64,000 bases of DNA from Candidatus Iainarchaeum sp. (GTDB lineage Archaea; Iainarchaeota; Iainarchaeia; Iainarchaeales; VGJJ01), in assembly GCA_016699555.1 (NCBI GenBank), contig CP064981.1, forward strand, positions 155,456 through 219,455. Direction: 5' to 3'. Of this stretch, positions 1 through 64,000 are shown in pieces (positions within the stretch are counted from its first letter, which is position 1; each line of letters starts with the position of its first letter). The notes under the pieces were generated by a model, which did not search any database, was not told the origin of the DNA, and saw only the letters and a program-made list of their open reading frames with translations. The position numbers were made by a program, and so were the translations under genes.

Positions 1-215
1 CGCCGACCGTAATGAACAAGGTATTGGAACCCAACTGCTCGAACTGCTTCACAACCGCGTTATTCAATCCAGCACCCAACGAAATCAGCGTCACAATCGA
101 AGCAATCCCAATCACCACTCCCAAAAGCGTGAGATAGGAACGCAGGCCCTGATGCGTCAGATTGCGCAACGCAAAACGAAACACCTCCAGCCCGATTTGA
201 GACATAGTTGAATAC
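1..215 (-). CDS. ABC transporter permease, MacB/FtsX-like, N-terminal part only (gene continues off the window edge)
   Basis: Reverse-strand translation from the ATG at 215-213 gives MSQIGLEVFRFALRNLTHQGLRSYLTLLGVVIGIASIVTLISLGAGLNN..., which resembles FtsX/MacB permease N-terminal TM1. It lies in one operon with the upstream ABC ATPase. It is not in the ORF track because there is no stop within the window. Confidence 0.55.
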
Positions 216-229
216 CTGCCGGCAGACAG

Positions 230-1465
230 CTACTTCGCCTTCCCGTTTGTAGGCTTGCGGAAGCGGAAGTACCACACGCCCACAATGATCACTATTACGG
301 CAATCACCAACGGCAAAGGAAAACCATCCCCGTTCTGTTGAGCTAACTCCGAAGGAGAGAACACGCGCACAGGAACCGTCCTCTCGACCGTCTGCTCATC
401 GCCGAACGCATTCTGGAAAACCAATGTAATCACCGCATCATGCAAACCCGGAGACGCATCCGGAGAGACCTTTCCCTCCAACGTAATCGAATCAAAATCA
501 TCCGATTCGATGGTGCCGATGAAGAAGTCTTTCTTGGACAGATCCATCCAATCCGCTTCCGCATGGACCTCTAACAGCTTCGCAGCGCCCAAGCCCGTAT
601 TGAACATGTCGATCGTGATGGCGGCCGCATTCCCCGGAGTGGGAGCCGTATCGTACTTGGAAACAGAAACCCCCAATTGCGCCTCCGCAACCACTTTCAG
701 ACCCACATAGTCGGTCGAAGCATAATTCGTCTTGTTGGAATCATAGAAAGACATCGTAATGGGAACGAAATAAGGCTTGCTCGTCGCAGAAGGATTAACC
801 AAAATAGGCAAGTGAATCATCACCATCTCGCCCGGCGACAAACGAGGCAAATAAGCGAATGCCGCACCCAATGGGAAGATATCGCGCTCCACCACTGCGC
901 CCGTGCTCGTAACCGTACGGTCTTCGCCCACCCCTATCGTCACATCTTGCGCCGTCGAACTGCCGATGTTCTTTACCTGCAGACTCAACTCCGAACTCTG
1001 ACCCACTCCCACCGAGGTAGGAGTCGAAGAGACCACCGCCAGAATGGGCTGGCGAGCAATCACATTGATCACAAACTCCAGCTTGCCGCCGGGCTTGCCG
1101 GCAGGCCCCACTTGGATCGAAACAGGATACGCGCCATCCAACGCAGCCGCATCCACTTGCACATTATATTTCACGGTAACCGTCTGGAAGCCCGGTACCG
1201 TACCCAAATCACGAACAGGGGAATCCTGCGGATCCAACGAGAAAGGGAAATCGGTCGCAGCGCCATCCCCGCGCAGCGTCAAAACAGCCTGTGCATTCGG
1301 AACAGGAAGCTGCGAAGAATTCGCGATGAAAGCCGTGATCGTCACATAACTCCCAGGCACGGCGGGAGAAGGATCGATGTTCACCGACGACACCGTCAGC
1401 GACTGCGCATGCACCGCAACGGCAAAAAACAATACACCCAAAAAAACCAACAACAGCTTATTCAT
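230..1465 (-). CDS. Secreted surface protein with N-terminal signal peptide (MNKLLLVFLGVLFFAVAVHA), beta-rich CARDB/COG1361-like repeats and a C-terminal TM anchor; ABC-transporter-associated
   Basis: Signal peptide with AxA cleavage site; C-terminal hydrophobic stretch PLPLVIAVIVIIVGVWYF followed by a basic tail. The ATG overlaps the stop of the ATPase gene (ATGA), and the gene sits between the ATPase and permease genes. Confidence 0.55.
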   Translation of the reverse strand: MNKLLLVFLGVLFFAVAVHAQSLTVSSVNIDPSPAVPGSYVTITAFIANSSQLPVPNAQAVLTLRGDGAATDFPFSLDPQDSPVRDLGTVPGFQTVTVKYNVQVDAAALDGAYPVSIQVGPAGKPGGKLEFVINVIARQPILAVVSSTPTSVGVGQSSELSLQVKNIGSSTAQDVTIGVGEDRTVTSTGAVVERDIFPLGAAFAYLPRLSPGEMVMIHLPILVNPSATSKPYFVPITMSFYDSNKTNYASTDYVGLKVVAEAQLGVSVSKYDTAPTPGNAAAITIDMFNTGLGAAKLLEVHAEADWMDLSKKDFFIGTIESDDFDSITLEGKVSPDASPGLHDAVITLVFQNAFGDEQTVERTVPVRVFSPSELAQQNGDGFPLPLVIAVIVIIVGVWYFRFRKPTNGKAK

Positions 1466-2187
1466 TTGTAATCCCCCTTCGCTTTTTCTTTCGTCTTGCG
1501 CACTTTCTCGCTCGACTGGATAAGACCATCCTTGATATGGATGATACGCTCCGCGCGCTCTGCTACGTATCTCTCATGCGTGACCATTAAAATGGTCTTG
1601 CCTTCTTTTTTGTTCAATTCATCGATCATATTCAGGATCGTCGCACCCGACTGCGAATCCAGGTTACCGGTAGGCTCATCCGCCACGATCACATCCGGAT
1701 CCGTCGCCAGCGCACGCGCGATCGCCACACGCTGGCGTTGCCCCCCGGATAGTTCGGTAGGGCGGTGGTGCAGACGATCCCCTAATCCCACACTGATCAA
1801 CGTCCTCGCCGCGATTTCCCTACGCTCCTCCTCCGAAATGCCCTGGAACCAGAGGGGCAACATCACATTCTCCAAAGCCGTCAAACGATTAATCAAATGA
1901 AAAGACTGGAAAACAAAACCAATCGTCTTCCCGCGCACATGCGCGAGCGCATTATCATCCATCTCCGAAATCTTCTTCCCATCGATCAGGATCTCCCCGC
2001 GCGTCGGACGCAATAGGCCCGAAAGCACATCCAAAAGTGTCGTCTTACCCGAACCGGAAGGACCCGTGATGGAGACGAACTCCCCGCGCTTGATCTGTAC
2101 ATCCACGCCCTTCAACACGTGCACGGGAACCTCGCCCAATTCATAGGTCTTCGTGACATTGCGCGCCTCGATTACAAAGTCAGACAT
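1462..2187 (-). CDS. ABC transporter ATP-binding protein (MacB/LolD/FtsE-like)
   Basis: Walker A GPSGSGKTT, ABC signature LSGGQRQRVAIARAL, Walker B VIVADEPTGNLD, and H-loop. The track start at 2205 is TTG; the first ATG (MSDFVIEARNV) is at 2187. Confidence 0.9.
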   Translation of the reverse strand: MSDFVIEARNVTKTYELGEVPVHVLKGVDVQIKRGEFVSITGPSGSGKTTLLDVLSGLLRPTRGEILIDGKKISEMDDNALAHVRGKTIGFVFQSFHLINRLTALENVMLPLWFQGISEEERREIAARTLISVGLGDRLHHRPTELSGGQRQRVAIARALATDPDVIVADEPTGNLDSQSGATILNMIDELNKKEGKTILMVTHERYVAERAERIIHIKDGLIQSSEKVRKTKEKAKGDYK

Positions 2188-2234
2188 ATCGGATACCCAA
2201 TACAAGAGTGATTATAAATGCACCCAGGAAACGA

Positions 2235-2429
2235 CTACTTCCGCGCCGGGATGATGATCCAGGCAAGGATGTAGGCGATAATCCCAATGCCCCAAAACAA
2301 CGAAGCAACCACCCAGATCAGGCGAATCACGACAGGGTCGACACCCAAGTATTCCGCGATGCCACCGCATACTCCACCCAACACCTTATCGGTCGAAGAA
2401 CGATACAAACGCTTGATCGGTTTAGCCAT
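2235..2429 (-). CDS. PspC-domain small membrane protein
   Basis: MAKPIKRLYRSSTDKVLGGVCGGIAEYLGVDPVVIRLIWV... is a canonical PspC motif followed by a TM helix. Confidence 0.75.
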   Translation of the reverse strand: MAKPIKRLYRSSTDKVLGGVCGGIAEYLGVDPVVIRLIWVVASLFWGIGIIAYILAWIIIPARK

Positions 2430-2481
2430 AAAGAAAAAGGCATCGGCAGAGTTTAAGAATCAGACCCTGCCAGCCAAAAAA

Positions 2482-3048
2482 TTATTCTACTTCCAAGCGC
2501 TGCGACTCGGATTTTTGTGCGGTCTTTTTAGGGATGGAAATGCGCAGCAGCCCATTCTCGAACTTTGCACGCGCCTTTGTAGTATCCACGTTATGGGGTA
2601 AGGAGTAGGAACGGTAGAATGAAGAATAGCTGCGCGAGAAAGTCGAGGCATCCTTTTCATTCCCACGCTGCTCCGCATTCTTGTGTGCGCGCACCTCCAA
2701 TACGTTCTCATTGAAATGGAGCTGAATATCTTTCTTATCCATTCCCGGCAGAGCAATCTCCGCCTTCACTTCCGTGGGAGTCTCATACAACTCCGAGCGA
2801 GAAGAAAATAACTCGCGCGAAAGAGGATAATTCGAAAAAGGGCTCATGAGCGAGCGCGAAAAGAAACTATCACCGAAAAACGCCTCGTGCATCCGATCCA
2901 TCTGCTCCTGCATGCGATGCATCTCATCCCAGACGGAAGGCACACCACCGCGCATCACGGGAAGCCGCCCCTCGTTGTGTGCGGGCACGTCGCGTAAGCG
3001 AGTGGGTTTATTGGATTTCGGTTTTGATTTTGCTTTTCCCATCAGCAT
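2482..3048 (-). CDS. Small heat shock protein, Hsp20/alpha-crystallin family
   Basis: Alpha-crystallin domain: TEVKAEIALPGMDKKDIQLHFNENVLEVRAHK...GLLRISIPK. The track start is TTG; ATGs at 3048 and 3042 are preceded by GAGGTG. Confidence 0.85.
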   Translation of the reverse strand: MLMGKAKSKPKSNKPTRLRDVPAHNEGRLPVMRGGVPSVWDEMHRMQEQMDRMHEAFFGDSFFSRSLMSPFSNYPLSRELFSSRSELYETPTEVKAEIALPGMDKKDIQLHFNENVLEVRAHKNAEQRGNEKDASTFSRSYSSFYRSYSLPHNVDTTKARAKFENGLLRISIPKKTAQKSESQRLEVE

Positions 3049-3114
3049 CACCTCAAAAACAATTGAATAATCGCTACGCAAAACGAGAATAAAAAAATGA
3101 ATGGAAAAATAGAA

Positions 3115-3188
3115 CGAGGCCGGAGGGATTTGAACCCTCGACAGTCTGCTTAAGAGGCAGATACTCTACCAGGCTGAGCTACGGCCCC
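3115..3188 (-). tRNA. tRNA-Lys (anticodon CUU)
   Basis: Reverse complement GGGGCCGTAGCTCAGCCTGGTAGAGTATCTGCCTCTTAAGCAGA...GGTTCAAATCCCTCCGGCCTCG folds as a cloverleaf. Anticodon loop is CTCTTAA. Confidence 0.85.
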
Positions 3189-3297
3189 ATTTTTGAGTAG
3201 TGGGACTACTGCGAACGTGCATTCGCAACTTCTTTTTCGAAATTGGGTGTCGCGCAAGCGATACCCATTCTCGCAGCGGCCAGCCGAAACTGGCCAA

Positions 3298-3371
3298 CGA
3301 GGCTAGTGGGATTTGAACCCACGGCACACGGATTAAAAGTCCGCTGCTCTACCAGGCTGAGCTATAGCCCC
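3298..3371 (-). tRNA. tRNA-Lys (anticodon UUU)
   Basis: Reverse complement GGGGCTATAGCTCAGCCTGGTAGAGCAGCGGACTTTTAATCCGT...GGTTCAAATCCCACTAGCC; anticodon loop is CTTTTAA. Confidence 0.85.
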
Positions 3372-3498
3372 AATCACTACGAAAAAGGCGAAGAAACGGT
3401 TAAAAAAGACCCTATTCCGGCCCAATATAGCGCGGGTGCCGCCTTTCGCGCACCCATCCCAAGAGCAGCGTTTTATTCACCAAAACAATCCCTTCCCC

Positions 3499-4733
3499 AT
3501 GGAGAAAAAATGGATTTTCTGGGGATTATGCGCTCTCCTGCTCACATTACCCCTCATCCAAGCAGCCACCTTCGCCACCACCCTCTTCGTGTGGAATGCC
3601 CCTGCCGGGACGCGAAGCTATACCCTCACCTACGGCGCCGCCTGCAATGCCAGCGCATTCTATTTCAATGAAGTCGACGCCAACTACGACCCCGACAACG
3701 ACGGAAACGCCGCACGCATCCCCCCACCGCCACGCTCGTGAGCGACAGCAACGTACTTGGAGACAGCTACAACTATGGAGGGATAAGCTCCCCTAGCGCC
3801 GGCCCGGTATACGCCTACCAACAGACCGGACTCAATAGCGACCCCTCCGACCTGAGCGAAGTCGCGACCGAATTCACATCCGATGAATACCTCAACATCG
3901 AAAACGTCGACGCAACCTATGTCGACGTCATCGAAACGGGTAGCGGCAGTTACATCGCCACCCAATACCGCATCGACTACGACCAAGACTATCGCCGCAT
4001 CAAGAAGACCACCGTCAACTATACCGGAGGCACCTTCATCAAAGTCAACGCGAACCCATGCATCAACGACACCACCGGAAACGAAGTCGATATGCGCGCT
4101 TACGCATGGAACTGGAGAACCAATGTGTTCGATCTCATCCAAACCGATAACGATAACCAAGGAGGCGGAATCAGCAGCGCCATCTTCACCCAACGCAGCA
4201 TCTCGCTCGACACCAACATCCGCGACTACGTCAATTCCGACGCAACCACCTATTTCATGCTCGCAGCAGGCCCCGTCAACACACTCGATGGATGCATGAC
4301 ACTCGACGAGCTCGATTTCGACGTCGAATATTACCCCGACACCAACGCATTCTGCCAAAGCGCAACCATCGCACCCATCACCATCACCAATGCAGGGGGA
4401 TCCAACCTCAACATCGACGGGAACTTCTCCACCGCATTCTCAGGAAACGACACCAACCTCGTACTGAAAGTATGGCAAGGAACAGGAAGCGGATGCGGAA
4501 CAGCAGGAATGGGAGGATGGGAAAAAAGACTGCAGCGTCACAAACGCACTCACCGACCTCGGAATGACCACGTGCAGACAATACAACCAAACAAACGCCA
4601 CCAGCAATGGAAGGCTCATCAGCGCGCTCTTGCCGGGAGACTCCAACCAGCTATGCTTCTCCGGCGACATCAACACCTTCACGCGCCGCGGAACCTACGT
4701 CAAGACATTCCAGATCGGCGACTACAACAGCTG
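3499..4733 (+). pseudogene. Secreted DxDxDG-motif surface protein paralog P1, interrupted by two frameshifts (about 3716-3741 and 4522-4527)
   Basis: Three ORF-track pieces (3436-3741, 3738-4769 and the tail to 4733) align colinearly with paralog P2. The shift points coincide with a C6 run (3720-3725) and an A6 run (4522-4527; P2 has A5 at the same place). Confidence 0.6.
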
Positions 4734-4774
4734 AGGCCGCGCAGTATTTTATTGCAGGATAAGCTCTGAATGGC

Positions 4775-6025
4775 ATGCACCCCTATACGCGCACCATACT
4801 CGGAATGGCGCTCCTTGCTCTGCTGATGATTCCCTTCGCCCACGCGCTGACAGGACTCTACAGCCAGACCATGACATGGAACATCCTGGCCAACCGCAGC
4901 CACAGCATCACCTACGGCGGAAGCTGCTCCGAGACCAGTTTCTATTTCAATGAAATCGACGCCAACTACGACCCCGACAACGACGGAAACGCCGCACGCA
5001 TTGCCCCAAGCTCCATCGCACGAACGCTTGGAACCACCACTGCGCAACGCGATTACAACTTTGTTGGAGTTACCGCTCCGAGCTCGACCAATATAGGGTA
5101 TCTTGGAGAGGTTGGAGTTTCCCCACCCACCACTATCGTGCCAGTAAGCACAGAATTCACGGACGATGAATACACCAATGCCATCGCAGCCGATTCAGCC
5201 GGCGTACAAACCATATCAACGGGAGGACAATACCCCTCCTTCAAAATCACATACAAGTCCGTCGTCTTGCCCGAAAAGACAACCGCTTTATCATTTCATT
5301 TCGTTGGAGTGAACATCCATAACGCTATTTGCGACGTCGAACCAACCGCGCCAGAGAGTGAAGGAATAGAGGGCGACATTAATTTCTTCCTATGGAACTT
5401 TCAAGAAAGCGAATATGAACGCATTGGACGCCACACCGGGACAGGAGTAGAAGGGACATACCCTGTCGAAAATGTTGATCAAACATACTTCGTGGATTTC
5501 AATCTCACACGATTCATCCATGCAACGGACCGCAACATTACGCTACTCATCCAAGGATCGTCGGACGCCAGTGTATTCTCATGCCTATACGGGGACATCA
5601 TCGAAATGTACCAACAATACTACTACGACAACAACGTCTTCTGCCAAAGCGCAACCATCGCGCCATTCACCATCTACAATAACGGAAACACCGACATCAA
5701 TGTCGACGGGAACTTCTCCAGCGCATTCTCAGGAAACGACACCAACCTCGTACTGAAAGTATGGCAAGGAACAGGAAGCGGATGCGGAACAGCAGGAATG
5801 GGAGGATGGGAAAAAGACTGCAGCGTCACAAACCCACAAACAGACCTAGGAACAAGCACATGCAGACAATACAACCAATCCAACGCCACCACCGCCGGAC
5901 GCCTCGTCAGCAATCTCGGAACAGGAGACTCCAACCAGCTATGCATGTCGGGAGACATCAACACCTACGTTGCAGGCGGCACCCACGCCAAAGAATTCGT
6001 CACCAATGACCGCAACGCAACATAG
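4775..6025 (+). CDS. Secreted DxDxDG-motif (putative Ca-binding) surface protein, paralog P2
   Basis: Signal peptide MHPYTRTILGMALLALLMIPFAHA. Conserved N-module TMTW..SITYGGSCS..FYFNEIDANYDPDNDGNAARI and C-module CQSATIAP..NVDGNFSSAFSGNDTNLVLKVWQGTGSGCGTAGMGGWEKDCSVT. The central region is variable. Confidence 0.7.
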   Translation: MHPYTRTILGMALLALLMIPFAHALTGLYSQTMTWNILANRSHSITYGGSCSETSFYFNEIDANYDPDNDGNAARIAPSSIARTLGTTTAQRDYNFVGVTAPSSTNIGYLGEVGVSPPTTIVPVSTEFTDDEYTNAIAADSAGVQTISTGGQYPSFKITYKSVVLPEKTTALSFHFVGVNIHNAICDVEPTAPESEGIEGDINFFLWNFQESEYERIGRHTGTGVEGTYPVENVDQTYFVDFNLTRFIHATDRNITLLIQGSSDASVFSCLYGDIIEMYQQYYYDNNVFCQSATIAPFTIYNNGNTDINVDGNFSSAFSGNDTNLVLKVWQGTGSGCGTAGMGGWEKDCSVTNPQTDLGTSTCRQYNQSNATTAGRLVSNLGTGDSNQLCMSGDINTYVAGGTHAKEFVTNDRNAT

Positions 6026-6057
6026 CGGGTTTTATTCCACTATGCGCTTCCACCCCT

Positions 6058-7311
6058 ATGCGACCGAATAATCTTGTTGTGGCGACACTATTCCTATTGC
6101 TCTGCGCCCCCCTCATCGCACACGCCGTCGAAAGCACCACCACCATGACGTGGATCATCATGCTCAATCGCGCGCACAGCATCACCTACGGCGGAAGCTG
6201 CTCGGACACCAACTTCCACTTCAAAGAAACGGACGCCAACTACGACCCGGACATCGATGGAAACGGAGCAAAAATCAAACCCAGCGCCAATCCAGGAACG
6301 AATCCACCCGCTTCAAGCACGTGGGATGAACAATTCGTCTCCTACTCCACGCCGTGCTCCAGCACAGGAAACAATTGTGCCTTCGATGTCAACCTCCAAA
6401 CATCACTCCCAACCTCAGCAGCAACTCATAATGCGGAGTTCGTGAGCACACAATACGACAACCTCGATCCGGTAGACGGCGCGGATGCCAACACCATTGC
6501 GAGCGTATCGGGAAGATTTCCCGCGCAAAAATTCGTATTCAAACTCGCAGGGAATGTCCACCCCCAACGCATTATTGACTTCAACTTCAGCTACCAAGGA
6601 TCGGCCATCGCAATGTCGAATGCAATCACCTGCGCCGATGGAGCGGGAACGGATCGGGACATGAATTTCTATATCTACAATTACACCAACTCCCAGTATG
6701 ACCTCGTCCTACAACGCACGGGGACAGGAGCAGCATATAGTGGAAACGCCCCTCGGGACGCCAATGCATACATGAGCATCAATCACTACACCCTCAGCGA
6801 TTACGTTGGAGTCGCACCCGACAACAACATCACATTCCTCGTACGAGGGGTCGATAACACTAGCACTGGCCGCTTCTCATGCGTCATCACGGACCGCATC
6901 GCACTGGCCTATCACACATACACCGAATCCACCTACTGTCAATCCTCCACCGTAGCACCCATGCGCATACGCAACGTCGGAAATACAGCCATCAACATTG
7001 ATGGAAACTTTAGCAGCGCATTCAGCGGAGTGGACACGAATATCGTATTGAAAGTATGGAGGGGAACCCCATTCTGCGGCAATACGGGATTCGGAGGGTG
7101 GGAAAAAGACTGCAGCGTCACGAGCACCACGATAGCGCCCGGCACCACTACCTGCAAGCAATTCAACCGATTCAACGCCACCACGTCCAGCAGACTTATA
7201 TCCAGCATTGCAGTAGATGGGAACGGCAGCCTCTGCTTCTCCGGAGACCTCAACGGGTTCGTTGGAGCAGGCAACCACGTCAAGACATTTCAAACCGGAA
7301 GCGGAGTATAG
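6058..7311 (+). CDS. Secreted DxDxDG-motif surface protein, paralog P3
   Basis: Signal peptide MRPNNLVVATLFLLLCAPLIAHA. Same N- and C-terminal modules as P2 around a different central insert. Confidence 0.7.
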   Translation: MRPNNLVVATLFLLLCAPLIAHAVESTTTMTWIIMLNRAHSITYGGSCSDTNFHFKETDANYDPDIDGNGAKIKPSANPGTNPPASSTWDEQFVSYSTPCSSTGNNCAFDVNLQTSLPTSAATHNAEFVSTQYDNLDPVDGADANTIASVSGRFPAQKFVFKLAGNVHPQRIIDFNFSYQGSAIAMSNAITCADGAGTDRDMNFYIYNYTNSQYDLVLQRTGTGAAYSGNAPRDANAYMSINHYTLSDYVGVAPDNNITFLVRGVDNTSTGRFSCVITDRIALAYHTYTESTYCQSSTVAPMRIRNVGNTAINIDGNFSSAFSGVDTNIVLKVWRGTPFCGNTGFGGWEKDCSVTSTTIAPGTTTCKQFNRFNATTSSRLISSIAVDGNGSLCFSGDLNGFVGAGNHVKTFQTGSGV

Positions 7312-7314
7312 GAT

Positions 7315-8169
7315 ATGCAATATACCACCATTCTAGCAACAACACTCCTCCTCGTCATTTTGGCAGGATGCACCAGCCCGGCGAATAACCCTGCAACTCC
7401 AACACCCGATACCAACCACGGATTGGTACCCACCCCTACGCTGCCACTCCGCGAGCACGCCATATTCCAGCAATACGCAACCACCAACGGAAAGACCATC
7501 CAAGAAACCCAAACGTTCTTCCACAACAATTACGGCATCGCCGAGAATGATATATTCGCACAACTCCCTTCCGTCCCAGCCACATTCCTCCAGGACGTCA
7601 ATACGCTGCACTATGGCAATGGACTTGGAACGAACCTCATCCCACGCGAAAGCTACCTCCAACCGGAGTTTTTCCCCACATTCAGCACAACAGGCATCCA
7701 GACATGGGCCAAAGCCCCTGATCAGTTCCCAAACACCGTCGGATTATCATCCACCCCCGCCGAACAGCAAGCCACGCTCGCCAGCGATAGCAATGGGTTC
7801 ACAACCACCCTTTTCATCGGAAGCGCGTGGGGAGTGACCTACTACCAAGGCATGGCTTTCCGTTATACCATCCAACCGGCAGCCGACATCCACCTCTCAT
7901 TCGATCCACCCCACATCCTCGCAGGACCCACATTCCCCGTATTCACCCCAGAATGGATGCATAAGATCACCGTCGACGGAACCATCGGAACCGATGTAGA
8001 GGAAGGAACCTACACCATCACCATCTACCCCGCCGATGCCCCCATCGAAGTCCAAGAGCAATGGTACGACGCACACCCACGCTATGTGAGCGGAAACGGA
8101 CTCATCGGGCCCAGCGATGGACTCGCCACATTCACTCTCACCATCCCGGCGCGCAACACCACCAACTAA
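7315..8169 (+). CDS. Lipoprotein (LAGC lipobox), hypothetical; C-terminal domain shared with the 40079-41184 gene
   Basis: MQYTTILATTLLLVILAGC is a signal peptide with a lipobox. The C-terminal ~110 aa is homologous to the C-terminus of the 40513-41184 frame. Confidence 0.6.
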   Translation: MQYTTILATTLLLVILAGCTSPANNPATPTPDTNHGLVPTPTLPLREHAIFQQYATTNGKTIQETQTFFHNNYGIAENDIFAQLPSVPATFLQDVNTLHYGNGLGTNLIPRESYLQPEFFPTFSTTGIQTWAKAPDQFPNTVGLSSTPAEQQATLASDSNGFTTTLFIGSAWGVTYYQGMAFRYTIQPAADIHLSFDPPHILAGPTFPVFTPEWMHKITVDGTIGTDVEEGTYTITIYPADAPIEVQEQWYDAHPRYVSGNGLIGPSDGLATFTLTIPARNTTN

Positions 8170-8194
8170 AAACTCATCCACCCAAGCTTAGCGC

Positions 8195-8731
8195 ATGACG
8201 ACCCCGCGAATCATCGTGGTACGAATCAGCGGCAGAACATACCGTGACCTGCGCATCACCACGCACTGCGGACTGGTCGCACGCGCATTCGGCGCGGAGA
8301 AAATCATCTTGTCCCAAGACTCCGACACCTCCGTGCCCAAAACCATCCAATCCGTCGTCGAGCGATTTGGAGGAGACTTTGAAGTCGCATTTACCCCCAA
8401 CATCGGACAGCAGCTCAAGAAACTCAAGAAAGAAGGATTTACCATCGTCCACCTCACCATGTACGGCGAGAAGCTCAAATCGCACCTCCCAACACTCCGA
8501 AAGAAAAACAAAATCGCCATCGTCATCGGCGCAGACAAAGTACCGGCAAGCGTCTATCAGCAGGCCGACTACAATATCGGAATAACCAACCAACCCCACA
8601 GCGAAGTCGCAGCGCTCGCCGTAACGATGCATGAAATAATGGACGGGAAAGAAGAAGAAATCACCTTCAAGAATCGAAAACTAGAAGTCATCCCCACCAG
8701 CAAAGGAAAACGCGTTAACAAATTTTCTTAA
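8195..8731 (+). CDS. trm56: tRNA (cytidine56-2'-O)-methyltransferase aTrm56 (SPOUT family)
   Basis: Strong colinear similarity to archaeal aTrm56: RITTHCGLVARAFGAEKIIL, VVERFGGDF, VHLTMYG, IAIVIGADKVP..YQQADYNIGITNQPHSEVAALAV. Confidence 0.85.
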   Translation: MTTPRIIVVRISGRTYRDLRITTHCGLVARAFGAEKIILSQDSDTSVPKTIQSVVERFGGDFEVAFTPNIGQQLKKLKKEGFTIVHLTMYGEKLKSHLPTLRKKNKIAIVIGADKVPASVYQQADYNIGITNQPHSEVAALAVTMHEIMDGKEEEITFKNRKLEVIPTSKGKRVNKFS

Positions 8732-8777
8732 TGATCGCTTTAAATTCGTAGACCCCATAATCCTATGGGGGATCCAA

Positions 8778-9317
8778 ATGGGGCGCGCAAAAGATCTACT
8801 TAGTTTTCCACTTACCGCAGAATTCATCCAAACCATCGGCGGAGATGAAGCAGTCGATTTGGTCAAGATTTGCCTGAAGAAAAACGGCAAATGCCTAGAC
8901 GAAGACATCGAAAAAGAAATGAAACACTTGAAGATTACCGAAATCAGAAGCATCCTGAATCGCCTCCACTACCGAGGAATCGCTTGCTATAACAAGACCA
9001 AAAACAAGAATTCAGGATGGTATACCTATACCTGGGAAATCAAAAAGCGCCGCATCATCGAACTTATCCTTGAACAGCAGTCCGAACGATTGCAGAAGCT
9101 AGAAGAGAAAGCCCGATTTGGGGAAAGTCACGCGTTCTTTGCATGCAAAAAAGCATGCGAAGAGACCGCATTCGAGATTGCGGCCCAATATGAATTCCGC
9201 TGCCCAGAGTGCGGCGAGATGATGGCGCCTATCGATTCAGCCGAAAAAGCAAAGGCCGTTCAAGAGCAAATTACCACCCTGAAACAAGAATTGGACGCCC
9301 TGCAAAAGGCAGTTTAA
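8778..9317 (+). CDS. tfe: Transcription factor E (TFE-alpha, TFIIE-alpha homolog)
   Basis: N-terminal winged helix (GGDEAVDLVKI...ITEIRSILNRLHYRGI...SGWYTYTW) followed by a zinc ribbon (FACKKACEETAF...FRCPECGEMM). Confidence 0.75.
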   Translation: MGRAKDLLSFPLTAEFIQTIGGDEAVDLVKICLKKNGKCLDEDIEKEMKHLKITEIRSILNRLHYRGIACYNKTKNKNSGWYTYTWEIKKRRIIELILEQQSERLQKLEEKARFGESHAFFACKKACEETAFEIAAQYEFRCPECGEMMAPIDSAEKAKAVQEQITTLKQELDALQKAV

Positions 9318-9440
9318 CGCACATTCTTGGACAGGCACACAGTTAAAAGGAAATTGGAGCTGAAGAGTAGAACGGCAAGAATGACCGAATAAACACAAAA
9401 TATTCGTTCATTTTTTCACGTTAACTTCTAATCCAATCCT

Positions 9441-9515
9441 AGCGGGACGGGGCAGTCTGGAGTGCCCGTCGGGCTCATAACCCGAAGATCGAAGGTTCAA
9501 ATCCTTCTCCCGCTA
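9441..9515 (+). tRNA. tRNA-Met (CAU), initiator type (A1:U72, three G:C pairs in the anticodon stem)
   Basis: AGCGGGACGGGGCAGTCTGGAGTGCCCGTCGGGCTCATAACCCGAAGATCGAAGGTTCAAATCCTTCTCCCGCTA folds as a cloverleaf. Anticodon loop is CTCATAA. Confidence 0.85.
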
Positions 9516-9756
9516 TCTCTCTTTTTCAATACTTTTTGTAATCCCAAACAAAAACCCTTCAAAATACTCACTCACTTTATCATATACAGTGACTTTTTGT
9601 GCAGTTTTGATCATTTTTTCACCCTCATTCTTGGTTTTTTAGATCAAATTTCAGTAATTATTAACAGTTTATTATTTTATTCACTTTATTTGATATGTTG
9701 CATATTTTGAACCAATACTCAACTCAATTTTTAACGACTAAATATTAACAACCCGA

Positions 9757-9853
9757 GTAATTACTGTATTTATTGAGTAATTACTGCAAGTTTTGGTAAT
9801 TACTAGTAATTACCATAAGGTTTTTAAGTAATTACTATCATTACTATCATTAC
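9757..9853. repeat. Array of five palindromic GTAATTAC sites plus two ATTAC half-sites, phased at about 10 and 20 bp, immediately upstream of and overlapping the start of ORF 9855
   Basis: GTAATTAC occurs at 9757, 9777, 9796, 9806 and 9828, followed by (c)ATTAC tATC ATTAC C ATG. Confidence 0.7.
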
Positions 9854-9854
9854 C

Positions 9855-10331
9855 ATGTTGAAACTGATCGTTAGAAGCATCTTTTCCGGGGTCGATCGAC
9901 TCAAACAGTGGGTTGAGTACACTCCCAGAAATGAGAGCACTAACACAGAATCAATAAATCACAGAACAATTAGAATTAGTGAACAGAATGCCACAAAATC
10001 GCCTCCGCGCTTCAAAGTAGTGAATCTGTGGGACCACCTGAAGTTTAGGGAAGGAACCCAGGCACACCATGTGACACAGGCGCTTGATTTTGAGGAATGG
10101 ACGCCAATGGAAGAAATACTGCGTCGCGTGAAAGAGTTATTTGGAATTGAATACCAGAATGAAAGAAGCCTATACCCTTACTTGAAGACCCTTGTAGATA
10201 GCGGACTTCTTGAGTCTAGTGTAGTAGGCGGAAAAATGAGATGGAAGAAGAAAGGACTATTGATCAGCGTAGAAGAATTAGATAGAGAAATAGAGGCACA
10301 ACAAACAACCCCTATTTCACAACCCCTTTAG
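9855..10331 (+). CDS. Hypothetical protein of the integrated element, possible C-terminal winged-helix
   Basis: ATG start. C-terminal segment EEILRRVKELFGIEYQNERSLYPYLKTLVDSGLLES looks wHTH-like. Low GC. Confidence 0.45.
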   Translation: MLKLIVRSIFSGVDRLKQWVEYTPRNESTNTESINHRTIRISEQNATKSPPRFKVVNLWDHLKFREGTQAHHVTQALDFEEWTPMEEILRRVKELFGIEYQNERSLYPYLKTLVDSGLLESSVVGGKMRWKKKGLLISVEELDREIEAQQTTPISQPL

Positions 10332-10910
10332 TTGCTTAACTTTGTCATTAAATTCAGTTAAAACCTTAGACTTTGGGTGGTGCTGCTGAAACCACTCATG
10401 CGATAAAATCGCTTGAGATTCGGACAGAAGTACGCGTTTACGCACATCTAAGTTAGGTTGTGAGCCAGTTGAGGTGTCCAAGATTGTGCTCAATTCAGTC
10501 AAAATCTTCTGAGGTTGGGGGAAATCGGCAGTAATATAGGTGCGATCCAATAGATCCTCCAGCGACTGCACAACTTTCATATCTTCTAATTCCTTTTCAT
10601 CCATATAATAGACGGCTTTCCAGTCCCCTTTTGTTATCCATTTATGTGAAGGATTCTGTCCCGTCGCGAAAAATTGCTTTAATTTAGGGAATGCTTCAGG
10701 AGAAATAATGACACTATTCTTTCCGGGGCGATAATAAGGGGTGTCCGATAAGACACCTTTACGAAAATAATGGTACGTTTTTCCATTCGATTTTGTAACA
10801 TTTTGAGTATAACCATAGATTGCCCGGAAAAGTTTTTGGTAGGTGTAAGTCGAATGCTTAACTGATTCGGGAAGAATGAATTTGTATTGAATAAAGTAAC
10901 TTTTGGACAT
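10317..10910 (-). CDS. Hypothetical protein of the integrated element
   Basis: ATG start, 197 aa, low GC. No recognisable motif. Confidence 0.45.
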   Translation of the reverse strand: MSKSYFIQYKFILPESVKHSTYTYQKLFRAIYGYTQNVTKSNGKTYHYFRKGVLSDTPYYRPGKNSVIISPEAFPKLKQFFATGQNPSHKWITKGDWKAVYYMDEKELEDMKVVQSLEDLLDRTYITADFPQPQKILTELSTILDTSTGSQPNLDVRKRVLLSESQAILSHEWFQQHHPKSKVLTEFNDKVKQLKGL

Positions 10911-11044
10911 ACCAATGACCCCCCATAGTTCCGGTAATAATTCTTTTTCTTATTCTATTTAGGAATTGATTATGTATTCTTTAACTACATTAAATACTTA
11001 TGCCTCAAAATGAAACAGTCAACATAAAAGAAAAAATGGACTTC

Positions 11045-11362
11045 TTATCGGCGGCGATAAGAAGTATAGCTGGGGCGGCGCATAGCGGGCTGGGGTTCTT
11101 CCTCAACAGGCTGCTCTACGGGGCGAGATCGGGTTCCAACCAAGAGGATGTCTTTTGCGGACAAAACATTTTGGTAGGGGATTGATCGCTCGGTAATGAT
11201 CTTGCGGGCCTCTTGTTTCGTGCGAACCTTCAGGGGTTCGGTTGTCATCGTCTCAATTTTTCCTTTTTCAAGGTTGATAATCAAGTCGAAAATCTTTCCT
11301 TTGTATTCAGCGTTATCGGTATAGATATCCATTCCAAACAACTTGGAAATGCGTACGGTCAT
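11045..11362 (-). CDS. Small PRC-barrel-like protein (hypothetical)
   Basis: MTVRISKLFGMDIYTDNAEYKGKIFDLIINLEKGKIE resembles PRC-barrel proteins. The ATG at 11362 is preceded by GGGGAG; the track start at 11392 is TTG. Confidence 0.4.
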   Translation of the reverse strand: MTVRISKLFGMDIYTDNAEYKGKIFDLIINLEKGKIETMTTEPLKVRTKQEARKIITERSIPYQNVLSAKDILLVGTRSRPVEQPVEEEPQPAMRRPSYTSYRRR

Positions 11363-11645
11363 AGTTGATCTCCCCTGGTATGTTAAAACCAAATTTCAAG
11401 CATAGAGATGAAAATTCCTATTTAAGCTTACGCCTTATTCCTTGCCAAATTCCTTTGCAATTCAATCATAACTCTCAAATTTTCGCCTCTGAGAAATTCA
11501 CTTCTTCCGGTAACTCCATGGATTAGTGGAAGTGTGGGGGTAGGGTAAAGAAAAATTCAATTTCTTACTTTCTAAAACGGAAACTAAGTTATGTATTTTC
11601 TATCTACATAATATATGTTTCGTTTTGTGATTGGGGTAAGTGCTA

Positions 11646-12572
11646 TTAGAGATTATCAAGTGGACTCTGAACTTTCCTCAATTCTTCTTTGGAGACGTGC
11701 GTGTAGATTGATGTGGTTGCTAGGTTTGCGTGTCCTAACAGAATCTGGATCTTGCGAATATTCTCTCCGTTGTCTAGCAGGTGGGTGGCGAATGAATGTC
11801 TGAGCACGTGGGGGGTGACTCTTTTCATAATTTTTGCGCGTTCGGCCGAGTGACGCATGACGCGTTCAACGGTATCAGTAGAGATGGGTTTTCCATTTTT
11901 TTTGGCAAACAAAAACTCGCTTTTGGTTTTCCTACGATTGAGGTATTTTTTCATTTCTCCCATCCATTTCTGTGATAAGACGATTTCACGGTCTTTGTTT
12001 CCTTTTCCGCCTTGCACGCGCGCCATTCCTGCATTGAAGTCGATGTCTTGGAGTTTGATTTTGACTGCTTCTGAAACACGGACGCCGGTGGAATAGAGAA
12101 ACATCACGAGCAAACGGTTTCTTCCGGGTTTGGTGTTTTTGATGAGCGATTTGATCTCTTCAATCGTCAATACGCTGGGTAATTTTTTGGCTTTTTTGGG
12201 AATACGGACTTCGTCCATGACTTTCATTTGGAGATGTTTCTCGAGGAAGAACTTAATGGATGCATGCATGAGGGCCAGCGTGGCATTGGAGACATTTTTT
12301 TCTTTTGCACTAGCGAGGAATGCGACGATTTCTGGTTTTCCCACTTCGTGCGGCTTCTTCCGCAGTTGTTGCAAAAATTTTTCGACGTAGAGCAAGTACA
12401 TCTTTATCGTTTTTTCTGAATAACCCGAAATCAGTAATTCTTGACGAAACCCATTCATGATTTGTTCGATATCATTTTTGGGCAAAAAAGGATTTGAGAC
12501 ATCTGCAGGTGTATCAATCTGAATACGCGGGACAATCGGGGTGTTTGTGTCCAGCTGAAAATTCTCTTCCAT
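11646..12572 (-). CDS. Tyrosine recombinase/integrase, XerC/XerD(XerA)-like
   Basis: N-terminal SAM-like core-binding domain (LISGYSEKTIKMYLLYVEKFL). Catalytic motifs R..(VRVSEA), HVLRHSFATHLL, LLGHANLATTSIYTHV. GC is about 44%. Confidence 0.9.
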   Translation of the reverse strand: MEENFQLDTNTPIVPRIQIDTPADVSNPFLPKNDIEQIMNGFRQELLISGYSEKTIKMYLLYVEKFLQQLRKKPHEVGKPEIVAFLASAKEKNVSNATLALMHASIKFFLEKHLQMKVMDEVRIPKKAKKLPSVLTIEEIKSLIKNTKPGRNRLLVMFLYSTGVRVSEAVKIKLQDIDFNAGMARVQGGKGNKDREIVLSQKWMGEMKKYLNRRKTKSEFLFAKKNGKPISTDTVERVMRHSAERAKIMKRVTPHVLRHSFATHLLDNGENIRKIQILLGHANLATTSIYTHVSKEELRKVQSPLDNL

Positions 12573-12617
12573 GCCATTACTATGAATTTGCAGGATAAAA
12601 TAGTGTGGGCGCCGGAA

Positions 12618-12941
12618 CTATTCTTCGTCCAGCTCTTCTTCATCTTCTTTGGCTTCAACTGTTTTGGCATGTTTCTTGTGCGGTGTTCCCTGCTCAACCC
12701 CTTCTTCTGGCGCAGGTCCAACTTCCTCTTCCAATTCTTGCAAAATCTTCCCTTTCTTGCCCTTTTTGACTTCTTCGAAGTCTTCGGCCAACTCTTCGAC
12801 TTCTTCGTCGTCCAGCCCCAGCATATGGAGCTTTTCGAGGTGATCGTCCTTGGTCAGTTTATCGAATTGCTGTCGCCAAATCTTATCTTCCGGTTTTTCG
12901 ATCTTTCCGGTTGGCAATCGGCGGTTTCTGACGGGTTTCAT
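12618..12941 (-). CDS. Acidic hypothetical protein just upstream of and co-directional with the integrase
   Basis: MKPVRNRRLPTGKIEKPEDKIW... followed by a Glu/Asp-rich tail. The track start is GTG; the first ATG is at 12941. Confidence 0.4.
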   Translation of the reverse strand: MKPVRNRRLPTGKIEKPEDKIWRQQFDKLTKDDHLEKLHMLGLDDEEVEELAEDFEEVKKGKKGKILQELEEEVGPAPEEGVEQGTPHKKHAKTVEAKEDEEELDEE

Positions 12942-13101
12942 ATACTGAAAACGTTTCTTGAGGTTTAAAAAGGAGTTCCTGGGCGTGTGCCGCTGCACCC
13001 CTAAATAAAGAAATAAGTAATGCTTATATACTACCTAAGCTCTTTGTATTAGCTACCTACTCTTCTTTTGATTCACGTCAAAAGTTGACATTTTTTCAAT
13101 A

Positions 13102-13299
13102 ATGAGCCAAAAACGCTGGGAAGGGGTCGAAATGAAACTCGTCGCAAATGAGGAACTCCGTCTTAAGTTGCTGGAAGAGGAATTTAAGTTGCGCTCCAAG
13201 CAGCCTACTGCCTGGACCAAGACCAAGTTCCGCCCTTACGCCAACTTTCGCCGACCAAAGTCCTCGATTGAAGGGCAAGTTGCTGTTGCCACGCAATAG
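13102..13299 (+). CDS. Small hypothetical protein (65 aa)
   Basis: ATG start, intermediate GC. No recognisable motif. Confidence 0.3.
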   Translation: MSQKRWEGVEMKLVANEELRLKLLEEEFKLRSKQPTAWTKTKFRPYANFRRPKSSIEGQVAVATQ

Positions 13300-13393
13300 C
13301 AATGTTGTATCTGTTTTGCGTTCTGCGCAAAACACTGTCTTATTTTTTCGCGCTCTTGACTACCTTTAAATAATTTAGGTTTGTGTTGCTGTG

Positions 13394-13849
13394 ATGGAAC
13401 TCAATCCATTCACTATCGGGTTCATCGCTCTTGCTGTTTTGGCAATCGGTGCGGCGTATTATTTTTCTCCTTCTATCTTTTCGGCTCCGACTGGTCTTGT
13501 TACGGGGGTTCTGGAACCTTCGAATCCATTTTCCGGGAAGCTAACGAGTACGATCGAAAAAATGTTTCGCGATCAACCCCAATCCTATATCGAGCAGGAT
13601 GGGCGGCATGGGTTATTGCTTCCGGGCGGGGCGTCCGTGCAATTTAGTACTTCTCCCACTACCACGGAGCAGGATGTCGTGATTATCCTCAACGCCTCAA
13701 CGGCCAAAATAACAAGTTACCATGCTTATCCCGAATTCGTGCAGAACGAGTTCACGTATGTGCCTCCCGAGCAATTAGCGGGGGAAAGTCCCTACATTCG
13801 CGCGCAGTATCCGAATGGTATTTATTTGATGCCCGTGAATGTGAAGTGA
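13394..13849 (+). CDS. Membrane-anchored hypothetical protein
   Basis: N-terminal TM segment MELNPFTIGFIALAVLAIGAAYYF. The track start is GTG; the ATG is at 13394. Confidence 0.45.
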   Translation: MELNPFTIGFIALAVLAIGAAYYFSPSIFSAPTGLVTGVLEPSNPFSGKLTSTIEKMFRDQPQSYIEQDGRHGLLLPGGASVQFSTSPTTTEQDVVIILNASTAKITSYHAYPEFVQNEFTYVPPEQLAGESPYIRAQYPNGIYLMPVNVK

Positions 13850-13855
13850 TTCTGG

Positions 13856-14236
13856 ATGGAATTGAACTACCTCGAACTCGTTTCCTGGTTCACACTAGTT
13901 TCGTTCCTCGCGCTTTATTTCTTTCCCGACTATCGCCTGTATGCGCTCGTCCTGTTCGCTTTCGGTTTTGGTTTTTGGCTTTCTTGGAGCGAGTTGCATA
14001 CGATTGAAGTGGTCGTGCTGACGTTGATCCCGCTTTTCTTGAGTGTGGTGCTGCTATTCCTTACCTCTATCTTCTTCCAGGTCTGGGATACGACGACTTC
14101 ATTCAATTCCTTTTGGGCGTCTGCAGGGATTGGAGTTCTGGTCTTGTTCGGGCTTGTTGCACTGGTGGGGATTCCATTCTCCTATCTGGCGACGTGGATC
14201 CGTCACTTCCTGTTTCCGGTGACGGACGACTTGTGA
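13856..14236 (+). CDS. Multi-pass membrane protein, hypothetical
   Basis: Four hydrophobic helices. Converges on and overlaps the tail of the large minus-strand gene. Confidence 0.4.
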   Translation: MELNYLELVSWFTLVSFLALYFFPDYRLYALVLFAFGFGFWLSWSELHTIEVVVLTLIPLFLSVVLLFLTSIFFQVWDTTTSFNSFWASAGIGVLVLFGLVALVGIPFSYLATWIRHFLFPVTDDL

Positions 14237-17200
14237 TGCGTTCGCTCGTGCGCGGGATGGATTTCATCGTAATGGGCTTAGGGTTTTTCTTTTTCCACCA
14301 GTGGAATATCCCTGCGCCGCCGACCGCGAATATGACTCCGAGCAATGGCAATGTTTTTTCGGGAAGCGTGGCGAGTCCGGTAATGTTTTGCTTCTTTGAT
14401 TCGGCGTAAGCGAGGAGATTCCTTCCCACGTAGATGGCCTTTCCGTATTCGTTTGCTTGCATCGCATCGCTTACCTTTTGGAGGTTGTCTTTCCATTCCG
14501 CTTCGGCGATATCATACTGTTCGAGTGCTTTTTGCATCTGTTCGGCTTGCTCCTGCAATGCTGAACGCGCGTCATCGATCCTTGTCGCAATCGCTTTCGT
14601 CCGCTCTTCGATGAGGGGCAGGTTAGCGGCGATAGGCAGTATCGCTTCTCGTTTGATATCTTTCTTCGCAAGCTGTTTCTCGGCATCGCGGAGTTCTTTT
14701 TGGAGATCTTCCAGTTCTTCTTTCAAATCCTTCAGTTGGTTCTCGCTCAGGGGGCAGATGAAGTTTGTCTCGAGCAATTTATTGCAGGTGATTCCAAGCT
14801 CTTTTCCATATGCTGCAGCGCCATCGCGTGCAGAAAGAATGGTTTGATTTACCTCTGCGGCTTTTCCGAGGGTGGTGTTCTTGATTTCGCCGTCGGTGGG
14901 GGTAGCGTTTACTGGGATTGCCGCCGCATTGGTGTCGTTCTGCTCGAGCCATGTCATGGCGTTCTCCGCGCCCAACAAATTATTTTCTTCCATGAATGTG
15001 TCGAATGCGCTGCGCTGCCTTTCCCATTCAGCCGTGTTTCCTGTAGCGATTGTGCTTTTTCGCGCGGTAAGGTTTGCTTTTTTTTGCCAGTGCAAGTTCT
15101 CTTCTACCGCGAGCGCATCGAGTTCTGCTTGCCACTTCTGTAGTCCTTCGGCCCACTTTTGGGGGTTATTGTCCCCACCCCACTGTTCGACGCGATGGCG
15201 TAATGCAATTGCCTTTGCTGCGATGTCGGCGAAAGGGCTGGAGGTGTATTGTTGGATTCCTTGCAGGAGATTTTCTTTCAGCACATTCCAGCTTTCGATC
15301 CCTTGGGGTTGGGCGATGAGGATGGTGAACGTTCGCATGCCATTGGCTCCAATTTCTTGGGACTGGATGCCGAGGCTCCCTTCGCCCGTAGTGTTCCATG
15401 GAATGGTCTCGCCCAATTCTCCCAAAACCTGTACTGAAAGGGTTTCGAGCGGGTCGATGCGAATTCCGGTGCTGGCGCTCAAGCGGAATGGTTTTGCTAC
15501 GCTATTTTTCCATGTCACGGTGTACGTCGTCGTCTGTATTCCCTCTTCTTCACGGGCGCCGGCGAGTGCAGTGGTGGTGCGGATGACGTCTTGGAATAGG
15601 GTGTCGACGAGAATCTTCGTCGTGGGGGTGCGCAAAGGGATGAGTATCGATCTGCCTTGTTCGAGCAAAGCGGTACTGTCTTCCACCCATATACTCATCG
15701 GAGCGGTTGCGCCGATTCCATATTTTTCGCGTTCGAGCGGCAGGGTGGTGTCGGCTTGCGCGCTTGCATTCAATGTCATGCGCACCCGTGCTTGGTTTCC
15801 GATAAGTTCGCCGATGGTAATGTCCTCCGTCAGCCGGACAGGGATTCCGCTTCCGCGTGCTTGGATCGTGATGGGTTCGTTCCATTCCGATAGGGAGAGC
15901 GCCACCACTTCTTGTTTTTCGGTCCATGCGACGTTGGATTCGATTATTTCCGCCGTGTATGGGATGTTTACCTCCAGCTCAAGCGGGAAGCGGATTGGTT
16001 TGCCGGCCGGGTTGCGCATTTTCCACTCCAATACCATCTCGGCGGGGGCGTTTCCTTCCACGCTTGCGGGGGCGATTATTTCCCATCTTTGTCTGGCGAC
16101 TAACTCTTGGAGCGCTTCGTGTATGCGTTCGCGTGCTTCGCGCAAGGCTTCTTCCATCTCACGTTGATTTTCCTGCAGTGCCGAGAAGGGTTGTGGGTGC
16201 GTGAGCGTATCGATGCGTTGCCTGAGTTTTTTGCCGCTCTCTTCAAAGCGTGTTCCGTTGGCGCCGCGCAACTGCAATTGGTCGATGAGCATGAGGGTCT
16301 CATGCGCTTCCTTTTGAGTGGTATTCCATTCCCGCACGGTGGTGCTCTGCAAGTAGGCCGTTTCCACATTCTGCAAGGCGCTTTTGCAGGCGGAGTGAGC
16401 GAGCGCTGGGTCGCCATGATTGGATGCCAACCACTCCTCTTCCGATAAGGCGTTTCCGATGCGCATGCTTTCGGCGTACAGTCGTGTTCTTTCGACGCAT
16501 GCGGCGAATGCGTGTTTCTGTGCGATGATGAGTGCGGGTGCCGTAATAGTCGTCTTGTTCTCTTCGAGTTGGTGTAAAAGCGCGGCGCAGTATCCCCATT
16601 TCTTTTCCGTTTTGGCCTCGACTAGCTCTTTGGCGGCTAATCGCAATGAAGGGGATTCGTTGCTGCTGATGCTTTTGGCGAGCTCGTCACAGGCCGATTG
16701 GATTGGCGCTTGAGCGGCCTGATATGCGGCGATTTCCTGTTGCCATGCGACAAGGTTTTTTTCCCATGCTCTCCATTCCATGATGCGTTTTCCGAGCGCA
16801 AGGTTTTGTGCGCTTTCCTGCTCGATACGCTCTTTCCACTCGATTAGCGTCTGCAATTCGGCACGAAGCGCGGTGAAATCGTTTGCGGTTATCGTGCTAT
16901 GAAATGCCGGATTCCATGCCTCCAGCAAATGATAATTTTGACTTTCATTTTCTAGGATGGTTTCGATCTCGACGATTTGGTTTTCCGCCGCGAGGATTTT
17001 GGGTGTTGCTTCGGAGGCGTGTGCCGTTTCTTCTTTCTCCAATTCTTCTATTCCTTCTTCGATGGCGCGGATGTGCTGCATGATTCCGGCGTGAATTCCG
17101 TTGGTGGGCGCAAGCGCTGCTTCTGCGTGATAAATCATCTCGCTCGCTACCAATTCCTCAAGCACTTGGAGTCCTTTGACTGCGTTCTTGCGTGTGCGCA

Positions 17201-17939
17201 TGGAATTGAGGAAACTATTCCATGTGGGGAAGAACGCGATGATGAGCTTGCCGCTGTTTCCTGGTTCGAGGATTTTAGTCGGGGTCTTCAGCAGATCAAA
17301 TCCTCTGGCGGTGTCGATCGCATATGCGTTGGATTCTTTTCCGCTGATGCGCTGCGCGAGCGTTCCGAAGTAGCGGGTGTTGGTTTGCACTTTCTGCGCT
17401 AATGCACTGTGTGGGGTTTGGTTCTTGACTTCTTGGATGAATTCGACGGCTTTGGCGTAGGATTGGAATGCCGCCGAGTCTCTTACGCTGTTCAACTCGG
17501 CGCGTTCGGCTGCTTGCATGGTCTGTTGGAGCGCTTGCCAGGAATAGATCTGGCTCCTTTCGCTGTACAAGAGCGCCTCTCCGAGTGCGGTTCCGGCCAA
17601 TTGGGATTGATTCCATAATTCGCCGATCGTCCCATTGGTGCAGGCCGCTCTCACTTTCTGGAGCTTTTGCGTTGCATCGGTGAGGCGTAGCCATCCATTG
17701 ATGGTTTGGCTTTCGGCGCGCTCGACGAGGATGGAACTGTTCGTCTTGGTTCCGATTCCGCTCGCTTGTGTTTTCCGAAAAAGCGTCTGGCAAGCGGGGG
17801 CGGTCGTGCAAGGTTGCATGTGCGTGAGCTCCGCGCTGCTGGCGCGCAGGCAGGCAGCGGTCTCTCCCGCTGTGAGTTTGGCATCGAGGCATCCTGCGAC
17901 GACGATGAGGAGTATGATGAAGAATAGGGCCTTCTGCAT
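14103..17939 (-). CDS. Very large (about 1278 aa) coiled-coil-rich surface lipoprotein with a C-terminal TM anchor
   Basis: MQKALFFIILLIVVAGC is a signal peptide with a VAGC lipobox. Long A/E/Q/L-rich helical regions follow. C-terminal TM LLGVIFAVGGAGIFHWWKKK plus a cytoplasmic tail. The track start is GTG; the ATG is at 17939. Confidence 0.7.
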   Translation of the reverse strand: MQKALFFIILLIVVAGCLDAKLTAGETAACLRASSAELTHMQPCTTAPACQTLFRKTQASGIGTKTNSSILVERAESQTINGWLRLTDATQKLQKVRAACTNGTIGELWNQSQLAGTALGEALLYSERSQIYSWQALQQTMQAAERAELNSVRDSAAFQSYAKAVEFIQEVKNQTPHSALAQKVQTNTRYFGTLAQRISGKESNAYAIDTARGFDLLKTPTKILEPGNSGKLIIAFFPTWNSFLNSMRTRKNAVKGLQVLEELVASEMIYHAEAALAPTNGIHAGIMQHIRAIEEGIEELEKEETAHASEATPKILAAENQIVEIETILENESQNYHLLEAWNPAFHSTITANDFTALRAELQTLIEWKERIEQESAQNLALGKRIMEWRAWEKNLVAWQQEIAAYQAAQAPIQSACDELAKSISSNESPSLRLAAKELVEAKTEKKWGYCAALLHQLEENKTTITAPALIIAQKHAFAACVERTRLYAESMRIGNALSEEEWLASNHGDPALAHSACKSALQNVETAYLQSTTVREWNTTQKEAHETLMLIDQLQLRGANGTRFEESGKKLRQRIDTLTHPQPFSALQENQREMEEALREARERIHEALQELVARQRWEIIAPASVEGNAPAEMVLEWKMRNPAGKPIRFPLELEVNIPYTAEIIESNVAWTEKQEVVALSLSEWNEPITIQARGSGIPVRLTEDITIGELIGNQARVRMTLNASAQADTTLPLEREKYGIGATAPMSIWVEDSTALLEQGRSILIPLRTPTTKILVDTLFQDVIRTTTALAGAREEEGIQTTTYTVTWKNSVAKPFRLSASTGIRIDPLETLSVQVLGELGETIPWNTTGEGSLGIQSQEIGANGMRTFTILIAQPQGIESWNVLKENLLQGIQQYTSSPFADIAAKAIALRHRVEQWGGDNNPQKWAEGLQKWQAELDALAVEENLHWQKKANLTARKSTIATGNTAEWERQRSAFDTFMEENNLLGAENAMTWLEQNDTNAAAIPVNATPTDGEIKNTTLGKAAEVNQTILSARDGAAAYGKELGITCNKLLETNFICPLSENQLKDLKEELEDLQKELRDAEKQLAKKDIKREAILPIAANLPLIEERTKAIATRIDDARSALQEQAEQMQKALEQYDIAEAEWKDNLQKVSDAMQANEYGKAIYVGRNLLAYAESKKQNITGLATLPEKTLPLLGVIFAVGGAGIFHWWKKKNPKPITMKSIPRTSERITSRPSPETGSDGSTSPDRRMESPPVQQARTRPELQSLQTPKRN

Positions 17940-17989
17940 GCAGCCTGGATGCACGGGTTCATGTTAAAAATCTAGGGAAAATTGCGCGG

Positions 17990-18211
17990 CTAACTGCATT
18001 CGGTCAAGCTGGCTTTCCCGCGGTTCTGTTGGATCCCATCCGTCAAGCAGTCGACCTTTTCTTTGAGCAGTTGGTTTTGGGTATGCAAGAGTTTGGCTTC
18101 TTGCGCGAGCTTGAATTGTTCGGGTGCGACGAATTCTTGGAGGTATTGGGCGGAATAGATTCCGATGACAATCCCTATCACGAGCATGAGCGCGAAGGCG
18201 ATCATCTCCAT
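17990..18211 (-). CDS. Small single-pass membrane protein with a coiled-coil tail (73 aa)
   Basis: MEMIAFALMLVIGIVIGIY + QEFVAPEQFKLAQEAKLLHTQNQLLKEKV. It is the C-terminal part of track ORF 17990-18748; the Arg-rich N-terminal part of that ORF looks spurious. Confidence 0.4.
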   Translation of the reverse strand: MEMIAFALMLVIGIVIGIYSAQYLQEFVAPEQFKLAQEAKLLHTQNQLLKEKVDCLTDGIQQNRGKASLTECS

Positions 18212-18361
18212 GGATGGTTTTCCTTTTTTGCGGGTGTGTCCTTCGTCTTCCATTTCAAAAAGTAAGCGAATTCTGTTTATATCCTTTCTTCTTTTGCGGG
18301 TTTTGAAAAATTCATGCTCGTGGTAGGCTCTATTTAAGAACTTCTTTTTTCCCAGCTTGGT

Positions 18362-18757
18362 ATGCGTCCGCGTTGGTATGCGCCATTGTTGCAACATTCC
18401 AATGGTACGTCGTTGCACGTCTATGCGACCTTTCCGAAGGCCAAATTCTTCATGGAAAAACAAGTGATTACCCCTAAATTCATCCGGCGTGTGGTCCGCT
18501 TCGAGGTGGATGGCAAACCGGTGGTGCGTGCGCGTTCGGAAGTGCTCGTCGCGGGAACGAAACCCGCTATTTTGAAGGAACTGCGTGATGGGAAGCGTCC
18601 GATCGGTCTCATCGTAAAAGATTACAAGGTCAAGCGCACGCGTTTGCGCGCGACTTCGCGTACGCGTGAGTTCCACTTTACCGGGGATCTGGATGCGCGC
18701 ATCACGGAACGTTTCTTTGTGGGACCGCACACGAAGACGAAAGCGCATACGCTTTAG
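18362..18757 (+). CDS. Hypothetical basic protein (possibly starts at 18452, MEKQVITPKF...)
   Basis: Coding-like codon use. A TATA-like TATTTAAG sits about 32 nt upstream of 18362, suggesting a leaderless transcript. The overlapping minus-strand ORF is Arg-rich junk. Confidence 0.4.
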   Translation: MRPRWYAPLLQHSNGTSLHVYATFPKAKFFMEKQVITPKFIRRVVRFEVDGKPVVRARSEVLVAGTKPAILKELRDGKRPIGLIVKDYKVKRTRLRATSRTREFHFTGDLDARITERFFVGPHTKTKAHTL

Positions 18758-19906
18758 TTATTGTACGACGCCGAAATCTTTCTCGCTCTCTTTGACTTCT
18801 TCTCGGGCTTTGGAGTATTCCATGGCATCGAGATTTGCGGGCGGGTGTTCGACGTTCATGAGCTCAAAGAAACGATTGAAATCGATCCATGTCTTCTTGT
18901 GGTATTGCTTCTTGGCGATGAGGATGACGTCGCTGGGCAGGTGTTCGGAGGCGAATTCGTAGTCTTTTTCCAGGAATGCGAGTACTTTCATTCCGAATTC
19001 TTTCACGTAAGCAAAGTCGGGCATGGCGCTCCGGGGGAGGCGCTTCTGCGATTCGCCGACGTGCATGTATCCCTTGATTTCGATGAAGTCAAAGTCTCCT
19101 TTGCGGATGAGTTGCGCGTAATGTTGGGGTTCGATGTCATTGATCCCTTTCACGACGGTGAGTCGTGCGGTGGTTCGGTATTTTTTCTTGGCGCATTCGT
19201 CCAACGATTGCTGGTATCGTTCCCAGTAGTCGGGAAAGAGGGGGATGTCCAATTGCTTCAACACCTCTTTGTTGGGCGCGTCCAGGCTGAGGTAGAGCTG
19301 GGTAATGGTGTGGAGGTTCTTGATGGCCTCGGGGTATTGCGCGTTCGTCACGATGAATGTGGAAATGCGTTTGCGATGGAAGTTTTCGCACAACTCATTG
19401 ATCTTTGGATAGACGATGGGTTCTCCCGTCAATGAGAGCGCGACGTGTCCGACGTGCTGGGAGGCATCGAACATGGCTTTGGGTACGCCGGCATGGCCGC
19501 CGAATCCTTGGAGCAAGGTATAGTGGGCCTTGAGCGCTTCGTCGATGATGAAGGAAGGGGAATCCATTTTCCAGTTCCATTCTTTTTCGACCGGTGCTTT
19601 GGTCCCGCGCCAGCAGAAGGTGCAGCGATTGGCGCAGCTGAGGTTGACGGTCATCTGCATGCACTGGTGGGATTGGATCCCATAGAACTTGAGCTTGTAG
19701 CACCCGCCCTCGCCGCGGAGCATGTTCTTGGTCCACCCACAGACTTTGACGGCGGAGTGGCTGCCCACAATGCGGTATTGCTGGTGCTCCAGCTCTTGTT
19801 TGTAGCTTCCTTCCACTTGGACTTTGAAATTTTCTCCCACGATGGGCAAGTCGCTGAGCTCTTGGGCGATCTGGGCGGGCTGGTCTTGGAGGATGGGGAG
19901 CGCCAT
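18758..19906 (-). CDS. taw1: tRNA wybutosine biosynthesis radical-SAM enzyme Taw1/TYW1
   Basis: CxxxCxxC-type radical SAM motif SCANRCTFCWRG and TYW1-specific N-terminal motif AVKVCGWTKNMLRGEGGCYKLKFYGIQSHQCMQM. Confidence 0.85.
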   Translation of the reverse strand: MALPILQDQPAQIAQELSDLPIVGENFKVQVEGSYKQELEHQQYRIVGSHSAVKVCGWTKNMLRGEGGCYKLKFYGIQSHQCMQMTVNLSCANRCTFCWRGTKAPVEKEWNWKMDSPSFIIDEALKAHYTLLQGFGGHAGVPKAMFDASQHVGHVALSLTGEPIVYPKINELCENFHRKRISTFIVTNAQYPEAIKNLHTITQLYLSLDAPNKEVLKQLDIPLFPDYWERYQQSLDECAKKKYRTTARLTVVKGINDIEPQHYAQLIRKGDFDFIEIKGYMHVGESQKRLPRSAMPDFAYVKEFGMKVLAFLEKDYEFASEHLPSDVILIAKKQYHKKTWIDFNRFFELMNVEHPPANLDAMEYSKAREEVKESEKDFGVVQ

Positions 19907-20265
19907 ATGGAGCTTTTGCTCCCGAATCGTTAAAAATAAACGACATAATCGAGGAGGCAGCTGCCTTATTTTGGGCTAAAAACATGCATATAAACTCGGA
20001 TTCCGCTAGTAGGGGGCATGGTCACCCCTCACCCGGACAAACGAAAGAAGCCGGCCCAGCGTGCGCGGCCTTCTCCATATCCCACGCGCGGACAGATCGA
20101 CCGCCAGGCGCTCCGCGATATCTTTCCCTCGCATCCTGGAAGGCGACCTATCCGCCGCATCCGCAGGGAATGAGCTCCCTCCCGGAATCAATGCCTTTGG
20201 TCGTGGAATAGGTAAACGTTTTTATATGTGAAAATCGTTCCTCCAGCAATAAGGGGGTTTCCTAT

Positions 20266-20538
20266 ATGTACAAATTTGCAATCGCACGCCAATTGGCTAC
20301 GAAACGCGTGATTACGAATCGCGGCGACGAAGTCGGTCGCTTATCCGACTTGCTCGTGGATGAGAATACGGGCAATATCGAGGCCTTGATCGTCGAAGTG
20401 GATGCCGAATCCCGCGTCATCAAGAAAGCCAACCTGCAAGAAAGGGTCATTCAGGTCCCTTACGCAGCCGTTACCGCGGTCTCCGATGTTTTCATCGTGG
20501 ACGAACGCGAGATTACCAGCTTGGGTTCACAACAATAA
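20266..20538 (+). CDS. PRC-barrel domain protein
   Basis: KRVITNRGDEVGRLSDLLVDENTGNIEALIV is a PRC-barrel signature. RBS AAGGGGG is 9 nt upstream. Confidence 0.65.
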   Translation: MYKFAIARQLATKRVITNRGDEVGRLSDLLVDENTGNIEALIVEVDAESRVIKKANLQERVIQVPYAAVTAVSDVFIVDEREITSLGSQQ

Positions 20539-20612
20539 CGTCGTGATCCACACCCATCACTGTTATCATTGCGCGCAAGCGCAATGAACCCCCTTCCAGG
20601 GAATTCTTTTTT

Positions 20613-21485
20613 TTATTCCGCTTCCCATTCCACGCTGGCTCTGTCAAAATCGATGGTTTTGATCCCTTTGATTTTCTTCTGCAATTCCTTGAGGGCATCT
20701 TTCTCGTTCACTTTTTGTTTTTTGGCGCGTTGTAATGCGTGGATGAGCGCTTCGACTTCGGCGAAGTGGGCATAGATCCATTCGCCTTTGCTTTGGAGTT
20801 CGGCAATTTCTTTTTCCCATTCCTGCATTTGCTTTTGCTGTCGTTCTAAATTGATTTCGAGCGCTTTCTTCTGCAGTTGCGTTTTCGTTTCGCGCACGAC
20901 GGCTTCCTGCTCTTCATCTTGTTGGCCGAATGCGACCGCTTCGATACGCGAAAAGAGCGCGTCGATGGCTTCAACACTTATCGCTTCCGCTGCTTCTTTC
21001 TTTTCTGGGAGTTTGTTCTGGTTTTGGGGGAATTGGTAGGGTTGCCCTCCCTTGAGTGTGCGTCCTTTCCATTCGCGCGCGGCCAGTACGGCAAGAATTT
21101 TCCTGTTTTCATTGTTTTCCGTCACGATGATATTGCCTTCCCCGAATAGCTCGAGGATGAGTCGGATGGCGGTGCATGTGATGACGAGAATGCGATCGCT
21201 GCCGTGCTGCGCGACGGAATTTATTTTTTGGTTTTCGAATAGCGCTTTTGTTTTGTTGACGATGGGGGGCTGGTCAGGCAATACGTCCCACTTGCGCTGG
21301 GAGACCCATGCCAAGTTGGGGAGTTTGACCAGCAATGAGACCTTTTCCTGCTTGGTGTTGATCTTGAATTGGAATGTGTTTTCTCCGACGGCGCGGAATT
21401 GGTTGAAGTAGCTTCCGCGCCATTCTTCGTTCCATTTTTTCGCGATTGCGTGGAGTTGCTGGCTGCTCAATTGGAATGAGGGCAT
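20613..21485 (-). CDS. NFACT-N domain protein (Rqc2/FbpA N-terminal homolog), apparently truncated with no NFACT-R/DUF814 part
   Basis: MPSFQLSSQQLHAIAKKWNEEWRGSYFNQFRAVGENTFQFKINT...LLVKLPNLAWVSQRKWDV...SDRILVITCT matches the NFACT-N pattern, followed by a coiled coil. The track start is GTG; the ATG is at 21485. Confidence 0.5.
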   Translation of the reverse strand: MPSFQLSSQQLHAIAKKWNEEWRGSYFNQFRAVGENTFQFKINTKQEKVSLLVKLPNLAWVSQRKWDVLPDQPPIVNKTKALFENQKINSVAQHGSDRILVITCTAIRLILELFGEGNIIVTENNENRKILAVLAAREWKGRTLKGGQPYQFPQNQNKLPEKKEAAEAISVEAIDALFSRIEAVAFGQQDEEQEAVVRETKTQLQKKALEINLERQQKQMQEWEKEIAELQSKGEWIYAHFAEVEALIHALQRAKKQKVNEKDALKELQKKIKGIKTIDFDRASVEWEAE

Positions 21486-21535
21486 ATGATTCCTATGCGC
21501 CACCCGCTTTATTGGCTTTTGCCTTTGCGTGAGGG

Positions 21536-22117
21536 CTAAACGAACTGCTCATAGATTTGGGCGTTGAAGCGATAGACGGCGCGCGTGATCTTCTTTCCGT
21601 TGAATTGGTATTTCTTGAAGACGTAGCCTTTTTCCCCGTAGTATTTGAAGAAGCCGTGCTGCAGGCAGGGGTCGAGCAGCAGGGTGACGTTGTTGATGGT
21701 GCTCAACACGACGGCGTGCGTGCTTCCGTCTTCGAGCTCCATGACATACACGAATGCGTTATTGTCCCCGAGCGCGGACATGCAGGTGCACAGCAGCACG
21801 GAAAGGTCTTCGTCGTCGGATATCTTGTTGATGAGGATCTCTTTGGGGGAGAGCCAGAAGTTGAGATTGAGGTCGTTGGGGACGTATTGGATTTCTTTGG
21901 TGAGGAATTCGTATATCTTCTGGACGGTCTCGAGGTAATCCTTCTCATACGCATAGGGCTCGGGTTTGTAGAGCGTGATGAGGTTCTGGATATTGAGGTC
22001 TTCCGTGTCGACGAGGGCCTTGATCTGTCCCACGGTGCGTTGTTCTTGTTGGTTGATCAATTCGCCATACTTGTCGAGCAGGACACGGTATAGCTTGAGT
22101 TTGCCTTCGGCCGCCAT
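21536..22117 (-). CDS. Transglutaminase-like cysteine peptidase fold protein (Cys-His-Asp), cytoplasmic
   Basis: LSVLLCTCMSALGDNNAFVYVMELEDGSTHAVVLS...LLLDPC matches the papain-like transglutaminase core (C..H..D). Confidence 0.45.
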   Translation of the reverse strand: MAAEGKLKLYRVLLDKYGELINQQEQRTVGQIKALVDTEDLNIQNLITLYKPEPYAYEKDYLETVQKIYEFLTKEIQYVPNDLNLNFWLSPKEILINKISDDEDLSVLLCTCMSALGDNNAFVYVMELEDGSTHAVVLSTINNVTLLLDPCLQHGFFKYYGEKGYVFKKYQFNGKKITRAVYRFNAQIYEQFV

Positions 22118-22225
22118 CTAATGAATATACATAAGCTTTGTCCTATTTAATGCGGCTGGATAACGGCCTCGCTTTGGCTAATCGAACCTGTTTGCGTGGT
22201 TGCTTTTTATTGGCCATTTCGTTGC

Positions 22226-22642
22226 ATGGGATTGATGCATGCGCGTGGACAAGTGGCATTCGAGTACATCGTCTTTACGGCTTTCCTCATGGGGGTGGCC
22301 GTCATCCTCTTCGCGTACTCGTTCATTTCTTACTCGACTACTATTCAAGTCACCCAAAGCCAGTCCGTCGTGGATCAGGTCTCGAATGCCGTGGATTTCG
22401 TTTATGCCAAGGGACCGGGCAACACGGTGCTGATCGACATCAAGCTGCCTTCTTCGGTGACGAATTTCCGCGTGGATCAAAATTACGTGCTGATGACGTT
22501 CCTTCCGCCGGTGGGGGGGAGCACTTCCGTATTCGCTTTCACGCGTGCGCATCTTACGCCTCAACAGTTGTATTTTGAAGAGGGCATCTACACGCTGCAG
22601 GTGAGCATGACGGATACGAATGCGACCGTGACCAACACATGA
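22226..22642 (+). CDS. Archaeal type IV pilin-like protein (class III signal peptide)
   Basis: MGLMHARGQVAFEYIVFTAFLMGVAVILFAY is a class III prepilin signal with cleavage after RG and a hydrophobic H-domain. The track start is GTG. Confidence 0.7.
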   Translation: MGLMHARGQVAFEYIVFTAFLMGVAVILFAYSFISYSTTIQVTQSQSVVDQVSNAVDFVYAKGPGNTVLIDIKLPSSVTNFRVDQNYVLMTFLPPVGGSTSVFAFTRAHLTPQQLYFEEGIYTLQVSMTDTNATVTNT

Positions 22643-24225
22643 ACTCGACGCGTGCCCAAGTGGCGACCGAAATCCTATTGAGCATCCTGATTTTGTTATT
22701 GGTGTTTGTCGTCGTACTCCTGCTCATCCACACGCGCAGCGTCTCGAATCTGGCGCTCCAACAGAATCTGCAGGAGGAGGGGATCTGCACCAAGCTGGCG
22801 TCGATCATCACCTACATGAGCTCCAATCCGCCCTACACGGAAACGAGGCTCGAACTGGAATTCGATACGAATATCGTTGCCGGCACCATCTTCGTGGGAG
22901 ACCGCATTTGTCCGTTCTTGGGGAACGTCTCCAATGTGATCCTATATCGCGGCATCGTGAAGGCCTTCGATGTGAATGGGTTGATCATTTTCACGAACGA
23001 TTTGAATTATTCTCCTTTCAATCCGCCCGTGCAAGTGCCGAATTCCAATGCGAATGTTACTGCGGGGATCGTCTTGCTGACGGACGACCAAAACCAAGTG
23101 TGGTCGACCGAGGTGCAGGCGGACGATGTGGCGTACGCCGTTTCGTTGGACGATCAGCTGGTGGACCCGGATTGGGTGGAGTTCCGTTTCTCCAACTTGG
23201 GGTTAACGCCCGCGGACACCATCACGAATGTGAGCATTTACATCAAGCACCTGCAAGGGAATCTCATCGGCCTCACCGAGGACTTGCGCCGCATCCAGTG
23301 TTGGAATGGCACGACGTGGTTGGATATTGAAGCGTATACGCCGAGCTACTCCGAAACCCTGTATCAGAGTCCCAATCTCAGCAGCTGCATTTCGGACTAC
23401 AATCTGGCCAACAACGCGCGGTTGCGCATGACCTATGAACCGAGCGGTTCGGGTTCGGGCATCTCGATCGATTATGGAAGGCTGGATGTGAATTTTTTGG
23501 AGATCGGTCAGACATTGGATTTGTGGGAGTTGGCTGTTGATTTGCCGCAGCCCGTGGACTTCCGCACGGATGTGAATTCCACTGCGAATACGTTCGGCCC
23601 TGGCGCCGGGAATGATGGGTGGGACTGGAACATCAACCAATTCGGTGGAATCGCTCCGCAAGGCATACAATTCAATGTCGATCCGAATGGGGATGGGAGT
23701 ATTGTTGATTCGAATGTGCCGGTGAACCAGCAACTCCAGATCCGCATGGGCGGCGGCGCGCCGAATGCGGGGGCATTTCCGGATGATAATGCGTTTACGG
23801 GTCCAGCGGTCTCCGGGGCGTATGGGATCCAAGTGGATGTCAATTCGTCCATGTGGTCGCGCATCCAGGGAGGGGGACAACTGCTCTTGAGCTTTGCATA
23901 TTTGGTGGACGCGGATGCGGGCTGGGGCAATGCGGCGGATGCGGGGGAAGAGGCTTGGGTCAAGGCACGCTTCGGCAGCAGCGGGAACATGAATTATTTG
24001 GGGAGCGACCTCGACACCAGCGATGACGATGGGGATGCGTCCCCTGAAATATGGTTTGCGGATACGCCGCGCGACACGACTGCATTCTTCACGCAGGACA
24101 TTTCGTCTTTCGTCACGGGAACCGGGACATATTATTTGGAGCTCGGCGGTGCGCTATCGGATTGGGATTTGGGGAACGAGGGCGTTGGGATTTATATCGA
24201 CAACATCAATCTGGTGGTAACCTAA
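22639..24225 (+). CDS. Large pilin-like protein (class III signal peptide, 528 aa), putative minor pilin or tip protein
   Basis: MNSTRAQVATEILLSILILLLVFVVVLLLI. ATGA overlap with the upstream pilin gene. Confidence 0.6.
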   Translation: MNSTRAQVATEILLSILILLLVFVVVLLLIHTRSVSNLALQQNLQEEGICTKLASIITYMSSNPPYTETRLELEFDTNIVAGTIFVGDRICPFLGNVSNVILYRGIVKAFDVNGLIIFTNDLNYSPFNPPVQVPNSNANVTAGIVLLTDDQNQVWSTEVQADDVAYAVSLDDQLVDPDWVEFRFSNLGLTPADTITNVSIYIKHLQGNLIGLTEDLRRIQCWNGTTWLDIEAYTPSYSETLYQSPNLSSCISDYNLANNARLRMTYEPSGSGSGISIDYGRLDVNFLEIGQTLDLWELAVDLPQPVDFRTDVNSTANTFGPGAGNDGWDWNINQFGGIAPQGIQFNVDPNGDGSIVDSNVPVNQQLQIRMGGGAPNAGAFPDDNAFTGPAVSGAYGIQVDVNSSMWSRIQGGGQLLLSFAYLVDADAGWGNAADAGEEAWVKARFGSSGNMNYLGSDLDTSDDDGDASPEIWFADTPRDTTAFFTQDISSFVTGTGTYYLELGGALSDWDLGNEGVGIYIDNINLVVT

Positions 24226-25394
24226 TGCCTTTATCCGACTCTTCTAGTGCACCCATGCGCTTCCAAATGCAGTGGCTTTTGGGGCCCGCGGCGTTGATCG
24301 TGTTAGCGATCGTTCTCGTGGTTGCTTTTCCTTCCGCGCCAGCGCCTTCTGCAGTGGCCCCTGACGTGGCTTCGCCAGAGCCCGTGAGCGAAGTTACGAC
24401 GATCCCTCCCGATCAGGCGCGCACGATCGCGTTGACGCAGTGTGCCGCTACCTATGACTGCACGCAAGCGGATTGTCTCGAGAAAGTGCTCACGCACATC
24501 GATTCGGCCACGCAGCGGATCCAGGCCGTACTCCGAACGCCTGCCCCCAAAATATTCCGCGATCACTTGCGCGCGGCGATCAAGCGCGGGGTAAAGGTGG
24601 AGTTGATCCTCGATTCGTCGTTGAATCCCAAATTCTTCCTGGAAGGGGCGGTCGTACGCGTAAAGTCGGTGAATAATTTTGTTGCGACGAATTTTGTGCA
24701 GGTAGACGATACCTCCGTGCTCGTGGGCACGGATCCTGCCGTCTATGCGCAGGGCGCGGACACGATTCGCGTGATCTGTCGCGAGAACGAGCGCGATCTC
24801 TTCCAGGCGTTGTTCTCTCGTCTCTGGCAGAACGAGTCGAGCGCTTTTTCGTCGCAAACCACGGAGGAAGAGGTTCTCTCCGATAGCGAGCTTTCGATCT
24901 CATCCGGAGGCAGCGGGGATGCGTGCGTGATTTCGCAGTGTCCTGCCGACAGCTACACGTGCTCTTCCACCACCAAGATATGGCAGAATTATTTTTGCAC
25001 GGAGGATGGATGCGCGTATGAGATTCTTCCGCTCTATTTCAGCGCGGATTGCGGATACGTGAATCCGGGTTTCGATGCGCAGGGGATGCCGCTCATCGTG
25101 ATCACGGAGACGGAGACGGACGAGCGTAATGTCCAGAACGAGTTCTTGGAATTCACTGCGTTGCAGTCGCTCGAGCTATCGGGCTTTTCGCTTTTGCGCA
25201 ATGGGGTTCCGCTCATCACGTTCCCCGACCCTTTCATCTTGGACGGGGCCGCGCGCGTGCATACGGGGAGCGGCACTAACACGACGACCGCTATTCACTT
25301 GGCTTCTCCCACGACGCTGTGGTCGGGGGAAACGGTTATGGCCACTCTCATCAACCCGCTCGGAAACGTGGTGGCGGAAAGGGAATTCGGGTGA
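24225..25394 (+). CDS. Membrane-anchored extracellular protein with a degenerate PLD-like domain and a C-terminal lamin-tail-like domain
   Basis: N-terminal TM LLGPAALIVLAIVLVVAF. The region AIKRGVKVELILDSS...FVQVDDTSVLVGTDPA is PLD-like but lacks HxK. The C-terminus LEFTALQSLELSGFSLLRNGVPLITFPD...GAARVHTGSGTNT looks like a lamin-tail domain. Confidence 0.4.
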   Translation: MPLSDSSSAPMRFQMQWLLGPAALIVLAIVLVVAFPSAPAPSAVAPDVASPEPVSEVTTIPPDQARTIALTQCAATYDCTQADCLEKVLTHIDSATQRIQAVLRTPAPKIFRDHLRAAIKRGVKVELILDSSLNPKFFLEGAVVRVKSVNNFVATNFVQVDDTSVLVGTDPAVYAQGADTIRVICRENERDLFQALFSRLWQNESSAFSSQTTEEEVLSDSELSISSGGSGDACVISQCPADSYTCSSTTKIWQNYFCTEDGCAYEILPLYFSADCGYVNPGFDAQGMPLIVITETETDERNVQNEFLEFTALQSLELSGFSLLRNGVPLITFPDPFILDGAARVHTGSGTNTTTAIHLASPTTLWSGETVMATLINPLGNVVAEREFG

Positions 25395-25399
25395 GGCAC

Positions 25400-25918
25400 A
25401 TGGCGCCCACTCCCTCTTCGGTCCGCGAATCCAAGCGTGGTCAAGCGGCGATCCCGGATGTGATGTTTGCAGTGACGCTGTTCATGATCATCCTGGCCGG
25501 AATCTTTTATTTTCAGGGATCGATCGAGCGTGCGACGGAGCTGCAGTTCGAGCGGAAGACATTGGATACGACGACCGCGAATGTGGCGGAGTATCTCGTG
25601 AAGAATCCCGGCACGCCATCGGACTGGGAATTGCTGTCGGACTATAACGCGGTACAGTTCTTCGGGCTAGCACTACGCGATCGCGTGTTGGATCCGGATA
25701 AGCTCGTCGCCTTTGTGAATCTCGGAAACACGAACTATGATTTCCTGCGCGAAAAGCTGCGGCTCAGCCATTTTAACTACTACATCGAATTCACTGGGGG
25801 AGCGAATGTCGCGACGGGATTGGCCCCCATCGGGTCGGTGCAATCCAGCGTGGTACGGCGCTTCGTGACCGTGAATGGGATCGAGACCACAGTGACGGTG
25901 ACCATCTATGCCACATGA
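25400..25918 (+). CDS. Pilin-like protein (class III signal peptide)
   Basis: MAPTPSSVRESKRGQAAIPDVMFAVTLFMIILAGIFYF. Confidence 0.6.
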   Translation: MAPTPSSVRESKRGQAAIPDVMFAVTLFMIILAGIFYFQGSIERATELQFERKTLDTTTANVAEYLVKNPGTPSDWELLSDYNAVQFFGLALRDRVLDPDKLVAFVNLGNTNYDFLREKLRLSHFNYYIEFTGGANVATGLAPIGSVQSSVVRRFVTVNGIETTVTVTIYAT

Positions 25919-28900
25919 TTACTATTCCATTCCCTCGCAGAGGGGTTTTGCTTTCAGCGCAGACGTGGTGCTGGCCCTCATCCTGGTTTCAGCGGTAGCG
26001 CTGCTCGTCTCGTTGCCCAACCAACCCACTTCTTTCTTGGAGGAACGACGCGTGGCGGATCAGTATGTGGACGATATCTTTTTGGCCATGGACCATTCGG
26101 GTTTTGTCTCGAATGAGATCGATACCAATGGCTTTTCTTCGGCGACGCTGCAGAACATCTACTCCTACATCCGCACGCTCTTGCCGCCGCAGTACGATCT
26201 TTATGTGGAGCTGACGAGTTATCCCGTTGATGTCAACTCCTGCCAGTCGGCGCAAGATTTTTCTTCTTGCTTTCCCGATGCCAATCGCACGGCTCTCCAG
26301 CATGGAACGGCGCTTCCCAATTCGGCTCCATTCGTGCATGGGCGAAGGGTCTTCTTCAAGCAACAGCCTGCATCCCAATGCACGGGCGGATTGGCGCCGC
26401 ACGCGGGAGGGATCTATGCGCCTTATTCTCCGCCGCTTGCCTTGGCAGAGGATGCGAACATCAATTTCGATGTGAATATTTTTCCGGCAGGTCCATTGAC
26501 GTGCGACCAGAACATTACGGTTTCATTGACGGTAACCACCTCTTCGGGGACGCGCCGCCCGGTGGACATGATGTTGGTGTTCGACCGTTCAGGGAGCATG
26601 AGCTGGGGCGGTCAAGTGAGCACGACAGCAGCTATCGGCATCGAGGTGGACCAGAACTATGCATTTGTGGCGGATTCCACTGCGGGGTTGCGCGATTTGA
26701 ATGTGAGCAGTCCGGGGCTGCCATTGATCATGGGCACCTACAACTCTCCGGGGACCGCGAACGACGTGGACGTGAATGGAAATTATGCCTATCTCGCAGA
26801 TGGGAGTTCGGGATTGCGCATCGTGAATGTGACCAACAAAGCCTCTCCTTCTTCCACGAGTCAACTGGATGTAGGGGGAACGGCATATGGTGTGGCAAGC
26901 AGGGATGGCGTGACATATGTTTCGACGTACGATAACTCCAGCATCGACGTGGAAACGACGACGAACAATAGTCCGAATCAGAACCTCTATATCGGGAGGA
27001 GCTCTTCCCAAGCGAGTGCAGCGCAATCATTCGCGCCCGGAGTGGATTTCATTTCGGGCTTTAGCGTGCGCCTGCGCAAGGTGGGGAGTCCGCCCGACAT
27101 CACGGCGCATTTGCGCACGAGCATTTCGGGGAGCGATTTGAATAGTGTCACGATTGCCGCTTCCTCGGTAGGAACCTCTTCGAGCGGCGCCTATGTGGAC
27201 GTGAATTTCGCGGGGATGGTCCCACTCACGAGCGGAAGCACGTACTTCATCGTCCTCACGACCGCGTCCAACAGTTCATCGAACTACTACGAATGGAAAG
27301 CCCGCGGGAGCAGCCCATACTCTGGGGGACAGGCCTATCAGAATACGACTTCGCAGTCGTGGGACGCGTATTTGCGCACGTATTTCGTTCCGGGCCTCGT
27401 CGTTGTCGATACGAGCAACAAGGCTTCTCCGCGCGTGATCGGCGCTTCGGCGTTGGAGGATGCCTATCACATCGCGCTGAGCGGGGATTATGCCTATGCC
27501 GCGAATGGGACGAATGGATTCCGCATTTTCGATATCTCCGCTGCTCAGCCTAGCGTGGTAGGGAATTGCTCTACTGCTGCGGGGTGCAACATTTCGAGCG
27601 GCACGACGTATGATGTGTGGCCGAGCGGCAACTATGCGTATGTCGCGAATGGATCTCAAGGGTTGCGCGTCGTGAACATCTCCAATCCCGCATCGCCGAG
27701 TCTCGTTGCCACCTACAATACGCCCGGCACAGCCTACACGGTGCGCTTGAAGGATACGAATGCCATCGTTGCGGATGATAGCTCGTTGCAGGTAATAGAC
27801 GTGACAACGCCTGCTTCTCCGGCATTGGCGACGAGCTATGCAACCCCTTACAGTTATCGCGATCTTGAAGTCCAAGGGGAATGGGCTTACATCGCCGTCG
27901 ATTCTGGAATTCCGGGGGTCATCACGATCGACCTGCGCGTGGGTCCCAAGCTCAATCAAGCGAAGACTTCTGCGACCACGTTCGTGGACTTCAATGGATG
28001 GAATAGCTCCAGCGACCAGATGGGGCTCGTGAGCTTCTCGAGCAGCGCCACGCTGGATCAGGCGCTCACGAAGACGTATTCGCTCGTTGACACCGCAGTG
28101 AACAATCTGGTCTCGAATGGGGGCACGGCCGCAGGGGATGGCATCAATACTGCAACGACCCACTTTGGCACGGCACAGACGGATGTGAGCAATACGGGGA
28201 GCCAGAACCAGGTGTTGTACATCGGACAAAATTCCACGAACGAATCGGCGGTGCAGGCCTATCAGCCCGTGCTCCCCTATCTTTCGCGTGCGGACTTGTA
28301 CATCCGTCGCGTGGGAAATCCTTCCTCTCCTTTGGTCGTTGAATTGCGTTCGAGCATTTCGGGGAGCGCGATCGTGAGCGCGACGATTCCCGCTTCTTCG
28401 GTCGGAACGTCGTATGCGCTAGTCCAGGCGAACTTCAACACGACTTCCGTCACTCCGGGCACGACGTATTATTTGGTTGCGACCACTGCCACGAATAATG
28501 CCTCGAACTACTACCAGTGGGGCGCGAGCTCGAGCAATCCTTATTCGGGGGGACAAGCCTATCAGAATACGACTTTGCAGTCGACATGGGATGCGCGCTT
28601 CGCCACGTATGGGGGCTATACCAATCCCTCTGCGCTGAAGTTCCAAATCCTGCTGGGGGATGGCCAGACGAACTCGGGGGCCAATTCTTCGACGGCCGCC
28701 ATCACGGCAAGCAACAGTGGTATCATCATCTATACCATTGGTTTCGGAGAGGATGCGGATGCGAGTGAGTTGTCGAACATCGCGAGCCTGACGGGGGGCC
28801 AATACTATTATGCGGCGGACCAGAACGCGCTGAGCGCGGTCTATCAGCTGATCGCGCAAACCATTCAAGTGATTGCGCAGGATGCCAACATCTACACCAC

Positions 28901-29537
28901 TTTCGGAAACGGGACTGTTATCGTGGATGATGGGAATGGCACGGCAATAGGCAATGGCCTCATCTTTGATATCAATACGCTGGCGCCCCAGCCATGGGTC
29001 TCCAGTTACACGTTCAACATCCCTTGCACGACTACGCTGGCGTGCAGCTCGTCGCTTCTTTCCGTCCCCGGCAGTACGACGCAGTTCCAGTACCTGGATT
29101 CGAATGGCGTGCCGCAGGTCAAGGACTGGAATGAATTCATCACGACGCCATTCAATTACCGCGATTTGAACGTGGATATCCAGGCGGGAAATCTCATCAG
29201 CACCAACAATGTCGATCTCACGGTGCGCGTCATCAGCAATGGGACGCTGGACACGAATGGGACGAGCGTGAATTTCTATCGGGGAAATCCTTCTCCTTCG
29301 ACGCTAGTGGGTTCGCAGTCCATCCCCTTCCTGTGCGGCTCGCAATCTCCAGGGTGCTTGGCTTCGAGCTATTCGTTCACGCAAAACATCCCCGCGGAAG
29401 GGGATTTGTTCGCAGTGGTGAATCCTAGCGGTACGATTCCGGAATGCAGCTACAACAACCAGGACTTCATCTACTGCTACACCCGCCCCCAGACGCAGTT
29501 CTTCACACTGGACTACTGGGCATGGATCCGAGGGTGA
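25908..29537 (+). CDS. Giant pilin-like adhesin (1209 aa): class III signal peptide, VWA domain, LVIVD beta-propeller repeats, and a duplicated ~135-aa module
   Basis: N-terminus [28 protein letters not shown] MIDAS motif [15 protein letters not shown]. VWA continuation [13 protein letters not shown]...[12 protein letters not shown] and [31 protein letters not shown]. LVIVD-type repeats such as [24 protein letters not shown] and [24 protein letters not shown]. Internal repeat A at 26985-27390 and repeat B at 28216-28615. Confidence 0.7.
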   Translation: [1209 protein letters not shown]

Positions 29538-29541
29538 TGGG

Positions 29542-30531
29542 ATGCGCGAGAAAGGAATATTGTTCACGTTCCTCACCTTTCTGTTTGTGGGAGTGGTGAT
29601 GACGGCCATCGGGTTCCATCTCCACGCGCAAGAGCGCCAATCCGAGACGACGGTGGAAGTGAGCGTGCTCAACAGCATCAATGCGAAGTACGACGATGTG
29701 ACGGACGACATCATTTCCTTGGACATGAGCATCGGCATCCCGTCCATCGTCCAGCGCTTCTTGCCGTTCCAATACACGATCGATCGCAATGTCCTGTATA
29801 CGACGCAGCAATTGCCCCTCGCTTCGGGGAGATTGGGCCTTTACTTCGACGTGATCAATACCTATCGCGTCTTCGCGACGGACAGCAACACCCAACATAC
29901 CTTCGATGGGGTGCGCATCGACTTGAATGTCCCGCAACCGCCTGCATGGGGAGGGACGCAGTCCACGGCCAAATTCAACCTGCTTCCTCATTGCGTGCAG
30001 TACCAGTTGCTGGACGACAATACATTTTCTCTTTCCAGCGCTTCATCGCTCGGTTGCTCCTCGACGTTCGATCTGATCGCGAGCATCCAGCGGATCGATG
30101 TCAATGTCATCCTGCTCGGGACGACGGACGACTACAACGTGTTGAGTTGCGACTTCAATGGGAATGCGTGTCCGTTCGAAACGTACGCGCCCGATTCCAA
30201 TTATCCTTTTTTCTCTTTGCAGGTGGACGATTCGAACTGCGTGAATTGTTCGCTGAGCTCGAATGAAAAGAATCTCGGAGTTTATTTCCGGCCGGACGAC
30301 ACCAATACGATGACCTACTCCTGCGGCAGCAGCGGCTGCAATTCGAGTCCTTTCACGGTCACGCTCAGTAATGGCGTATATTTCTCCCACGGCGGGTCGC
30401 CTATGCTCATTTCGATGGCAGTACAGTTCAAGCAACCGATCAGTTCTTTCTATTATCAGGATGCCAATTATTCCGTTACGAAACCGGGATTCGATACCTA
30501 CAAGAGCAACGTGGTGGTGTTCCCCCAATGA
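29542..30531 (+). CDS. Secreted or pilin-like Cys-containing protein, hypothetical
   Basis: MREKGILFTFLTFLFVGVVMTAIGF is a possible class III signal (KG|I). Operonic with flanking genes (4-nt overlaps). Confidence 0.45.
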   Translation: MREKGILFTFLTFLFVGVVMTAIGFHLHAQERQSETTVEVSVLNSINAKYDDVTDDIISLDMSIGIPSIVQRFLPFQYTIDRNVLYTTQQLPLASGRLGLYFDVINTYRVFATDSNTQHTFDGVRIDLNVPQPPAWGGTQSTAKFNLLPHCVQYQLLDDNTFSLSSASSLGCSSTFDLIASIQRIDVNVILLGTTDDYNVLSCDFNGNACPFETYAPDSNYPFFSLQVDDSNCVNCSLSSNEKNLGVYFRPDDTNTMTYSCGSSGCNSSPFTVTLSNGVYFSHGGSPMLISMAVQFKQPISSFYYQDANYSVTKPGFDTYKSNVVVFPQ

Positions 30532-31658
30532 ATGCCAGCGAGACGTTATTCCTGTTGCTGGGGGTCATTGCACTCCTGGGGGGAGGGTATTATCTCTACA
30601 CGCAACAACCGGTCCAGCAGGCGCAATCCATCCCTTCCCTGACGTGGGATGCTCCTACTGCGGGGCGTGTGGATGATGCGCTTTCTTTTTCGGTGGACAT
30701 CACGAATGCTCCCGGGTCGACGGTCACATTCGTGGCGGATGGGGCAACGAGCAACGGGGATTGTTCCACTAATCCCTGCCGCCTTGCATTCATGCACACG
30801 TTCTCGCGCCCGGGCCTGCATACGGTAGGGGTGCGCGTGAATGACTATACCTTTACGCGCATCGTTTCCGTGACGGATACGATCGTGCGCTGTATTGATG
30901 GTACGCGCGATAAAGCCTGCGCGGCGCCGCCCCTCCAATGCGTGAATGGGAAGTTCGTGGATAATTGTAGCATCTGTGGTTGTCCGACAGGAGAGACGTG
31001 CCAATCCAACCAATGCGTTTCGGAGGCGCTGTCGTTTGGCATCGGCACGATGACGTCGACACTACGAGGGAGCCATGCGCAGATCGGCGTTCCGCTGCAA
31101 AACCATTCTACGACAAGCGTGGACGGTCTTTTCTTGGTGTACGTGGATGTGTATGACAACACCGACGCGTTGCTGTCCTCGTTTCCGCAGCAGGTGCGCT
31201 TGGATGATGTCGCTCCCGGCGTGACGCGGACGATTGCGTCGGATGTCCAACTGCCTGCACGAGCCGCACGCATCGGGGGAAGGATTTACTCGGTGACACC
31301 GGAAGGGAATCCCGTTGCGCTGTTGGGGAGCACCACGCAGACCGTTCCGCTTGCAATCGCATTCGATAATGTCTCCCCTTCCGCGCCGGGGAACCTGCGG
31401 GTGGTGCATGAGGATGATGTTGGTATTTTGCGCTGGGATGCGAGTGCGTCCCAGGACGTAAGCGGATATGTGGTGTACCGCCAGAACTTCGACTCGCAAC
31501 AATTTACGACATACTCCGTGCTAGCGGAGACAACTGCTACACAATATGTGCTGCCCGTCTCAGGGGAATCGCTCCTCTACACGGTGCGCGCCAAAGACTT
31601 TTCGGGTAATTTGAGCGAGCCGGCGCAGGCCGTGATGGCATCAGGGAATGCCACTTAA
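30528..31658 (+). CDS. Membrane-anchored surface protein with a PKD-like domain, a Cys-rich module and a C-terminal fibronectin type III domain
   Basis: N-terminal TM ETLFLLLGVIALLGGGYYLY. CVNGKFVDNCSICGCPTGETCQSNQC. FN3-like APGNLRVVHEDDVGILRWDAS...YTVRAKDFSGNLSEP. Confidence 0.5.
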   Translation: MNASETLFLLLGVIALLGGGYYLYTQQPVQQAQSIPSLTWDAPTAGRVDDALSFSVDITNAPGSTVTFVADGATSNGDCSTNPCRLAFMHTFSRPGLHTVGVRVNDYTFTRIVSVTDTIVRCIDGTRDKACAAPPLQCVNGKFVDNCSICGCPTGETCQSNQCVSEALSFGIGTMTSTLRGSHAQIGVPLQNHSTTSVDGLFLVYVDVYDNTDALLSSFPQQVRLDDVAPGVTRTIASDVQLPARAARIGGRIYSVTPEGNPVALLGSTTQTVPLAIAFDNVSPSAPGNLRVVHEDDVGILRWDASASQDVSGYVVYRQNFDSQQFTTYSVLAETTATQYVLPVSGESLLYTVRAKDFSGNLSEPAQAVMASGNAT

Positions 31659-31685
31659 ATACTCAAATGCGTTGCTCACCTTGTT

Positions 31686-32504
31686 ATGTCTCCCGATAAG
31701 CCTAAGTCTGGCGTCATCAATGCACTCTCGCGTATTTTGCACTTGCATCAATTGCCTGACACCCCTCCTTCAACGTTGACGACGTCGGCTCCTGCGCCGC
31801 GTGTTGCTCCCGTTCTTGGAGGGCAAGGTCCTGCGATTCCACCTGCGTATGAGGGGAAACCGTATGTGATTCCCGAAGCGCGACGCGCCGTCATCCCGCC
31901 TTCCACTGTTCCGGCATCGCGCGTGGAAATGCCGGCTGCCGCTCCGCGTATGGAACCAGTCGCTGTCCCCCCACAACCATTGCAGCGCACCACTCCCGCG
32001 ATTACGCCTGCGCGTCCCACGCTTGCGCGGCCGGCGACTGCAAGTCCGACGGCGCATTCGGTGTGGCCTTTTCCTGCACCCTGGATTAAGTCAACGCCCA
32101 AAGCTACGCCGCCTGCAGCTCCTGCAACTATTCCGCCTTCAGCATCCGCGCCCGCGCCGGCCGCGAAGCCCGTTACCACTCCGGTGAAGTTCCCGGCACC
32201 CACTCCCATTGTGCGCAATCCAACGACTGCAACGAAGCCTGTATCTGTTCCGCCTGCATCAACGGCTGCTCCGGTTTCGGCTTCAATGCCCGTGGCTCCA
32301 GATGCCATCGTCACCAACTTCGATCGCATCCTGGATATCGTGCGCCTGCAGAAAAGCATCAAGCTCGACGAGTTGACGAAGCGCTTGGCGATGAACGAGG
32401 AAAAGATCGCGGAAGAATTGCAGACGCTCGAGGACAACGGCTTGATCGAGGTGCGCTATCCCGCGTTCGGCGAACCCATTATCTATTTCAAGAACGCTTC
32501 GTAG
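31686..32504 (+). CDS. Proline-rich low-complexity protein with a C-terminal winged-helix domain, directly upstream of the pilus ATPase
   Basis: P/A/T-rich for about 200 aa, then DRILDIVRLQKSIKLDELTKRLAMNEEKIAEELQTLEDNGLIEV. Confidence 0.45.
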   Translation: MSPDKPKSGVINALSRILHLHQLPDTPPSTLTTSAPAPRVAPVLGGQGPAIPPAYEGKPYVIPEARRAVIPPSTVPASRVEMPAAAPRMEPVAVPPQPLQRTTPAITPARPTLARPATASPTAHSVWPFPAPWIKSTPKATPPAAPATIPPSASAPAPAAKPVTTPVKFPAPTPIVRNPTTATKPVSVPPASTAAPVSASMPVAPDAIVTNFDRILDIVRLQKSIKLDELTKRLAMNEEKIAEELQTLEDNGLIEVRYPAFGEPIIYFKNAS

Positions 32505-32582
32505 TGCTCTAATAGGCTAACCACGGTGCGATTCATTTTCCGTTGGGGTAGCACTTATAACCTCCAATTCCTTTTTTCGGCT

Positions 32583-34073
32583 ATGCTTCATGGCAATATC
32601 GAGTCCTATTCGATCAAGTCCGACATTGATGTGGGGGTCGACATCACCTATGACGAAGCCGGTTTCGTGAAACGCTACATGCTCCGCGTTCCGGAGTTCG
32701 GGCCAGGAACGAGGGCGATGCTCAACAATCTGAAGAGCAAGGTGATTTCGGACGTCAACGTGTCGGGAGACAAACTGCTCGATGTCAAGTTCGTGGAAGA
32801 AATGAAAGGACACTTCCGCACCAAGGCACGGGCGCTCATGGAAGTGCAGCTGCCCGAGATTCCATTGGAACAACGCGACAAGCTGATTGCAGTCATTATC
32901 CACGAAATGGTGGGGTTAGGCTACATCGAGTTCATGCTCGATGACGGGAATCTCGAAGAAATCGTGGTGAACAGCGCCGAGGAACCGGTGTGGGTGTACC
33001 ACAAAAAGTATGGCTGGCTCAAGAGCAACATCTTCATCTCTCCCGAGGCGGAGATCCAGAATTATGCGAGTATTATCGCGCGCCGCGTGGGGAAGCAGGT
33101 CACGATCCTGAATCCCTTGCTGGATGCGCACTTGGTCACGGGCGATCGTGCCAATGCGTCGTTGCATCCCATTTCCTCGCGCGGAAACACGATTACGATC
33201 CGTCGTTTTCGCCGCGATCCATGGACGGTTACGGATTTCATCAATGGGGGGACGGGAAGCGCCGAGCTGATGTCGTTGATATGGTTGGCGATGGAGTATG
33301 AATTGAACATCATGGTTTCCGGTGGTACTGGAAGCGGAAAGACGACGTTGCTGAATGTCATGATGCCCTTCATCCAACCCAACCAGCGTGTGCTGACCAT
33401 CGAAGATACGCGCGAACTGCAGCTTCCCGAATTCCTGCACTGGGTGCCCATGACGACGCGCGAGCCCAATGCGGAGGGCAAGGGACAGATTTCCATGCTG
33501 GACCTGCTCGTCAATGCCTTGCGTATGCGCCCGGACCGCATCATCGTGGGTGAAGTCAGAAGACAGAAGGAAGCCGAAGTGATGTTCGAAGCCATGCACA
33601 CCGGGCATGCGGTTTACGCTACGGTGCACGCAAACACGGCGGAAGAGACCATCCAACGCTTGACGTCTCCGCCTATCGAAATCGCGCCTTCATTGTTGGA
33701 AGCGGTCCACTTGAACGCGGTCATGTTCCGCAATCGTCGGTTGGGCGTGAGAAGGATCCTCCAACTGGCCGAATTCGTCCCCATGAAGTCCGGGGCACAA
33801 GGAGGCACGACGCTGAAACCCAATATCCTTTTCCGCTGGCGCGCGCAGACGGATACGATCGAGAAATACGCGGAAAGCATCCGCCTGTTCGATGAATTGG
33901 CGCTGCACACGGGTTATACGGCCCAAGAGATCAATCAGAATCTCAGCGAGAAACAGCGCGTGCTCGAATACATGATGCGCGAGAAGATCCGCGACATCAA
34001 TGAGGTGGGGATGGCGATCGCGCAATACTATTCCGATCCCGAAGTCATATTCAAGAAAGCGGGGATCCGTTGA
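32583..34073 (+). CDS. Type IV pilus/archaellum assembly ATPase (FlaI/TadA/CpaF family, secretion NTPase)
   Basis: Walker A VSGGTGSGKTTLLN, Asp box, Walker B RPDRIIVGEVR, His box EAMHTGHAVYATVHAN. The track start is GTG; the first ATG is at 32583. Confidence 0.9.
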   Translation: MLHGNIESYSIKSDIDVGVDITYDEAGFVKRYMLRVPEFGPGTRAMLNNLKSKVISDVNVSGDKLLDVKFVEEMKGHFRTKARALMEVQLPEIPLEQRDKLIAVIIHEMVGLGYIEFMLDDGNLEEIVVNSAEEPVWVYHKKYGWLKSNIFISPEAEIQNYASIIARRVGKQVTILNPLLDAHLVTGDRANASLHPISSRGNTITIRRFRRDPWTVTDFINGGTGSAELMSLIWLAMEYELNIMVSGGTGSGKTTLLNVMMPFIQPNQRVLTIEDTRELQLPEFLHWVPMTTREPNAEGKGQISMLDLLVNALRMRPDRIIVGEVRRQKEAEVMFEAMHTGHAVYATVHANTAEETIQRLTSPPIEIAPSLLEAVHLNAVMFRNRRLGVRRILQLAEFVPMKSGAQGGTTLKPNILFRWRAQTDTIEKYAESIRLFDELALHTGYTAQEINQNLSEKQRVLEYMMREKIRDINEVGMAIAQYYSDPEVIFKKAGIR

Positions 34074-34085
34074 GGCGGTGGAAAG

Positions 34086-34979
34086 ATGATCTATCGCTTC
34101 TCCATGCCATTGAACGTATTGCCCATGCCCATGCTGCGCTGGGCCAGCAAGCGACTCATCGGATTGGGCACGCAGTTCGGGAAGATATTCCCTGTATCGG
34201 ACGCCGACATGCGGCGCGCGAGTATCCCTGTCTCGTCCAAAGAGTATGCGACGATGTCTCTTGTGATTATCGCATTCTACTTCGTCTTTTTCTTCCTCGT
34301 CTTCTATACGATCAGCTACCGCGTCTTCGGGACGCTCAATCCTGTCCTCCCCGTCGTCGTGAGCGCGGTGTTCGGGATCCTGGTGATGGTGCAATTGGTC
34401 GCGTATCCCGTCATCCAGATCAAGAAGAAGGTCCGCGACCTCGACCGCAATCTGGTTTTTGCGCTGCGCACGCTCCTCGTGCAACTGCGTTCGGGCGTAA
34501 GCTTGTTCGATTCGATGAAAGTGGTGGCGGAAGGGAATTACGGCGCTGTTTCGACGGAGTTCCACAAGGCGGTGGAGCAGATCAACACGGGGACGATCCA
34601 AGAGGCGGCGTTAGAACGCATCGCGGAGAACAATCCGAGCATCTATTTCCGCCGTACTATCTGGCAAGTCGTCAACGGCATGCGCGCGGGCGCGGATATC
34701 ACGCAAGTGCTCGCGGAGAGCGTGGATTCATTGACGGATGCGCAGTCCATCCAGATCCGCAACTATGAAAGCCAGATGAAGATCCTCTCGCTCGTGTACA
34801 TGATGTTAGGCGTTATCGTGCCAGCGTTAGGGATCACGTTCTTGATCGTGCTGTCTTCGTTCCCCCAAATCACGATTACGGATGTGTATTTCTGGGTGCT
34901 GCTGACGTTCGTGGGAATCGGGCAGTTCATGTACATGGGTATCGTCAAGAGCAAACGCCCATCGCTGTTGGGAGACTGA
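34086..34979 (+). CDS. Pilus assembly membrane protein with a T2SS-F domain (TadB-like, FlaJ N-half-like)
   Basis: T2SSF-type stretch NLVFALRTLLVQLRSGVSLFDSMKVV...AVEQINTG flanked by TM helices. Confidence 0.8.
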   Translation: MIYRFSMPLNVLPMPMLRWASKRLIGLGTQFGKIFPVSDADMRRASIPVSSKEYATMSLVIIAFYFVFFFLVFYTISYRVFGTLNPVLPVVVSAVFGILVMVQLVAYPVIQIKKKVRDLDRNLVFALRTLLVQLRSGVSLFDSMKVVAEGNYGAVSTEFHKAVEQINTGTIQEAALERIAENNPSIYFRRTIWQVVNGMRAGADITQVLAESVDSLTDAQSIQIRNYESQMKILSLVYMMLGVIVPALGITFLIVLSSFPQITITDVYFWVLLTFVGIGQFMYMGIVKSKRPSLLGD

Positions 34980-36001
34980 TGCGCATGCCTTCTTTCCGGG
35001 TCGAACTGCCATTCTTGCGTGGGATCTATGCGGCATTCGAGAAGCAATTCATGTATTTGGGCCTGAAGATCTCGGCGCGCAAGTATGTGATGAACACGCT
35101 CATCTTCAGCTTCGTGCTGGGAGTGATTGCGGTCTTTTTGGGCCTGACCACGTTCAACTTGGGGATTATCTTCAGCATCATCGCGGGAATCAGTACGATA
35201 GTGGGGATGATCGGGGCGATGTACATGCTCCTGGACCTTTCCGCCGATGGTCGTGGGAAAAAAGTGGAGTCGATCCTGCCGGATGCGTTGCAGCTCATCG
35301 CAAGCAACATCAAATCGGGCTTGACGACCGAGCGTGCACTGTTGATGAGCGCGCGCCCGGAGTTCGGGCCGTTGGAAACGGAACTGCGACGCGTTTCCGC
35401 GAAGATCTATTCGGGTTCGCCGGTGGAGCATGCGATCCTCGAGATCCCTAAACACATCAAGTCCACACTCCTCGAGCGCACGACGTGGTTGTTGGCGCGC
35501 GGTATCTCTTCCGGCGGAGAAATCGCGGATCTCCTCATGCAGCTCTCGCACAACCTGCGAAAGCAATTGGCGTTGCAATCGGAAGCGAGCGCGTCCATCT
35601 CCATCTATGTCATCCTCATCTTCTTCTCTGCCGCGTTCGGGGGGCCTGCGCTCTATGCGGTTTCTTCTTTCATCGTAGAGGTGATGACGGCGCAGACGGG
35701 TTCCACTCCTGCCATCGATCCGGGAACGATCGCTTCGGCAGGGAGCCGTTTTGCGGGATTGAGTGGCTTTGTCAGCGGAAAGGCCAGCATCATTTCGCCG
35801 GACTTCATCGTGTTTTTCTCGCAAGTCATGTTATTCGTGGGAGGGGTATTCGCTTCGCTCATCCTTGGAGCGATCGCCACCGGAAAGGAAAAGGACGGGA
35901 TGAAGTATTTGCCCGTGATGCTATTGGTCTCTTTCGGCTTGTTCTTCCTGATCCGCGCCGTCATGCATGCGGCATTCGGTCCACTGCTGTTGAATCAGTA
36001 G
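34979..36001 (+). CDS. Pilus assembly membrane protein with a T2SS-F domain (TadC-like, FlaJ C-half-like)
   Basis: LPDALQLIASNIKSGLTTERALLMSA...ELRRVSAKIYSG plus several TM helices. ATGA overlap with the TadB-like gene. Confidence 0.8.
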   Translation: MRMPSFRVELPFLRGIYAAFEKQFMYLGLKISARKYVMNTLIFSFVLGVIAVFLGLTTFNLGIIFSIIAGISTIVGMIGAMYMLLDLSADGRGKKVESILPDALQLIASNIKSGLTTERALLMSARPEFGPLETELRRVSAKIYSGSPVEHAILEIPKHIKSTLLERTTWLLARGISSGGEIADLLMQLSHNLRKQLALQSEASASISIYVILIFFSAAFGGPALYAVSSFIVEVMTAQTGSTPAIDPGTIASAGSRFAGLSGFVSGKASIISPDFIVFFSQVMLFVGGVFASLILGAIATGKEKDGMKYLPVMLLVSFGLFFLIRAVMHAAFGPLLLNQ

Positions 36002-36034
36002 CACTGGCAAAAATGATCGATCGCATTCACCGCA

Positions 36035-36733
36035 TTATTCGGTGAACAGCTCTTCTTTGGGCAAGATTTCCATGCCGTCTTGGGTAATGCGGACGGGCCG
36101 CAATTTATCCGAAATCTTCGTCTCGCGCATCTTAAGGATCCCGACGCTGCGCTGGAAGCGATTCTCGATACGCGTGTGATAGAGCAAGATGACGCCATCC
36201 GCGACATATTCTTCCAATCCGAACAAACCGGTTTGCTGCGTGGAATTTTCATTGGTGATGATCGTCGTGACGCCCAGCTTCTTGAGCATCTTTCCCAGCG
36301 ATAGGATTCTTTTTCTGGCGTCGAGTTCTTTTTCGAAGTACAAGTGAAAAATGACACCGGGGTCGATGACCATGCGCTTGGCTTTGCTTTTTGTCACTAA
36401 GTCTTCGATGCTATCGCGTAATTTGTCGAAGTCATACAATTCGATGGTCTGCATGATTATTTTTCCGGATTTGACGAGCGGAGAATAATCCCATCCGAAA
36501 ACAGCTGCTGTTTGAATGAGTTCTTCGGGCTTTTCTTCGAGTGAAAGATAGACTCCCACTTCATTGTGCTGCATGGCGCCCGAATAAAGGTATTGCAGGC
36601 AGAAGATGGTCTTTCCCGCGCCGGGGTCTCCCGTTAATGCGACGAGTGCGCCTTTGGGGACGCCGCCCTCAATCAATTCGTCCAGCCCTCTTACTCCCGT
36701 GGGAGTGCGTTCGATGGTCGTAATGGGCGGCAT
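36035..36733 (-). CDS. KaiC/RecA-superfamily ATPase, FlaH-like
   Basis: GVRGLDELIEGGVPKGALVALTGDPGAGKTIFCLQYL (Walker A) on a single KaiC-like domain of about 230 aa. An alternative ATG is at 36751. Confidence 0.7.
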   Translation of the reverse strand: MPPITTIERTPTGVRGLDELIEGGVPKGALVALTGDPGAGKTIFCLQYLYSGAMQHNEVGVYLSLEEKPEELIQTAAVFGWDYSPLVKSGKIIMQTIELYDFDKLRDSIEDLVTKSKAKRMVIDPGVIFHLYFEKELDARKRILSLGKMLKKLGVTTIITNENSTQQTGLFGLEEYVADGVILLYHTRIENRFQRSVGILKMRETKISDKLRPVRITQDGMEILPKEELFTE

Positions 36734-36872
36734 TCGCTTTCCATAGAACATTTGCAGGTTTATAACAGTTTTAGTGGCATTATTCGGTTTCCGAGAAGAT
36801 TAACCTTTAAAATGCCCAAATCCTTCGCGTTCCTTAGCATTAACCTTTCTAAGAAAGGAGGAGCGAATGCGT

Positions 36873-37331
36873 ATGAAATTTGGTGTTCGAGGCCAATCGG
36901 CGCTGGAATACTTGATGACTTATGGCTGGGCCTTGGTCGTTATTGTTATTGCAGTTGCAGCATTGGTGATTCTAATCAATCCAAGCAATATTCAGGGAGA
37001 CACTTGTGACTCCAAACTGGGTCCTTTCGTTATTACCCAGTCAAATATCTCAGCTGACAGCGCCCAACTGGTTTTGGTCAACCAGACCGGACAAGGCGTT
37101 AGCGCTATGGACTTCAATGTTACCGGAACCCACGGTGGAGCCAATGCTTACACCTCTGGAGCCGTTACCGAGTCCCCTACCTCTATGACAGCTGGAGAAA
37201 CGGCAACGTTTACGGTCGATCCCGCGAACGATTTGAATGCTGGAACCTATAACTTGACGTACTCTTTGACATACAGCGCAGGAAATTTGACCGGTTTGAC
37301 CGCTACCGCACAGTGCCGCGGAACGATCTAA
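36873..37331 (+). CDS. Archaeal type IV pilin, candidate major pilin
   Basis: MKFGVRGQSALEYLMTYGWALVVIVIAVAALVIL is a textbook class III signal peptide. Strong RBS AAAGGAGGAG is about 9 nt upstream of 36873. Small (about 150 aa) with a Thr/Ser/Gly-rich beta domain. Confidence 0.8.
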   Translation: MKFGVRGQSALEYLMTYGWALVVIVIAVAALVILINPSNIQGDTCDSKLGPFVITQSNISADSAQLVLVNQTGQGVSAMDFNVTGTHGGANAYTSGAVTESPTSMTAGETATFTVDPANDLNAGTYNLTYSLTYSAGNLTGLTATAQCRGTI

Positions 37332-37442
37332 ATCGTATGAATGCGTGCCCGCAAGGGCGCCATTCTTTTCTTTCTTTTTTTTTGTACTGCTTTTTGCTCC
37401 ACTGACCCGCAGGTTTTTAGTTTCATGTCCCTTGCATGATGC

Positions 37443-38066
37443 ATGCCCTCCGATACCAAAGGCGTTGGAAACCAATTGTGGACGGACGACAAGCTGATCG
37501 ATTTCCTGAAGCCCGGAAAAGAGCAGGAGTCCAAGCTCGCATCGCAACTGTCGCAATTACCTGCCGGCACGAGCGGCCTGCTCATCGTGCCGTCGAACCA
37601 ATACTCCATCATCCCGCGCGCCGTCATGGAATATTTTTCTCAGAAGAACATTCCCGGCGTTTATGTCTGCGTGAACCGTCCTTATCTCGATCTCGTGCGC
37701 GGCAACAATCCTTCTTCCGGGATCAAGTTCGTCGACGTGGTTACGGCGCTCACGGGAAAAGAGCTCACGGAGCTGCCCAACGTCCAATACCTGGATTCGC
37801 CTCTCGCGTTGGTGGAAATGGACATGGCGATCTCGGAGAACATGCAGAACATCGCGAGCAACCAGAAATTCCTCTTCGTGGACTCGGTTTCAACGCTACT
37901 GGTGTACAACTCTCCTCAAGCCGTGGAGAAATTCTGTCACACCATCATCAGCAAGAACCGCAACGCTTCCACGCTCGTGATATTGTTGGCCCTCGACACG
38001 GTCGAGCACAAGAACGTGTTGGATTCGCTGCACCAATTCGTCGATCAATCCATCGTGTTGCATTAG
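37443..38066 (+). CDS. Hypothetical protein, possibly a degenerate RecA/KaiC-like fold without a P-loop
   Basis: Alternating beta/alpha pattern (FLFVDSVSTLLVY...TLVILLALDT) but no Walker A. The overlapping 334-aa ORF in another frame is Arg-rich junk. Confidence 0.35.
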   Translation: MPSDTKGVGNQLWTDDKLIDFLKPGKEQESKLASQLSQLPAGTSGLLIVPSNQYSIIPRAVMEYFSQKNIPGVYVCVNRPYLDLVRGNNPSSGIKFVDVVTALTGKELTELPNVQYLDSPLALVEMDMAISENMQNIASNQKFLFVDSVSTLLVYNSPQAVEKFCHTIISKNRNASTLVILLALDTVEHKNVLDSLHQFVDQSIVLH

Positions 38067-38080
38067 GTTTGCGCTATCGG

Positions 38081-39250
38081 CTAGGCGAGCTGCCATTTCG
38101 TGTGCAGCGAGAGCAATGCATTGAGCGCCGCCGTCGCTTGCTGCAATCGCTTGCGCTGCAGCGCGGAATGGGCTTCATTCTCCTGCCACGCATGCTTCCA
38201 TTTCTCTTCTTCCTGCTTGGCCTGCGCGAGCGTCGTGCGCATGGCGATCCATCTGCGATAGCTTTCTTTTTCTTGGAGCGCTTTCTGCAACTGCTGCGAT
38301 TCGACTTCGAGCTCGTTGCCTTTCCAGAAGGTGCGCTCGAAGAACTTCTCGTGCAATGCATGGCGGAGGCGCCGCTCATATTCTTGCATCTGTGCAGTAG
38401 GAAGCGGCCACTCGTTCTTTTCGACTTCATGCAACGCTAATTCGATGAGGCGCTTCAGCGCCGTCGCGTGCGGATCGCGTGCGCGGGCTTGCGCGGGGTT
38501 CTTCACGTAATTGGCCAGCAACTGGACTTGGGCCATCTCCATCTGCTGCAACGCTTGTGTCTCATTGGAGAGGATTTCGAGGATGGGGGCGATGGCATCC
38601 CATTCTTCTTTCCAACGGCGTTCGAGGGTTTGCTTTTCTTCCACGCATGCGTCTTGCATCTCGATCAGGCGCTTCGTCTCGTTGAACGACTCATCGGATT
38701 CGAATTCGATCAATTCCGCATTTGCGCTGGCTGCGATATCCTGTGTGCGATAGAACTCCTTTCGCGCATGCTGCGCGGCCAATGCGATCCTTTTCTCCGC
38801 TTCGTCCTCGCGCACCACTTCTTCCAACAACGCGTGCGCGCGTTCGCTCCACGCCGATTCGATGCGCTGCGCCCAGATACGGCGCAATTCTTCGAGGTTT
38901 TGCTTCCATTCGTTGGACCACGCGACATATTCCATCTTGTCGCGTTCGCTCATACGCGCGATGTGGCGTTGCCAGAGGGGTTCGACGTGCGTGGTGAAGA
39001 AATCCATGCCCGTGCGGGCGTAATCCACCCAAGCCGTGGTGTTGACGCTTGGAATGAGGGCTTTGGCCTGGGTCGCGTCCATGAAACTCGTCCAATTCTT
39101 TCTCTGTGCGGTATTCCACAGGTATTTCTGCGACGCCATCCGGAGCGCCATCAGCTTGAGCGCGGTCTCGCGGCTTTCGTTGCGCGCGAGCTGGATGCGT
39201 GCAATCGCTTCGTGCAAGGGGATTTCTTCCGCTTTGTTTTGGAAAACCAT
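38081..39250 (-). CDS. Coiled-coil hypothetical protein (about 390 aa)
   Basis: E/R/Q/L-rich heptad-like sequence throughout. ATG at 39250 (MVFQNKAEE); an alternative ATG is at 39301. Confidence 0.4.
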   Translation of the reverse strand: MVFQNKAEEIPLHEAIARIQLARNESRETALKLMALRMASQKYLWNTAQRKNWTSFMDATQAKALIPSVNTTAWVDYARTGMDFFTTHVEPLWQRHIARMSERDKMEYVAWSNEWKQNLEELRRIWAQRIESAWSERAHALLEEVVREDEAEKRIALAAQHARKEFYRTQDIAASANAELIEFESDESFNETKRLIEMQDACVEEKQTLERRWKEEWDAIAPILEILSNETQALQQMEMAQVQLLANYVKNPAQARARDPHATALKRLIELALHEVEKNEWPLPTAQMQEYERRLRHALHEKFFERTFWKGNELEVESQQLQKALQEKESYRRWIAMRTTLAQAKQEEEKWKHAWQENEAHSALQRKRLQQATAALNALLSLHTKWQLA

Positions 39251-39352
39251 GCCATTCACGCGCCTAAGGATGGGGACAATGAACCTAAAATGCGCACACA
39301 TTTATAAACTGCAAAAGGTTCTTCCAGCTATTCTGTGTTGGGGTTTTGTACT

Positions 39353-39988
39353 ATGCGACTGCTAAATGTGTTTGCTATCTGCGGATTGGCTCTATTGGTC
39401 ATGGCGACGTTTGCCTCGGCGAATGTCGTTACGACGACGATGACATGGTTCGTTGCTTCATCGAAGTCCATCAGTGTCGCGTATGGTTCTCCTTGTACGT
39501 CGAGCGCATTCATCTTCAATGAGACGAATGCCATCTACGATCCCGATAGCGACGGGAATGCTGCCCGCGTCGTGCCTCAAGCCACGCGTGTTGGGCCGGG
39601 CGACAGCAATTGCCAGTCCTCTTCGCAAGCTGCGATTACCGTTACGAGCGCAGGAACGGCTAGCACGAATGTCGATGCTAACTTTGCCGCCGCATTCTCG
39701 GGTGCGGATGTCAACATCGTTTTGAAAGTCTGGCAAGGGAGCAGCGGATGCGGGACTGCGGGATTAGGCGGATGGGAGAAGGACTGTACCGTAACAGGCA
39801 CTACGAGCGCCCCCAACACCACGACGTGTAAGAACTTCAATTCCAGCAATGCTATTGCGGGTTCGCGTGTCATTACGAGTTTGGCCGTGTTTTCATCCAC
39901 GCAGCTATGCTTTTCGGGAGACTTCAACACCTACGTCGGTGCAGGAGATCACAACGCGAGCTTCCAGCTCGGGTCCGAATTCAGTTAA
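39353..39988 (+). CDS. Short paralog (P4) of the secreted DxDxDG-motif family, with the N- and C-modules fused and no variable insert
   Basis: MRLLNVFAICGLALLVMATFASA + TMTW..SVAYGSPCTSSAFIFNETNAIYDPDSDGNAARV + CQSSSQAAITV..NVDANFAAAFSGADVNIVLKVWQGSSGCGTAGLGGWEKDCTVT. Confidence 0.65.
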   Translation: MRLLNVFAICGLALLVMATFASANVVTTTMTWFVASSKSISVAYGSPCTSSAFIFNETNAIYDPDSDGNAARVVPQATRVGPGDSNCQSSSQAAITVTSAGTASTNVDANFAAAFSGADVNIVLKVWQGSSGCGTAGLGGWEKDCTVTGTTSAPNTTTCKNFNSSNAIAGSRVITSLAVFSSTQLCFSGDFNTYVGAGDHNASFQLGSEFS

Positions 39989-40078
39989 TCGTAGGAATGA
40001 TAGCCCGCGCGGCTATCCATTCCCATTCATTTATTAATCTCCCAATCCTATTCCTAGCAATTCACTCGTAGGGGAACC

Positions 40079-41184
40079 ATGATGACTTCCGAATCCGACG
40101 TTTCTACATCGCACCACACATCGACCGAGCACGCGCATTCAGCGCCCGCTGCGCATCATACTTCGCCTCCAAAACGCACGATGCCTCTCCCCCTCATCGC
40201 GGCGGGAGTGTTGATCCTCTTGATTGCTGGTGCATGGTATTTCTCGAGCGCTGCTGCTCCTGTTCCAGCTCCTGTTACGGGTACGGACACTCCTTCCCCG
40301 ACGCTTGCCCCCTCTGTGGAGGATCGCACCTCCACCGAAACGCTTACCTTTACCCAACGCGTGGAACGCAATGAATCCCTCAAGCGCACACTCACCAAAG
40401 CCAAGTACACGCGCGAAATCTATAGCATCGATCGCCGCGGCTACGACCTCTTCGAGTCCGCCGCCAATTTCACCGACAGCTCATTAGACGAGATCAAGGA
40501 GTTCTACCTCAATTGCTGCGATTTGACTTCCGAGGAAGACATCTTCGCCGATCTGCCTCCCATTCCAAGCGACTTCGCAGCCGTTGCATACGATATCGCG
40601 ACCGGTTCCTTGCTCCAACTGGGGCAAATCACGAAGGGCTATTACTTGCAACCCGAGTTCTATTTCCATGTAGGCGAAACGGCCGGGGCCAATCGCCGAA
40701 TCGCTTTCCGTGCATGGTCGCAGCCCGAATTGCAATACTGGGGGACAATGGCCACCTCTCCTATCCCAACACCCAATGGGGATCGCTCGTGAAAAGCAAA
40801 GAGAATGTCGCGCGCGCGGTCGTATTCTACGCGGCGGGCTGGAACATCCAGAATTATCAAGGCCTCATGCTCGTCCCTACTGCGGACTCCAAGAAATATT
40901 TTGACATCGAAATCCAAGCCGATTCGACTGCACAGCCCTACTTCCTGCTCGGGCCCACATTCCCTCGCTTCGACAAGCAATGGGCGGAAAAAGTCGTCAT
41001 CACGGTGCGTGCAAAACCCGACACGCCACCGGGCGAATACACTGTTGGACTCAACCCCGCAACGCCTCCAAAAGAAATCAATGAGAAATGGTCATCCGAC
41101 CACAAGGGATTGTACTTCGGCGGCCGCGGAGCGATTTCACCTGAAGGAAATCAGATTGACCTCGTCATCAACGTCCAAGAATAA
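40079..41184 (+). pseudogene. Membrane-anchored paralog of the 7315 lipoprotein, interrupted by a frameshift near a G-run at about 40737-40765
   Basis: The frame from 40079 (MMTSESD..TM helix..YLQPEF..WSQPELQY) ends at 40792. The frame from 40513 continues with PNTQWGSL...ILLGPTFPRFDKQW...EYTVGL, homologous to the C-terminal domain of 7315-8169. Confidence 0.55.
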
Positions 41185-41243
41185 TCGTTCTGTTGCCGGG
41201 GCGCTCAAAAAGACTATTAAGGCGCATTTCCCGTTTTGAGCGC

Positions 41244-43202
41244 ATGCGACTCGCATTGGGCATAGGGGTCATTTTCCTTTTCTTCATGTGCCTTGCCCCC
41301 GGCATCACCGCGAATGCGCCGACCAGCAATATCACCTGGCGCCCCGCTCTTGACACGGCATATTTTCTGGATTTGAGTTATGCGATTTGCCCTACTTCCA
41401 CGGGAAATTCCACTATCCAAGCGACCGTCGCGGGAGAAAGCGGTGCATCGGTCGTGGATGCGAACGTTTTCGCGACCATCCGAAAACCCGATCTCTCTAC
41501 GACGGATGTGAATTTCACCAACAATCTCTCGGGGACCTACTCCTATACATACGACTTCGACCAGAATGGAACGTATCTCATCCAGGCGCACGCATACAAA
41601 CCCGGCATCACGCCCGGGGATGCCAACGCCTATGTGTATCTCGGCAATTTGGATTTCGATATCATTTTCCTCAACAACAATTTCTCGATCGCTGTTGGCG
41701 CGCTCGGGACGATCCAGAATATCGTGTACAATTCCGATGGCAATATCGTGTATGACATCAACGCCAACACCTCAATCCTGCTGAATGGAACGGTCGTGGA
41801 TGCCAATCGTGCGATGGCACAGGCGGCGAATGGGGAATTCTCCTACAATTTCTTCGGTCCCTCTCCCGCTGGCACGTACACGGTCACTACCGTCACCCAG
41901 TGCGGGAACCGTTATGATTCCAACACCTCGGGGGGATTCACCACTACCTCGGCTTCGACCGGGGGCACAGGCGGAACGGGATCAACGGGCGGGGGCTCGA
42001 CTGGAGGCGGAGGAGGAGGCGGCGGGGGTGGCGGTGGCGGTAGCTCTCGGCGTGCACAGATCATCGACATCTCATTCGATCCTGCGCCTGCGCGCAACAT
42101 GTCATCACAATTGAGCACGACGCTCCTCAATCTCACTACCGGGATCAATGACTACGTGCTCGAATACCAGGTCACGCTTCCTTCAGGCGCCATTGTGGTG
42201 GGTGAACGTGCGGCGCTTGCAGTTGCACCTTATTTGCCCAGCACATTCGTGTTGGAGGATTCCTACATTCCGACGGAGCTGGGGGTAATCATCGTGGACG
42301 TTTGGGCTAAATCCCCCAACAAGCGGACGACTTATGCCACGCTCCGGCGCACGTTTGATGTCACGGGGACGCACCTCATCAATGTCGATGTGGCAACGCC
42401 TTCGACGAAGAGCGCGCAAGGGTTGTCATTCCCCTTCACGATCAACCTTGCCAATGAAGGGGATTTCGACGAGGCGAATGTCGAGGTGTCATGGCACATC
42501 ATGGATCCCAACGACACGCCCTACAGCCAGTCCACACTCACGACGACCATCAACAAAGGGGATTCGGTTTCCTTCCCCTACAGCGCGTTCATCCCACTCA
42601 ATGCGGTGTTGGGACTGCATGCCTTGGAGGTCGAGATTACCGCCTATGGCCAAACCCAGAAGCGCGAGGTGATGTTCGAGGTATCTTCGCCGAATGACTA
42701 TTATGCCCAAGTCATCGCTGACCTGGAATTGCGCGCCGATCAGCTCGAAGAAAAACTCAAGGACTTGCAACAGCGCGGATTCGATGTCTCGGATGAAACG
42801 AGTATGCTGCTGGACATCCAGACCGACTTAGCGCGTGCAAAAGGAACCTTTCTCGCAGGAAAATTCGAGAACCTGAACACGCAACTGCTGAAAATCTCCG
42901 AGGATCTGACAAAACTGGCTTCGATGATCGACCTCATCGGGCAACAAGCGCCCCTGCTCTCGAGAGACGGTCTGATCATCATCGGTTATGCCGCGGGAGT
43001 GTTGCTGCTGATTGCGTTGGCCTACCTCTTATGGAAGAAGCTCCGCGAACACGCCGTGCCCAAGAGCCCACTGCTGACGCCCTATCCCCGCTTGCCATGG
43101 TTCATGCGCTTCATGCGATTGGAGAAATGCTATATCCCCATACGTGAACGCAAAAAACAAAAAAGAAAGGCTTTAATATCCCGACTTCTTGGGTTGGAGT
43201 AG
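41244..43202 (+). CDS. Large surface protein with signal peptide, CARDB-like beta domains, a poly-Gly/Thr linker and a C-terminal TM anchor
   Basis: MRLALGIGVIFLFFMCLAPGITANA. STGGTGGTGSTGGGSTGGGGGGGGGGGGGS. C-terminal LIIIGYAAGVLLLIALAYLLWKKLRE. The track start is TTG; the ATG is at 41244. Confidence 0.6.
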   Translation: MRLALGIGVIFLFFMCLAPGITANAPTSNITWRPALDTAYFLDLSYAICPTSTGNSTIQATVAGESGASVVDANVFATIRKPDLSTTDVNFTNNLSGTYSYTYDFDQNGTYLIQAHAYKPGITPGDANAYVYLGNLDFDIIFLNNNFSIAVGALGTIQNIVYNSDGNIVYDINANTSILLNGTVVDANRAMAQAANGEFSYNFFGPSPAGTYTVTTVTQCGNRYDSNTSGGFTTTSASTGGTGGTGSTGGGSTGGGGGGGGGGGGGSSRRAQIIDISFDPAPARNMSSQLSTTLLNLTTGINDYVLEYQVTLPSGAIVVGERAALAVAPYLPSTFVLEDSYIPTELGVIIVDVWAKSPNKRTTYATLRRTFDVTGTHLINVDVATPSTKSAQGLSFPFTINLANEGDFDEANVEVSWHIMDPNDTPYSQSTLTTTINKGDSVSFPYSAFIPLNAVLGLHALEVEITAYGQTQKREVMFEVSSPNDYYAQVIADLELRADQLEEKLKDLQQRGFDVSDETSMLLDIQTDLARAKGTFLAGKFENLNTQLLKISEDLTKLASMIDLIGQQAPLLSRDGLIIIGYAAGVLLLIALAYLLWKKLREHAVPKSPLLTPYPRLPWFMRFMRLEKCYIPIRERKKQKRKALISRLLGLE

Positions 43203-43212
43203 TGGTGAGACT

Positions 43213-43488
43213 ATGGTGAGCTCCGAAATGATTGTTTCATTGGGATTATTTGTCGTCCAGCTGGCAGTGGCTGTCTATCTGATCCGCTACTCCAACCAGC
43301 AGCTGATGACCAGCGTCTCCGGATTGCGCGACAAGAATCTGGAATTGATGAAATTGAACGCACGCCTCACCAAAACCATGATATCGAACGAGAATGCCAT
43401 CCGCAAGGAACTGGATCAGTTGCGCGGAAGCGTCGGAAGCAAATCTTCCACCGAACAAGTCGTCGCCGTGCCTGCGAAGAAGGCATGA
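43213..43488 (+). CDS. Small single-pass membrane coiled-coil protein (tandem paralog 1)
   Basis: MVSSEMIVSLGLFVVQLAVAVYLIRYSNQQ + coiled coil. Paralogous to the next gene. Confidence 0.5.
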   Translation: MVSSEMIVSLGLFVVQLAVAVYLIRYSNQQLMTSVSGLRDKNLELMKLNARLTKTMISNENAIRKELDQLRGSVGSKSSTEQVVAVPAKKA

Positions 43489-43515
43489 TTCCACTTACGC
43501 TGGAGAAAGATTCCC

Positions 43516-43770
43516 ATGATCGGCTCTGAACTCATCGTCACGGTTGGCTTATTCGTCATCTCTCTCTTAGTGGCCGTTTATCTCATCCGTTACTCCAACC
43601 AACAAGTCGCGAGCTGCCTGACCACGCTCGAGAAACAACACAATGAATTGGTGGACTTGAACGGGAAACTCGCCAAGGAAATCCTCTCCATGGACAAGAA
43701 GATCCGCAGCGAGATCGATGTGGCGCGCTCCCATCTCATGACGCACAAGAAAAAGAAAGCCAGCGCATAA
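43516..43770 (+). CDS. Small single-pass membrane coiled-coil protein (tandem paralog 2)
   Basis: MIGSELIVTVGLFVISLLVAVYLIRYSNQQ + coiled coil. Confidence 0.5.
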   Translation: MIGSELIVTVGLFVISLLVAVYLIRYSNQQVASCLTTLEKQHNELVDLNGKLAKEILSMDKKIRSEIDVARSHLMTHKKKKASA

Positions 43771-43816
43771 GCGCTTTTTCGTTCGCTTTATTTTTCTTTC
43801 CACTCTCTATTAGTGC

Positions 43817-44293
43817 ATGTCTCAAGCTGAAGCCACGCGCATTCAACATCTCTTGAAAGAAAAGAATATCCCATTCGAGCACATGGTGCACGCGCCCGTG
43901 TATACTTCCGAGCAAGCCATGCAGGCACGCAAGGGAGAATTGCACAATGGGGTAAAGGCCATGGTGTTGGAAACAGAACGCGGGATCGTTCTCGCGTTGC
44001 TGGCGGCCGACCTGAAAATGGATTTGGATGCGTTCGCAAAACTAATGGAATTCAAAAAAGTCAAACTCGCGAGCAAAGAAAAAGTATTGGAGTGCACGGG
44101 CTGCGAGCCGGGCTCCGTTCCCCCATTCGGGTTCGAACCGCCCCTTCCAACGTACCTCGATGAGACCATTTTCGACCATGAGTGGGCGGAATTCAATATC
44201 GGACTGTTAACGGAAAGCATCAAGATGAAAACAAGCGATTTACGCTTGGTTTTACCGCAACGACTGCTGAAATTCGCGAAGAAGATGCAATAA
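43817..44293 (+). CDS. YbaK/ProX-family aminoacyl-tRNA deacylase (Cys-tRNA(Pro)/Ala-tRNA(Pro) editing)
   Basis: YbaK-domain pattern including TGCEPGSVPPFGF and NGVKAMVLE. Confidence 0.75.
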   Translation: MSQAEATRIQHLLKEKNIPFEHMVHAPVYTSEQAMQARKGELHNGVKAMVLETERGIVLALLAADLKMDLDAFAKLMEFKKVKLASKEKVLECTGCEPGSVPPFGFEPPLPTYLDETIFDHEWAEFNIGLLTESIKMKTSDLRLVLPQRLLKFAKKMQ

Positions 44294-44310
44294 AACCCCG
44301 TAAATCCCAG

Positions 44311-44545
44311 CGAAAGGAGTTATCGGGTACTCTTTGGAGTATCCGTTCTCGTACCGCACAGCCGAAACTGTGCATCGGCCTTTGATAAAGGCCGGCGAAA
44401 GGAGTTATCGGGTACTCTTTGGAGTACCCGTTCTCGTACCGCACAGCCGAAACTGTGCATCGGCCTTTGATAAAGGCCGGCGAAAGGAGTTATCGGGTAC
44501 TCTTTGGAGTACCCGTTCTCGTACCGCACAGCCGAAACTGTGCAT
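44311..44545. repeat. Tandem repeat: 2.75 copies of an 85-bp unit, each with three hairpins; ends in TTTTTT
   Basis: Units start at 44311, 44396 and 44481 (the last truncated at 65 nt), with one mismatch between copy 1 and 2. Hairpins: cgggtactc-tttg-gagtacccg, gcacag-ccgaaa-ctgtgc, ccggccttt-gat-aaaggccgg. Confidence 0.85.
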
Positions 44546-44634
44546 TTATAAGCCTTTTTTAGGGGTTCTTGGGTTATAGTGGCTCAAAAGCCGCCAATGA
44601 AAGCTTCCTTTGGAAGTTTTGAGGTGAAAAGAAT

Positions 44635-44991
44635 ATGACACACGAAGTCCCTAACGACCTGAAAGAGAAACAGAACGAATTCCTTTCGGATTTGAAGAAA
44701 AAGCACGGAAAGAGCCGTATCGGGATCAATGAAGTCACGAAGGCCATCGAGCGCGATACCGCCAAGATCGTTTTCGTCGCCAAAGACGTTTCCCCTGCGG
44801 AAGTCGTCATGCACTTGCCTTTGATCTGCAAAGAAAAGAAAGTCCCTTTCTCCTACGTCGACACGAAGAAAGAATTGGGCGAAAAGATCGGCATCGCCGT
44901 TGGTGCAGCCGCCGTCGCTGTCACGGATTTGGGCGAATCCCAAAAAGAATTCGATGTCATCGTCAAACGCTTGCACGAGCTGGCGAAATAA
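44635..44991 (+). CDS. rpl7ae: Ribosomal protein L7Ae
   Basis: KSRIGINEVTKAIERDTAKIVFVAKDVSP...KKVPFSYVDTKKELGEKIG. Confidence 0.9.
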   Translation: MTHEVPNDLKEKQNEFLSDLKKKHGKSRIGINEVTKAIERDTAKIVFVAKDVSPAEVVMHLPLICKEKKVPFSYVDTKKELGEKIGIAVGAAAVAVTDLGESQKEFDVIVKRLHELAK

Positions 44992-45011
44992 GGGAACGGG
45001 GCTGATGCACT

Positions 45012-45221
45012 ATGGCTGAAACCGGAACCCCTGCTGAAGTCGTCGAAGTCGTGAAGCGCACTGGTGTGCATGGCGAAATCACACAGGTGTTGTGTAAGAT
45101 CCTCGACGGACCCGAAAAAGGACGCGTCAAGCGACGCAATGTGCGCGGTTTTTTGCGCAAGGGCGACTTGTTGGTGTTGTTGAACACTGAACGCGAAGCC
45201 AAGGAAATCAAAGCGAGATGA
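45012..45221 (+). CDS. rps28e: Ribosomal protein S28e
   Basis: [59 protein letters not shown]. Confidence 0.9.
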
Positions 45222-45227
45222 TGAAAC

Positions 45228-45449
45228 ATGGACTGCACATTTTGTGGTAAAAAAATCCCCCAGGGAACGGGCATCATCTTTGCTCGCAAAACCGGGCAAG
45301 TACAGCATTTCTGCACGCGCAAGTGCGAGATGAATACCAATAAACTCCATCGCCAACCACGCGAAACCGCTTGGACTGCCGAATACAAGAAAGTCAAAGC
45401 CACCCGCATTACGGCGATGAAGCACGCAAAAGAAAAGAAAGCCAACTAA
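45228..45449 (+). CDS. rpl24e: Ribosomal protein L24e
   Basis: MDCTFCGKKIPQGTGIIFARKTGQVQHFCTRKC is the L24e zinc-binding fold. Confidence 0.9.
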   Translation: MDCTFCGKKIPQGTGIIFARKTGQVQHFCTRKCEMNTNKLHRQPRETAWTAEYKKVKATRITAMKHAKEKKAN

Positions 45450-45502
45450 TTCGCTTTCTTTCTTTTCATTATTTTTTCTAATAATTTGCGAGGGAATCTA
45501 CT

Positions 45503-45997
45503 ATGATGGAACGAAGCCTTGTTTTGATCAAACCCGATGGCGTACAACGCGCACTAATCGGACGCATTCTGCAACGATTTGAAGATGCGGGAATCAAACC
45601 CATTGGGATGAAAATGGTCCATGTGGACAAGAAATTCGCCGCCGAACACTACTTTGACGTGGGTCAACGCCGCGGAGAAAAAGTATTGGAATACAACGCC
45701 AATTTCTTGAGCGAAGGACCTGTCGTCGCGCTCGTGTTGGAAGGGATCAACTGCATCGAATCCATCCGCAAAATGGTGGGAAGCACGGAACCAAAGGCTG
45801 CCGCTCCCGGCACTATCCGCGGAGACTTCGCCCACCAAAGCTACGCGTGGTGCGACTCCAATGACATGGTGGTACGCAACTTGATCCACGCCTCTTCCTC
45901 TACCGAAGACGCGCAGAAAGAAATCGCATTGTGGTTCACTCCCAAGGAAATCCATTCTTACAAGAATGTCCACGAAATGCACACGTTCGGAAAGTAG
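45503..45997 (+). CDS. ndk: Nucleoside diphosphate kinase
   Basis: ERSLVLIKPDGVQRALIGRILQRFEDAGIKPIGMKM...GTIRGDFA...RNLIHASSS. Confidence 0.9.
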   Translation: MMERSLVLIKPDGVQRALIGRILQRFEDAGIKPIGMKMVHVDKKFAAEHYFDVGQRRGEKVLEYNANFLSEGPVVALVLEGINCIESIRKMVGSTEPKAAAPGTIRGDFAHQSYAWCDSNDMVVRNLIHASSSTEDAQKEIALWFTPKEIHSYKNVHEMHTFGK

Positions 45998-46111
45998 TCT
46001 GGATTACGGTAAGTAATCCTAACGCTTTTGATCAACCTTTTTGCAAAAGGTTAGTGTGCGAAATGCACACGTTCGGGAAATAGTTTTCCCGCTCTGTGTA
46101 CCATTGCTGCG

Positions 46112-46375
46112 CTATCGCTTTATGTTTGGTAATTTGCCTTCAAGAAATGCGAACTGTCGAATTAATTCTCTTCGCGTCGGGGTTCGTTTCATCCGCAGTT
46201 TGAATTGTTGAATATACTTGCGTACAATTACTAGTTGCGCGTTATTGACTCTTCGTAGTTGACGGAGTTTTCCCAAGATAATGCTTAATTGAACCGCTTT
46301 CCGCTTTTCGCGGGGAGCCAACCCAAACATATGTCCACGCTGGCCGATACCTTTTGGATTTTGTCGTTTGCGCAT
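46112..46375 (-). CDS. Small highly basic protein (87 aa), hypothetical
   Basis: ATG start, MRKRQNPKGIGQRGHMFGLAPREKRK..., pI very high. Not confidently matched to any ribosomal protein family. Confidence 0.35.
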   Translation of the reverse strand: MRKRQNPKGIGQRGHMFGLAPREKRKAVQLSIILGKLRQLRRVNNAQLVIVRKYIQQFKLRMKRTPTRRELIRQFAFLEGKLPNIKR

Positions 46376-46418
46376 GCGAAAAGAAAGCTTTTAGTATAAT
46401 TAAAGTCGTTCGTCTTGT

Positions 46419-46844
46419 ATGCGCTTCCTCGTGAAAAAACTCTCTCCTGACGCGATTATCCCTAAGTATGCCTTACCCGGGGACGCGGGAATGGACATTT
46501 ACGCGAATGAAACGATTACGCTGCAACCCAACCAAAAACACGCGGTAAAGACGGGCATTGCCTTTGCGATTCCCCCAGGGCATGTAGGATTGGTATGGGA
46601 CAAATCAGGCTTAGCAGTCAAACATCACTTGCACACGTTTGCGGGCGTAATCGATGAAACCTATCGCGGGGAATTGCAAATCATGATATGCAATTTCGGT
46701 GTTACGCCTTATACCATTGAAAAAGGCAAGAAAGTGGCCCAACTGCTCATCCAACCCATTACCCATCCCCTCATTGAAGAAGTGCAGGAACTGGATTCCA
46801 CTATCCGCGGAGAAGGCGGTTTCGGAAGCACAGGCATGCAGTAG
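46419..46844 (+). CDS. dut: dUTP diphosphatase (dUTPase)
   Basis: AIIPKYALPGDAGMDIYA...GVIDETYRGEL...RGEGGFGSTG dUTPase motifs. Confidence 0.85.
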   Translation: MRFLVKKLSPDAIIPKYALPGDAGMDIYANETITLQPNQKHAVKTGIAFAIPPGHVGLVWDKSGLAVKHHLHTFAGVIDETYRGELQIMICNFGVTPYTIEKGKKVAQLLIQPITHPLIEEVQELDSTIRGEGGFGSTGMQ

Positions 46845-46900
46845 GCCATTATTGGAACTTTTTGGCTTGCGTTTTAATACCTCCAAGGCGAATGATTCGT

Positions 46901-47491
46901 ATGCTCCTCTCCGACCGTGACTTGAAAGAAATGGTGGCCCAGGGAGCCGTCTATGTCCCGACGGAAAAAAATCCCATTGATTTGGAATTACAACTAGGCC
47001 CTTCCTCGATTGATTTGCGCTTGGCTCCAGAAGTCTTGTTGTTTGATAATCATGCGATGCGCATCATCGACTTGAGCGAGAAAATACCTCCACGCATGCG
47101 ACGCGTGATGATTGACGAAAAAGAAGGGTTTGTCTTGCACCCTGGAGAGTTTGTATTAGGAAGCACTCTTGAAGCCGTTAAAGTCCCCACTGACTTAGTG
47201 GCACGCCTAGAAGGGCGTTCTTCGTTAGGAAGATTAGGACTCATCATTCACGCTACCGCGGGCTTCATCGACCCCGGTTTTGAGGGACAGATTACCCTTG
47301 AAATGCAGAATATCGGCAACCAACCCCTCCTTTTGAGGCCCTACCAACGCGTTTGCCAGCTGTGCTTCTACAAGATGACCTCTCCGGCGGATACGCCCTA
47401 TAACAAGAAGAAAGACACCAAATACCACGGACAATTCGGTCCCGTTGCCTCGCGGTTGGCCCAAGAACAGCGAAGAATGGGCGAAAACTAG
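46901..47491 (+). CDS. dcd: dCTP deaminase
   Basis: MLLSDRDLKEMV...VPTDLVARLEGRSSLGRLGLIIHATAGFIDPGFEGQITLEM. The track start is TTG; ATGs at 46892 and 46901. Confidence 0.85.
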   Translation: MLLSDRDLKEMVAQGAVYVPTEKNPIDLELQLGPSSIDLRLAPEVLLFDNHAMRIIDLSEKIPPRMRRVMIDEKEGFVLHPGEFVLGSTLEAVKVPTDLVARLEGRSSLGRLGLIIHATAGFIDPGFEGQITLEMQNIGNQPLLLRPYQRVCQLCFYKMTSPADTPYNKKKDTKYHGQFGPVASRLAQEQRRMGEN

Positions 47492-47649
47492 GCATTCTTC
47501 CTTTTTTCCCTCCCAAGAGGGCGATTTTTAACCCTTTTCCAGGCCTCTTTATTCTATAACGGTGCCGCCGGGCCCAAACCTTTTTGCGAGCAAAAAGCTC
47601 TACCAAAAAGCGTTCTGGCTGTACTGCTTGTTACGGGAAATTGATACGT

Positions 47650-49416
47650 ATGACCAAAGCCATTCGAACCCCCATTATCGCGGTAGTGGGCCATGTCGAC
47701 GCTGGAAAGACTTCGCTCTTGGATAGGGTCCGCTCCACGAATGTCGTGGAAAAAGAGGCCGGGCGCATCACGCAGCACATTGGCGCAACCGAGATTCCCA
47801 TTTCACTCGTACAACAAATCGCCGGTCCTTTAATCCATAAATTCGGATTCAGCCTCAATAGTCCTGGCCTTTTATTCATCGACACCCCTGGACATGAAGC
47901 ATTCACCAACTTGCGCGAGCGCGGAAGCAGCATTGCGGATCTGGCCGTGCTCGTAGTGGATGTCAACAAAGGATTGCAAGCCCAAACCAAGGAAGCCATT
48001 ACCATTTTGCGCAACTACAAAGTCCCATTCGCGATTGCGCTGACGAAACTCGATCTTGTGGATGGGTACGAATCCAAATCCGGTTCTTTCCTGCAAAACC
48101 TTTCCCAGCAAACCGAAAAAGCGAAAGCCAAATTGGACGAACGACTCTACACGATCGTCGGACAAGTCTTCGAAACCGGATTCCAGAGCGAACGCTTCGA
48201 CCGCGTGAAGGATCCGACGAAAGAAATCGCCATGATCCCCATTTCCTCTCACACCGGGGAAGGGATGCCGGAGCTGTTGATGTTCCTGGCTGGATTGGCC
48301 CAAAAGTTCCTCGAACAGAAACTCAATTTTGCCGTTGAAGGACCGGCAAAAGGCACCGTACTTGAAGTCCGCGACGAACGCGGATTCGGAAAGACAATTG
48401 ATGTGATTTTGTACGATGGAAGCTTGGAAACGGGCGACACCATCGTGCTCGCAGGAAAGAATGGCGTGATCCGAACCAAAGTGCGTGCGTTGTTGCGACC
48501 TAACACGATGACCGACATCCGCGTCGCGGAAAAATTCGTTTCCATGAAAGAAGCGCACGCCGCCACGGGGATCAAAATCGCAGCTCCTGGATTAGACGAC
48601 GCGATCGCGGGCAGTCCCATTCTGGAAGAGAAAACGGGCAATGAATCCGCGCTCATCCAGAACGAAGTCAACCGCATCAAGATCGAATCCGATGCCATTG
48701 GAATCATCGTGAAAGCGGACACGCTTGGAAGCCTGGAAGCGCTTATCCAACTCCTCCAATCCCGCCAAATCAAGATCAAGCGCGCGGACGTAGGAGAAAT
48801 TACGCGCCGCGATGTGCTGGAAGCGGCTGCGCTCAAGGCAAAAGACATCTATGCGGGATGCATCCTCGGATTCAACGCACCCATTATTGATGCAGTCAAG
48901 AAAGAAGCGGAAGTGCAGCAGGTTCATATTATTTCAGGCAACATCGTGTATGCATTGACCGAACAATACCAACAATGGGTCAAGCAGACGGAAGAGAACA
49001 AGAACAAAGCCCTCATGGAGAAAGCCATTTTCCCATGCGAATTGCACTTCATGCCCAATCACACGTTCCGCAATACTAAACCAGCAGTCATCGGCGTGCG
49101 CGTCGTGGAAGGGAGGTTGCGCGTGGGTACAGAACTAATGAACAAGCAAGGCGAAGTCATTGGAAAAGTTGCTCAGATCCAACAAGAGAAAGAGAATATC
49201 GATCTCGCCGAAAAGAACGACGAGGTCGCAGTCTCGATTGATGGAGGGAACGTGGGAAGGAATTTGTTCGAAAACGAAACGCTTTACACGAATCCAACCC
49301 CCGGAATGCTGACTCTTCTCAAAAAAATAGAATCAAAGCTCTCGGAAGACGAAAAAGAGCTCTTACAACGTATCACCGCTTTACAGTCATCGCTGACAAA
49401 TATACAGGAGGAATGA
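47650..49416 (+). CDS. infB: Translation initiation factor aIF-2 (IF2/eIF5B homolog)
   Basis: G-domain IIAVVGHVDAGKTSLLD, DTPGHEAF, TKLD; the domain order matches archaeal aIF5B. The track start is TTG; the ATG is at 47650. Confidence 0.9.
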   Translation: MTKAIRTPIIAVVGHVDAGKTSLLDRVRSTNVVEKEAGRITQHIGATEIPISLVQQIAGPLIHKFGFSLNSPGLLFIDTPGHEAFTNLRERGSSIADLAVLVVDVNKGLQAQTKEAITILRNYKVPFAIALTKLDLVDGYESKSGSFLQNLSQQTEKAKAKLDERLYTIVGQVFETGFQSERFDRVKDPTKEIAMIPISSHTGEGMPELLMFLAGLAQKFLEQKLNFAVEGPAKGTVLEVRDERGFGKTIDVILYDGSLETGDTIVLAGKNGVIRTKVRALLRPNTMTDIRVAEKFVSMKEAHAATGIKIAAPGLDDAIAGSPILEEKTGNESALIQNEVNRIKIESDAIGIIVKADTLGSLEALIQLLQSRQIKIKRADVGEITRRDVLEAAALKAKDIYAGCILGFNAPIIDAVKKEAEVQQVHIISGNIVYALTEQYQQWVKQTEENKNKALMEKAIFPCELHFMPNHTFRNTKPAVIGVRVVEGRLRVGTELMNKQGEVIGKVAQIQQEKENIDLAEKNDEVAVSIDGGNVGRNLFENETLYTNPTPGMLTLLKKIESKLSEDEKELLQRITALQSSLTNIQEE

Positions 49417-49420
49417 TGAC

Positions 49421-49819
49421 ATGAATATCGTAATATCCGATCCCAAGACCCGACGCGCATACGCAAAGGCCGTCGAATCCATGCCTTTCCAGGGCAAGAA
49501 ACTGGGAGATGAAGTGGACCTTTCCGAGTTGGGATTGGAAGGCTACAAGGGCGTCCTGACCGGCGGTAGCGACAAGACCGGCACACCCATGATGGCTCGT
49601 TTCCCAGGCACCGCGAGAAAGAAACTCCTCGTATATCCCGGAATCGGCTTCAAGAAAGGAGAAAAAGGCGAACGCAAGAAGCGACCGTTGCGCGGAAACG
49701 TCATTGCGAACGACATCCATCAGCTCAACGTCAAGTTGACGCACTATGGAAATATGGACTTGGAAGCCACTTTAGGCAAGCCCAAGGAAGAAAAGAAAGA
49801 GGAAAAGGCGAAGGCTTAA
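49421..49819 (+). CDS. rps6e: Ribosomal protein S6e
   Basis: MNIVISDPKTRRAYAK...GYKGVLTGGSDKTGTPM...KGEKGERKKRPLRGNVIANDIHQLNV. Confidence 0.85.
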   Translation: MNIVISDPKTRRAYAKAVESMPFQGKKLGDEVDLSELGLEGYKGVLTGGSDKTGTPMMARFPGTARKKLLVYPGIGFKKGEKGERKKRPLRGNVIANDIHQLNVKLTHYGNMDLEATLGKPKEEKKEEKAKA

Positions 49820-49873
49820 AGTGCCTTTCCCTACCTCGAGTCATTATCACTCCCTTTGAGGGAACTCATTCGT

Positions 49874-51262
49874 ATGTCTCCACGCCCCAAGAAAACAAAA
49901 GAAGAGGTCGTCGCCCCTACAACCGAAACAACGGAAGCGACCGCTTCTCCGATTGCGGAAAAGACGACCAAGCCGCGTGCGAAGAAAACAAAGACCGAGA
50001 CCAAGACGGAAACCGAAACAAAGCACGAGAAAGCAACGCCTGCAGAAGCAGCTCATGAATCAAAACACCCCAAGACCCACATCCTACAAGCCGAAATCAA
50101 TATCGGCATGACGGGGCACGTGGATCACGGCAAAACATCTCTTACGAAAGCGCTCACCGGAAAATGGACCGACACGCACTCCGAAGAACTCAAGCGCGGA
50201 ATCTCCATCCGCCTCGGATACGCGGACGCGCTATTCTATGAATATCCCGGCCTCGAAGGAGCGGCAAAATTCGGCTCGCTCAAAGAAAAAGAAGGAAAAC
50301 AAGGGAAGATCTTGCGCAAAGTCTCTTTCATCGATGCGCCTGGACACGAGACACTGATGACGACCATGCTCTCCGGAGCCGCACTGATGGATGGCGCACT
50401 TCTCGTGATCGCGGCGAACGAACCATGCCCCCAACCGCGTACGGCCGAACATCTCATGGCATTGAAAATCGGCAACATCCAGAATGTGATCGTGGTACAG
50501 AATAAAGTGGACCTCGTAACGAAAGAAAATGCGCTCAAGTCCTATAACGAAATCAAGAAGTTCTTGGCGGATTACGGTTACACGAACGCGCCCATCATCC
50601 CCGTCTCGGCAAACTTCAATGCGAACGTGGACGCGCTCATCCAGACCATCCAAGAGCACATTCCCACTCCCAAAGGAGACGTGGAAAAGCCATTCAAGAT
50701 GTATATCTCGCGCAGCTTCGACGTGAACAAGCCCGGAACCGAATTGGACAAGATGCTCGGCGGCGTCCTGGGCGGGAGCATTTCACAAGGGACACTCGTC
50801 AAGGGACAAAAAGTGGAAGTCACTCCCGGGATCGAAGGAAAACCCATCCAAATCGAAATCACTTCCGTGCGCAATGCCGATGGAGAATTGGATCGCGCCA
50901 ACCCACGCGGGCTCATCGCGGCAGGGACGAAACTGGATCCCGGTATCACGTCCATGGATAAGTTCAAGGGACAGATCCTCTGCGCCCCCGGAACATTGCC
51001 TGCGCCGACGGACAAGCTCGCCATCGATTTCTTCGAGCTCGACAGGCTGCTCGGAAACAAACTTCCTTTTCCCCACGTGCACGAACTCATGGTGCTGACG
51101 GTCGGGACGAACACGATCGTAGGAGAGGTCGTCAACGTCAAGAAGAGCCGCATCGATTTGGTGCTCAAAAGCAAGATGACCATCGAGAAAGGACAAAAAA
51201 TCGCCATTTCGCGTAGAGAAACAGCCGCTTGGCGTTTAGCGGGATATGGGATTGCGGTTTAA
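49874..51262 (+). CDS. eif2g: Translation initiation factor 2 gamma subunit (aIF2-gamma) with a ~70-aa K/T/E-rich N-terminal extension
   Basis: INIGMTGHVDHGKTSLTKALTG...DAPGHE..., the zinc-knuckle region, and domains II/III. The track start is TTG; the ATG is at 49874. Confidence 0.9.
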   Translation: MSPRPKKTKEEVVAPTTETTEATASPIAEKTTKPRAKKTKTETKTETETKHEKATPAEAAHESKHPKTHILQAEINIGMTGHVDHGKTSLTKALTGKWTDTHSEELKRGISIRLGYADALFYEYPGLEGAAKFGSLKEKEGKQGKILRKVSFIDAPGHETLMTTMLSGAALMDGALLVIAANEPCPQPRTAEHLMALKIGNIQNVIVVQNKVDLVTKENALKSYNEIKKFLADYGYTNAPIIPVSANFNANVDALIQTIQEHIPTPKGDVEKPFKMYISRSFDVNKPGTELDKMLGGVLGGSISQGTLVKGQKVEVTPGIEGKPIQIEITSVRNADGELDRANPRGLIAAGTKLDPGITSMDKFKGQILCAPGTLPAPTDKLAIDFFELDRLLGNKLPFPHVHELMVLTVGTNTIVGEVVNVKKSRIDLVLKSKMTIEKGQKIAISRRETAAWRLAGYGIAV

Positions 51263-51338
51263 TCCGGGCCCAGCTGCCTAATTGGCTCACAAAGAAAAAG
51301 AAAGGGGATCGGCACCCAGGGCGCCGATCCATTTGATA

Positions 51339-51965
51339 CTAATTGTATGCGACTCCAGCGAAAATGACGCTCGCAAGCACCATCGCCAAAATGATGACGA
51401 CGACGATGAGCAGGACAACCGTCAGAATCCACGCCGCGAGCGCGCGCAATTTACTCACTTTGTTGGCGACCGAAAGGAGCACGACAAAGAGATAAATCGT
51501 GTAGAACGCCCATATAATCGAAATCAAGAATCCGATCAAGGGGACGAATCCTAGGATCCACACGATAATCTGTGCGAACAGGATGGGCCAAATCAATTGG
51601 GATCCCAACCAAAAGTTCTGATCGTATGTTCCTTTTCCCCCTAATAGTGCGGTGACTTTGTAGAAGATCCAATATGAGATCTTGGATCCCACCAATGAAA
51701 CGATGGCGAACACGATCGGGAAGATGATGATGGCCAAGAATCCGAGGCCGGCGATTAACGCAACGACCCCTTCTCCCGCAACGGATGCGATCGCAGAAAC
51801 GATCGATGCGAAGAGCGCAACGACTACACCAAAAATCAATCCGATGATTCCTCCATAGATCAAAAAGGCCTGATCGGCCGCTTTCATGTCGGGCTTCTTG
51901 ACGATGCGCTGCATCGTCTCTTCGGGTTTCAGAATAATCTGAAAGTACTCCATAATGTCTGTCAT
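51339..51965 (-). CDS. Yip1-like multi-pass membrane protein
   Basis: Five hydrophobic helices after a short cytoplasmic N-terminus; topology is similar to the Yip1/DUF1282 family. Confidence 0.45.
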   Translation of the reverse strand: MTDIMEYFQIILKPEETMQRIVKKPDMKAADQAFLIYGGIIGLIFGVVVALFASIVSAIASVAGEGVVALIAGLGFLAIIIFPIVFAIVSLVGSKISYWIFYKVTALLGGKGTYDQNFWLGSQLIWPILFAQIIVWILGFVPLIGFLISIIWAFYTIYLFVVLLSVANKVSKLRALAAWILTVVLLIVVVIILAMVLASVIFAGVAYN

Positions 51966-52043
51966 AATCCAACTCCTCCAATCCTCATGTTGTCCATTCG
52001 AACAAGCTTACAAGGATTTAAACGCCAAGGCTTTATTTGGGTT

Positions 52044-52514
52044 ATGTCCTCTTTCAAATCCATGGCGGTCGCACTCGACACGAACTTTCTATTGGACATG
52101 GTGCGCCTCAAGATAGATATCTTCCAGCAAATCCGAGAAAAGGTGGCCAACCCCTCCTTTGTGGTCCCTCAGCAAGTCAAGAAAGAGCTGGAAGGGATCG
52201 CCAGCCAGAAAGGCAAACAATCGACCGCTGCCAAGGTGGCATTACTCGCGCTTGAAATCTATGGGGTCAGTGTCCTTCCTGGAAAAGCAAAGGGAGGCGA
52301 TGCCGCGCTGGAGCTGCTTTCGCGCAAAGGGGTCATCATCGCTACTTCGGACGCAGGTTTGAAACAAAGCCTTAAAAACGCTCCCCAGGGGGTTTTGATT
52401 ATACGCCAATCTAAGTATGTAGATTGGAATCAAGGCTTTTCGAGCGTGAAAACCCATGTACTTCATCACCAAAATCCGAGACACCATCCGCGTTCCGCCA
52501 ACCAAGTTCTCTAG
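52044..52514 (+). CDS. PIN-domain protein (Fcf1/Utp24-like), in a conserved position upstream of rpoE
   Basis: MAVALDTNFLLDMV...VVPQQVKKELEGIA...VIIATSDAGLKQSL follows the PIN acidic-residue pattern. The 3' end overlaps rpoE by about 59 nt. The start is uncertain (52044 or 52065). Confidence 0.55.
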   Translation: MSSFKSMAVALDTNFLLDMVRLKIDIFQQIREKVANPSFVVPQQVKKELEGIASQKGKQSTAAKVALLALEIYGVSVLPGKAKGGDAALELLSRKGVIIATSDAGLKQSLKNAPQGVLIIRQSKYVDWNQGFSSVKTHVLHHQNPRHHPRSANQVL

Positions 52515-53055
52515 CAACTTGGACAAGTCCATCTTGGATATCTGCCGCGAAGACATGGAAGGGCTGACCGATGCCGAAATAGGCATTGTCGTGGCCGTCA
52601 CGGACGCCCACAAGCTCGGCGAAGGAAAGATCATCCCCGGAGACGCTTCCGCGTATTTCGATTCCGAAATCTCCTTATTGACCTACAAGCCCATCGTCAA
52701 CGAAGTCGTTGAGGGCGCAATCACGGAAGCAACCGAATTCGGTGCTTTCATCAAGACCGGCCCCGTCGAAGGACTCATCCACGTTTCTCAAATCGCAGAC
52801 GACTTCGTCTCCTACGACGCACAGTTGCCTGGATTTGTTGGCCGCGACACCAAAAAGACATTGAAGATCGGCGATCAAGTCGTCGCACGCATCGTGAGCG
52901 TGAGCATGAAGAACACGGTCGCAGACAGTAAGATCGGCCTCACCATGCGCCAGCCTGGTTTAGGCAAGAAAGAATGGGCGAAGCTGAAGACGGTAGTAAA
53001 AACACCCAAATCAGCAAAACCCAAATCAGCCCCTAAAGGAGGAGACGAAGCATGA
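52456..53055 (+). CDS. rpoE: DNA-directed RNA polymerase subunit E' (Rpb7 homolog)
   Basis: MYFITKIRDTIRVPP...GIVVAVTD...S1-like domain GDQVVARIVSVSMKN. Confidence 0.85.
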   Translation: MYFITKIRDTIRVPPTKFSSNLDKSILDICREDMEGLTDAEIGIVVAVTDAHKLGEGKIIPGDASAYFDSEISLLTYKPIVNEVVEGAITEATEFGAFIKTGPVEGLIHVSQIADDFVSYDAQLPGFVGRDTKKTLKIGDQVVARIVSVSMKNTVADSKIGLTMRQPGLGKKEWAKLKTVVKTPKSAKPKSAPKGGDEA

Positions 53056-53243
53056 AGGACAAAGCATGTCGCGTCTGTCACAAGATATCGGAAGACGTCA
53101 AGGTCTGCCCCGCTTGTAACAGTAGTGACTTGACTACGTTCTGGTCCGGTTTCGTCATCTTTGTCAACGCGGAGAAAAGCGCAATCGCCCAGAAAATGGG
53201 CGTAACCGGCATAGGAAAATATGCCGTGCGCATGAGTCGCTAA
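53052..53243 (+). CDS. spt4: Transcription elongation factor Spt4 / RpoE''
   Basis: KACRVCHKISEDVKVCPACNSSDLTTFWSGFVIFVNAEKSAIAQKMG. ATGA overlap with rpoE. Confidence 0.8.
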   Translation: MKDKACRVCHKISEDVKVCPACNSSDLTTFWSGFVIFVNAEKSAIAQKMGVTGIGKYAVRMSR

Positions 53244-53263
53244 AACAAAGGGGGAAATGGATT

Positions 53264-53566
53264 ATGAATATCGAAATCGAAGGAAGACACAAGAACTCGC
53301 TGTTGCAGAGAGAAGAGATCAAGTTCGAAGTACTCAACAGTAACACCACCCCCACGCGAAAAGAAATCCGCGCCAAACTCGCCGCTCAACTCGGAGCAAA
53401 AGAAGACCTCCTCATCGTCGACGAAATCGAACACGAATTCGGAAGCACTGTCGTAACGGGTTTTGCTAAGCTTTATGATTCCCCCGAAGCATTGAAGCAA
53501 TTGGAAGCCGAACACATGGTGCGCAAGCAGACCGGCGAAAAGAAAGCCAAAGCAGAGAAGAAATGA
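53264..53566 (+). CDS. rps24e: Ribosomal protein S24e
   Basis: NSLLQREEIKFEVLNSNTTPTRKEIRAKLAAQLGAKEDLLIVDEI. Confidence 0.9.
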   Translation: MNIEIEGRHKNSLLQREEIKFEVLNSNTTPTRKEIRAKLAAQLGAKEDLLIVDEIEHEFGSTVVTGFAKLYDSPEALKQLEAEHMVRKQTGEKKAKAEKK

Positions 53567-53587
53567 TTGAGTCCAAGGTGATATGAC

Positions 53588-53791
53588 ATGGCCGATGCAA
53601 AAGGAAAACCCGCCGCAAAAGCGGAAAAGAAATTCTCCAAATCCACATTATTCGATTCCAAAGGCGGAAGCTTGCGCAAGAACAAGTCCTGCCCCAAATG
53701 CGGCCCCGGCGTCTACTTAGCCAAGCACGCAACCCGCGAGTCCTGCGGAAACTGCGGCTACACCGAATGGAAAACCAAATCTACGGCTTAA
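53588..53791 (+). CDS. rps27ae: Ribosomal protein S27ae
   Basis: [27 protein letters not shown] is the zinc ribbon. Confidence 0.85.
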
Positions 53792-54312
53792 GCGCCGCGG
53801 CATGGTTCATCCCTTTACTTTTTCTCTCCATTAGCCTGATTTGGGCCCATTTCCAGAAAAAAGAAAAGCAATTCTTCGGAAAGATACCTTCTTTCTCGCG
53901 CGAACAGCTCATCCTCGTCGGTCAAACGCTCCTATTCCTGTTAGTGGTGGGGATCGTCATCGATCGCGTCGCGGTACTGCTCCAGTTCAATGACACACAA
54001 GCCGTGACGGCGACTGCGGCATTTTTCGCCAGCATCCCATTGACTGCGATTGTGTTTTTTGTATTCGGTGCACTTGCAGAAGAAATGTTCTTCCGCGGGG
54101 TACTATTCCACGAAATAGGGAAATGGCCTTCGATCGTGCTGTTTGCGCTTGCGCACGGAGGTTACTTTTCCATCGTCGAAGTGATAGGCGCACTGGCGGC
54201 GGGATACGTTCTCGTGCGCACCCGCGAACGCGCTGCAAGCATCTTTCCGGGCTTCGTCGCCCACGCGCTATATAATCTCGTGGCCGTATTCATCCTCATT
54301 TGGGTTACTTGA
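53767..54312 (+). CDS. CPBP-family intramembrane metalloprotease (CAAX protease/Abi-like)
   Basis: EEMFFRG and FALAHGG motifs within a multi-TM protein. The start is uncertain; it overlaps the S27ae 3' end. Confidence 0.6.
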
Positions 54313-54331
54313 TCTGCACGAGGGGCATCGC

Positions 54332-55309
54332 ATGTACGCACTTGGAATCGAATCGACCGCCCACACGTTCGGGATCGGCATCGTGGATGAAAAGTGCAAT
54401 GTTCTCGCCAATTCCAAAGCCGCCTATACGCATCCCGACGCCGGCATCCACCCGCGTCTCGCGGCGGACCATCATCTCCAGCATGGCAACAAGGTATTGG
54501 AGCAAGCGCTTGCGCAAGCAAAACTTTCCATGAAAGACATCGACGTCATCAGTTTTGCACAAGGCCCGGGGTTGGGCCCATGCTTGCGCGTGGGCGCTAT
54601 CACGGCACGCTATCTTTCTTCCAAGTACCACAACCCCTTGCTGGGGGTCAATCACTGCGTCGCGCACGTGGAAATAGGGAAGAAGAAGACTCCCGCGCGC
54701 GATCCCATCGTCGTCTACACCTCGGGCGCGAACACCCAAATCATCGGATTGGAAAACGGAAAATACCGCGTATTCGGGGAGACACTCGACATGGGTGTAG
54801 GAAACGTGCTGGACACTTTCGGAAGGGAACTGGGATTGGGTTTTCCCGCCGGCCCAATCATCGACCAACGCTACTTCCAGGGCAAAAACCTCATCCCATT
54901 GCCGTATTCCGTAAAGGGAATGGATTTGGTCTTCGCCGGTCTGCTCACGGAAGCGGAGAAGAAGATCGGCAAAGCCGATGAGATCGATCTGTGCTACTCG
55001 CTCATGCATACGGCCTTTGCGATGGTCTGTGAAGTCGCCGAACGCGCATTAGCGCATACCGAAAAAAAAGAAATCCTAGTGACGGGCGGGGTCGCGGCAA
55101 GCAAGGCGCTCGCCTCCATGCTCGAGAAACTCTGCGCGGAGAGAGGGGCAAAACTATTCATCGTGCCGCGCGAATATGCGATGGACAATGGGGCCATGAT
55201 CGCATGGCAGGGAATGATCGAGCATCGCGCGGGAAGAAAGCAACCGTTTGCTGAAACGGATGTGGATCAACGCTATCGTACGGATCAAGTCGATGTCTTT
55301 TGGAAATGA
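54332..55309 (+). CDS. kae1: tRNA N6-adenosine threonylcarbamoyltransferase Kae1 (stand-alone, not fused to Bud32)
   Basis: MYALGIESTAHTFGIGIV...HHLQHG...VNHCVAHVEIG...GGVAASKAL. Confidence 0.9.
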   Translation: MYALGIESTAHTFGIGIVDEKCNVLANSKAAYTHPDAGIHPRLAADHHLQHGNKVLEQALAQAKLSMKDIDVISFAQGPGLGPCLRVGAITARYLSSKYHNPLLGVNHCVAHVEIGKKKTPARDPIVVYTSGANTQIIGLENGKYRVFGETLDMGVGNVLDTFGRELGLGFPAGPIIDQRYFQGKNLIPLPYSVKGMDLVFAGLLTEAEKKIGKADEIDLCYSLMHTAFAMVCEVAERALAHTEKKEILVTGGVAASKALASMLEKLCAERGAKLFIVPREYAMDNGAMIAWQGMIEHRAGRKQPFAETDVDQRYRTDQVDVFWK

Positions 55310-55774
55310 TCATTGCGCACGAATCTTTTCCTTGATACGCGATGACTTGAATTTTTCAGGACTGAATGCGTCGAGTCGTATGACTTTGCATTTGAGTTTC
55401 CGCGCCTCTAATTCGCGCACCAACTTTTCCGTGTCCACGTGCTGATCGTAGCCGAGTGCAATTACGCCTGGCTTGATCTCTTCAAGGATGTCGTAGATGG
55501 GGCCTTTATTCCCCAACACCGCTTTGTCGACGACGCGGAGTGCAGCGACCATCTGCAAACGTGTATCTTCGTTGTTGGCTGGAAGCTTTCCTTTGAGTTT
55601 CTGCACCGTCGTGTCGCGCGCAATGCCTACAATCAATTCATTTCCCAATTTTTTTGCGCTGGTGAGATAGTGCAAGTGTCCGGGATGCAAGATGTCGAAC
55701 GTGCCGAACGCCACCACGCGCACATGTTCATGCAACTTCTTGACTAATTTTTTCGTTGATTGTGCTGTTTTCAT
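55310..55774 (-). CDS. ribL: FAD synthase RibL-like cytidylyltransferase (nucleotidyltransferase, GTFDxxHxGH)
   Basis: VVAFGTFDILHPGHLHYLTSAKKLGNELIVGIARDTTVQKLKGKLP...VIALGYDQ. The track N-terminal extension to 55933 looks spurious. Confidence 0.75.
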   Translation of the reverse strand: MKTAQSTKKLVKKLHEHVRVVAFGTFDILHPGHLHYLTSAKKLGNELIVGIARDTTVQKLKGKLPANNEDTRLQMVAALRVVDKAVLGNKGPIYDILEEIKPGVIALGYDQHVDTEKLVRELEARKLKCKVIRLDAFSPEKFKSSRIKEKIRAQ

Positions 55775-55857
55775 GTTAAAACGCATGTAGCAAACATTTA
55801 AATAGCACAATTCATTGCTCGCTTCTAGAAAAAACTTTTCCAATGGAGGAAAAAAAT

Positions 55858-56001
55858 ATGGTAGCAAAAAGACGAACAGCAAAGAGAACAGCCACGCGCT
55901 CAACGGCCCGCCGCCGAACCGCTCGCCGCTCAACCGCTAAGCGCAGCACCGCTCGCCGCTCTACTGCTCGACGCCGCACCAGCCACGCTCGCCGCATGTA
56001 A
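55858..56001 (+). CDS. Small arginine-rich repetitive peptide (47 aa): MVAKRRTAKRTATRSTARRRTARRSTAKRSTARRSTARRRTSHARRM
   Basis: ATG preceded by GGAGGA at 7-8 nt. TATA-like TTTAAATA at about 55793. Below the ORF-track size cut-off. Antisense to the spurious extension of ribL. Confidence 0.4.
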   Translation: MVAKRRTAKRTATRSTARRRTARRSTAKRSTARRSTARRRTSHARRM

Positions 56002-56058
56002 TTTCATTTGAATGCGGCACAGGTGGCCGCAATCCTTTTTTTATTCCCGTTTTTGTGC

Positions 56059-56361
56059 CTATTTCTGCATTCTTCTCGCGACCCTGAAGGGGCGAGTAAA
56101 CCCATACAGGTAAATAGAAATCCCCAGCACGATGACGAATGCCACTACATTCCAAGGGGCCGGGACGACATTAACTTCGGGGTCCAGGTAAATAGCGATA
56201 CTCCCAGCCAAAACGATGGCTAAAATGAGCTCTACGAGCCATAGCAAGGGCATCCGCCAGTCCTTCTTCATCTTCTGGAGCTGGTGACGGATTACTTCCC
56301 CAAATGTAACCGAATTCAACACCTCCCATGTACTAGGGGCCTTTTTGGGGTGCGATTTCAT
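56059..56361 (-). CDS. Small two-TM membrane protein, hypothetical
   Basis: ATG start; two hydrophobic helices. Confidence 0.4.
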   Translation of the reverse strand: MKSHPKKAPSTWEVLNSVTFGEVIRHQLQKMKKDWRMPLLWLVELILAIVLAGSIAIYLDPEVNVVPAPWNVVAFVIVLGISIYLYGFTRPFRVARRMQK

Positions 56362-56373
56362 GTTTCTTTACTC

Positions 56374-58203
56374 CTATGGGCCGCAATTGGAGCGGATATC
56401 CGTCGAATAGATGGACGTACAAAAACTGCCATCATTCGTTTCCCCTGCCAATGACTGATAACAGTAGTCGCGCGTCTCGTGCGCCTGATTGGCATCCTCC
56501 ACGAGCGCGAGAGGGATGTTTTGGCAGAACGAGATGGTGTTGGTCCGTGCGGCTACGACTCCGTAGCATTGTCCCTTTGCCGGGCTGCCGAACATCGCCG
56601 TGCATGCGTCAAAGCTGCGGATGCTGTGGGCGATGGGTTCGAGACACGTGTTGTGCAACAACAGCTGTCCCACGGGGATCTTGTTGCAGTACTCCCAGTC
56701 ATTCAATGCGATGGCCACTTCCTTGTAGCATGCGTACTTGGTCGCGCTCAGATTGATTTTCTCGCAGATGCCCTTCTGGTCTGCTGCCGTCGCCACATCG
56801 TAATAGCATGTGTCGCGCGCCGTGGCGTCCGTAATGCCTGCGCACACGCTGGATTGCTTGGCCTTGACCGCGATCGCAGTCATGCAATCATACTTCGTCT
56901 CGGGCGCGACGATCTGCGCGCACACGCTCACGTCGTTCGTGGTCGTCCCGATGGTGGTGTAACAACTGTCTTTCGTCGCGATCCCGCTAATGCGTTCGCA
57001 CCACGGGCTGGCATTGAGGTCGATAGCGATGGTTTGATAACAATCATCGCGCAAACCCTCGCCCGCAATGTTGGTGCAACTGCTGGGCATTCCCGCCGCA
57101 ATGGAGACATCATGGTAGCATACGTCGCGGTAATTCGTTTCGGACGTAATCACACGCAAGGGAGCGCACAGCGAGGGGTCCTTGCGCGTAATGGCATTTC
57201 CGCTGATGCAACTATCGCGTAGCGCTCCCGTCAACGCATTGCACGACTCGACGGCCGTCGCTGCAGCAGCGGCATTCTCGACGCATGCTGTGCGGTTGCT
57301 CTCGATGAGGATGGAATCGCAGAGGCTGGGGTCGGAAAAGACACCGGCAAGATTGGAATAACAATCATCCCTGCGCTGCTGGCTCGCGATCTTGGTGCAG
57401 AGATCCACCTGTTTCTCTGACTTGGCCTTCTCCAAGTAACACGCGTCCTGTGCGGACAAATCCGAGTTATTCACGCACGAGGAATCGTCCCCGATGGCTT
57501 CCGTGACTTGGGCGTAGCAGAGCGCGCGTTCGGCGATGGCATCGACTTTCACGCACAGGCTGGAGTTGCGTTGGAGCACGGCGATCTGCGAGTAGCACTG
57601 ATCGCGTTTGGTCCCGTCATCCACTTTTGTGCAGCTGCTCCCGTCTTTGGCTGCGATCGCGGTATCGAATACGCAGCTATCGCGCGCTACGCCGTCGGCG
57701 ATGCGGTCGCAGATATCCGCGTACTTGGCCGCGATGGCGACCGCCGTGAAGCAGGCATCTCTCTGCAATCCCGTGCGATCGCAGTAGGCGGTCTGTTTCT
57801 GGGTGCGGGCGAGCTGGCGATAGCAATCGACTTGCTCATCGGGGTCGGCGATGGACTCGCACGCCACTTCCGTGAGCGGTGTTGCGCCTAACGCATCAAT
57901 GCATTCGTTTTCGATCAGGATGTTGACGACTTTCACGCAGACTTCTCCGCGCTTCGTGCTGCGGCCCAGGCGATCATGGCACGTATCCTTGAATCCTGCA
58001 TCTGTGACGCTGGAACAGATGGTCGGATCATTCGCCTCGACGGCCTTATCCAGATAGCATTGGGATTGTGCGCGTGCATCCGTGAGGATGGCGCAATTCA
58101 CTTGGTTTCCTCCGCCGTTGTTGGGGTCGGAATAGATGAAGTCCAGGCACCCGGCCGTCATGATGGTGGCCAGCAACGCTATCAGTAGGATGCGCGAAAT
58201 CAT
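56374..58203 (-). CDS. Cys-rich repeat lipoprotein (about 20 tandem units of ~27 aa, each with two Cys)
   Basis: MISRILLIALLATIMTAGC carries a lipobox. Repeats of the form C.(K/R).(I/V)......RD.CY..(I/V)A.....(D/S)..C. The track start is TTG; the ATG is at 58203. Confidence 0.6.
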   Translation of the reverse strand: MISRILLIALLATIMTAGCLDFIYSDPNNGGGNQVNCAILTDARAQSQCYLDKAVEANDPTICSSVTDAGFKDTCHDRLGRSTKRGEVCVKVVNILIENECIDALGATPLTEVACESIADPDEQVDCYRQLARTQKQTAYCDRTGLQRDACFTAVAIAAKYADICDRIADGVARDSCVFDTAIAAKDGSSCTKVDDGTKRDQCYSQIAVLQRNSSLCVKVDAIAERALCYAQVTEAIGDDSSCVNNSDLSAQDACYLEKAKSEKQVDLCTKIASQQRRDDCYSNLAGVFSDPSLCDSILIESNRTACVENAAAAATAVESCNALTGALRDSCISGNAITRKDPSLCAPLRVITSETNYRDVCYHDVSIAAGMPSSCTNIAGEGLRDDCYQTIAIDLNASPWCERISGIATKDSCYTTIGTTTNDVSVCAQIVAPETKYDCMTAIAVKAKQSSVCAGITDATARDTCYYDVATAADQKGICEKINLSATKYACYKEVAIALNDWEYCNKIPVGQLLLHNTCLEPIAHSIRSFDACTAMFGSPAKGQCYGVVAARTNTISFCQNIPLALVEDANQAHETRDYCYQSLAGETNDGSFCTSIYSTDIRSNCGP

Positions 58204-58237
58204 ATGCAGCAATGAGCCAATGCCGCTATTTAATGCT

Positions 58238-58771
58238 TCATCCGCTCAGGAAAAGGAGGCCTACTCCCAATGCGATGCGCGTGAGGATCGTGGCGTTGGC
58301 CAGGATGGCAAGGATCAGCAGGAGCCAGCTCCCGAGCCATGCAACCCCGTACCAAGCAGACTTGAGGAGCTTGGCGAGCACATTCCGCTCGCTTCGCCAC
58401 AACTCTCCAAAGCGTCTTTCGGTTGAAAAAACAATGTTTTGCACATCTTGTGTGGAGGGGATAGCATGGAATGCGATGGAAAAACCAATCCAAAGGATGA
58501 GGAACGAAAGCAGGGGCGCGTTTTCTTGGATGCGCTGGGCGTATTGGAGCAAGACATAGGCGATGGCCCCTCCTATTATGAGCGGAAAAAGGCCGATCAG
58601 CAACGATGCACGCGCGCTCGTCTTGTCGTGGACGACCATTCCGCTGCTCCGGTGCACGGAAATGGTGTGGACTTTGACGCCGCAGAGATAGCACGCGAGC
58701 GCGTGGGCGATTTCATGAACGATCACGCCCGGAAAAAGAATATCCAACCACGAAATGCCCGATCTTGCCAT
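58238..58771 (-). CDS. Putative membrane-embedded zinc metallopeptidase (HExxH in TM region, DUF3267-like)
   Basis: GVIVHEIAHALACYLCG within a four-TM protein. Confidence 0.5.
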   Translation of the reverse strand: MARSGISWLDILFPGVIVHEIAHALACYLCGVKVHTISVHRSSGMVVHDKTSARASLLIGLFPLIIGGAIAYVLLQYAQRIQENAPLLSFLILWIGFSIAFHAIPSTQDVQNIVFSTERRFGELWRSERNVLAKLLKSAWYGVAWLGSWLLLILAILANATILTRIALGVGLLFLSG

Positions 58772-58832
58772 TGCATTGCCTCGTTGCTATGCAAGGGGTG
58801 GCGAAAGAATAAATGCGTGTGTTTCCGCGCTC

Positions 58833-59258
58833 CTAGTGGAGGGGGCGGAATTCCTTGTCGATTTCCATGGCAATGCGTTCCATGCGATCGAAGATGCGCT
58901 TGATGTCCTCTTCCACTTCCTGGATGGTGCGCACCATGCTGCGGGAGCGTGCGACGTATAAGCGGCCTTGTTTCACGATCAAGCCCGAGCGCTGCAGGTT
59001 GTTGAGTTGATTGATGACCGCGCCGCGAGACATATCCACTTTTTCCGCGAGCGCAGTAGAAGTAATCCCTTGGTCGGCTTCAGTGCTTTTTACAATTTCC
59101 TTGAATATCAGAATAGAGGGATGATTCTTTTCGCCGGCAGGGGCCAGTCCGAGCGTCTGGCAGATCCATTCGATTTCCTTCTCTTTGTCCCGTGCGAAAG
59201 GCGGTTCCACTCTGCGGATTTCGACCCGGAAAGAGGTGTGCCGAATGATGTCTGGCAT
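58833..59258 (-). CDS. Winged-helix transcriptional regulator, divergent from the grpE-dnaK-dnaJ operon
   Basis: ITSTALAEKVDMSRGAVINQLNNLQRSGLIVKQGRLYV is the HTH and wing. It is the C-terminal real part of track ORF 58833-59942; the remainder of that ORF is compositional junk. Confidence 0.6.
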   Translation of the reverse strand: MPDIIRHTSFRVEIRRVEPPFARDKEKEIEWICQTLGLAPAGEKNHPSILIFKEIVKSTEADQGITSTALAEKVDMSRGAVINQLNNLQRSGLIVKQGRLYVARSRSMVRTIQEVEEDIKRIFDRMERIAMEIDKEFRPLH

Positions 59259-59293
59259 GATAAGGCAATCAAGAAAAGTTAGGCTTTTAAAGG

Positions 59294-59335
59294 AATTGTC
59301 TAAGAAAGACTGTAATTGTCTAAAATTTTTAGACA
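59294..59335. promoter_or_regulatory. Candidate operator: inverted repeat TGTCTAAAA-t-TTTTAGACA (59317-59335) plus upstream direct copies of AATTGTCTAA (59294, 59314)
   Basis: Read directly from the sequence, in the intergenic region between the wHTH regulator gene and the grpE operon. Confidence 0.5.
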
Positions 59336-59357
59336 GATTTGGACGTTGGTCCTGGAG

Positions 59358-59735
59358 ATGAAAAATATGAATGGCATGTATCACCTCGCAAGGGTATTGG
59401 ATGTGTTTTCCCGCAACGGAAAGGCCATTGCCTCCGACACCAGCGTGCAGGCCCATCTCGAGATGTGGGATGAAAACATCCTCACATTCGATGTGCACCC
59501 CGCTATCTCCGACAAAATCGCCAAGGACCAAGTCGTCCTCGTGGAATATGGCTTCCACTCCCCCCAAGTGCCCGAGAACCAAATCGTCAAGATTCTGGAG
59601 ACCAAGCAGGGAGAAGAATCGTGGAAGCGCCAGAAGAGCTATCTCAACATGCGCAAGAAGCAAATGAAGACCGCCATGCCCCTGGGCCCGATGCCCTCCG
59701 AGGCCGACATCCCCGACGCGCGGATGGTCCGCTGA
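59358..59735 (+). CDS. Hypothetical protein, first gene of the grpE-dnaK-dnaJ operon
   Basis: ATGs at 59358 and 59367 after GGAGA. 125 aa with no recognisable motif. Confidence 0.4.
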   Translation: MKNMNGMYHLARVLDVFSRNGKAIASDTSVQAHLEMWDENILTFDVHPAISDKIAKDQVVLVEYGFHSPQVPENQIVKILETKQGEESWKRQKSYLNMRKKQMKTAMPLGPMPSEADIPDARMVR

Positions 59736-59759
59736 TGCGACGAGTTGGAGCTGACTGCC

Positions 59760-60317
59760 ATGAATGAAAAAGAAACCAAATCCGATCCAGCCCATGCGAC
59801 AACGGAAAAGAATGCAAAGCCATCCGCCATTGAAGCACTGCAACTGGAAAACACCGATCTGATCGACACCCTCAAGCGCACGCAAGCCGAATTCGAAAAT
59901 TTCCAGAAGCGCACCGCCAAAGAAAAAGAGCAATCCACGCAATATGGAAAAGCGCTCGCATTCAAGGAAATACTCGAATTCATGGATTCATTCGACGCCG
60001 CCATCGCGCACGTCAAAGACGACCATCGCAAGGGATTGGACAACTTGCGCACGCAATTGCTGAAGATCCTCGAGCGCAATGGGATCAAACCCATTCCGAC
60101 CATCGGGAAAAAGTTCAATCCTGAAACGCAGGAATGCCTCATGCAGGGGAACGATCCCATGCAGGGAGACGAAATCGTATTGGAGGAATTTCAGAAGGGA
60201 TACACATTCAACACTCTCGTGCTCCGCACGGCCAAAGTCAAAGTAAATGCGCACAGCGCAACAGAAAATAACACTCACGCGTCTACTGACGCCAACACAG
60301 GGGGAAACACCATATGA
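59760..60317 (+). CDS. grpE: Nucleotide exchange factor GrpE
   Basis: [20 protein letters not shown]...GIKPI...[12 protein letters not shown]. The track start is TTG; the ATG is at 59760. Confidence 0.9.
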
Positions 60318-62182
60318 GTAAAATAATCGGAATCGATTTAGGGACCAGCAATTCGGCCGCAGCCGTACTCGAAGGAGGGAAGCCGCGTATCATCCCTTCA
60401 GCCGAAGGAAATACGCTCTACGGGAAAGCCTTTCCGTCCGTCGTGGCATTCACCAAAGACGGACAGCTCTTAGTGGGGGAGCCCGCGCGAAGGCAAGCCG
60501 TCTCCAATCCCAACGGGACCATCATGGCCGCCAAGCGCAAGATGGGGACCAACCACGTCTACAAGGTCAACGGCAAAGAATACACTCCCCAACAGATCTC
60601 CGCATTCATCCTCCAAAAAATAAAGAAGGACGCGGAAGCATTCTTGGGAGATAAAGTAGAGAAAGCCGTCATCACGGTACCGGCCTACTTCGACGACAAC
60701 CAACGCCAAGCCACCAAGGACGCGGGAAGAATCGCGGGATTGGATGTCGTGCGCATCGTCAATGAGCCCACGGCCGCATCATTGGCCTACGGATTGGACA
60801 AGAAACATGCGGAACAGAAAATCCTCGTGTTCGATTTGGGTGGAGGAACGCTCGATGTCACGATCATGGAATTCGGCGACGGCATCTTCGAAGTCAAATC
60901 CACTTCCGGAGACACCCAACTCGGCGGAACGGATATGGACAAGGTCATCATCGACTGGATCGTCGCCGAGTTCAAGCGCATGGAAGGAGTGGACCTCACT
61001 AAAGACGCCACGGCCATGCAACGCGTACGCGAGGCCGCCGAACGCGGAAAGATCGAGCTTTCAACGACGCTGGAAACGGACATCAATTTGCCCTACATCA
61101 CCGCTGATGCCTCGGGACCCAAGCACTTGGTCATGAAGTTCAACCGCGCCAAATTGGAAGAATTGGTCGGGCCCATCGTGAAGCGCTGCGAGAAGCCCGT
61201 CATGCAAGCCATTGCGGATGCCAAGCTCACGCCGGGAGATGTGCATAAGATCATCATGGTGGGCGGCCCCACGCGCATGCCAATCGTGCAGCAGTTCGTC
61301 GAGAAAATCCTCGGAACCAAAGTCGAACGCGGCGTGGATCCCATGGAATGTGTGGCGATGGGCGCCGCGGTGCAAGCCGGCGTGTTGTCGGGAGAAGTCA
61401 AGGATGTGTTGTTGCTGGACGTAACCCCGCTCTCGCTGGGAATCGAAACCCTGGGGGGCGTGATGACAAAGCTCATCGAACGCAATACCACCATCCCCCA
61501 CAAGAAGAGCCAAATCTTCTCGACGGCAGCCGATAGCCAGCCGGCCGTGGATATCAAGGTGTTCCAAGGAGAAAGAGCCATGGCGCACGACAACAAGCTG
61601 CTTGGCACCTTTACCCTGCAAGGAATCCCTCCCGCCCCGCGTGGCGTTCCTCAGATCGAAGTGACGTTCGATATCGATGCCAATGGTATCTTGCACGTCA
61701 CCGCAAAGGATATGGGAACCGGCAAGGAGCAGAAAATCCAAATCATCGCCGCGCAGAAGCTCGACGAAAAGGAAGTCGAACACATGCGCAAGATGGCAGA
61801 AGAATTCTCCGAGGCCGACAAGCAGAAGCGCGAGGAAGTCGAAGTCGTGAATCAAGCCGATTCAACGGTCTACCAGACAGAAAAGATGATGGAAGAAATG
61901 AAAGACAAGATTTCCGCTTCTACCAAGCAGAAAATCCAAGACGGACTGAAGGAATTGAAGGACTTGTTGGCGAAAGAACCCAAGCCCTTCAAGGAAATCA
62001 AAGCGGCATTGGAGAAATTCAATAAGACCGTGCAGCAAGTCGGACAGGAGTTGTACCAGAAGCAAGGCACTCCTTCTCCCGGCGCCGGCGCGCAGCAAGA
62101 CCAACCCAACAACGAAGGAGGCAATGATGGTCCAAATCCCGACGATTCCGTCGATGCGGAATTCAAAGTTAAAGATAATTAG
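60314..62182 (+). CDS. dnaK: Chaperone DnaK (Hsp70)
   Basis: [37 protein letters not shown]. Full length with a Gly/Gln-rich C-terminal tail. Confidence 0.95.
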
Positions 62183-62294
62183 ACGCAAGGGAAAAATCAC
62201 GCTCCAGCGCACGCGACCGTTCACGGCCGCGTAGTGTTGTAGCGTGTGAGCGGGAAATACCCGCATTTTTATTCAATTGCCACGTGATTCCTCT

Positions 62295-63473
62295 ATGGCT
62301 GAGAAAGACTACTACTCCATTCTGGGAGTGTCCAAAAGCGCTTCAGCCGAAGAACTCAAATCAGCCTACAAGAAAATGGCGAAGAAATGGCACCCGGACA
62401 TCAATAAAGCGCCGGAAGCCACGGAAAAATTCAAAGAAGTCAACGAAGCCTACTCCGTCCTATCCGACGCCAACAAACGCGCCCAATATGACCAATTTGG
62501 CTCCGAGTCGTTCAAGTCCGGAATGGGCGGCGCGGGAGGAGGCTTTCCGGGCGGAATGGGCGGATTCGATTTCTCGGACATGTTCAATGGTGGAGGTATG
62601 AATGGCTTCCCCGGCATGGAAGATTTGTTGCGCGAAGCATTTGGAGCGCAATTCGGCGGCGGAACACGCACGCGACGCGGACAACAACCCCAACACTTAC
62701 GCTACGATGTCGAATTGAGCTTTGAAGAGGCTGCATTCGGCACGACCAAGACCATTTCCATTCCGCATTTACGCGCATGCGAACACTGCGATGGGAGCGG
62801 TGCCGAAAAAGGAAGCAAGAAAGAGAAATGCCCCACGTGTAAAGGAAGAGGGATGGAAACCCGCACGCAACGCACGCCATTCGGATTGTTCCAGACAACG
62901 GCGACGTGCTCCAAGTGCGGCGGCGAAGGAGAAATCATCAAGGAGCCCTGCAAAGTCTGTCGCGGAAAAGGGGTGCAGAGCAAAACATCCTCGATTGAAA
63001 TCAAAATCCCTGCGGGAATCGATACGGGAAACCACTTGCGGGTGCCCCATCAAGGCAACTACACGCCGGGCGGCGGGCCGCAAGGAGATCTATACGTCGT
63101 AATTCACGTCGAGCCCCATGAGCTATTCAAACGCGATGGCGCGGATGTGTACGTGGAACAAGGCATTTCTTTCCCGCTCGCGGCAATGGGCGGCGAAGTG
63201 GATGTTCCCGTGTTGGGTGGCACCGTCACCATGACCATCCCCGCAGGTACGCAGAATGGGAAAGTATTCCGCTTACGCGAAAAAGGAATCAAACGATTGA
63301 ACGGCGATGAATTCGGAGATGAGTTCGTGCGCGTACGCGTAGATGTGCCAACGCACCTCTCGGCGAGACAAAAAGAACTATTGGAAGAGCTCCAAACCGA
63401 AATGGATGGAAAAGAAACTCATTCTGAGGGGAAGAAACCCAAGAAAGGAAAGAAAGGAATATTCGGGTTCTGA
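62295..63473 (+). CDS. dnaJ: Chaperone DnaJ (Hsp40)
   Basis: J-domain [31 protein letters not shown], a Gly-rich region, and four CxxCxGxG zinc motifs. The track start is TTG; the ATG is at 62295. Confidence 0.95.
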
Positions 63474-63521
63474 TCGCGTCGGTTTACAGCCCTAACCTTA
63501 AAACCTCTTTCTCGCCGTTTA

Positions 63522-64000
63522 ATGGCTATTATGCCCGGTTTGACCGAAACCCGATGGTCCAAGGAACTGGAACTGCCTATTGTCCAACAGTGGAAAGACG
63601 AATCAGCCTACAAATTCAAGCACAACCCCCAATTGCCCATTTTCTCGATCGACACGCCCCCACCCTACATCAATGCGCCCGTGCACATCGGGCATGCTTC
63701 CACGTACGTGATCATGGACATGTTCGCGCGCTACAAGCGCATGACAGGACACAATGTCATTTTTCCTCTTGGAATGGACCGCAATGGATTGCCCATCGAA
63801 ATGGCAGCCGAAAAGAAATACAACATCCGCTTGCACGAGACGCCACGCGAAAAGTTTTTGGAATACTGCGCCCAAATGCTCAAAGAAGCGGGAACGCACA
63901 GCCTGCAGACATTCTTCCATGCGGGAATTGGTTTCAATGAATGGAAAGTGGGCGAAGAAATAGGACAAATGTATGAGACGGATTCCAAGGAATACCGTAC
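63522..64000 (+). CDS. valS: Valyl-tRNA synthetase, N-terminal part (runs off the window)
   Basis: FSIDTPPPYINAPVHIGHASTYVIMDMFARYKRMTGHNVIFPLGMDRNGLPIE gives a class I HIGH motif in the archaeal ValRS pattern. Not in the ORF track because there is no stop within the window. Ile/Leu-RS cannot be fully excluded. Confidence 0.6.
   Translation, partial: MAIMPGLTETRWSKELELPIVQQWKDESAYKFKHNPQLPIFSIDTPPPYINAPVHIGHASTYVIMDMFARYKRMTGHNVIFPLGMDRNGLPIEMAAEKKYNIRLHETPREKFLEYCAQMLKEAGTHSLQTFFHAGIGFNEWKVGEEIGQMYETDSKEYR

Follow-up and report, generated by a model that had tools for sequence, protein, structure and literature searches.

Programmed -1 and +1 ribosomal frameshifting is exemplified by bacterial dnaX and prfB, and we know of no gene that combines two opposite programmed shifts. 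Nor, to our knowledge, has phase variation been established in any archaeon. SSR-based phase variation of surface proteins is described in bacteria such as Neisseria, Campylobacter and Haemophilus, and homopolymer switches in the Mycobacterium tuberculosis complex (PMC11868660, PMC10334774); according to a review, its distribution across archaea is still to be mapped (PMC11868660). Frame changes at homopolymers also arise from sequencing. In consensus sequences of the Nanopore R9.4.1 chemistry, homopolymer indels disrupt gene calls and short-read polishing is required (PMC9262707), residual errors in repeat regions often outlast such polishing (Polypolish paper, PMC8812927), and the gain from polishing is mostly reached by 25x, many polishers introducing errors at low depth (Bouras et al., 10.1101/2024.03.07.584013). 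We examined three single-base frame breaks in two genes of an archaeon, P1 and P4b, and conclude that they are probably consensus errors left in a Nanopore-based MAG and probably not features of the organism.

The window, by which we mean the whole 64,000-nt stretch of DNA that was analysed, derives from CP064981, the circular Iainarchaeota genome of MAG Fred_18-Q3-R57-64_BAT3C.431, recovered from activated sludge of the Fredericia wastewater plant (Singleton et al. 2021; PMC8012365, Supplementary Data 3). Its reads came from PromethION R9.4.1 sequencing (R9 FLO-PRO002 flow cells) with Guppy 2.2.3 flip-flop basecalling, and they were assembled with CANU 1.8; polishing was by Racon, by medaka in two rounds and finally by a single Racon round that used Illumina reads (PMC8012365). 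Mean depth was 18.9x for Nanopore (npcov) and 9.49x for Illumina (ilmcov), and the genome-wide polymorphic rate of the MAG is very low, at 1.7e-4 (PMC8012365). A preliminary description of the window had offered two explanations for the breaks, slipped-strand phase variation or systematic homopolymer errors in the assembly. Since this is a low-coverage Nanopore R9.4.1 assembly with a single round of Illumina polishing at 9.5x, we find error the better supported of the two, although in a sporadic form only.

The first gene, P1, is laid out as follows:

3499-4734, + strand: P1 whole gene, from ATG 3499 to TGA 4732-4734
3499-3725, + strand: P1 segment 1, frame 1 (MEKK...GNAARIPP), signal peptide and conserved N-terminal block
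3720-3726, + strand: frameshift site 1, CCCCCCA, one base short by ortholog comparison
3726-4526, + strand: P1 segment 2, frame 0, variable middle domain and beginning of the conserved C-terminal domain
4522-4527, + strand: frameshift site 2, A6 run with one A extra, A5 in nine other genes
4528-4734, + strand: P1 segment 3, frame 1 (DCSVTN...GDYNS and stop), C-terminal end

Segment 1 aligns with residues 1-75 of the intact orthologs P0002, P0003 and P0004. When frame 1 is read past the C6 run (3720-3725), a stop is reached at TGA 3739-3741. The family sequence resumes instead in frame 0 at ACC 3726 (TATLVSDSN...), and this continuation means that one base is missing, confirming the break that had been noticed at this run. 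At the same site the orthologs read ATCCCCCCAACA (L001), GTCCCCCCAACC (L004) and ATCCCTCCGACG (L003), and the window reads ATCCCCCCACCG; in codons, the three orthologs have ATC CCC CCA ACA, GTC CCC CCA ACC and ATC CCT CCG ACG, and the window has ATC CCC CCA CCG. Judged by this alignment, the lost base would be either the seventh C (C7 to C6) or one A of the following AA.

These sites bear directly on phase variation, under which P1 and P4b would be slipped-strand contingency loci whose tract length varies among cells and switches surface proteins on and off, the assembly having caught the OFF state. We consider this very unlikely. The tracts do fall within coding regions, and the encoded proteins are secreted or membrane proteins of the kind that such switching usually affects (PMC11868660); a single-base change does move the reading frame, and the C6 tract is common to two of the three P1 orthologs. 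Yet the remaining ortholog writes the same Pro-Pro as CCT CCG, without a tract.

The second break in P1 was likewise as had been described. Segment 2 runs to ...GMGGWEK, its last codon being AAA 4524-4526, and P1 re-enters frame 1 at GAC 4528 (DCSVTN...), so that one A of the A6 run is surplus and the frame goes from 0 back to 1. Nine genes of the P1/P2/P3 type (P2 and P3 of the window and seven in the relatives L001, L003 and L004) have A5 at this place, as GG(A/G)TGGGAAAAAGACTGCAGC / TGGGAAAAAGAC. The paralog P2 had been said to carry A5 within an otherwise identical block, and direct comparison bears this out: P1 4433-4545 (113 nt) and P2 5722-5833 are identical save for the extra A, and the A5 of P2 lies at 5811-5815. 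Here too the evidence runs against phase variation, in that the A5 stems from a W-E-K-D motif that is conserved, with nine other genes having it in frame, and in that two independent P1 tracts would have to be corrected together. Segment 3 shows 74-83% identity to the orthologs. The two shifts cancel out, and the total of 1236 nt equals the length of two orthologs. In GenBank, this region is represented by the CDS IPJ89_00935 (3738-4769; 343 aa), which has an 80-residue out-of-frame tail.

A pair of opposite shifts in one gene could also be read as programmed ribosomal frameshifting, with a -1 shift on C CCC CCA at site 1 and a +1 shift on AAA A GAC at site 2. Site 1 formally matches the X XXY YYZ heptamer, the P-site Lys codon of site 2 can re-pair one base downstream, and the in-frame AGA that follows accounts for 7% of Arg codons in the genes of the window. 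However, P0002, P0003, P0004 and all paralogs are single-frame genes in which the shift is not conserved, and folding of the 80 nt 3' of each site is no stronger than that of shuffled sequence (z = +0.59 and -1.02). On this ortholog evidence, and with RNA structure at no more than chance level, we rejected programmed frameshifting, to which we give a negligible probability.

The intact members of the two families in the window are:

4775-6025, + strand: P2, intact paralog, 416 aa, IPJ89_00940 (translation, GenBank)
6058-7311, + strand: P3, intact paralog, 417 aa, IPJ89_00945 (precomputed Pfam PF27237, AF_1625_C)
7315-8169, + strand: P4, intact lipobox protein, 284 aa, LAGC, last gene of the P1-P3 cluster
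39335-39988, + strand: short P paralog, intact, 217 aa, N-terminal block and C-terminal domain with no variable middle

P1, P2 and P3 share one layout: a signal peptide that looks cleavable, a conserved block at the N-terminus, a middle that varies, and a conserved C-terminal domain rich in Cys. Precomputed annotation assigns this last domain to PF27237, with matches listed for P3 (P0017) and 13 homologs. Our local Pfam copy, which apparently does not contain this model, returned no PF27237 match for P2 or P3; the homology of P1 to PF27237-type proteins is clear (E = 1e-57 to 1e-157). In its AlphaFold model (mean pLDDT 76), P2 is rich in beta structure, the variable middle being the most confident stretch, and the fold bears a weak resemblance to phage receptor-binding baseplate proteins, lectins and carbohydrate-binding modules (TM ~0.3). 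The model would fit a secreted binding protein, a function that a predicted fold of this kind does not prove. The short paralog at 39335-39988 shares 82% identity with a 217-aa ortholog in L002. We also considered whether 37443-38066 and 39335-39988 were a single P gene split by an insertion, which was rejected as 39335-39988 is complete and has this 217-aa ortholog.

The second broken gene, P4b, lies in the same window:

40079-40743, + strand: P4b segment 1, frame 2, N-terminal tail, one membrane helix and conserved domain to ...QYWG
40740-40744, + strand: frameshift site 3, G5 run, one base short by ortholog comparison
40744-41184, + strand: P4b segment 2, frame 1 (DNGHLSYP...VINVQE and stop TAA 41182-41184), by family alignment

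Frame 2 ends at TGG GG (40739-40743), tblastn alignments change frame at 40741-40744, and the continuation in frame 1 from GAC 40744 implies that one base is missing. A break near a G4 run at 40740-40743 had been reported; the break is present, but the run is G5 and extends to 40744. Orthologs have TGGGGAGAC (L002, L044) or TGGGGCGAT (L042, L043) where the window has TGGGGGAC, and in the four of them the codons are TGG GGA GAC or TGG GGC GAT, the Gly codon being GGA or GGC. From these alternatives, either G6 became G5 or the third base of the Gly codon would have been dropped. The idea that every break falls at a mononucleotide tract thus holds in that all three lie in or against runs, with the reservation that the base lost at sites 1 and 3 may have been adjacent to the run. 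Similarly, the designation of 40079-41184 as a lipoprotein paralog is right in that P4b is a paralog of the lipobox protein P4, but P4b is not itself an obvious lipoprotein: it lacks a lipobox cysteine and carries a membrane helix at its N-terminal end. GenBank holds its 236-aa N-terminal piece as IPJ89_01125.

Undoing the three indels gave a P1 protein of 411 aa and a P4b protein of 368 aa. A search with corrected P1 found three full-length orthologs (411-415 aa; 56-58% identity; 100% coverage), and corrected P4b found about 40 homologs, mostly of 325-398 aa. Both corrected proteins are collinear with intact orthologs across 100% of their length. Corrected P1 retains 46 of 46 invariant and 18 of 19 near-invariant family positions, and corrected P4b retains 36/36 and 36/37, including all of those downstream of the shift (17/17 invariant and 19/19 near-invariant). 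Corrected P1 stands at 56-58% identity to each ortholog, and the orthologs stand at 55-59% among themselves, with the same picture segment by segment. We found no nonsense codon, lost invariant residue, longer branch or other lesion in P1 or P4b that would indicate degeneration.

This conservation has to be set against a serious rival to consensus error, which the preliminary description had mentioned only as a refuting condition, namely that the breaks are fixed and the genes very young pseudogenes. Under this explanation, which we regard as possible though unlikely, real slippage mutations (two in P1 and one in P4b) were recently fixed in redundant, fast-evolving secreted-protein families, where the loss of a copy is tolerated and selection removes the same mutations from housekeeping genes. 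Compared with intact orthologs, the frame of each gene is disrupted, and further degeneration is absent, a combination still compatible with very recent inactivation. Because no decay is seen (all invariant residues kept, no nonsense codons, a branch that is not lengthened), pseudogenization would have to be very recent, with an age that we roughly estimate at less than about 2-3% neutral divergence. In its favour, a second lesion would be neutral once the gene was dead, and homopolymers are natural indel hotspots (PMC3315296).

Relatives offered a further comparison, through the loci L001, L002, L003, L004, L042/L043 and L044 (five syntenic loci and one short contig with a P1 ortholog) in SPAdes or MEGAHIT-style contigs and Logan contigs. 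Between relatives, P1-P4 share ~45-80% amino acid identity and P4b 58-70%, and the flanking genes mostly share ~83-99%, with HSP20 at 68%. The P1-P4 and P4b loci therefore diverge much faster than their neighbours, which is a point for the pseudogene reading. Nevertheless, complete genes of the two families are intact in 16 of 16 cases in relatives, as opposed to 4 of 6 in the window. That none of the 16 is broken weighs against young pseudogenes; that none has an out-of-frame tract, with no length variants at the same sites, weighs against phase variation. Among ~60 database homologs, none looks internally truncated, apart from the pieces from the window and P0023, P0030 and P0064, which are short or contig-end fragments.

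We also looked for the same strain in other data. Exact look-up of the P2, P3, IPJ89_00935, TFIIE-alpha and Trm56 proteins yielded no independent contig of it, and the searches with corrected P1 and P4b had nearest matches of 58% and 72%, the window's own pieces aside. P3 is listed as present also in one Logan assembly. A scan of GTDB representatives, a set that does not include CP064981, returned only the relative L002. Lastly, a scan of JGI metagenomes for GGATGGGAAAA, 0-3 bases and GACTGCAG, aimed at a tally of A4/A5/A6/A7 alleles among family members, gave 37 matches, all of them chance matches in unrelated sequence.

We then took a census of homopolymers in the window, which holds 305 runs of at least 5 nt occupying ~2.6% of its length. 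Each of the three shifts is of exactly one base and lies in or against a run of 5-6 nt, a coincidence greater than chance would give at this coverage. In all other coding genes, every run of at least 5 nt is in frame (229/229), and these include 12 runs of 7-8 nt in genes such as aIF5B, Kae1, DnaK, L24e, DCD and that of a 1283-aa protein. The six genes of the two families hold 18 runs of at least 5 nt, 3 of them at breaks, so that 3/18 family runs are out of frame versus 0/229 other coding runs (hypergeometric p = 3.3e-4). The breaks cluster in P1 and P4b even among equally fast-diverging genes (p = 0.003), a set that includes the 1283-aa gene with its T8 and T7 runs. This confinement to two genes of paralogous secreted-protein families, with 229 other coding runs in frame, speaks for the pseudogene reading, and clustering in dispensable genes is the pattern that selection on real mutations would produce. 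The argument is softened by the class itself, since in this window 'surface protein' is a wide category, and one picked post hoc. Moreover, were all three breaks real, the window would be left without any residual coding indel error, which would be somewhat unexpected at this platform and depth.

Run lengths in the window follow its composition. There are 77 runs of at least 6 nt against 71.7 +/- 9.7 expected from first-order Markov simulations, and 16 of at least 7 nt against 20.7 expected, such that long runs are not depleted. The broken tracts, at 5-6 nt, occur at the frequency predicted by composition; the long tracts by which contingency loci are recognized (PMC11868660) are therefore not what we see here. 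The very low polymorphic rate of the MAG (1.7e-4) also counts against phase variation. Slipped-strand phase variation, as put forward earlier, is consequently not supported, given composition-typical tracts, the 16 of 16 in-frame genes in relatives and the need to correct two tracts in P1. That a DPANN (Iainarchaeota) archaeon switches a hypervariable, secreted, lectin-like family by slippage of short homopolymers we likewise find highly improbable. If they did prove real, with heterogeneous lengths, the breaks would give a rare indication that phase variation occurs in Archaea, but the evidence points elsewhere.

Gene integrity over the rest of the window was assessed gene by gene, comparing 1-12.5 kb with L001, 11-30.5 kb with L045, and 29.4-49.9 kb with L002, L042 and L044. 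Some 54 genes are single collinear segments relative to their counterparts, and a change of frame was found in P1 and P4b only. In the remaining 14 kb, S6e, eIF2-gamma, PIN, RpoE, S24e, S27ae, Rce1, Kae1, GrpE and DnaK match Pfam models end to end or nearly so, and models are likewise spanned by L7Ae, S28e, L24e, NDK, dUTPase, DCD and aIF5B. Apparent frame switches at 22.6, 25.3, 43.5, 45.2, 46.8, 52.5, 53.6 and 59.7 kb proved to be ordinary gene boundaries, formed by ATGA overlaps or by separate small ribosomal-protein genes. Systematic error, which would be spread over homopolymers and hit longer tracts more, is not the pattern within the window, and with 229/229 other runs in frame this part of the original proposal falls away. 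Nor do the housekeeping genes compared in the window carry such frameshifts, a check that had been suggested, and none of them is broken. The caution extended to other gene calls is likewise not borne out here, given the 229 in-frame runs, the ~54 collinear genes and the 10 intact genes checked by Pfam; outside P1 and P4b the gene calls of the window are sound, with no homopolymer damage, and this includes the translation and chaperone genes.

Weighing these observations together, we infer that Nanopore error is the most likely source of the breaks, on the strength of the platform, the orthologs and the conservation. The platform and low polishing depth, the +/-1 changes at homopolymers, the lack of decay and the intact relatives all support an artefact. 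On the other side, errors should be likeliest in the longest runs, yet all 12 of 7-8 nt are in frame, and two breaks within a single 1.2-kb gene are unusual for independent errors. In the scenario that we favour, an R9.4.1-type assembly would have started with many +/-1 errors in or beside homopolymers, of which short reads would have mended nearly all in the window. At three positions the repair may have failed or added an error, perhaps through low local short-read depth. Three residual indels per 64 kb is about what the chemistry and depth would lead one to expect, by a rough estimate.

Reads belonging to the near-identical blocks of P2 may also have interfered at the two sites in P1. A 46-nt block adjoining site 1 is identical between P1 (3674-3719) and P2 (4956-5001). 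However, a 150-nt read is longer than either block that P1 and P2 share (46 and 113 nt), which leaves mis-mapping as a weak cause at most, and we set it aside as the main one. Site 3 sits in unique sequence; mis-mapping between P1 and P2 explains little of the whole, a point that counts towards real mutations.

If the breaks are consensus errors, both proteins would be intact in the cell, P1 as a secreted protein of 411 aa and P4b as a membrane-anchored one of 368 aa. Because both genes are most likely unbroken in the organism, the breaks are probably unimportant as biology. Their importance lies in data quality: the broken pieces IPJ89_00935 and IPJ89_01125 stand as ordinary proteins in GenBank and UniRef, and work on DPANN secreted-protein families that uses the CP064981 gene calls would be misled.

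Set beside the described systems, the two genes differ in what they share with each. As in frameshifting of the dnaX and prfB type, P1 has a slippery-looking heptamer at site 1 and, at site 2, a rare Arg codon after a Lys codon that can re-pair; unlike in those genes, the shift occurs in no ortholog or paralog and downstream structure is at chance level. With SSR contingency loci they share a mononucleotide tract inside the gene of a secreted or membrane protein and a one-base frame switch, but the tracts are short, are not conserved as tracts, and two are off in one gene. Young pseudogenes of surface proteins are a likeness in that the frame is lost relative to orthologs and the genes are paralogous, probably dispensable and located in hypervariable islands; against this likeness, the two genes have no further lesions, relatives have no broken members, and the platform offers a simpler cause. 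Compared with residual indels of R9.4.1 assemblies, the breaks in the window depart from the type in not being spread over the many longer homopolymers, in being clustered in two genes, and in including an insertion at a tract only 5 nt long. They resemble such indels in chemistry and workflow, in being +/-1 changes at or beside homopolymers that break gene calls after polishing with 9.5x short reads, in that two of the three sites touch paralog-repeated sequence, and in affecting genes that are otherwise perfectly conserved.

The secreted-protein genes P1 to P3, the lipobox-protein gene P4 that closes their cluster and the P4 paralog P4b have diverged from their nearest relatives far more than most of their neighbours have. 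Compared with L001 and L002, two loci from related genomes, P1 to P4 (3499-8169) retained 45-80% amino-acid identity, depending on the segment, and P4b (40079-41184) retained 58-70%. Flanking genes of both loci were mostly about 83-99% identical to their nearest relatives, including TFIIE-alpha (96.6%) and a FlaI-like ATPase (98%). The P1-P4 and P4b loci are variable islands within an otherwise conserved gene order. Another gene in the window also diverged strongly:

14103-17954, minus strand: gene of a 1283-aa protein without a Pfam match

Against its ortholog in L045, a further related locus, this protein reached just 51% identity, compared with 80-100% for neighbouring genes, and its gene is unbroken although T8 and T7 runs are present. 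It is a further hypervariable gene, and its product is probably surface-exposed.

P1 and P2 contain two perfectly identical stretches of DNA (3674-3719 = 4956-5001 and 4433-4545 = 5722-5833), outside of which the two genes are about 85% or less identical. In addition, the string TGGGAAAAAGACTGCAGC is kept, synonymous sites included, across P1, P2 and P3 of several genomes. Together, the identical blocks and this conservation at synonymous sites suggest either that the paralogs have undergone gene conversion or that the nucleotide sequence itself is constrained.

Public annotation treats the broken pieces of P1 and P4b as ordinary proteins, both of which have been propagated into UniRef:

3738-4769: P1 piece, IPJ89_00935 / QQR92792.1, 343 aa including an 80-residue out-of-frame tail
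about 40079-40792: P4b piece, IPJ89_01125, 236 aa

Two further features lie upstream of P4b:

32583-36001: archaeal type IV pilus-like or secretion ATPase (T2SSE) and two T2SSF membrane proteins
39335-39988: "mini" P-family member, 217 aa, an N-terminal conserved block and a C-terminal domain

In the mini member these two parts are fused directly, without the variable middle. It is kept in four relatives at 211-217 aa, invariably directly upstream of a P4b-type gene. The T2SSE/T2SSF genes lie a few kb upstream of this pair, an order kept in the related loci L002 and L042 and, to the limit of the contig, in L044.

Beyond P4b, a repeat separates a tRNA-editing-domain gene (43817-44293) from L7Ae (44635-44991):

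44310-44545: tandem repeat, 85-nt unit, 2.8 copies, 99% matching

Every 85-nt unit contains several short inverted repeats. The same slot in relatives is occupied by a gene for a 279-299 aa protein (L042 14224-15123; L044 10961-11800), which is absent from the corresponding slot in the window.

The predicted structure of P2 (4775-6025) is rich in beta-sandwich. Its best structural matches were weak (best E = 3e-5, TM about 0.3) and comprised Staphylococcus phage phi812 baseplate proteins, MAM and ephrin-receptor ligand-binding domains, legume lectins and carbohydrate-binding modules.

Follow-up and report, generated by a model that had tools for sequence, protein, structure and literature searches.

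Positions 22226-38066 of the window, the whole 64-kb (64,000-nucleotide) stretch of Candidatus Iainarchaeum DNA that was analysed, encode what we consider, at a probability of roughly 0.8, to be the subunits of a type IV pilus and the machine that assembles them. The pilus would serve not motility but most likely adhesion or attachment, a role that is assigned by analogy. The genes form a tightly packed operon in this tiny DPANN archaeon (Table 1), and all those named in an earlier sequence-only reading of the DNA were found where it had placed them. That reading described an archaeal type IV pilus locus of Epd/Tad-like character, and the ATPase, the split platform, the Epd-like processing sites and PF04021 matches in g1 orthologues all agree with this. 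The reading goes too far in calling the machinery complete, as a prepilin peptidase is missing, and its end point of 37331 is right only as far as it goes, as the locus continues to 38066 and ends in a KaiC-like gene of the DUF7504 family. The "mostly 4-nt-overlapping genes" that it reported are indeed packed as an operon, but a 4-nt ATGA overlap occurs only at the g1/g2 and g6/g7 junctions; the remaining junctions comprise two 1-nt overlaps, one 11-nt overlap and otherwise short gaps. The order g1, g2, g4, g5, g6, g8, ATPase, platform 1, platform 2 is maintained across Iainarchaeota, including the complete AR10 genome.

Table 1. Genes and signals of the predicted pilus locus and its flanks (window positions; a slash in a peptide marks the predicted cleavage site)
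Feature	Position	Strand	Assignment	Basis
u1	21536-22117	-	cytoplasmic transglutaminase-like protein (DUF553 / CEP76-peptidase-like)	weak Pfam matches in window copy
g1	22226-22642	+	small minor pilin, DUF361 type, 138 aa, RG/QVAFEY	conserved motif, PF04021 in orthologues
g2	22639-24225	+	pilin-like, 528 aa, RA/QVATE	conserved motif
g3	24225-25394	+	N-terminal TM-anchored surface protein, Cys-rich, no class III motif	
g4	25400-25918	+	minor pilin, 172 aa, RG/QAAIPD	conserved motif [KR]G/Q....D
g5	25908-29537	+	modular pilin, candidate tip adhesin, 1209 aa, RG/FAFSAD	Pfam, conserved N-terminal motif
g6	29542-30531	+	pilin-like, 329 aa, KG/ILFTF	motif [KR]G/[IV][LF]F[TS] conserved in about 37 orthologues
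g7	30528-31658	+	N-terminal TM-anchored surface protein, Ig-like domains, no class III motif	
g8	31686-32504	+	cytoplasmic protein; N-terminal amphipathic helix, Pro-rich linker, C-terminal winged helix	
g9	32583-34073	+	PilB/VirB11-family assembly ATPase, 496 aa	T2SSE, E 8e-39
g10	34086-34979	+	platform protein, N-terminal half of FlaJ/UpsF, single T2SSF domain	Pfam, NCBIfam
g11	34979-36001	+	platform protein, C-terminal half of UpsF, single T2SSF domain	Pfam, NCBIfam
g12	36035-36733	-	single-domain KaiC-type ATPase	PF06745, E 5e-59
g13 promoter/RBS	36806-36852	+	candidate TATA-like TTTAAAA (36806-36812) and GGAGG (36848-36852)	read from sequence, function inferred
g13	36873-37331	+	likely major pilin, 152 aa, RG/QSALEYLMTYGWAL	
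g13 terminator	37345-37385	+	terminator-like GC-rich palindrome, then long oligo-T tract	read from sequence, function inferred
g14	37443-38066	+	DUF7504, degenerate KaiC/RecA-like, conserved partner of g12	DUF7504, 4.7e-6
g15	38081-39301	-	alpha-helical protein, 406 aa	BLAST

The candidate TATA box, Shine-Dalgarno sequence and oligo-T terminator that g13 has to itself, together with its almost invariant N-terminus, point to this gene as the likely major pilin, as had been proposed before, and tandem copies of the gene in a relative support this too. The protein would be 154 aa long if translation started at 36867. Its predicted model consists of a helix and a beta-sandwich, and this head has a generic Ig-like fold, for which Foldseek places adaptin and chaperone domains above archaeal pilins; it also resembles the sandwiches of FlaF, FlaG and archaellin. 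The protein carries glycosylation sequons and is probably N-glycosylated.

The largest subunit, g5, starts with a pilin-like module and ends in two Ig-like domains. Between them lies a VWA domain that contains a MIDAS site and encloses an eight-bladed LVIVD propeller as well as a pair of beta-sandwich inserts (Pfam E-values of 1.6e-39 for LVIVD and 1e-12 for VWA; AlphaFold pLDDT 87.7). The MIDAS residues D226, S228, S230, T740 and D918 are invariant across 62 sequences. Foldseek matched the propeller, and the best 50 matches were generic propellers without PilY1. By analogy with known pilus-borne adhesins, g5 is a candidate tip adhesin.

Such a large multidomain cargo, and the ratio of five "minor" class III proteins to one small pilin, would also suit a short pseudopilus or bindosome-like display, in which g5 and the anchored surface proteins are pushed through the envelope and no long adhesive filament is made. 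The lack of a retraction ATPase fits this as well, and class III signals are described on archaeal non-filament proteins such as substrate-binding proteins. However, no substrate-binding proteins are encoded in the locus, and the promoter, Shine-Dalgarno sequence, terminator, N-terminal helix, sequons and tandem copies of g13 are hallmarks of an abundant shaft subunit, so we regard this arrangement as unlikely. It is very unlikely that the pilus serves mainly in DNA uptake, or in cell bridging and exchange with a host, and not in adhesion as such. DPANN archaea do have reduced biosynthetic capacity, and pili-like appendages of ultrasmall cells appear to extend into host cells (PMC7906910), but neither ComEC nor DprA nor any other DNA-translocation gene was seen in the locus or its conserved neighbourhood, and the VWA/MIDAS and propeller modules of g5 are typical of adhesion.

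The class III character of the six N-termini, claimed in the sequence-only reading, is supported. When all six frames of the 64 kb were scanned for [KR][GA] with a run of uncharged hydrophobic residues after it, 10 matches came up. Six are the named proteins, which all lie inside 15 kb, and the remaining four fall in internal or other TM segments. Orthologues in every one of the six families keep the [KR][GA] cleavage motif; they come from dozens of loci in Iainarchaeota, Aenigmatarchaeota and Woesearchaeota, with as many as about 50 loci for a single family, and the family-specific residues at +1 and +5/+6 are preserved too. In g1, for example, about 35 orthologues retain [KR][GA]/Q...E[YF], and short leaders among the orthologues suggest that the true start of g1 may be 22235 (MHARGQ). 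The g2 protein consists of a small minor-pilin core and a clade-specific extension of about 400 aa, its distant orthologues being merely 120-130 aa long. DUF7287 gives a weak match to the window copy of g4 and also matches seven members of that family, while g6 has no acidic residue near +5.

The rival possibility, that the six proteins carry nothing more than common signal anchors or Sec signals at the N-terminus and are surface proteins that happen to be encoded beside a secretion ATPase, draws on the pilin families of Pfam and NCBIfam, none of which matches the window proteins themselves above threshold, and on g3 and g7, plain anchors encoded in the same operon. Against it, DUF361 (PF04021), for which a search had been proposed, matches four of five g1 orthologues, one of them above the gathering score. 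With a basic residue and G/A directly before the hydrophobic stretch in nearly all orthologues of six families, this possibility is highly improbable. The absence of the motif from g3 and g7 shows that anchors in this operon do not carry it as a rule. These two are operon genes beyond the six pilin-like ones: g3, which is present only in close relatives (nine loci), has a weak PLD-like or TrmB C-terminal-like domain, and g7 has a weak PKD match and an FN3-like end.

Processing of the six precursors is a prediction, because searches of the window, and of the DNA up to 10 kb from the ATPase in 80 related loci, found no prepilin peptidase in any of them; the window has no multi-TM ORF that represents an A24 peptidase, as had been noted previously. 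Four of the six class III proteins share the Q(+1)/E(+5) signature with the Epd pilins of Methanococcus, and the RGQV, RAQV, RGQA and RGQS sites match those of Epd pilins (RAQI, KGQV, KGQL and KGQI; PMC4371748). EppA needs Q at +1 (PMC2910488), which g5 and g6 do not have, and therefore a different or permissive peptidase may be needed.

HMM searches for T2SSE, T2SSF and KaiC (Table 1) recovered the machinery that had been described as a FlaI/TadA-type secretion ATPase followed by two T2SS-F membrane proteins. The Walker A, Asp box, Walker B and His box of g9 are all intact, and its start at 32583 is backed by homologues of 496 aa. Its best solved relative is A. fulgidus GspE (2OAP, 237 bits), which is nearer than either FlaI or CpaF (178 bits), with CpaF no closer than FlaI. 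The platform proteins g10 and g11 are paralogues that correspond collinearly to the N-half and then the C-half of single-gene archaeal platforms, and this pair adjoins the ATPase in 60 of 63 loci. Between g11 and g13, g12 has an intact Walker A, an MVID Walker B motif and an SLEE motif, and its best solved relative is KaiC (197 bits). Its description as a divergent, single-domain KaiC/FlaH-like ATPase holds for its KaiC character and for its orientation relative to the pilin gene, but it is convergent with the second platform gene. An archaellum, with g12 as ArlH/FlaH, resembles this locus in its homologous ATPase and platform, in having subunits with class III processing and in its adjacent RecA/KaiC-type accessory ATPase, but is barely credible here, since FlaI, although the best NCBIfam match of g9, reaches 286 bits where the cut-off is 550, ArlH scores 45 bits against 215 for g12, g12 is nearer KaiC than FlaH, the platform is split, unlike ArlJ, and no archaellin domain, ArlF, ArlG, ArlCDE or ArlX was found among the locus proteins. 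Grouping with archaellum loci was one outcome that the sequence-only reading had itself named as contrary to a pilus, and these scores do not bear it out.

The conserved partner of g12, g14, was missed in that reading. All 18 g14 orthologues match DUF7504 and 13 of the 18 also match KaiC; g14 has no P-loop (Walker A) motif, and in distant loci it adjoins the KaiC gene in the same direction. Upstream of the ATPase, g8 was correctly recognised as a proline-rich protein with a winged helix, with matches to TrmB, HTH_24 and similar families in its orthologues. In 38 of 67 loci it immediately precedes the ATPase gene, and its C-terminal domain has 216 cluster representatives, in which it mostly occupies a C-terminal position. 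Two flanking genes may also belong with the system. The divergent gene u1, whose protein carries a C/H/D-type motif and lacks TM segments, adjoins the operon in 13 related loci, and all 10 orthologues tested match the same DUF553 / CEP76-peptidase-like families; a link to the pilus operon is possible. For g15, which has no Pfam match, a link is uncertain; it recurs beside the KaiC/DUF7504 pair in close relatives and in loci L035 and L043.

A working model can be proposed for the adhesion pilus. The six precursors would enter the membrane, a class III signal peptidase whose gene lies elsewhere would cleave them behind [KR][GA], and a g9 hexamer docked on the g10/g11 platform would lift the pilins from the membrane. 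By analogy, g1, g2, g4 and g6 could form a priming or tip complex that bears g5, whose metal-dependent VWA domain and propeller surfaces may bind the target. Below this complex, g13 would polymerise into the shaft via its almost invariant N-terminal helix. KaiC and DUF7504 may modulate the activity or expression of the ATPase, as ArlH does for ArlI, and the winged-helix protein g8 might, more speculatively, associate with the membrane and act on the ATPase as an adaptor or regulator.

Among characterised systems, the Epd pilus of M. maripaludis (clade 1 of Makarova et al. 2016; System 1) also has one ATPase, two platform genes with a single T2SSF domain each, several minor pilins (essential in Epd) as partners of one major pilin, K/R-G/A-Q sites with E at +5, a secondary RecA-type ATPase nearby and a transglutaminase-like neighbour gene. 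System 1, with its split platforms, has been reported from DPANN genomes (2026 Sivabalasarma and Albers preprint). In contrast, the Epd major pilin is headless and of ~70 aa, whereas g13 has 152 aa and a beta-sandwich head; Epd platform genes precede the ATPase, whereas here they follow it; the secondary ATPase here is of KaiC type with a DUF7504 partner; and the locus has no EppA gene, with two of six signals deviating at +1. Bacterial Tad/Flp (type IVc) pili, whose proposed ancestor is an archaeal Epd-like system, share a platform in TadB-like and TadC-like halves, a G/xxxxEY motif (here in g1 and g13) and an ATPase to which g9, as a relative of the CpaF/TadA family, is akin. Unlike Tad/Flp, the archaeal locus has collinear, N-then-C halves, no secretin, TadZ or RcpA/B/C, and a pilin that is not a short Flp peptide.

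The arrangement of g5 can be compared, as an analogy, with the tip complex of PilY1 and minor pilins in bacterial type IVa pili, since in this locus four small pilin-like proteins accompany a large adhesin that, like PilY1, joins a VWA domain to a beta-propeller, and with Streptococcus sanguinis PilB, where a VWA module is grafted straight onto a pilin N-terminus (PMC7541494, PMC8179133); the g5 propeller differs in being of LVIVD type and nested inside the VWA domain. The pilus cluster is common to many related genomes, and this kind of system was known beforehand: type IV pilus "dark matter" islands of DPANN archaea, comprising a secretion ATPase, TadC, TadB and surface proteins, were described by Makarova, Wolf and Koonin (2019, Fig. 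2A, PMC6393860), who interpreted neighbouring unrecognisable signal-peptide proteins as divergent pilins, and such islands are also described in bioRxiv 10.64898/2026.04.22.720090. The present locus is of the same kind as the PMC6393860 islands, for which no family-level description was given, and our analysis adds conserved cleavage motifs, a VWA-propeller modular pilin, a winged-helix partner and a KaiC/DUF7504 pair.

Judged from the encoded proteins, the genes g1 to g14 would constitute an archaeal type IV pilus locus, with an assembly ATPase, a platform of T2SSF-domain membrane proteins and class III (prepilin-type) subunits all represented. This confirmed what the sequence-only reading had observed here and supports its interpretation as a pilus locus, while one detail needed correction: the overlaps between genes are not mostly of 4 nt, as ATGA overlaps occur only at g1/g2 and g6/g7. 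The junctions are tight all the same, with overlaps of 1 nt at g2/g3 and g10/g11 and of 11 nt at g4/g5, and gaps of 4–78 nt elsewhere.

Genes of the pilus locus, with the conserved N-terminal patterns of the class III signals (slash, cleavage site)
Gene	Position	Strand	Product	N-terminal pattern
g1	22226-22642	+	138 aa, class III signal	[KR][GA]/Q...E[YF]
g2	22639-24225	+	528 aa, class III signal	[KR][GA]/Q...E
g3	24225-25394	+	389 aa, plain TM anchor	
g4	25400-25918	+	172 aa, class III signal	[KR]G/Q, conserved D a few residues downstream
g5	25908-29537	+	1209 aa, class III signal, VWA + LVIVD	[KR][GA]/F[AV][FI]S.[DE]
g6	29542-30531	+	329 aa, class III signal	[KR]G/[IV][LF]F[TS]
g7	30528-31658	+	376 aa, plain TM anchor	
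g8	31686-32504	+	272 aa, winged helix	
g9	32583-34073	+	496 aa, ATPase	
g10	34086-34979	+	297 aa, platform	
g11	34979-36001	+	340 aa, platform	
g12	36035-36733	-	232 aa, KaiC type	
g13	36873-37331	+	152 aa, pilin	[KR][GA]/Q[SA]A[LM]E[YF]LMTYGWA
g14	37443-38066	+	207 aa, DUF7504	

Conservation was assessed in a set of 80 loci around ATPase homologues, from which the N-termini of orthologues were aligned. The order g1, g2, g4, g5, g6, (g7), g8, ATPase, first platform gene, second platform gene recurs across Iainarchaeota, including the complete genome GW2011_AR10 (locus L020), with a g13-type pilin and a KaiC/DUF7504 pair nearby, after the platform genes. Loci from Aenigmatarchaeota and Woesearchaeota keep this order in parts, and the closest relatives of the g9 ATPase carry the names Diapherotrites/Iainarchaeum and Micrarchaeota. 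Five DPANN-type loci (L013, L036, L039, L061 and L067) lie on contigs binned as Falkowbacteria, Chloroflexota, Thaumarchaeota or Methanosarcinales, which are probably binning errors. A contig search with the exact NCBI sequence of the g13 pilin gave no match, and one with a platform protein returned only a 4.6-kb Logan contig.

To locate class III signals, all six frames of the 64 kb were scanned with a simple pattern: [KR][GA] shortly after a start codon, and a run of 16 residues, hydrophobic and uncharged, beginning no more than 8 residues beyond the [KR][GA] pair. This gave 10 sites, six of which belong to the proteins that the sequence-only reading had singled out, all within 15 kb, while the other four are internal or other membrane segments. 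Stronger evidence comes from the orthologue alignments, in which the predicted cleavage site is kept in nearly every sequence and is followed by a signature specific to each family. Since g3 and g7, in the same operon, have plain N-terminal anchors without a cleavage site, the motif is not generic to the anchors of this operon. All six N-termini feature a charged residue at -2 and G, A or S at -1, and in each the hydrophobic domain comes only after the cleavage site, as published for archaeal prepilins (PMC4371748), and their cleavage is predicted on this basis. The window sites RGQV, RAQV, RGQA and RGQS are of the same type as those studied in the pilins of Epd, the EppA-dependent pilus of Methanococcus maripaludis (RAQI, KGQV, KGQL and KGQI; PMC4371748). 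The DUF361/EppA substrate class is defined by Q at +1 and E at +5 (PMC2910488; PMC4371748), and the corresponding DUF361-type signal was taken as QXSXEXXXL. Signals of this type are predicted apart from g5 (F at +1) and g6 (I at +1), which fall outside the pattern; Q at +1 and E at +5 both occur in g1, g2 and g13, and g4 combines Q at +1 with D at +8.

No pilin family in Pfam or NCBIfam scored above threshold on the six pilin-like proteins of the window, either at full length or with the N-terminal 56 aa. The Class_IIIsignal/DUF361 family PF04021 did match four of five g1 orthologues, reaching the gathering score in one, and in total 10 of 144 family members; on the window's own proteins, the DUF361 search proposed by the sequence-only reading stayed below threshold. 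All pilins of the locus are ‘hypothetical’ in public records. Because g2 is only 120-130 aa long in distant relatives, the ancestral set would appear to be four small pilin-like proteins (g1, g2, g4 and g6) plus g5. In bacteria, four minor pilins and an adhesin prime and tip the filament, and we infer by analogy that g1, g2, g4 and g6 with g5 may recall this minor-pilin/adhesin set.

The proposal that g13 is the major pilin and has a strong ribosome-binding site is supported by features around and within the gene. A TATA-like TTTAAAA (36806-36812) and a GGAGG (36848-36852) precede it and a GC-rich palindrome followed by a long oligo-T tract (37345-37385), resembling a terminator, comes after it, so g13 looks like a monocistronic unit. 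An alignment of 111 sequences showed no variation at Q8, from A10 to L21, or at C45 and C148, and the invariant N-terminus could be used as a search motif. The protein features five N-glycosylation sequons in 152 aa (3.3 per 100 residues, against ∼0.5 per 100 in the cytoplasmic proteins of the locus), and its head is modelled as a seven-strand beta-sandwich. A distant relative, L035, encodes two g13 copies in tandem.

The large protein g5 had been put forward as a pilin-like adhesin candidate, and its domain content is in keeping with this. Pfam analysis identified LVIVD repeats (E 1.6e-39) and a VWA domain found in pieces; the family is widespread in DPANN archaea, where its sole annotation is ‘VWA domain-containing protein’. 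A VWA metal site (MIDAS) consists of DxSxS, then T, then D, and the corresponding predicted site of g5 comprises DRSGS at 226-230 with D226, S228, S230, T740 and D918 (full-length numbering), all invariant in 62 sequences. In a structural model of residues 30-1209 (pLDDT 87.7), helices and a small sheet extend the N-terminal transmembrane helix as a pilin-like module, the VWA fold is recovered around insertions consisting of a large beta-propeller and two beta-sandwich inserts, and two Ig-like domains form the C-terminus. Foldseek matched the model to eight-bladed and other propellers, such as the designed Tako8 (TM-score ∼0.6, target-normalised) and DDB1; only propellers were returned, and PilY1 was absent from the top 50. 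Because the model joins a pilin-like module to a VWA domain and a propeller, the latter backed by these matches, g5 would be a modular pilin with an adhesion-type head. The combination of VWA and propeller is common to g5 and PilY1, which are alike in composition, and Streptococcus-type precedent exists in S. sanguinis PilB, where a vWA module on a pilin follows the same design; we regard both likenesses as analogy rather than family membership.

The assembly machinery is clearly recognisable. The FlaI/TadA-type secretion ATPase noted by the sequence-only reading corresponds to g9, which matches T2SSE in Pfam (E 8e-39) and retains intact catalytic motifs (Walker A GGTGSGKT, Asp box IEDTRE, Walker B DRIIVGE and a His box), as predicted for a hexameric assembly ATPase of the PilB/VirB11 family. 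Its start at 32583 is backed by homologues of exactly 496 aa. Comparison with solved structures gave 237 bits for A. fulgidus GspE and ∼178 bits each for FlaI and CpaF, scores that would neither support nor exclude placement in clade 1, the published grouping that holds Epd. Three close homologues of g9 (P0003, P0014 and P0016) are ∼678 aa long and contain an intein domain (PF14890). The two separate membrane proteins noted downstream, g10 and g11, have a single T2SSF domain apiece and are paralogues of one another. In alignments, g10 covers the N-terminal half of ArlJ/UpsF and g11 the C-terminal half of UpsF, so the two resemble the usual two-domain platform of archaea, divided collinearly into separate genes. 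Of the 63 related loci long enough to show it, 60 have the split pair directly 3' of the ATPase.

Immediately upstream of the ATPase, where the sequence-only reading had placed a winged-helix protein, a g8-like gene was found in 38 of 67 loci. The conserved part of g8 is a C-terminal domain of ∼70 aa (signature TDYDRIL...LE..GL[IV]E[VL].YP.[FI]G.P), which in orthologues gives winged-helix matches of the TrmB/HTH_24 type. Among 1.84 billion cluster representatives, 216 contain this domain, mostly as the C-terminal part of proteins that differ greatly in length. Family members share a short amphipathic helix at their N-termini, such as GLFAGLAKILHLH or GFFRRILAKIRR, which spans residues 8-20 in the window copy (hydrophobic moment 0.64) and is followed by a low-complexity linker, with no transmembrane segment. 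The linker is hugely variable in length among orthologues (for example L043:8553-9980 and L011:7386-9926), giving totals of 160 to ∼1000 aa. Because an amphipathic helix and a low-complexity linker are present and a transmembrane segment is not, we speculate that g8 may act not as a classical repressor but as a membrane-associated or tethered adaptor. The idea that the winged helix of g8 is fused to the ATPase in some homologues was considered and rejected, as the N-terminal extension of PF23989-bearing ATPase homologues is a different small helical domain.

Two further accessory proteins are related to KaiC. The single-domain KaiC-like ATPase recognised earlier, g12, matches PF06745 at 5e-59, has KaiC proteins as its best PDB relatives (169-197 bits) and features a Walker A (GDPGAGKT), a Walker B (MVID) and a catalytic-Glu motif (SLEE), consistent with a predicted RecA-type core. 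The second, g14, was missed by the sequence-only reading and matches DUF7504. It has no P-loop, and BLAST of g12 against g14 detected no similarity; their kinship is visible only via Pfam matches of the g14 family, in which DUF7504 is found in all 18 orthologues and KaiC also in 13. In distant loci the KaiC and DUF7504 genes are adjacent and co-directional, several kb from the platform genes (L011 19684-21032; L043 18556-20025). In the clade of the window, g12 is inverted and g13 lies between g12 and g14, an arrangement that gene order suggests is a local rearrangement. Earlier work had already pointed out ATPases of the KaiC family close to archaeal pilus loci (PMC4858521). Beside the KaiC/DUF7504 pair, a gene for a 406-aa alpha-helical protein with no family match (38081-39301, minus strand) also recurs, reaching distant loci (L035 20282-21343; L043 20055-21350).

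In agreement with the sequence-only reading, no A24-family prepilin peptidase (PibD, FlaK or EppA) was found in the window, nor in the 80 related loci within 10 kb of the ATPase, by a crude screen combining transmembrane count with a GxGD-type motif. The multi-TM open reading frames (ORFs) of the window are g10, g11, an Rce1/CPBP-type protease (53698-54312), a Yip1-like protein (51339-51965) and an M50-like protein (58238-58771); others overlap better-supported genes on the opposite strand or have no motif, and most of the multi-TM ORFs picked up by the screen are artefacts, lying antisense to low-complexity genes. The peptidase would thus have to be encoded elsewhere in the genome.

Several other features of the window were recorded. 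Divergent from g1 lies a gene for a cytoplasmic transglutaminase-like protein (21536-22117, minus strand; DUF553/CEP76-peptidase-like) with the conserved motif DDEDLAVFLCS...HAFV...LDP, which keeps its position beside the first pilin gene in 13 related loci; in many of the copies the N-terminal part is a coiled coil. Makarova et al. (2016) linked clade 1 pilus loci to peptidases of the transglutaminase family, which in that case are surface proteins. A paralogous cassette is present in two copies (4092-8169 and 39353-41184). Its secreted proteins (4092-4769, 4775-6025, 6058-7311 and 39353-39988) have no Pfam match and have in common a signal peptide and a Cys-containing C-terminal domain of ∼120 aa (42-57% identity over the domain) with the signature ...N.DGNFS.AFSG.DTN.VLKVW.G...GGWEKDC.... 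After each group comes an anchored protein, paralogous between the two (7315-8169; 40079-40792 plus 40714-41184). As the latter is split over two frames and the C-terminus of 4092-4769 is divergent, 40079-41184 and 4092-4769 may be frameshifted pseudogenes or assembly errors. A 1278-aa protein (14103-17939, minus strand) with a signal peptide, long coiled-coil-like regions and a C-terminal transmembrane anchor followed by a basic tail has no informative Pfam hit and is possibly a major component of the envelope.

What is known of type IV filaments suggests how the parts would work together. Precursors would enter the membrane via Sec and be cut after [KR][GA] by an unlinked A24 peptidase; the six conserved class III-type N-termini are read directly here, as are the intact ATPase and the two-piece platform on which pilins pulled from the membrane would be polymerised, driven by ATP. 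The proteins g1, g2, g4 and g6 would form a priming or tip complex bearing g5, whose MIDAS-VWA/propeller head is likewise directly read. The filament shaft would be glycosylated g13, produced from its apparently independent transcription unit, and the observed KaiC and pseudo-KaiC (DUF7504) pair would have a regulatory role together with g8.

DPANN archaea are assumed to lead a life attached to other cells. Because of this lifestyle and the VWA/propeller adhesin, the function is most likely adhesion to a surface or host cell, with the predicted metal-dependent head of g5 as an obvious candidate for target recognition. Ultrasmall groundwater cells have been imaged with pili-like appendages, and were assigned to CPR or DPANN by size alone (PMC7906910). 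The genes behind DPANN appendages are poorly annotated, and this locus offers a concrete parts list conserved across several phyla, useful for annotation and for the choice of experimental targets; it does not overturn current understanding and refines the annotation of an already-described kind of system. A fuller reading, to which we assign a probability of only about one in five, is that the locus encodes a signature host- or surface-attachment organelle common to several DPANN phyla. This would be a pilus of the Epd/Tad lineage that keeps a full-size glycosylated pilin, its tip a modular pilin (MIDAS-VWA with a nested LVIVD propeller) whose variation sets target specificity, and its assembly gated by a previously undescribed cytoplasmic trio of winged-helix protein (tethered through its amphipathic helix), KaiC-type ATPase and pseudo-KaiC (DUF7504). 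Should ATPase and platform prove basal to the Epd-plus-Tad clade, the locus would, on this reading, also show the ancestor of bacterial Tad pili before the pilin was shortened.

Among known systems, an archaellum was the alternative already weighed by the sequence-only reading. It was rejected because g9 scores 286 bits on the FlaI equivalog NF058587 (cut-off 550), because no locus protein matched archaellin, FlaF/FlaG, ArlCDE or ArlX families in Pfam or NCBIfam, and because the platform is split between g10 and g11; g12 also scores 45 bits on the ArlH model (cut-off 215) and is closer to KaiC. A bacterial-type Tad system was likewise rejected, since the families that belong to it (the secretin RcpA, TadZ/CpaE and a short Flp pilin) were not matched in the locus and the host is an archaeon. 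The archaeal origin of the window is shown by a Taw1/TYW1-type wyosine enzyme with wyosine-formation and radical-SAM domains, by aIF5B, aIF2-gamma and Kae1 and the ribosomal proteins S6e and S24e of archaeal type, all recognisable among its ORF translations, and by the names of the closest hits. The g13 protein is 100% identical to NCBI protein IPJ89_01105 from a MAG of ‘Candidatus Iainarchaeum archaeon’, which agrees with a DPANN host.

The closest comparison is with Epd-like pili. Denise et al. define the Epd-like plus Tad lineage by a secondary ATPase, short pilins and a platform encoded in two genes with one T2SSF domain each, and their supplements do not mention AR10 or Iainarchaeum (PMC6668835). 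According to a 2026 preprint, System 1, a grouping that holds Epd, is present in DPANN and its platform is split; the preprint adds that paired platform genes, together with a PilY-like adhesin, are found in some DPANN 4A loci as well. Makarova et al. (2019) had already described a DPANN island with TadC, TadB and unrecognisable pilins. Epd-like/System 1 loci share with the present one the two single-T2SSF platform genes (here g10 and g11) and DUF361-type signals (g1, g2 and g13, with g4 having Q at +1). In contrast, their major pilin is short (∼70 aa) and headless, whereas g13 has 152 aa and a predicted beta-sandwich head, and Epd-like systems have a dedicated 9-TM EppA peptidase, of which the crude screen found no counterpart in the window or related loci. 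Because the split platform and signal type agree and the short pilin does not, we call the locus Epd/Tad-like in its predicted organisation and signal type, and do not claim membership in clade 1. The combination of Epd-type signals, a split platform and a full-size pilin bears on the evolution of the Epd/Tad lineage.

Follow-up and report, generated by a model that had tools for sequence, protein, structure and literature searches.

The space between the YbaK/ProX-type aminoacyl-tRNA deacylase gene (43817-44293 on the + strand, with PF04073 on all homologues) and the L7Ae operon holds by far the strongest repeat of the window, as we call the whole 64,000-nucleotide stretch of DNA analysed here. 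Tandem Repeats Finder places it at 44310-44545, with a period of 85, 2.8 copies, 99% matches and a score of 465, and it starts 17-18 nucleotides past the YbaK stop codon (TAA, 44291-44293), which bears out the original prediction of an array of 85-bp units at this place. As also predicted, a single mismatch separates copies 1 and 2: the sole base difference inside the unit is T at 44342 versus C at 44427, and in hairpin 1 the T replaces a G-C pair by G-T. One unit folds with a minimum free energy of -40.7 kcal/mol (z = -5.65), and the z-scores of the entire YbaK-L7Ae spacer are -7.5 (+ strand) and -6.7 (- strand). The three hairpins proposed per unit all fold; hairpin 3, however, described as a 9-bp stem, has 8 bp (CGGCCTTT/AAAGGCCG), the preceding base being T, not C. 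The stems of hairpins 1 and 3 are perfect and enclose loops of 3-4 nucleotides, and hairpin 2 is bulge-free, with the loop CCGAAA.

The array resolves into three copies of one element, all on the + strand. Copy 1, the leftmost (44310-44373; match to our covariance model CM R1 of 61.0 bits, E = 1.4e-14), is truncated at its 5' end: it consists of the leader GCGAAAGGAGTTAT (44310-44323) and a 50-nucleotide core (44324-44373), without the hairpin-3 module, and carries the lone C>T change at 44342. The left junction of the array follows TAAATCCCA (44301-44309), a native sequence shared with the relative L119. After the dinucleotide AT (44374-44375) comes copy 2 (44376-44458; 63.7 bits, and supported by its fold), full length with 83 nucleotides and composed of the hairpin-3 module CGGCCTTTGATAAAGGCCG (44376-44394), the leader (44395-44408) and the core (44409-44458). 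Copy 3 (44461-44543; 63.7 bits) is also full length and repeats copy 2 exactly, with hairpin 3 at 44461-44479, the leader at 44480-44493 and the core at 44494-44543. Its hairpin-2 end adjoins the native L7Ae promoter (ATTTATAAGCC...), and the array-free relatives L120, L121, L138 and L126 have conserved the right flank (T)GCATTTATAAGCCTTTTTTAGGGG. The 35-nucleotide stretches between the cores are identical to one another and belong to the repeat unit; a CRISPR array, which needs unique spacers, is thereby rejected, as it had been from the start. The small open reading frames across the array are artefacts, as had equally been supposed, because a period of 85 (85 mod 3 = 1) puts each copy in another frame; a coding reading is likewise rejected.

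Downstream of the array, the L7Ae promoter region (44545-44560, + strand) comprises a TATA-like TTTATAA (44545-44551) and a T6 tract (44555-44560), both conserved in array-free relatives. The T6 tract had been taken for the terminator of the array. It begins 12 nucleotides past the last hairpin, and in array-free loci it is conserved along with the L7Ae promoter downstream, so that an intrinsic or oligo-T terminator is rejected. The L7Ae 5' leader itself contains a K-turn-type hairpin (44594-44624, + strand) with the layout CC-AAU-GA-[stem-loop]-U-GA-GG, which overlaps the Shine-Dalgarno sequence GAGGTGA; its stem covaries in 6 relatives and is flanked by invariant ATGA and TGAGGTG. This leader K-turn is of a known type (PMC5539422, PMC6298567) and is independent of the repeat. 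The hairpins of the unit lack any K-turn signature (a 3-nucleotide bulge with tandem G-A pairs), hairpin 2 having no second GA. The array is absent from all 7 syntenic YbaK-L7Ae loci examined, where YbaK identity is 70-96%, and so does not count as conserved in this spacer, which contains different genes in every relative. The suggested link between the unit and L7Ae binding thus falls on both counts, and the neighbouring L7Ae gene is not regulated by the array. No sign of a host function emerged; where it stands, the array is probably passive and would be transcribed as the 3' tail of YbaK.

A further family member lies far from the array and is the best match of the window (3244-3295, + strand; 72.7 bits, E = 8.5e-18). 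It is a solo copy reduced to the core, located in the spacer between tRNA-Lys(CUU) (3114-3189, - strand) and tRNA-Lys(UUU) (3297-3372, - strand). The 12-mer CAGCCGAAACTG of hairpin 2 was already noticed at 3281-3292, and this is indeed its fourth occurrence in the window (0.27 expected; none of 100 shuffles reached 4). The homology is far wider than was thought, extending over the whole core 3244-3295, with both stems fully compensated: hairpin 1 is TGGGTGTCGC/GCGATACCCA and hairpin 2 is GGCCAG/CTGGCC. A hairpin is present at this place, as stated, not in the tRNA-Lys(UUU) trailer but on the strand opposite to both tRNA genes, in their spacer. Its hairpin-2 end directly adjoins the tRNA(UUU) sequence, and the relative L042 has an orthologous copy. 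The tRNA-Lys locus mentioned in the original prediction was the key lead to the family.

The core family is dispersed over at least 8 genomes or populations of Iainarchaeia (Diapherotrites, DPANN). With CM R1 we obtained 24 matches above 36 bits in 239 kb of sequence; 8 loci of the related MAG CAYZNV01, among the matches listed, fit a strict 18-base pattern whose calculated chance expectation is about 1e-4 per 1-Mb genome. A full element of about 83 nucleotides consists of an optional 5' module (hairpin 3 and a GCGAAA-type leader) followed by the 50-nucleotide core, in which hairpin 1 (9-11 bp), TTCTCG, about 4 nucleotides and hairpin 2 (NNNCAG-CCGAAA-CTGNNN) succeed one another. Hairpin 1 is free in sequence and conserved in structure, and TTCTCG and hairpin 2 form an invariant 3' module. 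The sequence of hairpin 1 varies even within one genome, and sub-families also occur in which several loci and genomes share a single hairpin-1 sequence. Leaders at the 5' end measure 3-54 nucleotides, with or without hairpin-3 or 'S' modules, and a homologous hairpin-3 module adjoins family members in L120, L015 and L086. Among inserts, the element is 56-98 nucleotides long. The purine-rich leader also seems to pair with TTCTCG; the register differs among copies, and we did not count this pairing as a helix.

Both stems of the core covary: 93.3% of cells are paired and 12 of the 16 pairs have changed on both sides, values that none of 500 shuffles equalled. Control structures in which the partner was slid by 1-3 columns had 26-43% of cells paired. 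On the strand that reads TTCTCG, G-U/U-G pairs outnumber A-C/C-A pairs (19 versus 7). In the window and in 11 loci, no Rfam 15 family covers the element at the gathering threshold; at E <= 10 the L31 leader alone was matched, at the level of chance (17.5 bits where the gathering score is 33; E = 2.7). A wider scan with the pattern TTCTCG N{5,9} CAGCCGAAACTG was too loose (about 87 chance matches calculated in 596 Gb) and returned at least about 100 bacterial matches, the informative ones being archaeal only; 4 matches in viral contigs are all due to chance. BLASTN against phage and plasmid collections gave no match, and a metagenome scan with a stricter pattern yielded only 2 true matches, both orthologues of L109. 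Judged by eye against their consensus features, the element fits neither hammerhead, twister, pistol or other ribozymes, nor a tRNA-like structure, group II domain V/VI, an integron attC site or the VR/TR architecture of diversity-generating retroelements (DGRs). Type III toxin-antitoxin RNA repeats are rejected, as there is no downstream toxin gene.

Is this family mobile? The 3' end of S6e provides orthologous empty and filled sites, with an insert bounded by a duplicated single-copy target. The site is empty in L142 and L143 and filled in L109 and L137, where a 56-nucleotide insert is accompanied by a 21/21-nucleotide duplication. L135 has the same element with the same hairpin-2 junction downstream of S6e and a 34/34-nucleotide duplication; by S6e identities, L109 groups with L142 and L135 falls outside the pair. 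The target junction here is AAAA followed by AAAGAAAGC, and beyond the insert S6e still has a hairpin and T-run terminator of its own. This empty-site comparison concerns the S6e site, the array's own spacer differing in gene content from relative to relative.

Significant flanking direct repeats were found for 9 of the 23 matches tested, and in all 9 the downstream duplicate begins 0-6 nucleotides after hairpin 2; about half of the copies have no flanking duplication. Apart from the two S6e cases, duplications measure about 23-45 nucleotides. The duplicated targets include the 3' end of 5S rRNA (twice, with two very different copies), the 3' ends of two different tRNAs and one other sequence that ends in a T-run, and they have no core sequence in common. 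The hairpin-2 end is joined precisely to the target; the 5' end is variable, truncated or extended, and joins inside an A- or T-run common to element and target. Copies are found between genes at sites that are not orthologous, for the most part close to the 3' end of a gene, and in both orientations. In L120, for example, L24e and NDK are each followed by a copy that is lacking in the window, L124 and L126; the spacers of the L24e-NDK and YbaK-upstream sites have diverged too far for junctions to be defined. The core is thus demonstrably a multi-copy, structurally conserved, mobile element family. Among the three options first offered for the repeat, the miniature repeat element is the one that holds, and a strand-specific role in 3'UTRs is not supported, given the occurrence of both orientations relative to the flanking genes.

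The array is a recent feature: it is missing from the 7 syntenic loci, its copy 3 repeats copy 2 without a change, and copy 1 has lost part of its 5' end. We think it probable that it consists of three head-to-tail copies of a non-autonomous, protein-less mobile element. A purely local origin, in which a single resident copy and 35 bp of flank were amplified by slippage or unequal crossing-over, is possible, on the unlikely side, and would make the array uninformative on the insertion mechanism. It agrees with units that are 99-100% identical and strictly periodic and with the slippage-prone nature of hairpin-rich DNA, and the first 9 nucleotides of the register (TAAATCCCA versus TAAAGGCCG) have 6 of 9 bases alike, a possible microhomology. 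However, the array ends on the right exactly at the hairpin-2 end of the element, its unit boundaries match element boundaries defined independently in other genomes, and the 'spacer' (hairpin 3 and GCGAAA) is a module that adjoins family members elsewhere rather than local flank. In L071 and L094, moreover, adjacent copies differ in the sequence of hairpin 1 and so clearly stem from separate insertions. A repeat both unique and absent from relatives had been equated beforehand with a local slippage duplication; the array is indeed absent from relatives, yet its unit is not unique, and it is therefore more than a plain slippage product. Against three inserted copies, the inter-unit spacer resembles the flanks weakly, and one or two inserted copies multiplied by ordinary unequal crossing-over could account for the array equally well. 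Its copy number could also be wrong, the assembly being derived from a metagenome.

By what route would such mobile copies arise? The invariant 3' module (TTCTCG and hairpin 2) may be the handle for a trans-acting enzyme. We infer that the process would start with a nick on the hairpin-2 side and the copying of a single-stranded intermediate reading TTCTCG, most likely RNA, and would resemble the way in which target-primed reverse transcription inserts a SINE. An imprecise second break, followed by joining through microhomology, would then produce a long, variable target duplication. The array may have grown through successive insertions at a single nick site directly 5' of the L7Ae TATA box, or by end-to-end template jumping in one event; either route would leave the truncated and mutated copy leftmost and an array ending exactly at hairpin 2. 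Copy-and-paste through a single-stranded intermediate, in a manner like target-primed reverse transcription, is a guess that we make with low confidence. The family does combine an exact 3' junction, a variable or truncated 5' end and duplications of variable length, as a SINE-like retroposon should. In DPANN archaea, reverse transcriptases do occur, and most of them belong to the DGR type (PMC8632793). That the hairpin-pair elements are an archaeal counterpart of SINEs, whose RNA is copied in by target-primed reverse transcription, perhaps by a DPANN reverse transcriptase, is nonetheless doubtful. The element has no poly-A tail and no recognisable internal promoter, and many copies could not serve as a source of RNA because both orientations to transcription occur. 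Further, we know of no prokaryotic retroposon with target-primed reverse transcription and target duplications. A Pfam scan of 20 unannotated window ORFs revealed no reverse transcriptase, transposase, HUH or RAYT gene. If the SINE-like reading is true, the hairpin-2 junction, 5' truncation, microhomology, 20-35-nucleotide duplications and concatemers would be signatures of the process. Its by-product would be duplicated gene 3' ends, and perhaps duplicates of entire tRNA genes (the tRNA-Lys pair around the solo copy, for instance).

Alternatively, the element could be a miniature transposon or integrating element that moves at the DNA level, driven in trans by a DNA enzyme with widely staggered cuts. 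Candidates are an IS1634-type DDE transposase, a Cas1-like casposase, or a tyrosine/Xer recombinase acting on folded single-stranded DNA, and the only recombinase among the 20 scanned ORFs of the window is a Xer-like tyrosine recombinase (11646-12572). The strand-asymmetric conservation of the hairpins would also suit a folded single-stranded DNA substrate, and the two orientations relative to transcription speak for this reading too. In addition, the choice of tRNA and protein-coding gene 3' ends as targets and the unusually long duplications recall casposons, likewise archaeal (PMC5137440). We nevertheless hold this unlikely. Five inserts, delimited by duplications or unit boundaries, show no terminal inverted repeats when their first 20 nucleotides are compared with the reverse complement of their last 20 (best local score 3-5). 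The duplication passes from 21 to 34 nucleotides at one target, whereas transposases and casposases make duplications of fixed length; the lack of a common target core speaks against site-specific recombination; and the insert has a variable 5' end and an exact 3' end.

A third possibility, which we consider rather improbable, is that of an RNA element acting in cis for the host (as a stabiliser of 3'UTRs, a terminator or an insulator, in the manner of bacterial REP/BIME), spread and kept because it protects or terminates transcripts, the array having been selected as an insulator of YbaK from the L7Ae operon. Most copies do lie just past stop codons, frequently between convergent genes, and are in the sense orientation to flanking genes at 10 of 16 loci; the hairpins are stable, with z about -5, and compensatory change maintains their structure. 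However, 6 of the 16 loci are antisense, the array and most copies are unconserved at orthologous sites even in close relatives, the hairpins are followed by no U-tract, and the terminator of S6e itself is left intact beyond the insert. Finally, a small non-coding RNA gene family, or an array of L7Ae-binding K-turn sites regulating the adjacent operon, has in its favour the proximity of L7Ae, the conserved structure and a possible TATA box mimic (TTGATAAA in hairpin 3, about 25 nucleotides upstream of hairpin 1), but is very improbable given hairpins devoid of a K-turn signature, the lack of a TATA-like module in most copies and of a terminator after the core, the absence of an Rfam match above chance level at E <= 10, and related L7Ae loci that all lack the array and conserve the separate K-turn leader.

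Returning to the mobile element as the preferred explanation, we compared the family with known systems. Like the bacterial REP/BIME and REPIN elements, which RAYT transposases mobilise, it is made of short multi-copy extragenic hairpin repeats at gene 3' ends, in which a conserved hairpin and optional modules form a mosaic, single or clustered, with lineage-particular expansion. However, REPs keep their sequence within a genome and have a GTAG or CGTC head, whereas our element is headless with a free hairpin 1, and it duplicates its target, which REPs do not. RAYTs have been described mainly from bacteria, and the 20 window ORFs contain none. With SINEs and stringent-type LINEs it shares a non-coding nature, a conserved structured 3' end with an exact 3' junction, a 5' end that is variable or truncated and joins via microhomology, long variable target duplications and possible head-to-tail concatenation by template jumping. 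SINEs, in contrast, are eukaryotic, with internal promoters and usually A-rich or repeat tails, and to our knowledge nothing comparable to SINE-like retroposons has been described in archaea.

MITEs are similarly small, non-autonomous, intergenic, multi-copy and insertion-polymorphic between relatives, but the terminal inverted repeats and short fixed target duplication that define them are missing here, with inverted-end scores of 3-5 and duplications of 21 versus 34 nucleotides at one S6e site. Casposons are large elements that end in terminal inverted repeats and duplicate a constant length of target, about 14-15 bp; an element of 56-98 nucleotides without inverted termini, and with duplications of 21-34 nucleotides or more, is not derived from them. 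PATEs, derived from IS200/IS605, and group IIC introns are also hairpin-dependent and strand-specific, with a preference for terminators or gene ends, but neither makes target duplications. PATEs also have a similar hairpin at either end and a target tetra- or pentanucleotide that is fixed, and domains V and VI, recognisable in group II introns, are absent from the element. A gene-less element with two compensated hairpins that moves between gene ends with duplications of 20-35 nucleotides appears to fit none of the standard prokaryotic classes (MITE, REP, IS, casposon or group II intron). Literature searches found no published equivalent of the family, nor any description of a comparable repeat family in DPANN archaea, whose streamlined genomes are tiny (about 1 Mb).

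If its movement is RNA-based, the element would be the first SINE-like retroposon outside eukaryotes; if not, it would still mark an uncharacterised integration activity with widely staggered cuts, of the kind from which CRISPR adaptation arose. The spaces that the element rewires lie between highly expressed genes (S6e, NDK, 5S rRNA, tRNAs and the L7Ae promoter). The element also yields spurious ORFs and breaks metagenome assemblies, two independent contigs ending inside it, and the covariance model obtained here can be used to annotate it.

The strongest repeat of the window, as detected by Tandem Repeats Finder, spans positions 44310-44545, with a period of 85, 2.8 copies, 99% matches and a score of 465, so that the tandem repeat of the original prediction is real. 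A YbaK/ProX-type deacylase gene (43817-44293, assigned from PF04073 on all homologues) lies upstream, its stop codon 17-18 nt before the start of the repeat, and the L7Ae-S28e-L24e-NDK gene row begins just past the end of the repeat. A 5'-truncated copy with leader and core (44310-44373) is followed by two full, identical copies of 83 nt with hairpin 3, leader and core (44376-44458 and 44461-44543), each preceded by AT. The one mismatch reported between copies 1 and 2 is T 44342 versus C 44427, the sole change within the unit, producing a G-T pair in hairpin 1. The three hairpins described for each unit all form, except that the stem of hairpin 3 has 8 bp and not 9; hairpin 1 is CGGGTACTC-TTTG-GAGTACCCG and hairpin 2 GCACAG-CCGAAA-CTGTGC. 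Folding gave -40.7 kcal/mol for a single unit (z = -5.65), and z-scores of -7.5 (+ strand) and -6.7 (- strand) for the complete YbaK-L7Ae spacer.

The left junction of the array follows TAAATCCCA (to 44309), a sequence common to the related locus L119, and the right junction, (T)GCATTTATAAGCCTTTTTTAGGGG, is common to loci L120, L121, L138 and L126. The last hairpin 2 directly abuts the L7Ae promoter. Since the right flank is shared with these four relatives, it is this promoter and not the array that includes the TATA-like box (44545-44551) and the T6 tract (44555-44560), contrary to the earlier reading of the T6 tract as the array's terminator. The array was also rejected as a YbaK terminator.

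Two tRNA-Lys genes are separated by a fourth, diverged copy (3244-3295), which lies on the strand opposite to theirs. The 12-mer hairpin core already noticed there is conserved, and with it the entire architecture: hairpin 1 (TGGGTGTCGC-GCAA-GCGATACCCA), TTCTCG as in the array, and hairpin 2 (GGCCAG-CCGAAA-CTGGCC). Relative to the array, the stems of both hairpins are fully compensated. We scanned 185,579 species genomes with the pattern TTCTCG N{5,9} CAGCCGAAACTG. Among the matches listed, about 100 were scattered over bacteria, where about 87 are calculated by chance, while the archaeal MAGs CAYZNV01, DAOQRN01 and CAZVVW01 had at least eight, one and two loci, respectively; all archaeal matches listed present a hairpin of variable sequence immediately upstream of TTCTCG. 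The first of these MAGs, CAYZNV01, is related to the source genome: window positions 1-5000 are syntenic with it, at about 78% nucleotide identity.

A covariance model, R1, was built from 14 copies. It produced 24 matches above 36 bits in 239 kb (window and related loci), and no copy beyond the four in the window with filters off; a later search added one further copy, cut by a contig end (L140/L141). In the R1 alignment, 93.3% of cells are paired, both sides have changed in 12 of 16 pairs and 84 cells carry double changes; none of 500 shuffles attained the observed values. When the pairing partner is shifted by 1-3 columns, only 26-43% of cells pair. On the TTCTCG strand, G-U/U-G pairs outnumber A-C/C-A pairs (19 versus 7); the hairpins are thus maintained on the strand reading TTCTCG, as RNA or single-stranded DNA.

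The hairpin-3/GCGAAA module is not local flank: homologues of it stand before family members in L120 and, as degenerate versions, in L015 and L086. Copies in L099, L094, L042 and L140 have an alternative 5' module, AAAAGTAGGCNCCCAGTCAAAAGAAAAAAGA. As copies carry differing 5' modules, the family is a mosaic, and it appears to combine several of them. A longer recurrent intergenic module was also observed (L094 2255-2350, L099 60-111, L042 1745-1850), with a T-run/A-run palindrome (for example CTTTTTCTCTTTT-CC-AAAAGAGAAAAAG), GTAGGCNCCCAGTCAAAAGAAAAAAGA and a hairpin-1-like stem, in this order; some instances have no hairpin 2.

What kind of element is this? A CRISPR array is rejected, as originally stated, because the stretches between cores are identical. 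A coding sequence is rejected as well: 85 is no multiple of 3, each copy is read in another frame and the ORFs crossing the array are artefacts, as had been supposed. No Rfam family matches the array, even at E <= 10, and searches of viral contigs and of phage and plasmid records did not turn up the element. The suggested link with L7Ae does not hold either, since the array contains no K-turn and is missing from related L7Ae loci.

At the YbaK-L7Ae locus the array is not conserved. It is absent from seven related loci that retain YbaK beside L7Ae, with no model match between the two genes. Their spacers contain a + strand ORF cut by the contig end in L119 (YbaK identity 96%; the contig stops before L7Ae), a 279-aa ORF in L120 (87%), a minus-strand 96-aa ORF in L138 (85%), a minus-strand ORF of at least 191 aa in L139 (81%; the contig ends), two minus-strand genes in L121 (80%), a 292-aa ORF in L124 (74%) and a called 88-aa ORF in L126 (70%). 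Across these loci and the window, the spacer is a hot spot of gene turnover; its 279-292-aa ORFs have no Pfam domain. Directly upstream of YbaK (43189-43770), two adjacent small paralogous genes of 99 and 84 aa, 71% identical over 89 nt, each encode a protein whose N-terminus is hydrophobic and whose tail is predicted to be coiled-coil-like; this pair is kept in related loci.

Among the options first put forward, the miniature repeat element is the right one: we very probably face a dispersed mobile family, of whose copies the array is made. The copies that L120 carries after L24e, after NDK and upstream of YbaK have no counterpart at these sites in the window, L124 or L126, and L121 has one upstream of YbaK. 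One hairpin-1 variant, CAGGTATTGCA..GCAATACCTG, occurs at unrelated loci of different genomes (L086, L094, L120). Two independent contigs terminate inside the element, and assembly breaks are a typical effect of repeats. A significant flanking direct repeat was found for 9 of 23 tested matches, its downstream copy beginning 0-6 nt past hairpin 2. Among the duplicated targets, a 5S rRNA gene (Rfam 5S, L094 2410-2526) was struck at its 3' end on two occasions, by copies that differ greatly, and two distinct tRNAs (L052, L070) were likewise struck at their 3' ends. The other targets are a 31-nt stretch with a T-run at its end (L099), and the final codons and stop codon of ribosomal protein S6e (L109); the ninth case involves the tRNA-Lys genes flanking the solo copy and its orthologue (L042).

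The S6e site was found both empty and filled. In L142 it reads ...AAAGAAAGCAAGACACTAAAA|TAATACTTTGAGAG..., then a terminator hairpin and T-run, and it is also empty in L143. In L109 and the independently assembled L137 we found the same 21 nt as in L142, then ACAAA, the 51-nt core, the 21 nt repeated and TAATTTATTGAGAG.... L135 has the same element with an identical hairpin-2 junction and a longer A-rich leader; the S6e end of L135, itself diverged, is perfectly duplicated over 34 nt on either side of the insert. S6e nucleotide identities (L109-L142 90.5%, L109-L135 88.2%, L135-L142 86.5%, each about 74% with L143) group L109 with L142, leaving L135 outside, which implies either that the element inserted twice, independently, at one junction or that it inserted once and was then precisely lost. 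A host function as a structured 3'UTR element or terminator, also envisaged originally, is conceivable but lacks support: positions of the element are not conserved, it is antisense at 6 of 16 loci, and S6e retains its own terminator downstream of the insert. Nor is a small ncRNA family supported.

The element has no terminal inverted repeats. Its hairpin-2 end is exact, with one target position used at S6e in apparently two separate events, and its 5' end is variable (core alone, or core plus 3-54 nt of leader or modules). In every case the 5' junction is within an A-run or T-run that the insert has at its start and the duplicated target at its end, and it looks like a microhomology join. Duplications vary in length (21 versus 34 nt at S6e, up to about 45 nt elsewhere) and the different targets have no sequence in common, which excludes site-specific recombination at a common core. 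The combined junction and duplication features, with no terminal inverted repeats, exclude a classical MITE. Casposon-like elements, which have a fixed duplication and inverted termini, are excluded, as are the IS200/IS605 and IS91 mechanisms, which involve no target duplication.

In target-primed reverse transcription, the first nick and the 3' junction are exact and the second break is imprecise, with 5' truncation and 5' microhomology; among the mechanisms known to us, the features of the element are characteristic of this one. Stringent LINE reverse transcriptases recognize the 3' stem-loop of their SINE partners, a role that the invariant 3' module might play here. The array could then grow by repeated use of one nick site or by end-to-end template jumping, and either route would place full-length copies beside the 3' junction and put the truncated unit, which is older or was copied last, at the left extremity. 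The observed order matches, with full copies at right and the truncated unit leftmost; growth by ordinary unequal crossing-over is a fair alternative. Approximately half of the copies have no duplication, copies lie in both orientations relative to genes, and a scan of 20 window ORFs for a partner enzyme returned only a Xer-like recombinase. We know of no target-primed retroposon of this type in prokaryotes. DPANN archaea are known to carry reverse transcriptases, for the most part of the DGR type (PMC8632793). An RNA or target-primed mechanism specifically seems to us rather unlikely. The mobile family is a new variant among small non-autonomous prokaryotic repeats, with an unusual insertion signature.

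The tRNA-Lys CUU/UUU genes (window 3113-3372, L042 1503-1752) are 79% identical over 77 nt, including a 4-nt common trailer, and flank the solo element as target duplications do at other sites; the pair may possibly have been born of an element-associated duplication. At 45973-46084, the final 26 nt of the NDK gene, stop codon included, are duplicated 86 nt downstream with two differences, both synonymous. Between the two stretches lies a 60-nt insert containing a pair of hairpins, GGATTAC-GGTAA-GTAATCC and AACCTTTT-TG-CAAAAGGTT. This target/hairpin pair/target architecture is that of the element family, without TTCTCG and CCGAAA, and is unscored by the model. A true family member directly follows the NDK stop codon in L120, and nothing is present there in L124 and L126.

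The Xer-like tyrosine recombinase gene (11646-12572; Phage_integrase, E 5e-48, and SAM-like N-terminal domains) lies about 2 kb beyond an AT-rich stretch that follows a tRNA-Met gene (9440-9517) and includes three short tandem repeats (9668-9690, 9755-9804 and 9831-9853; whole region 9440-9860). Possible readings are an integration site, a dif or origin region, or unrelated features. Three paralogous genes in tandem, each about 1.28 kb long (3586-7300; 343-417 aa, segments 67-96% identical), with a fourth related paralogue about 32 kb away (39666-39936), encode, at a guess, surface proteins. In L070, two tRNA genes of about 122-129 nt (4456-4577, with an intron-like insert, and 3890-4018) are detected by Rfam and missed by ARAGORN; the MAG is labeled Methanosarcinales, yet the two loci have 31% and 36% G+C, and this label may be doubtful.

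The 5' leader of L7Ae itself (44594-44624) contains a K-turn-type hairpin, CC-(A/C)AU-GA-[stem-loop]-U-GA-GG, also present in L120, L121, L124, L126 and L138. Its stem covaries in six relatives, and the closing GG falls in the Shine-Dalgarno sequence GAGGUGA. This hairpin, observed here in DPANN archaea, matches the L7Ae autoregulatory leader described previously (PMC5539422, PMC6298567).
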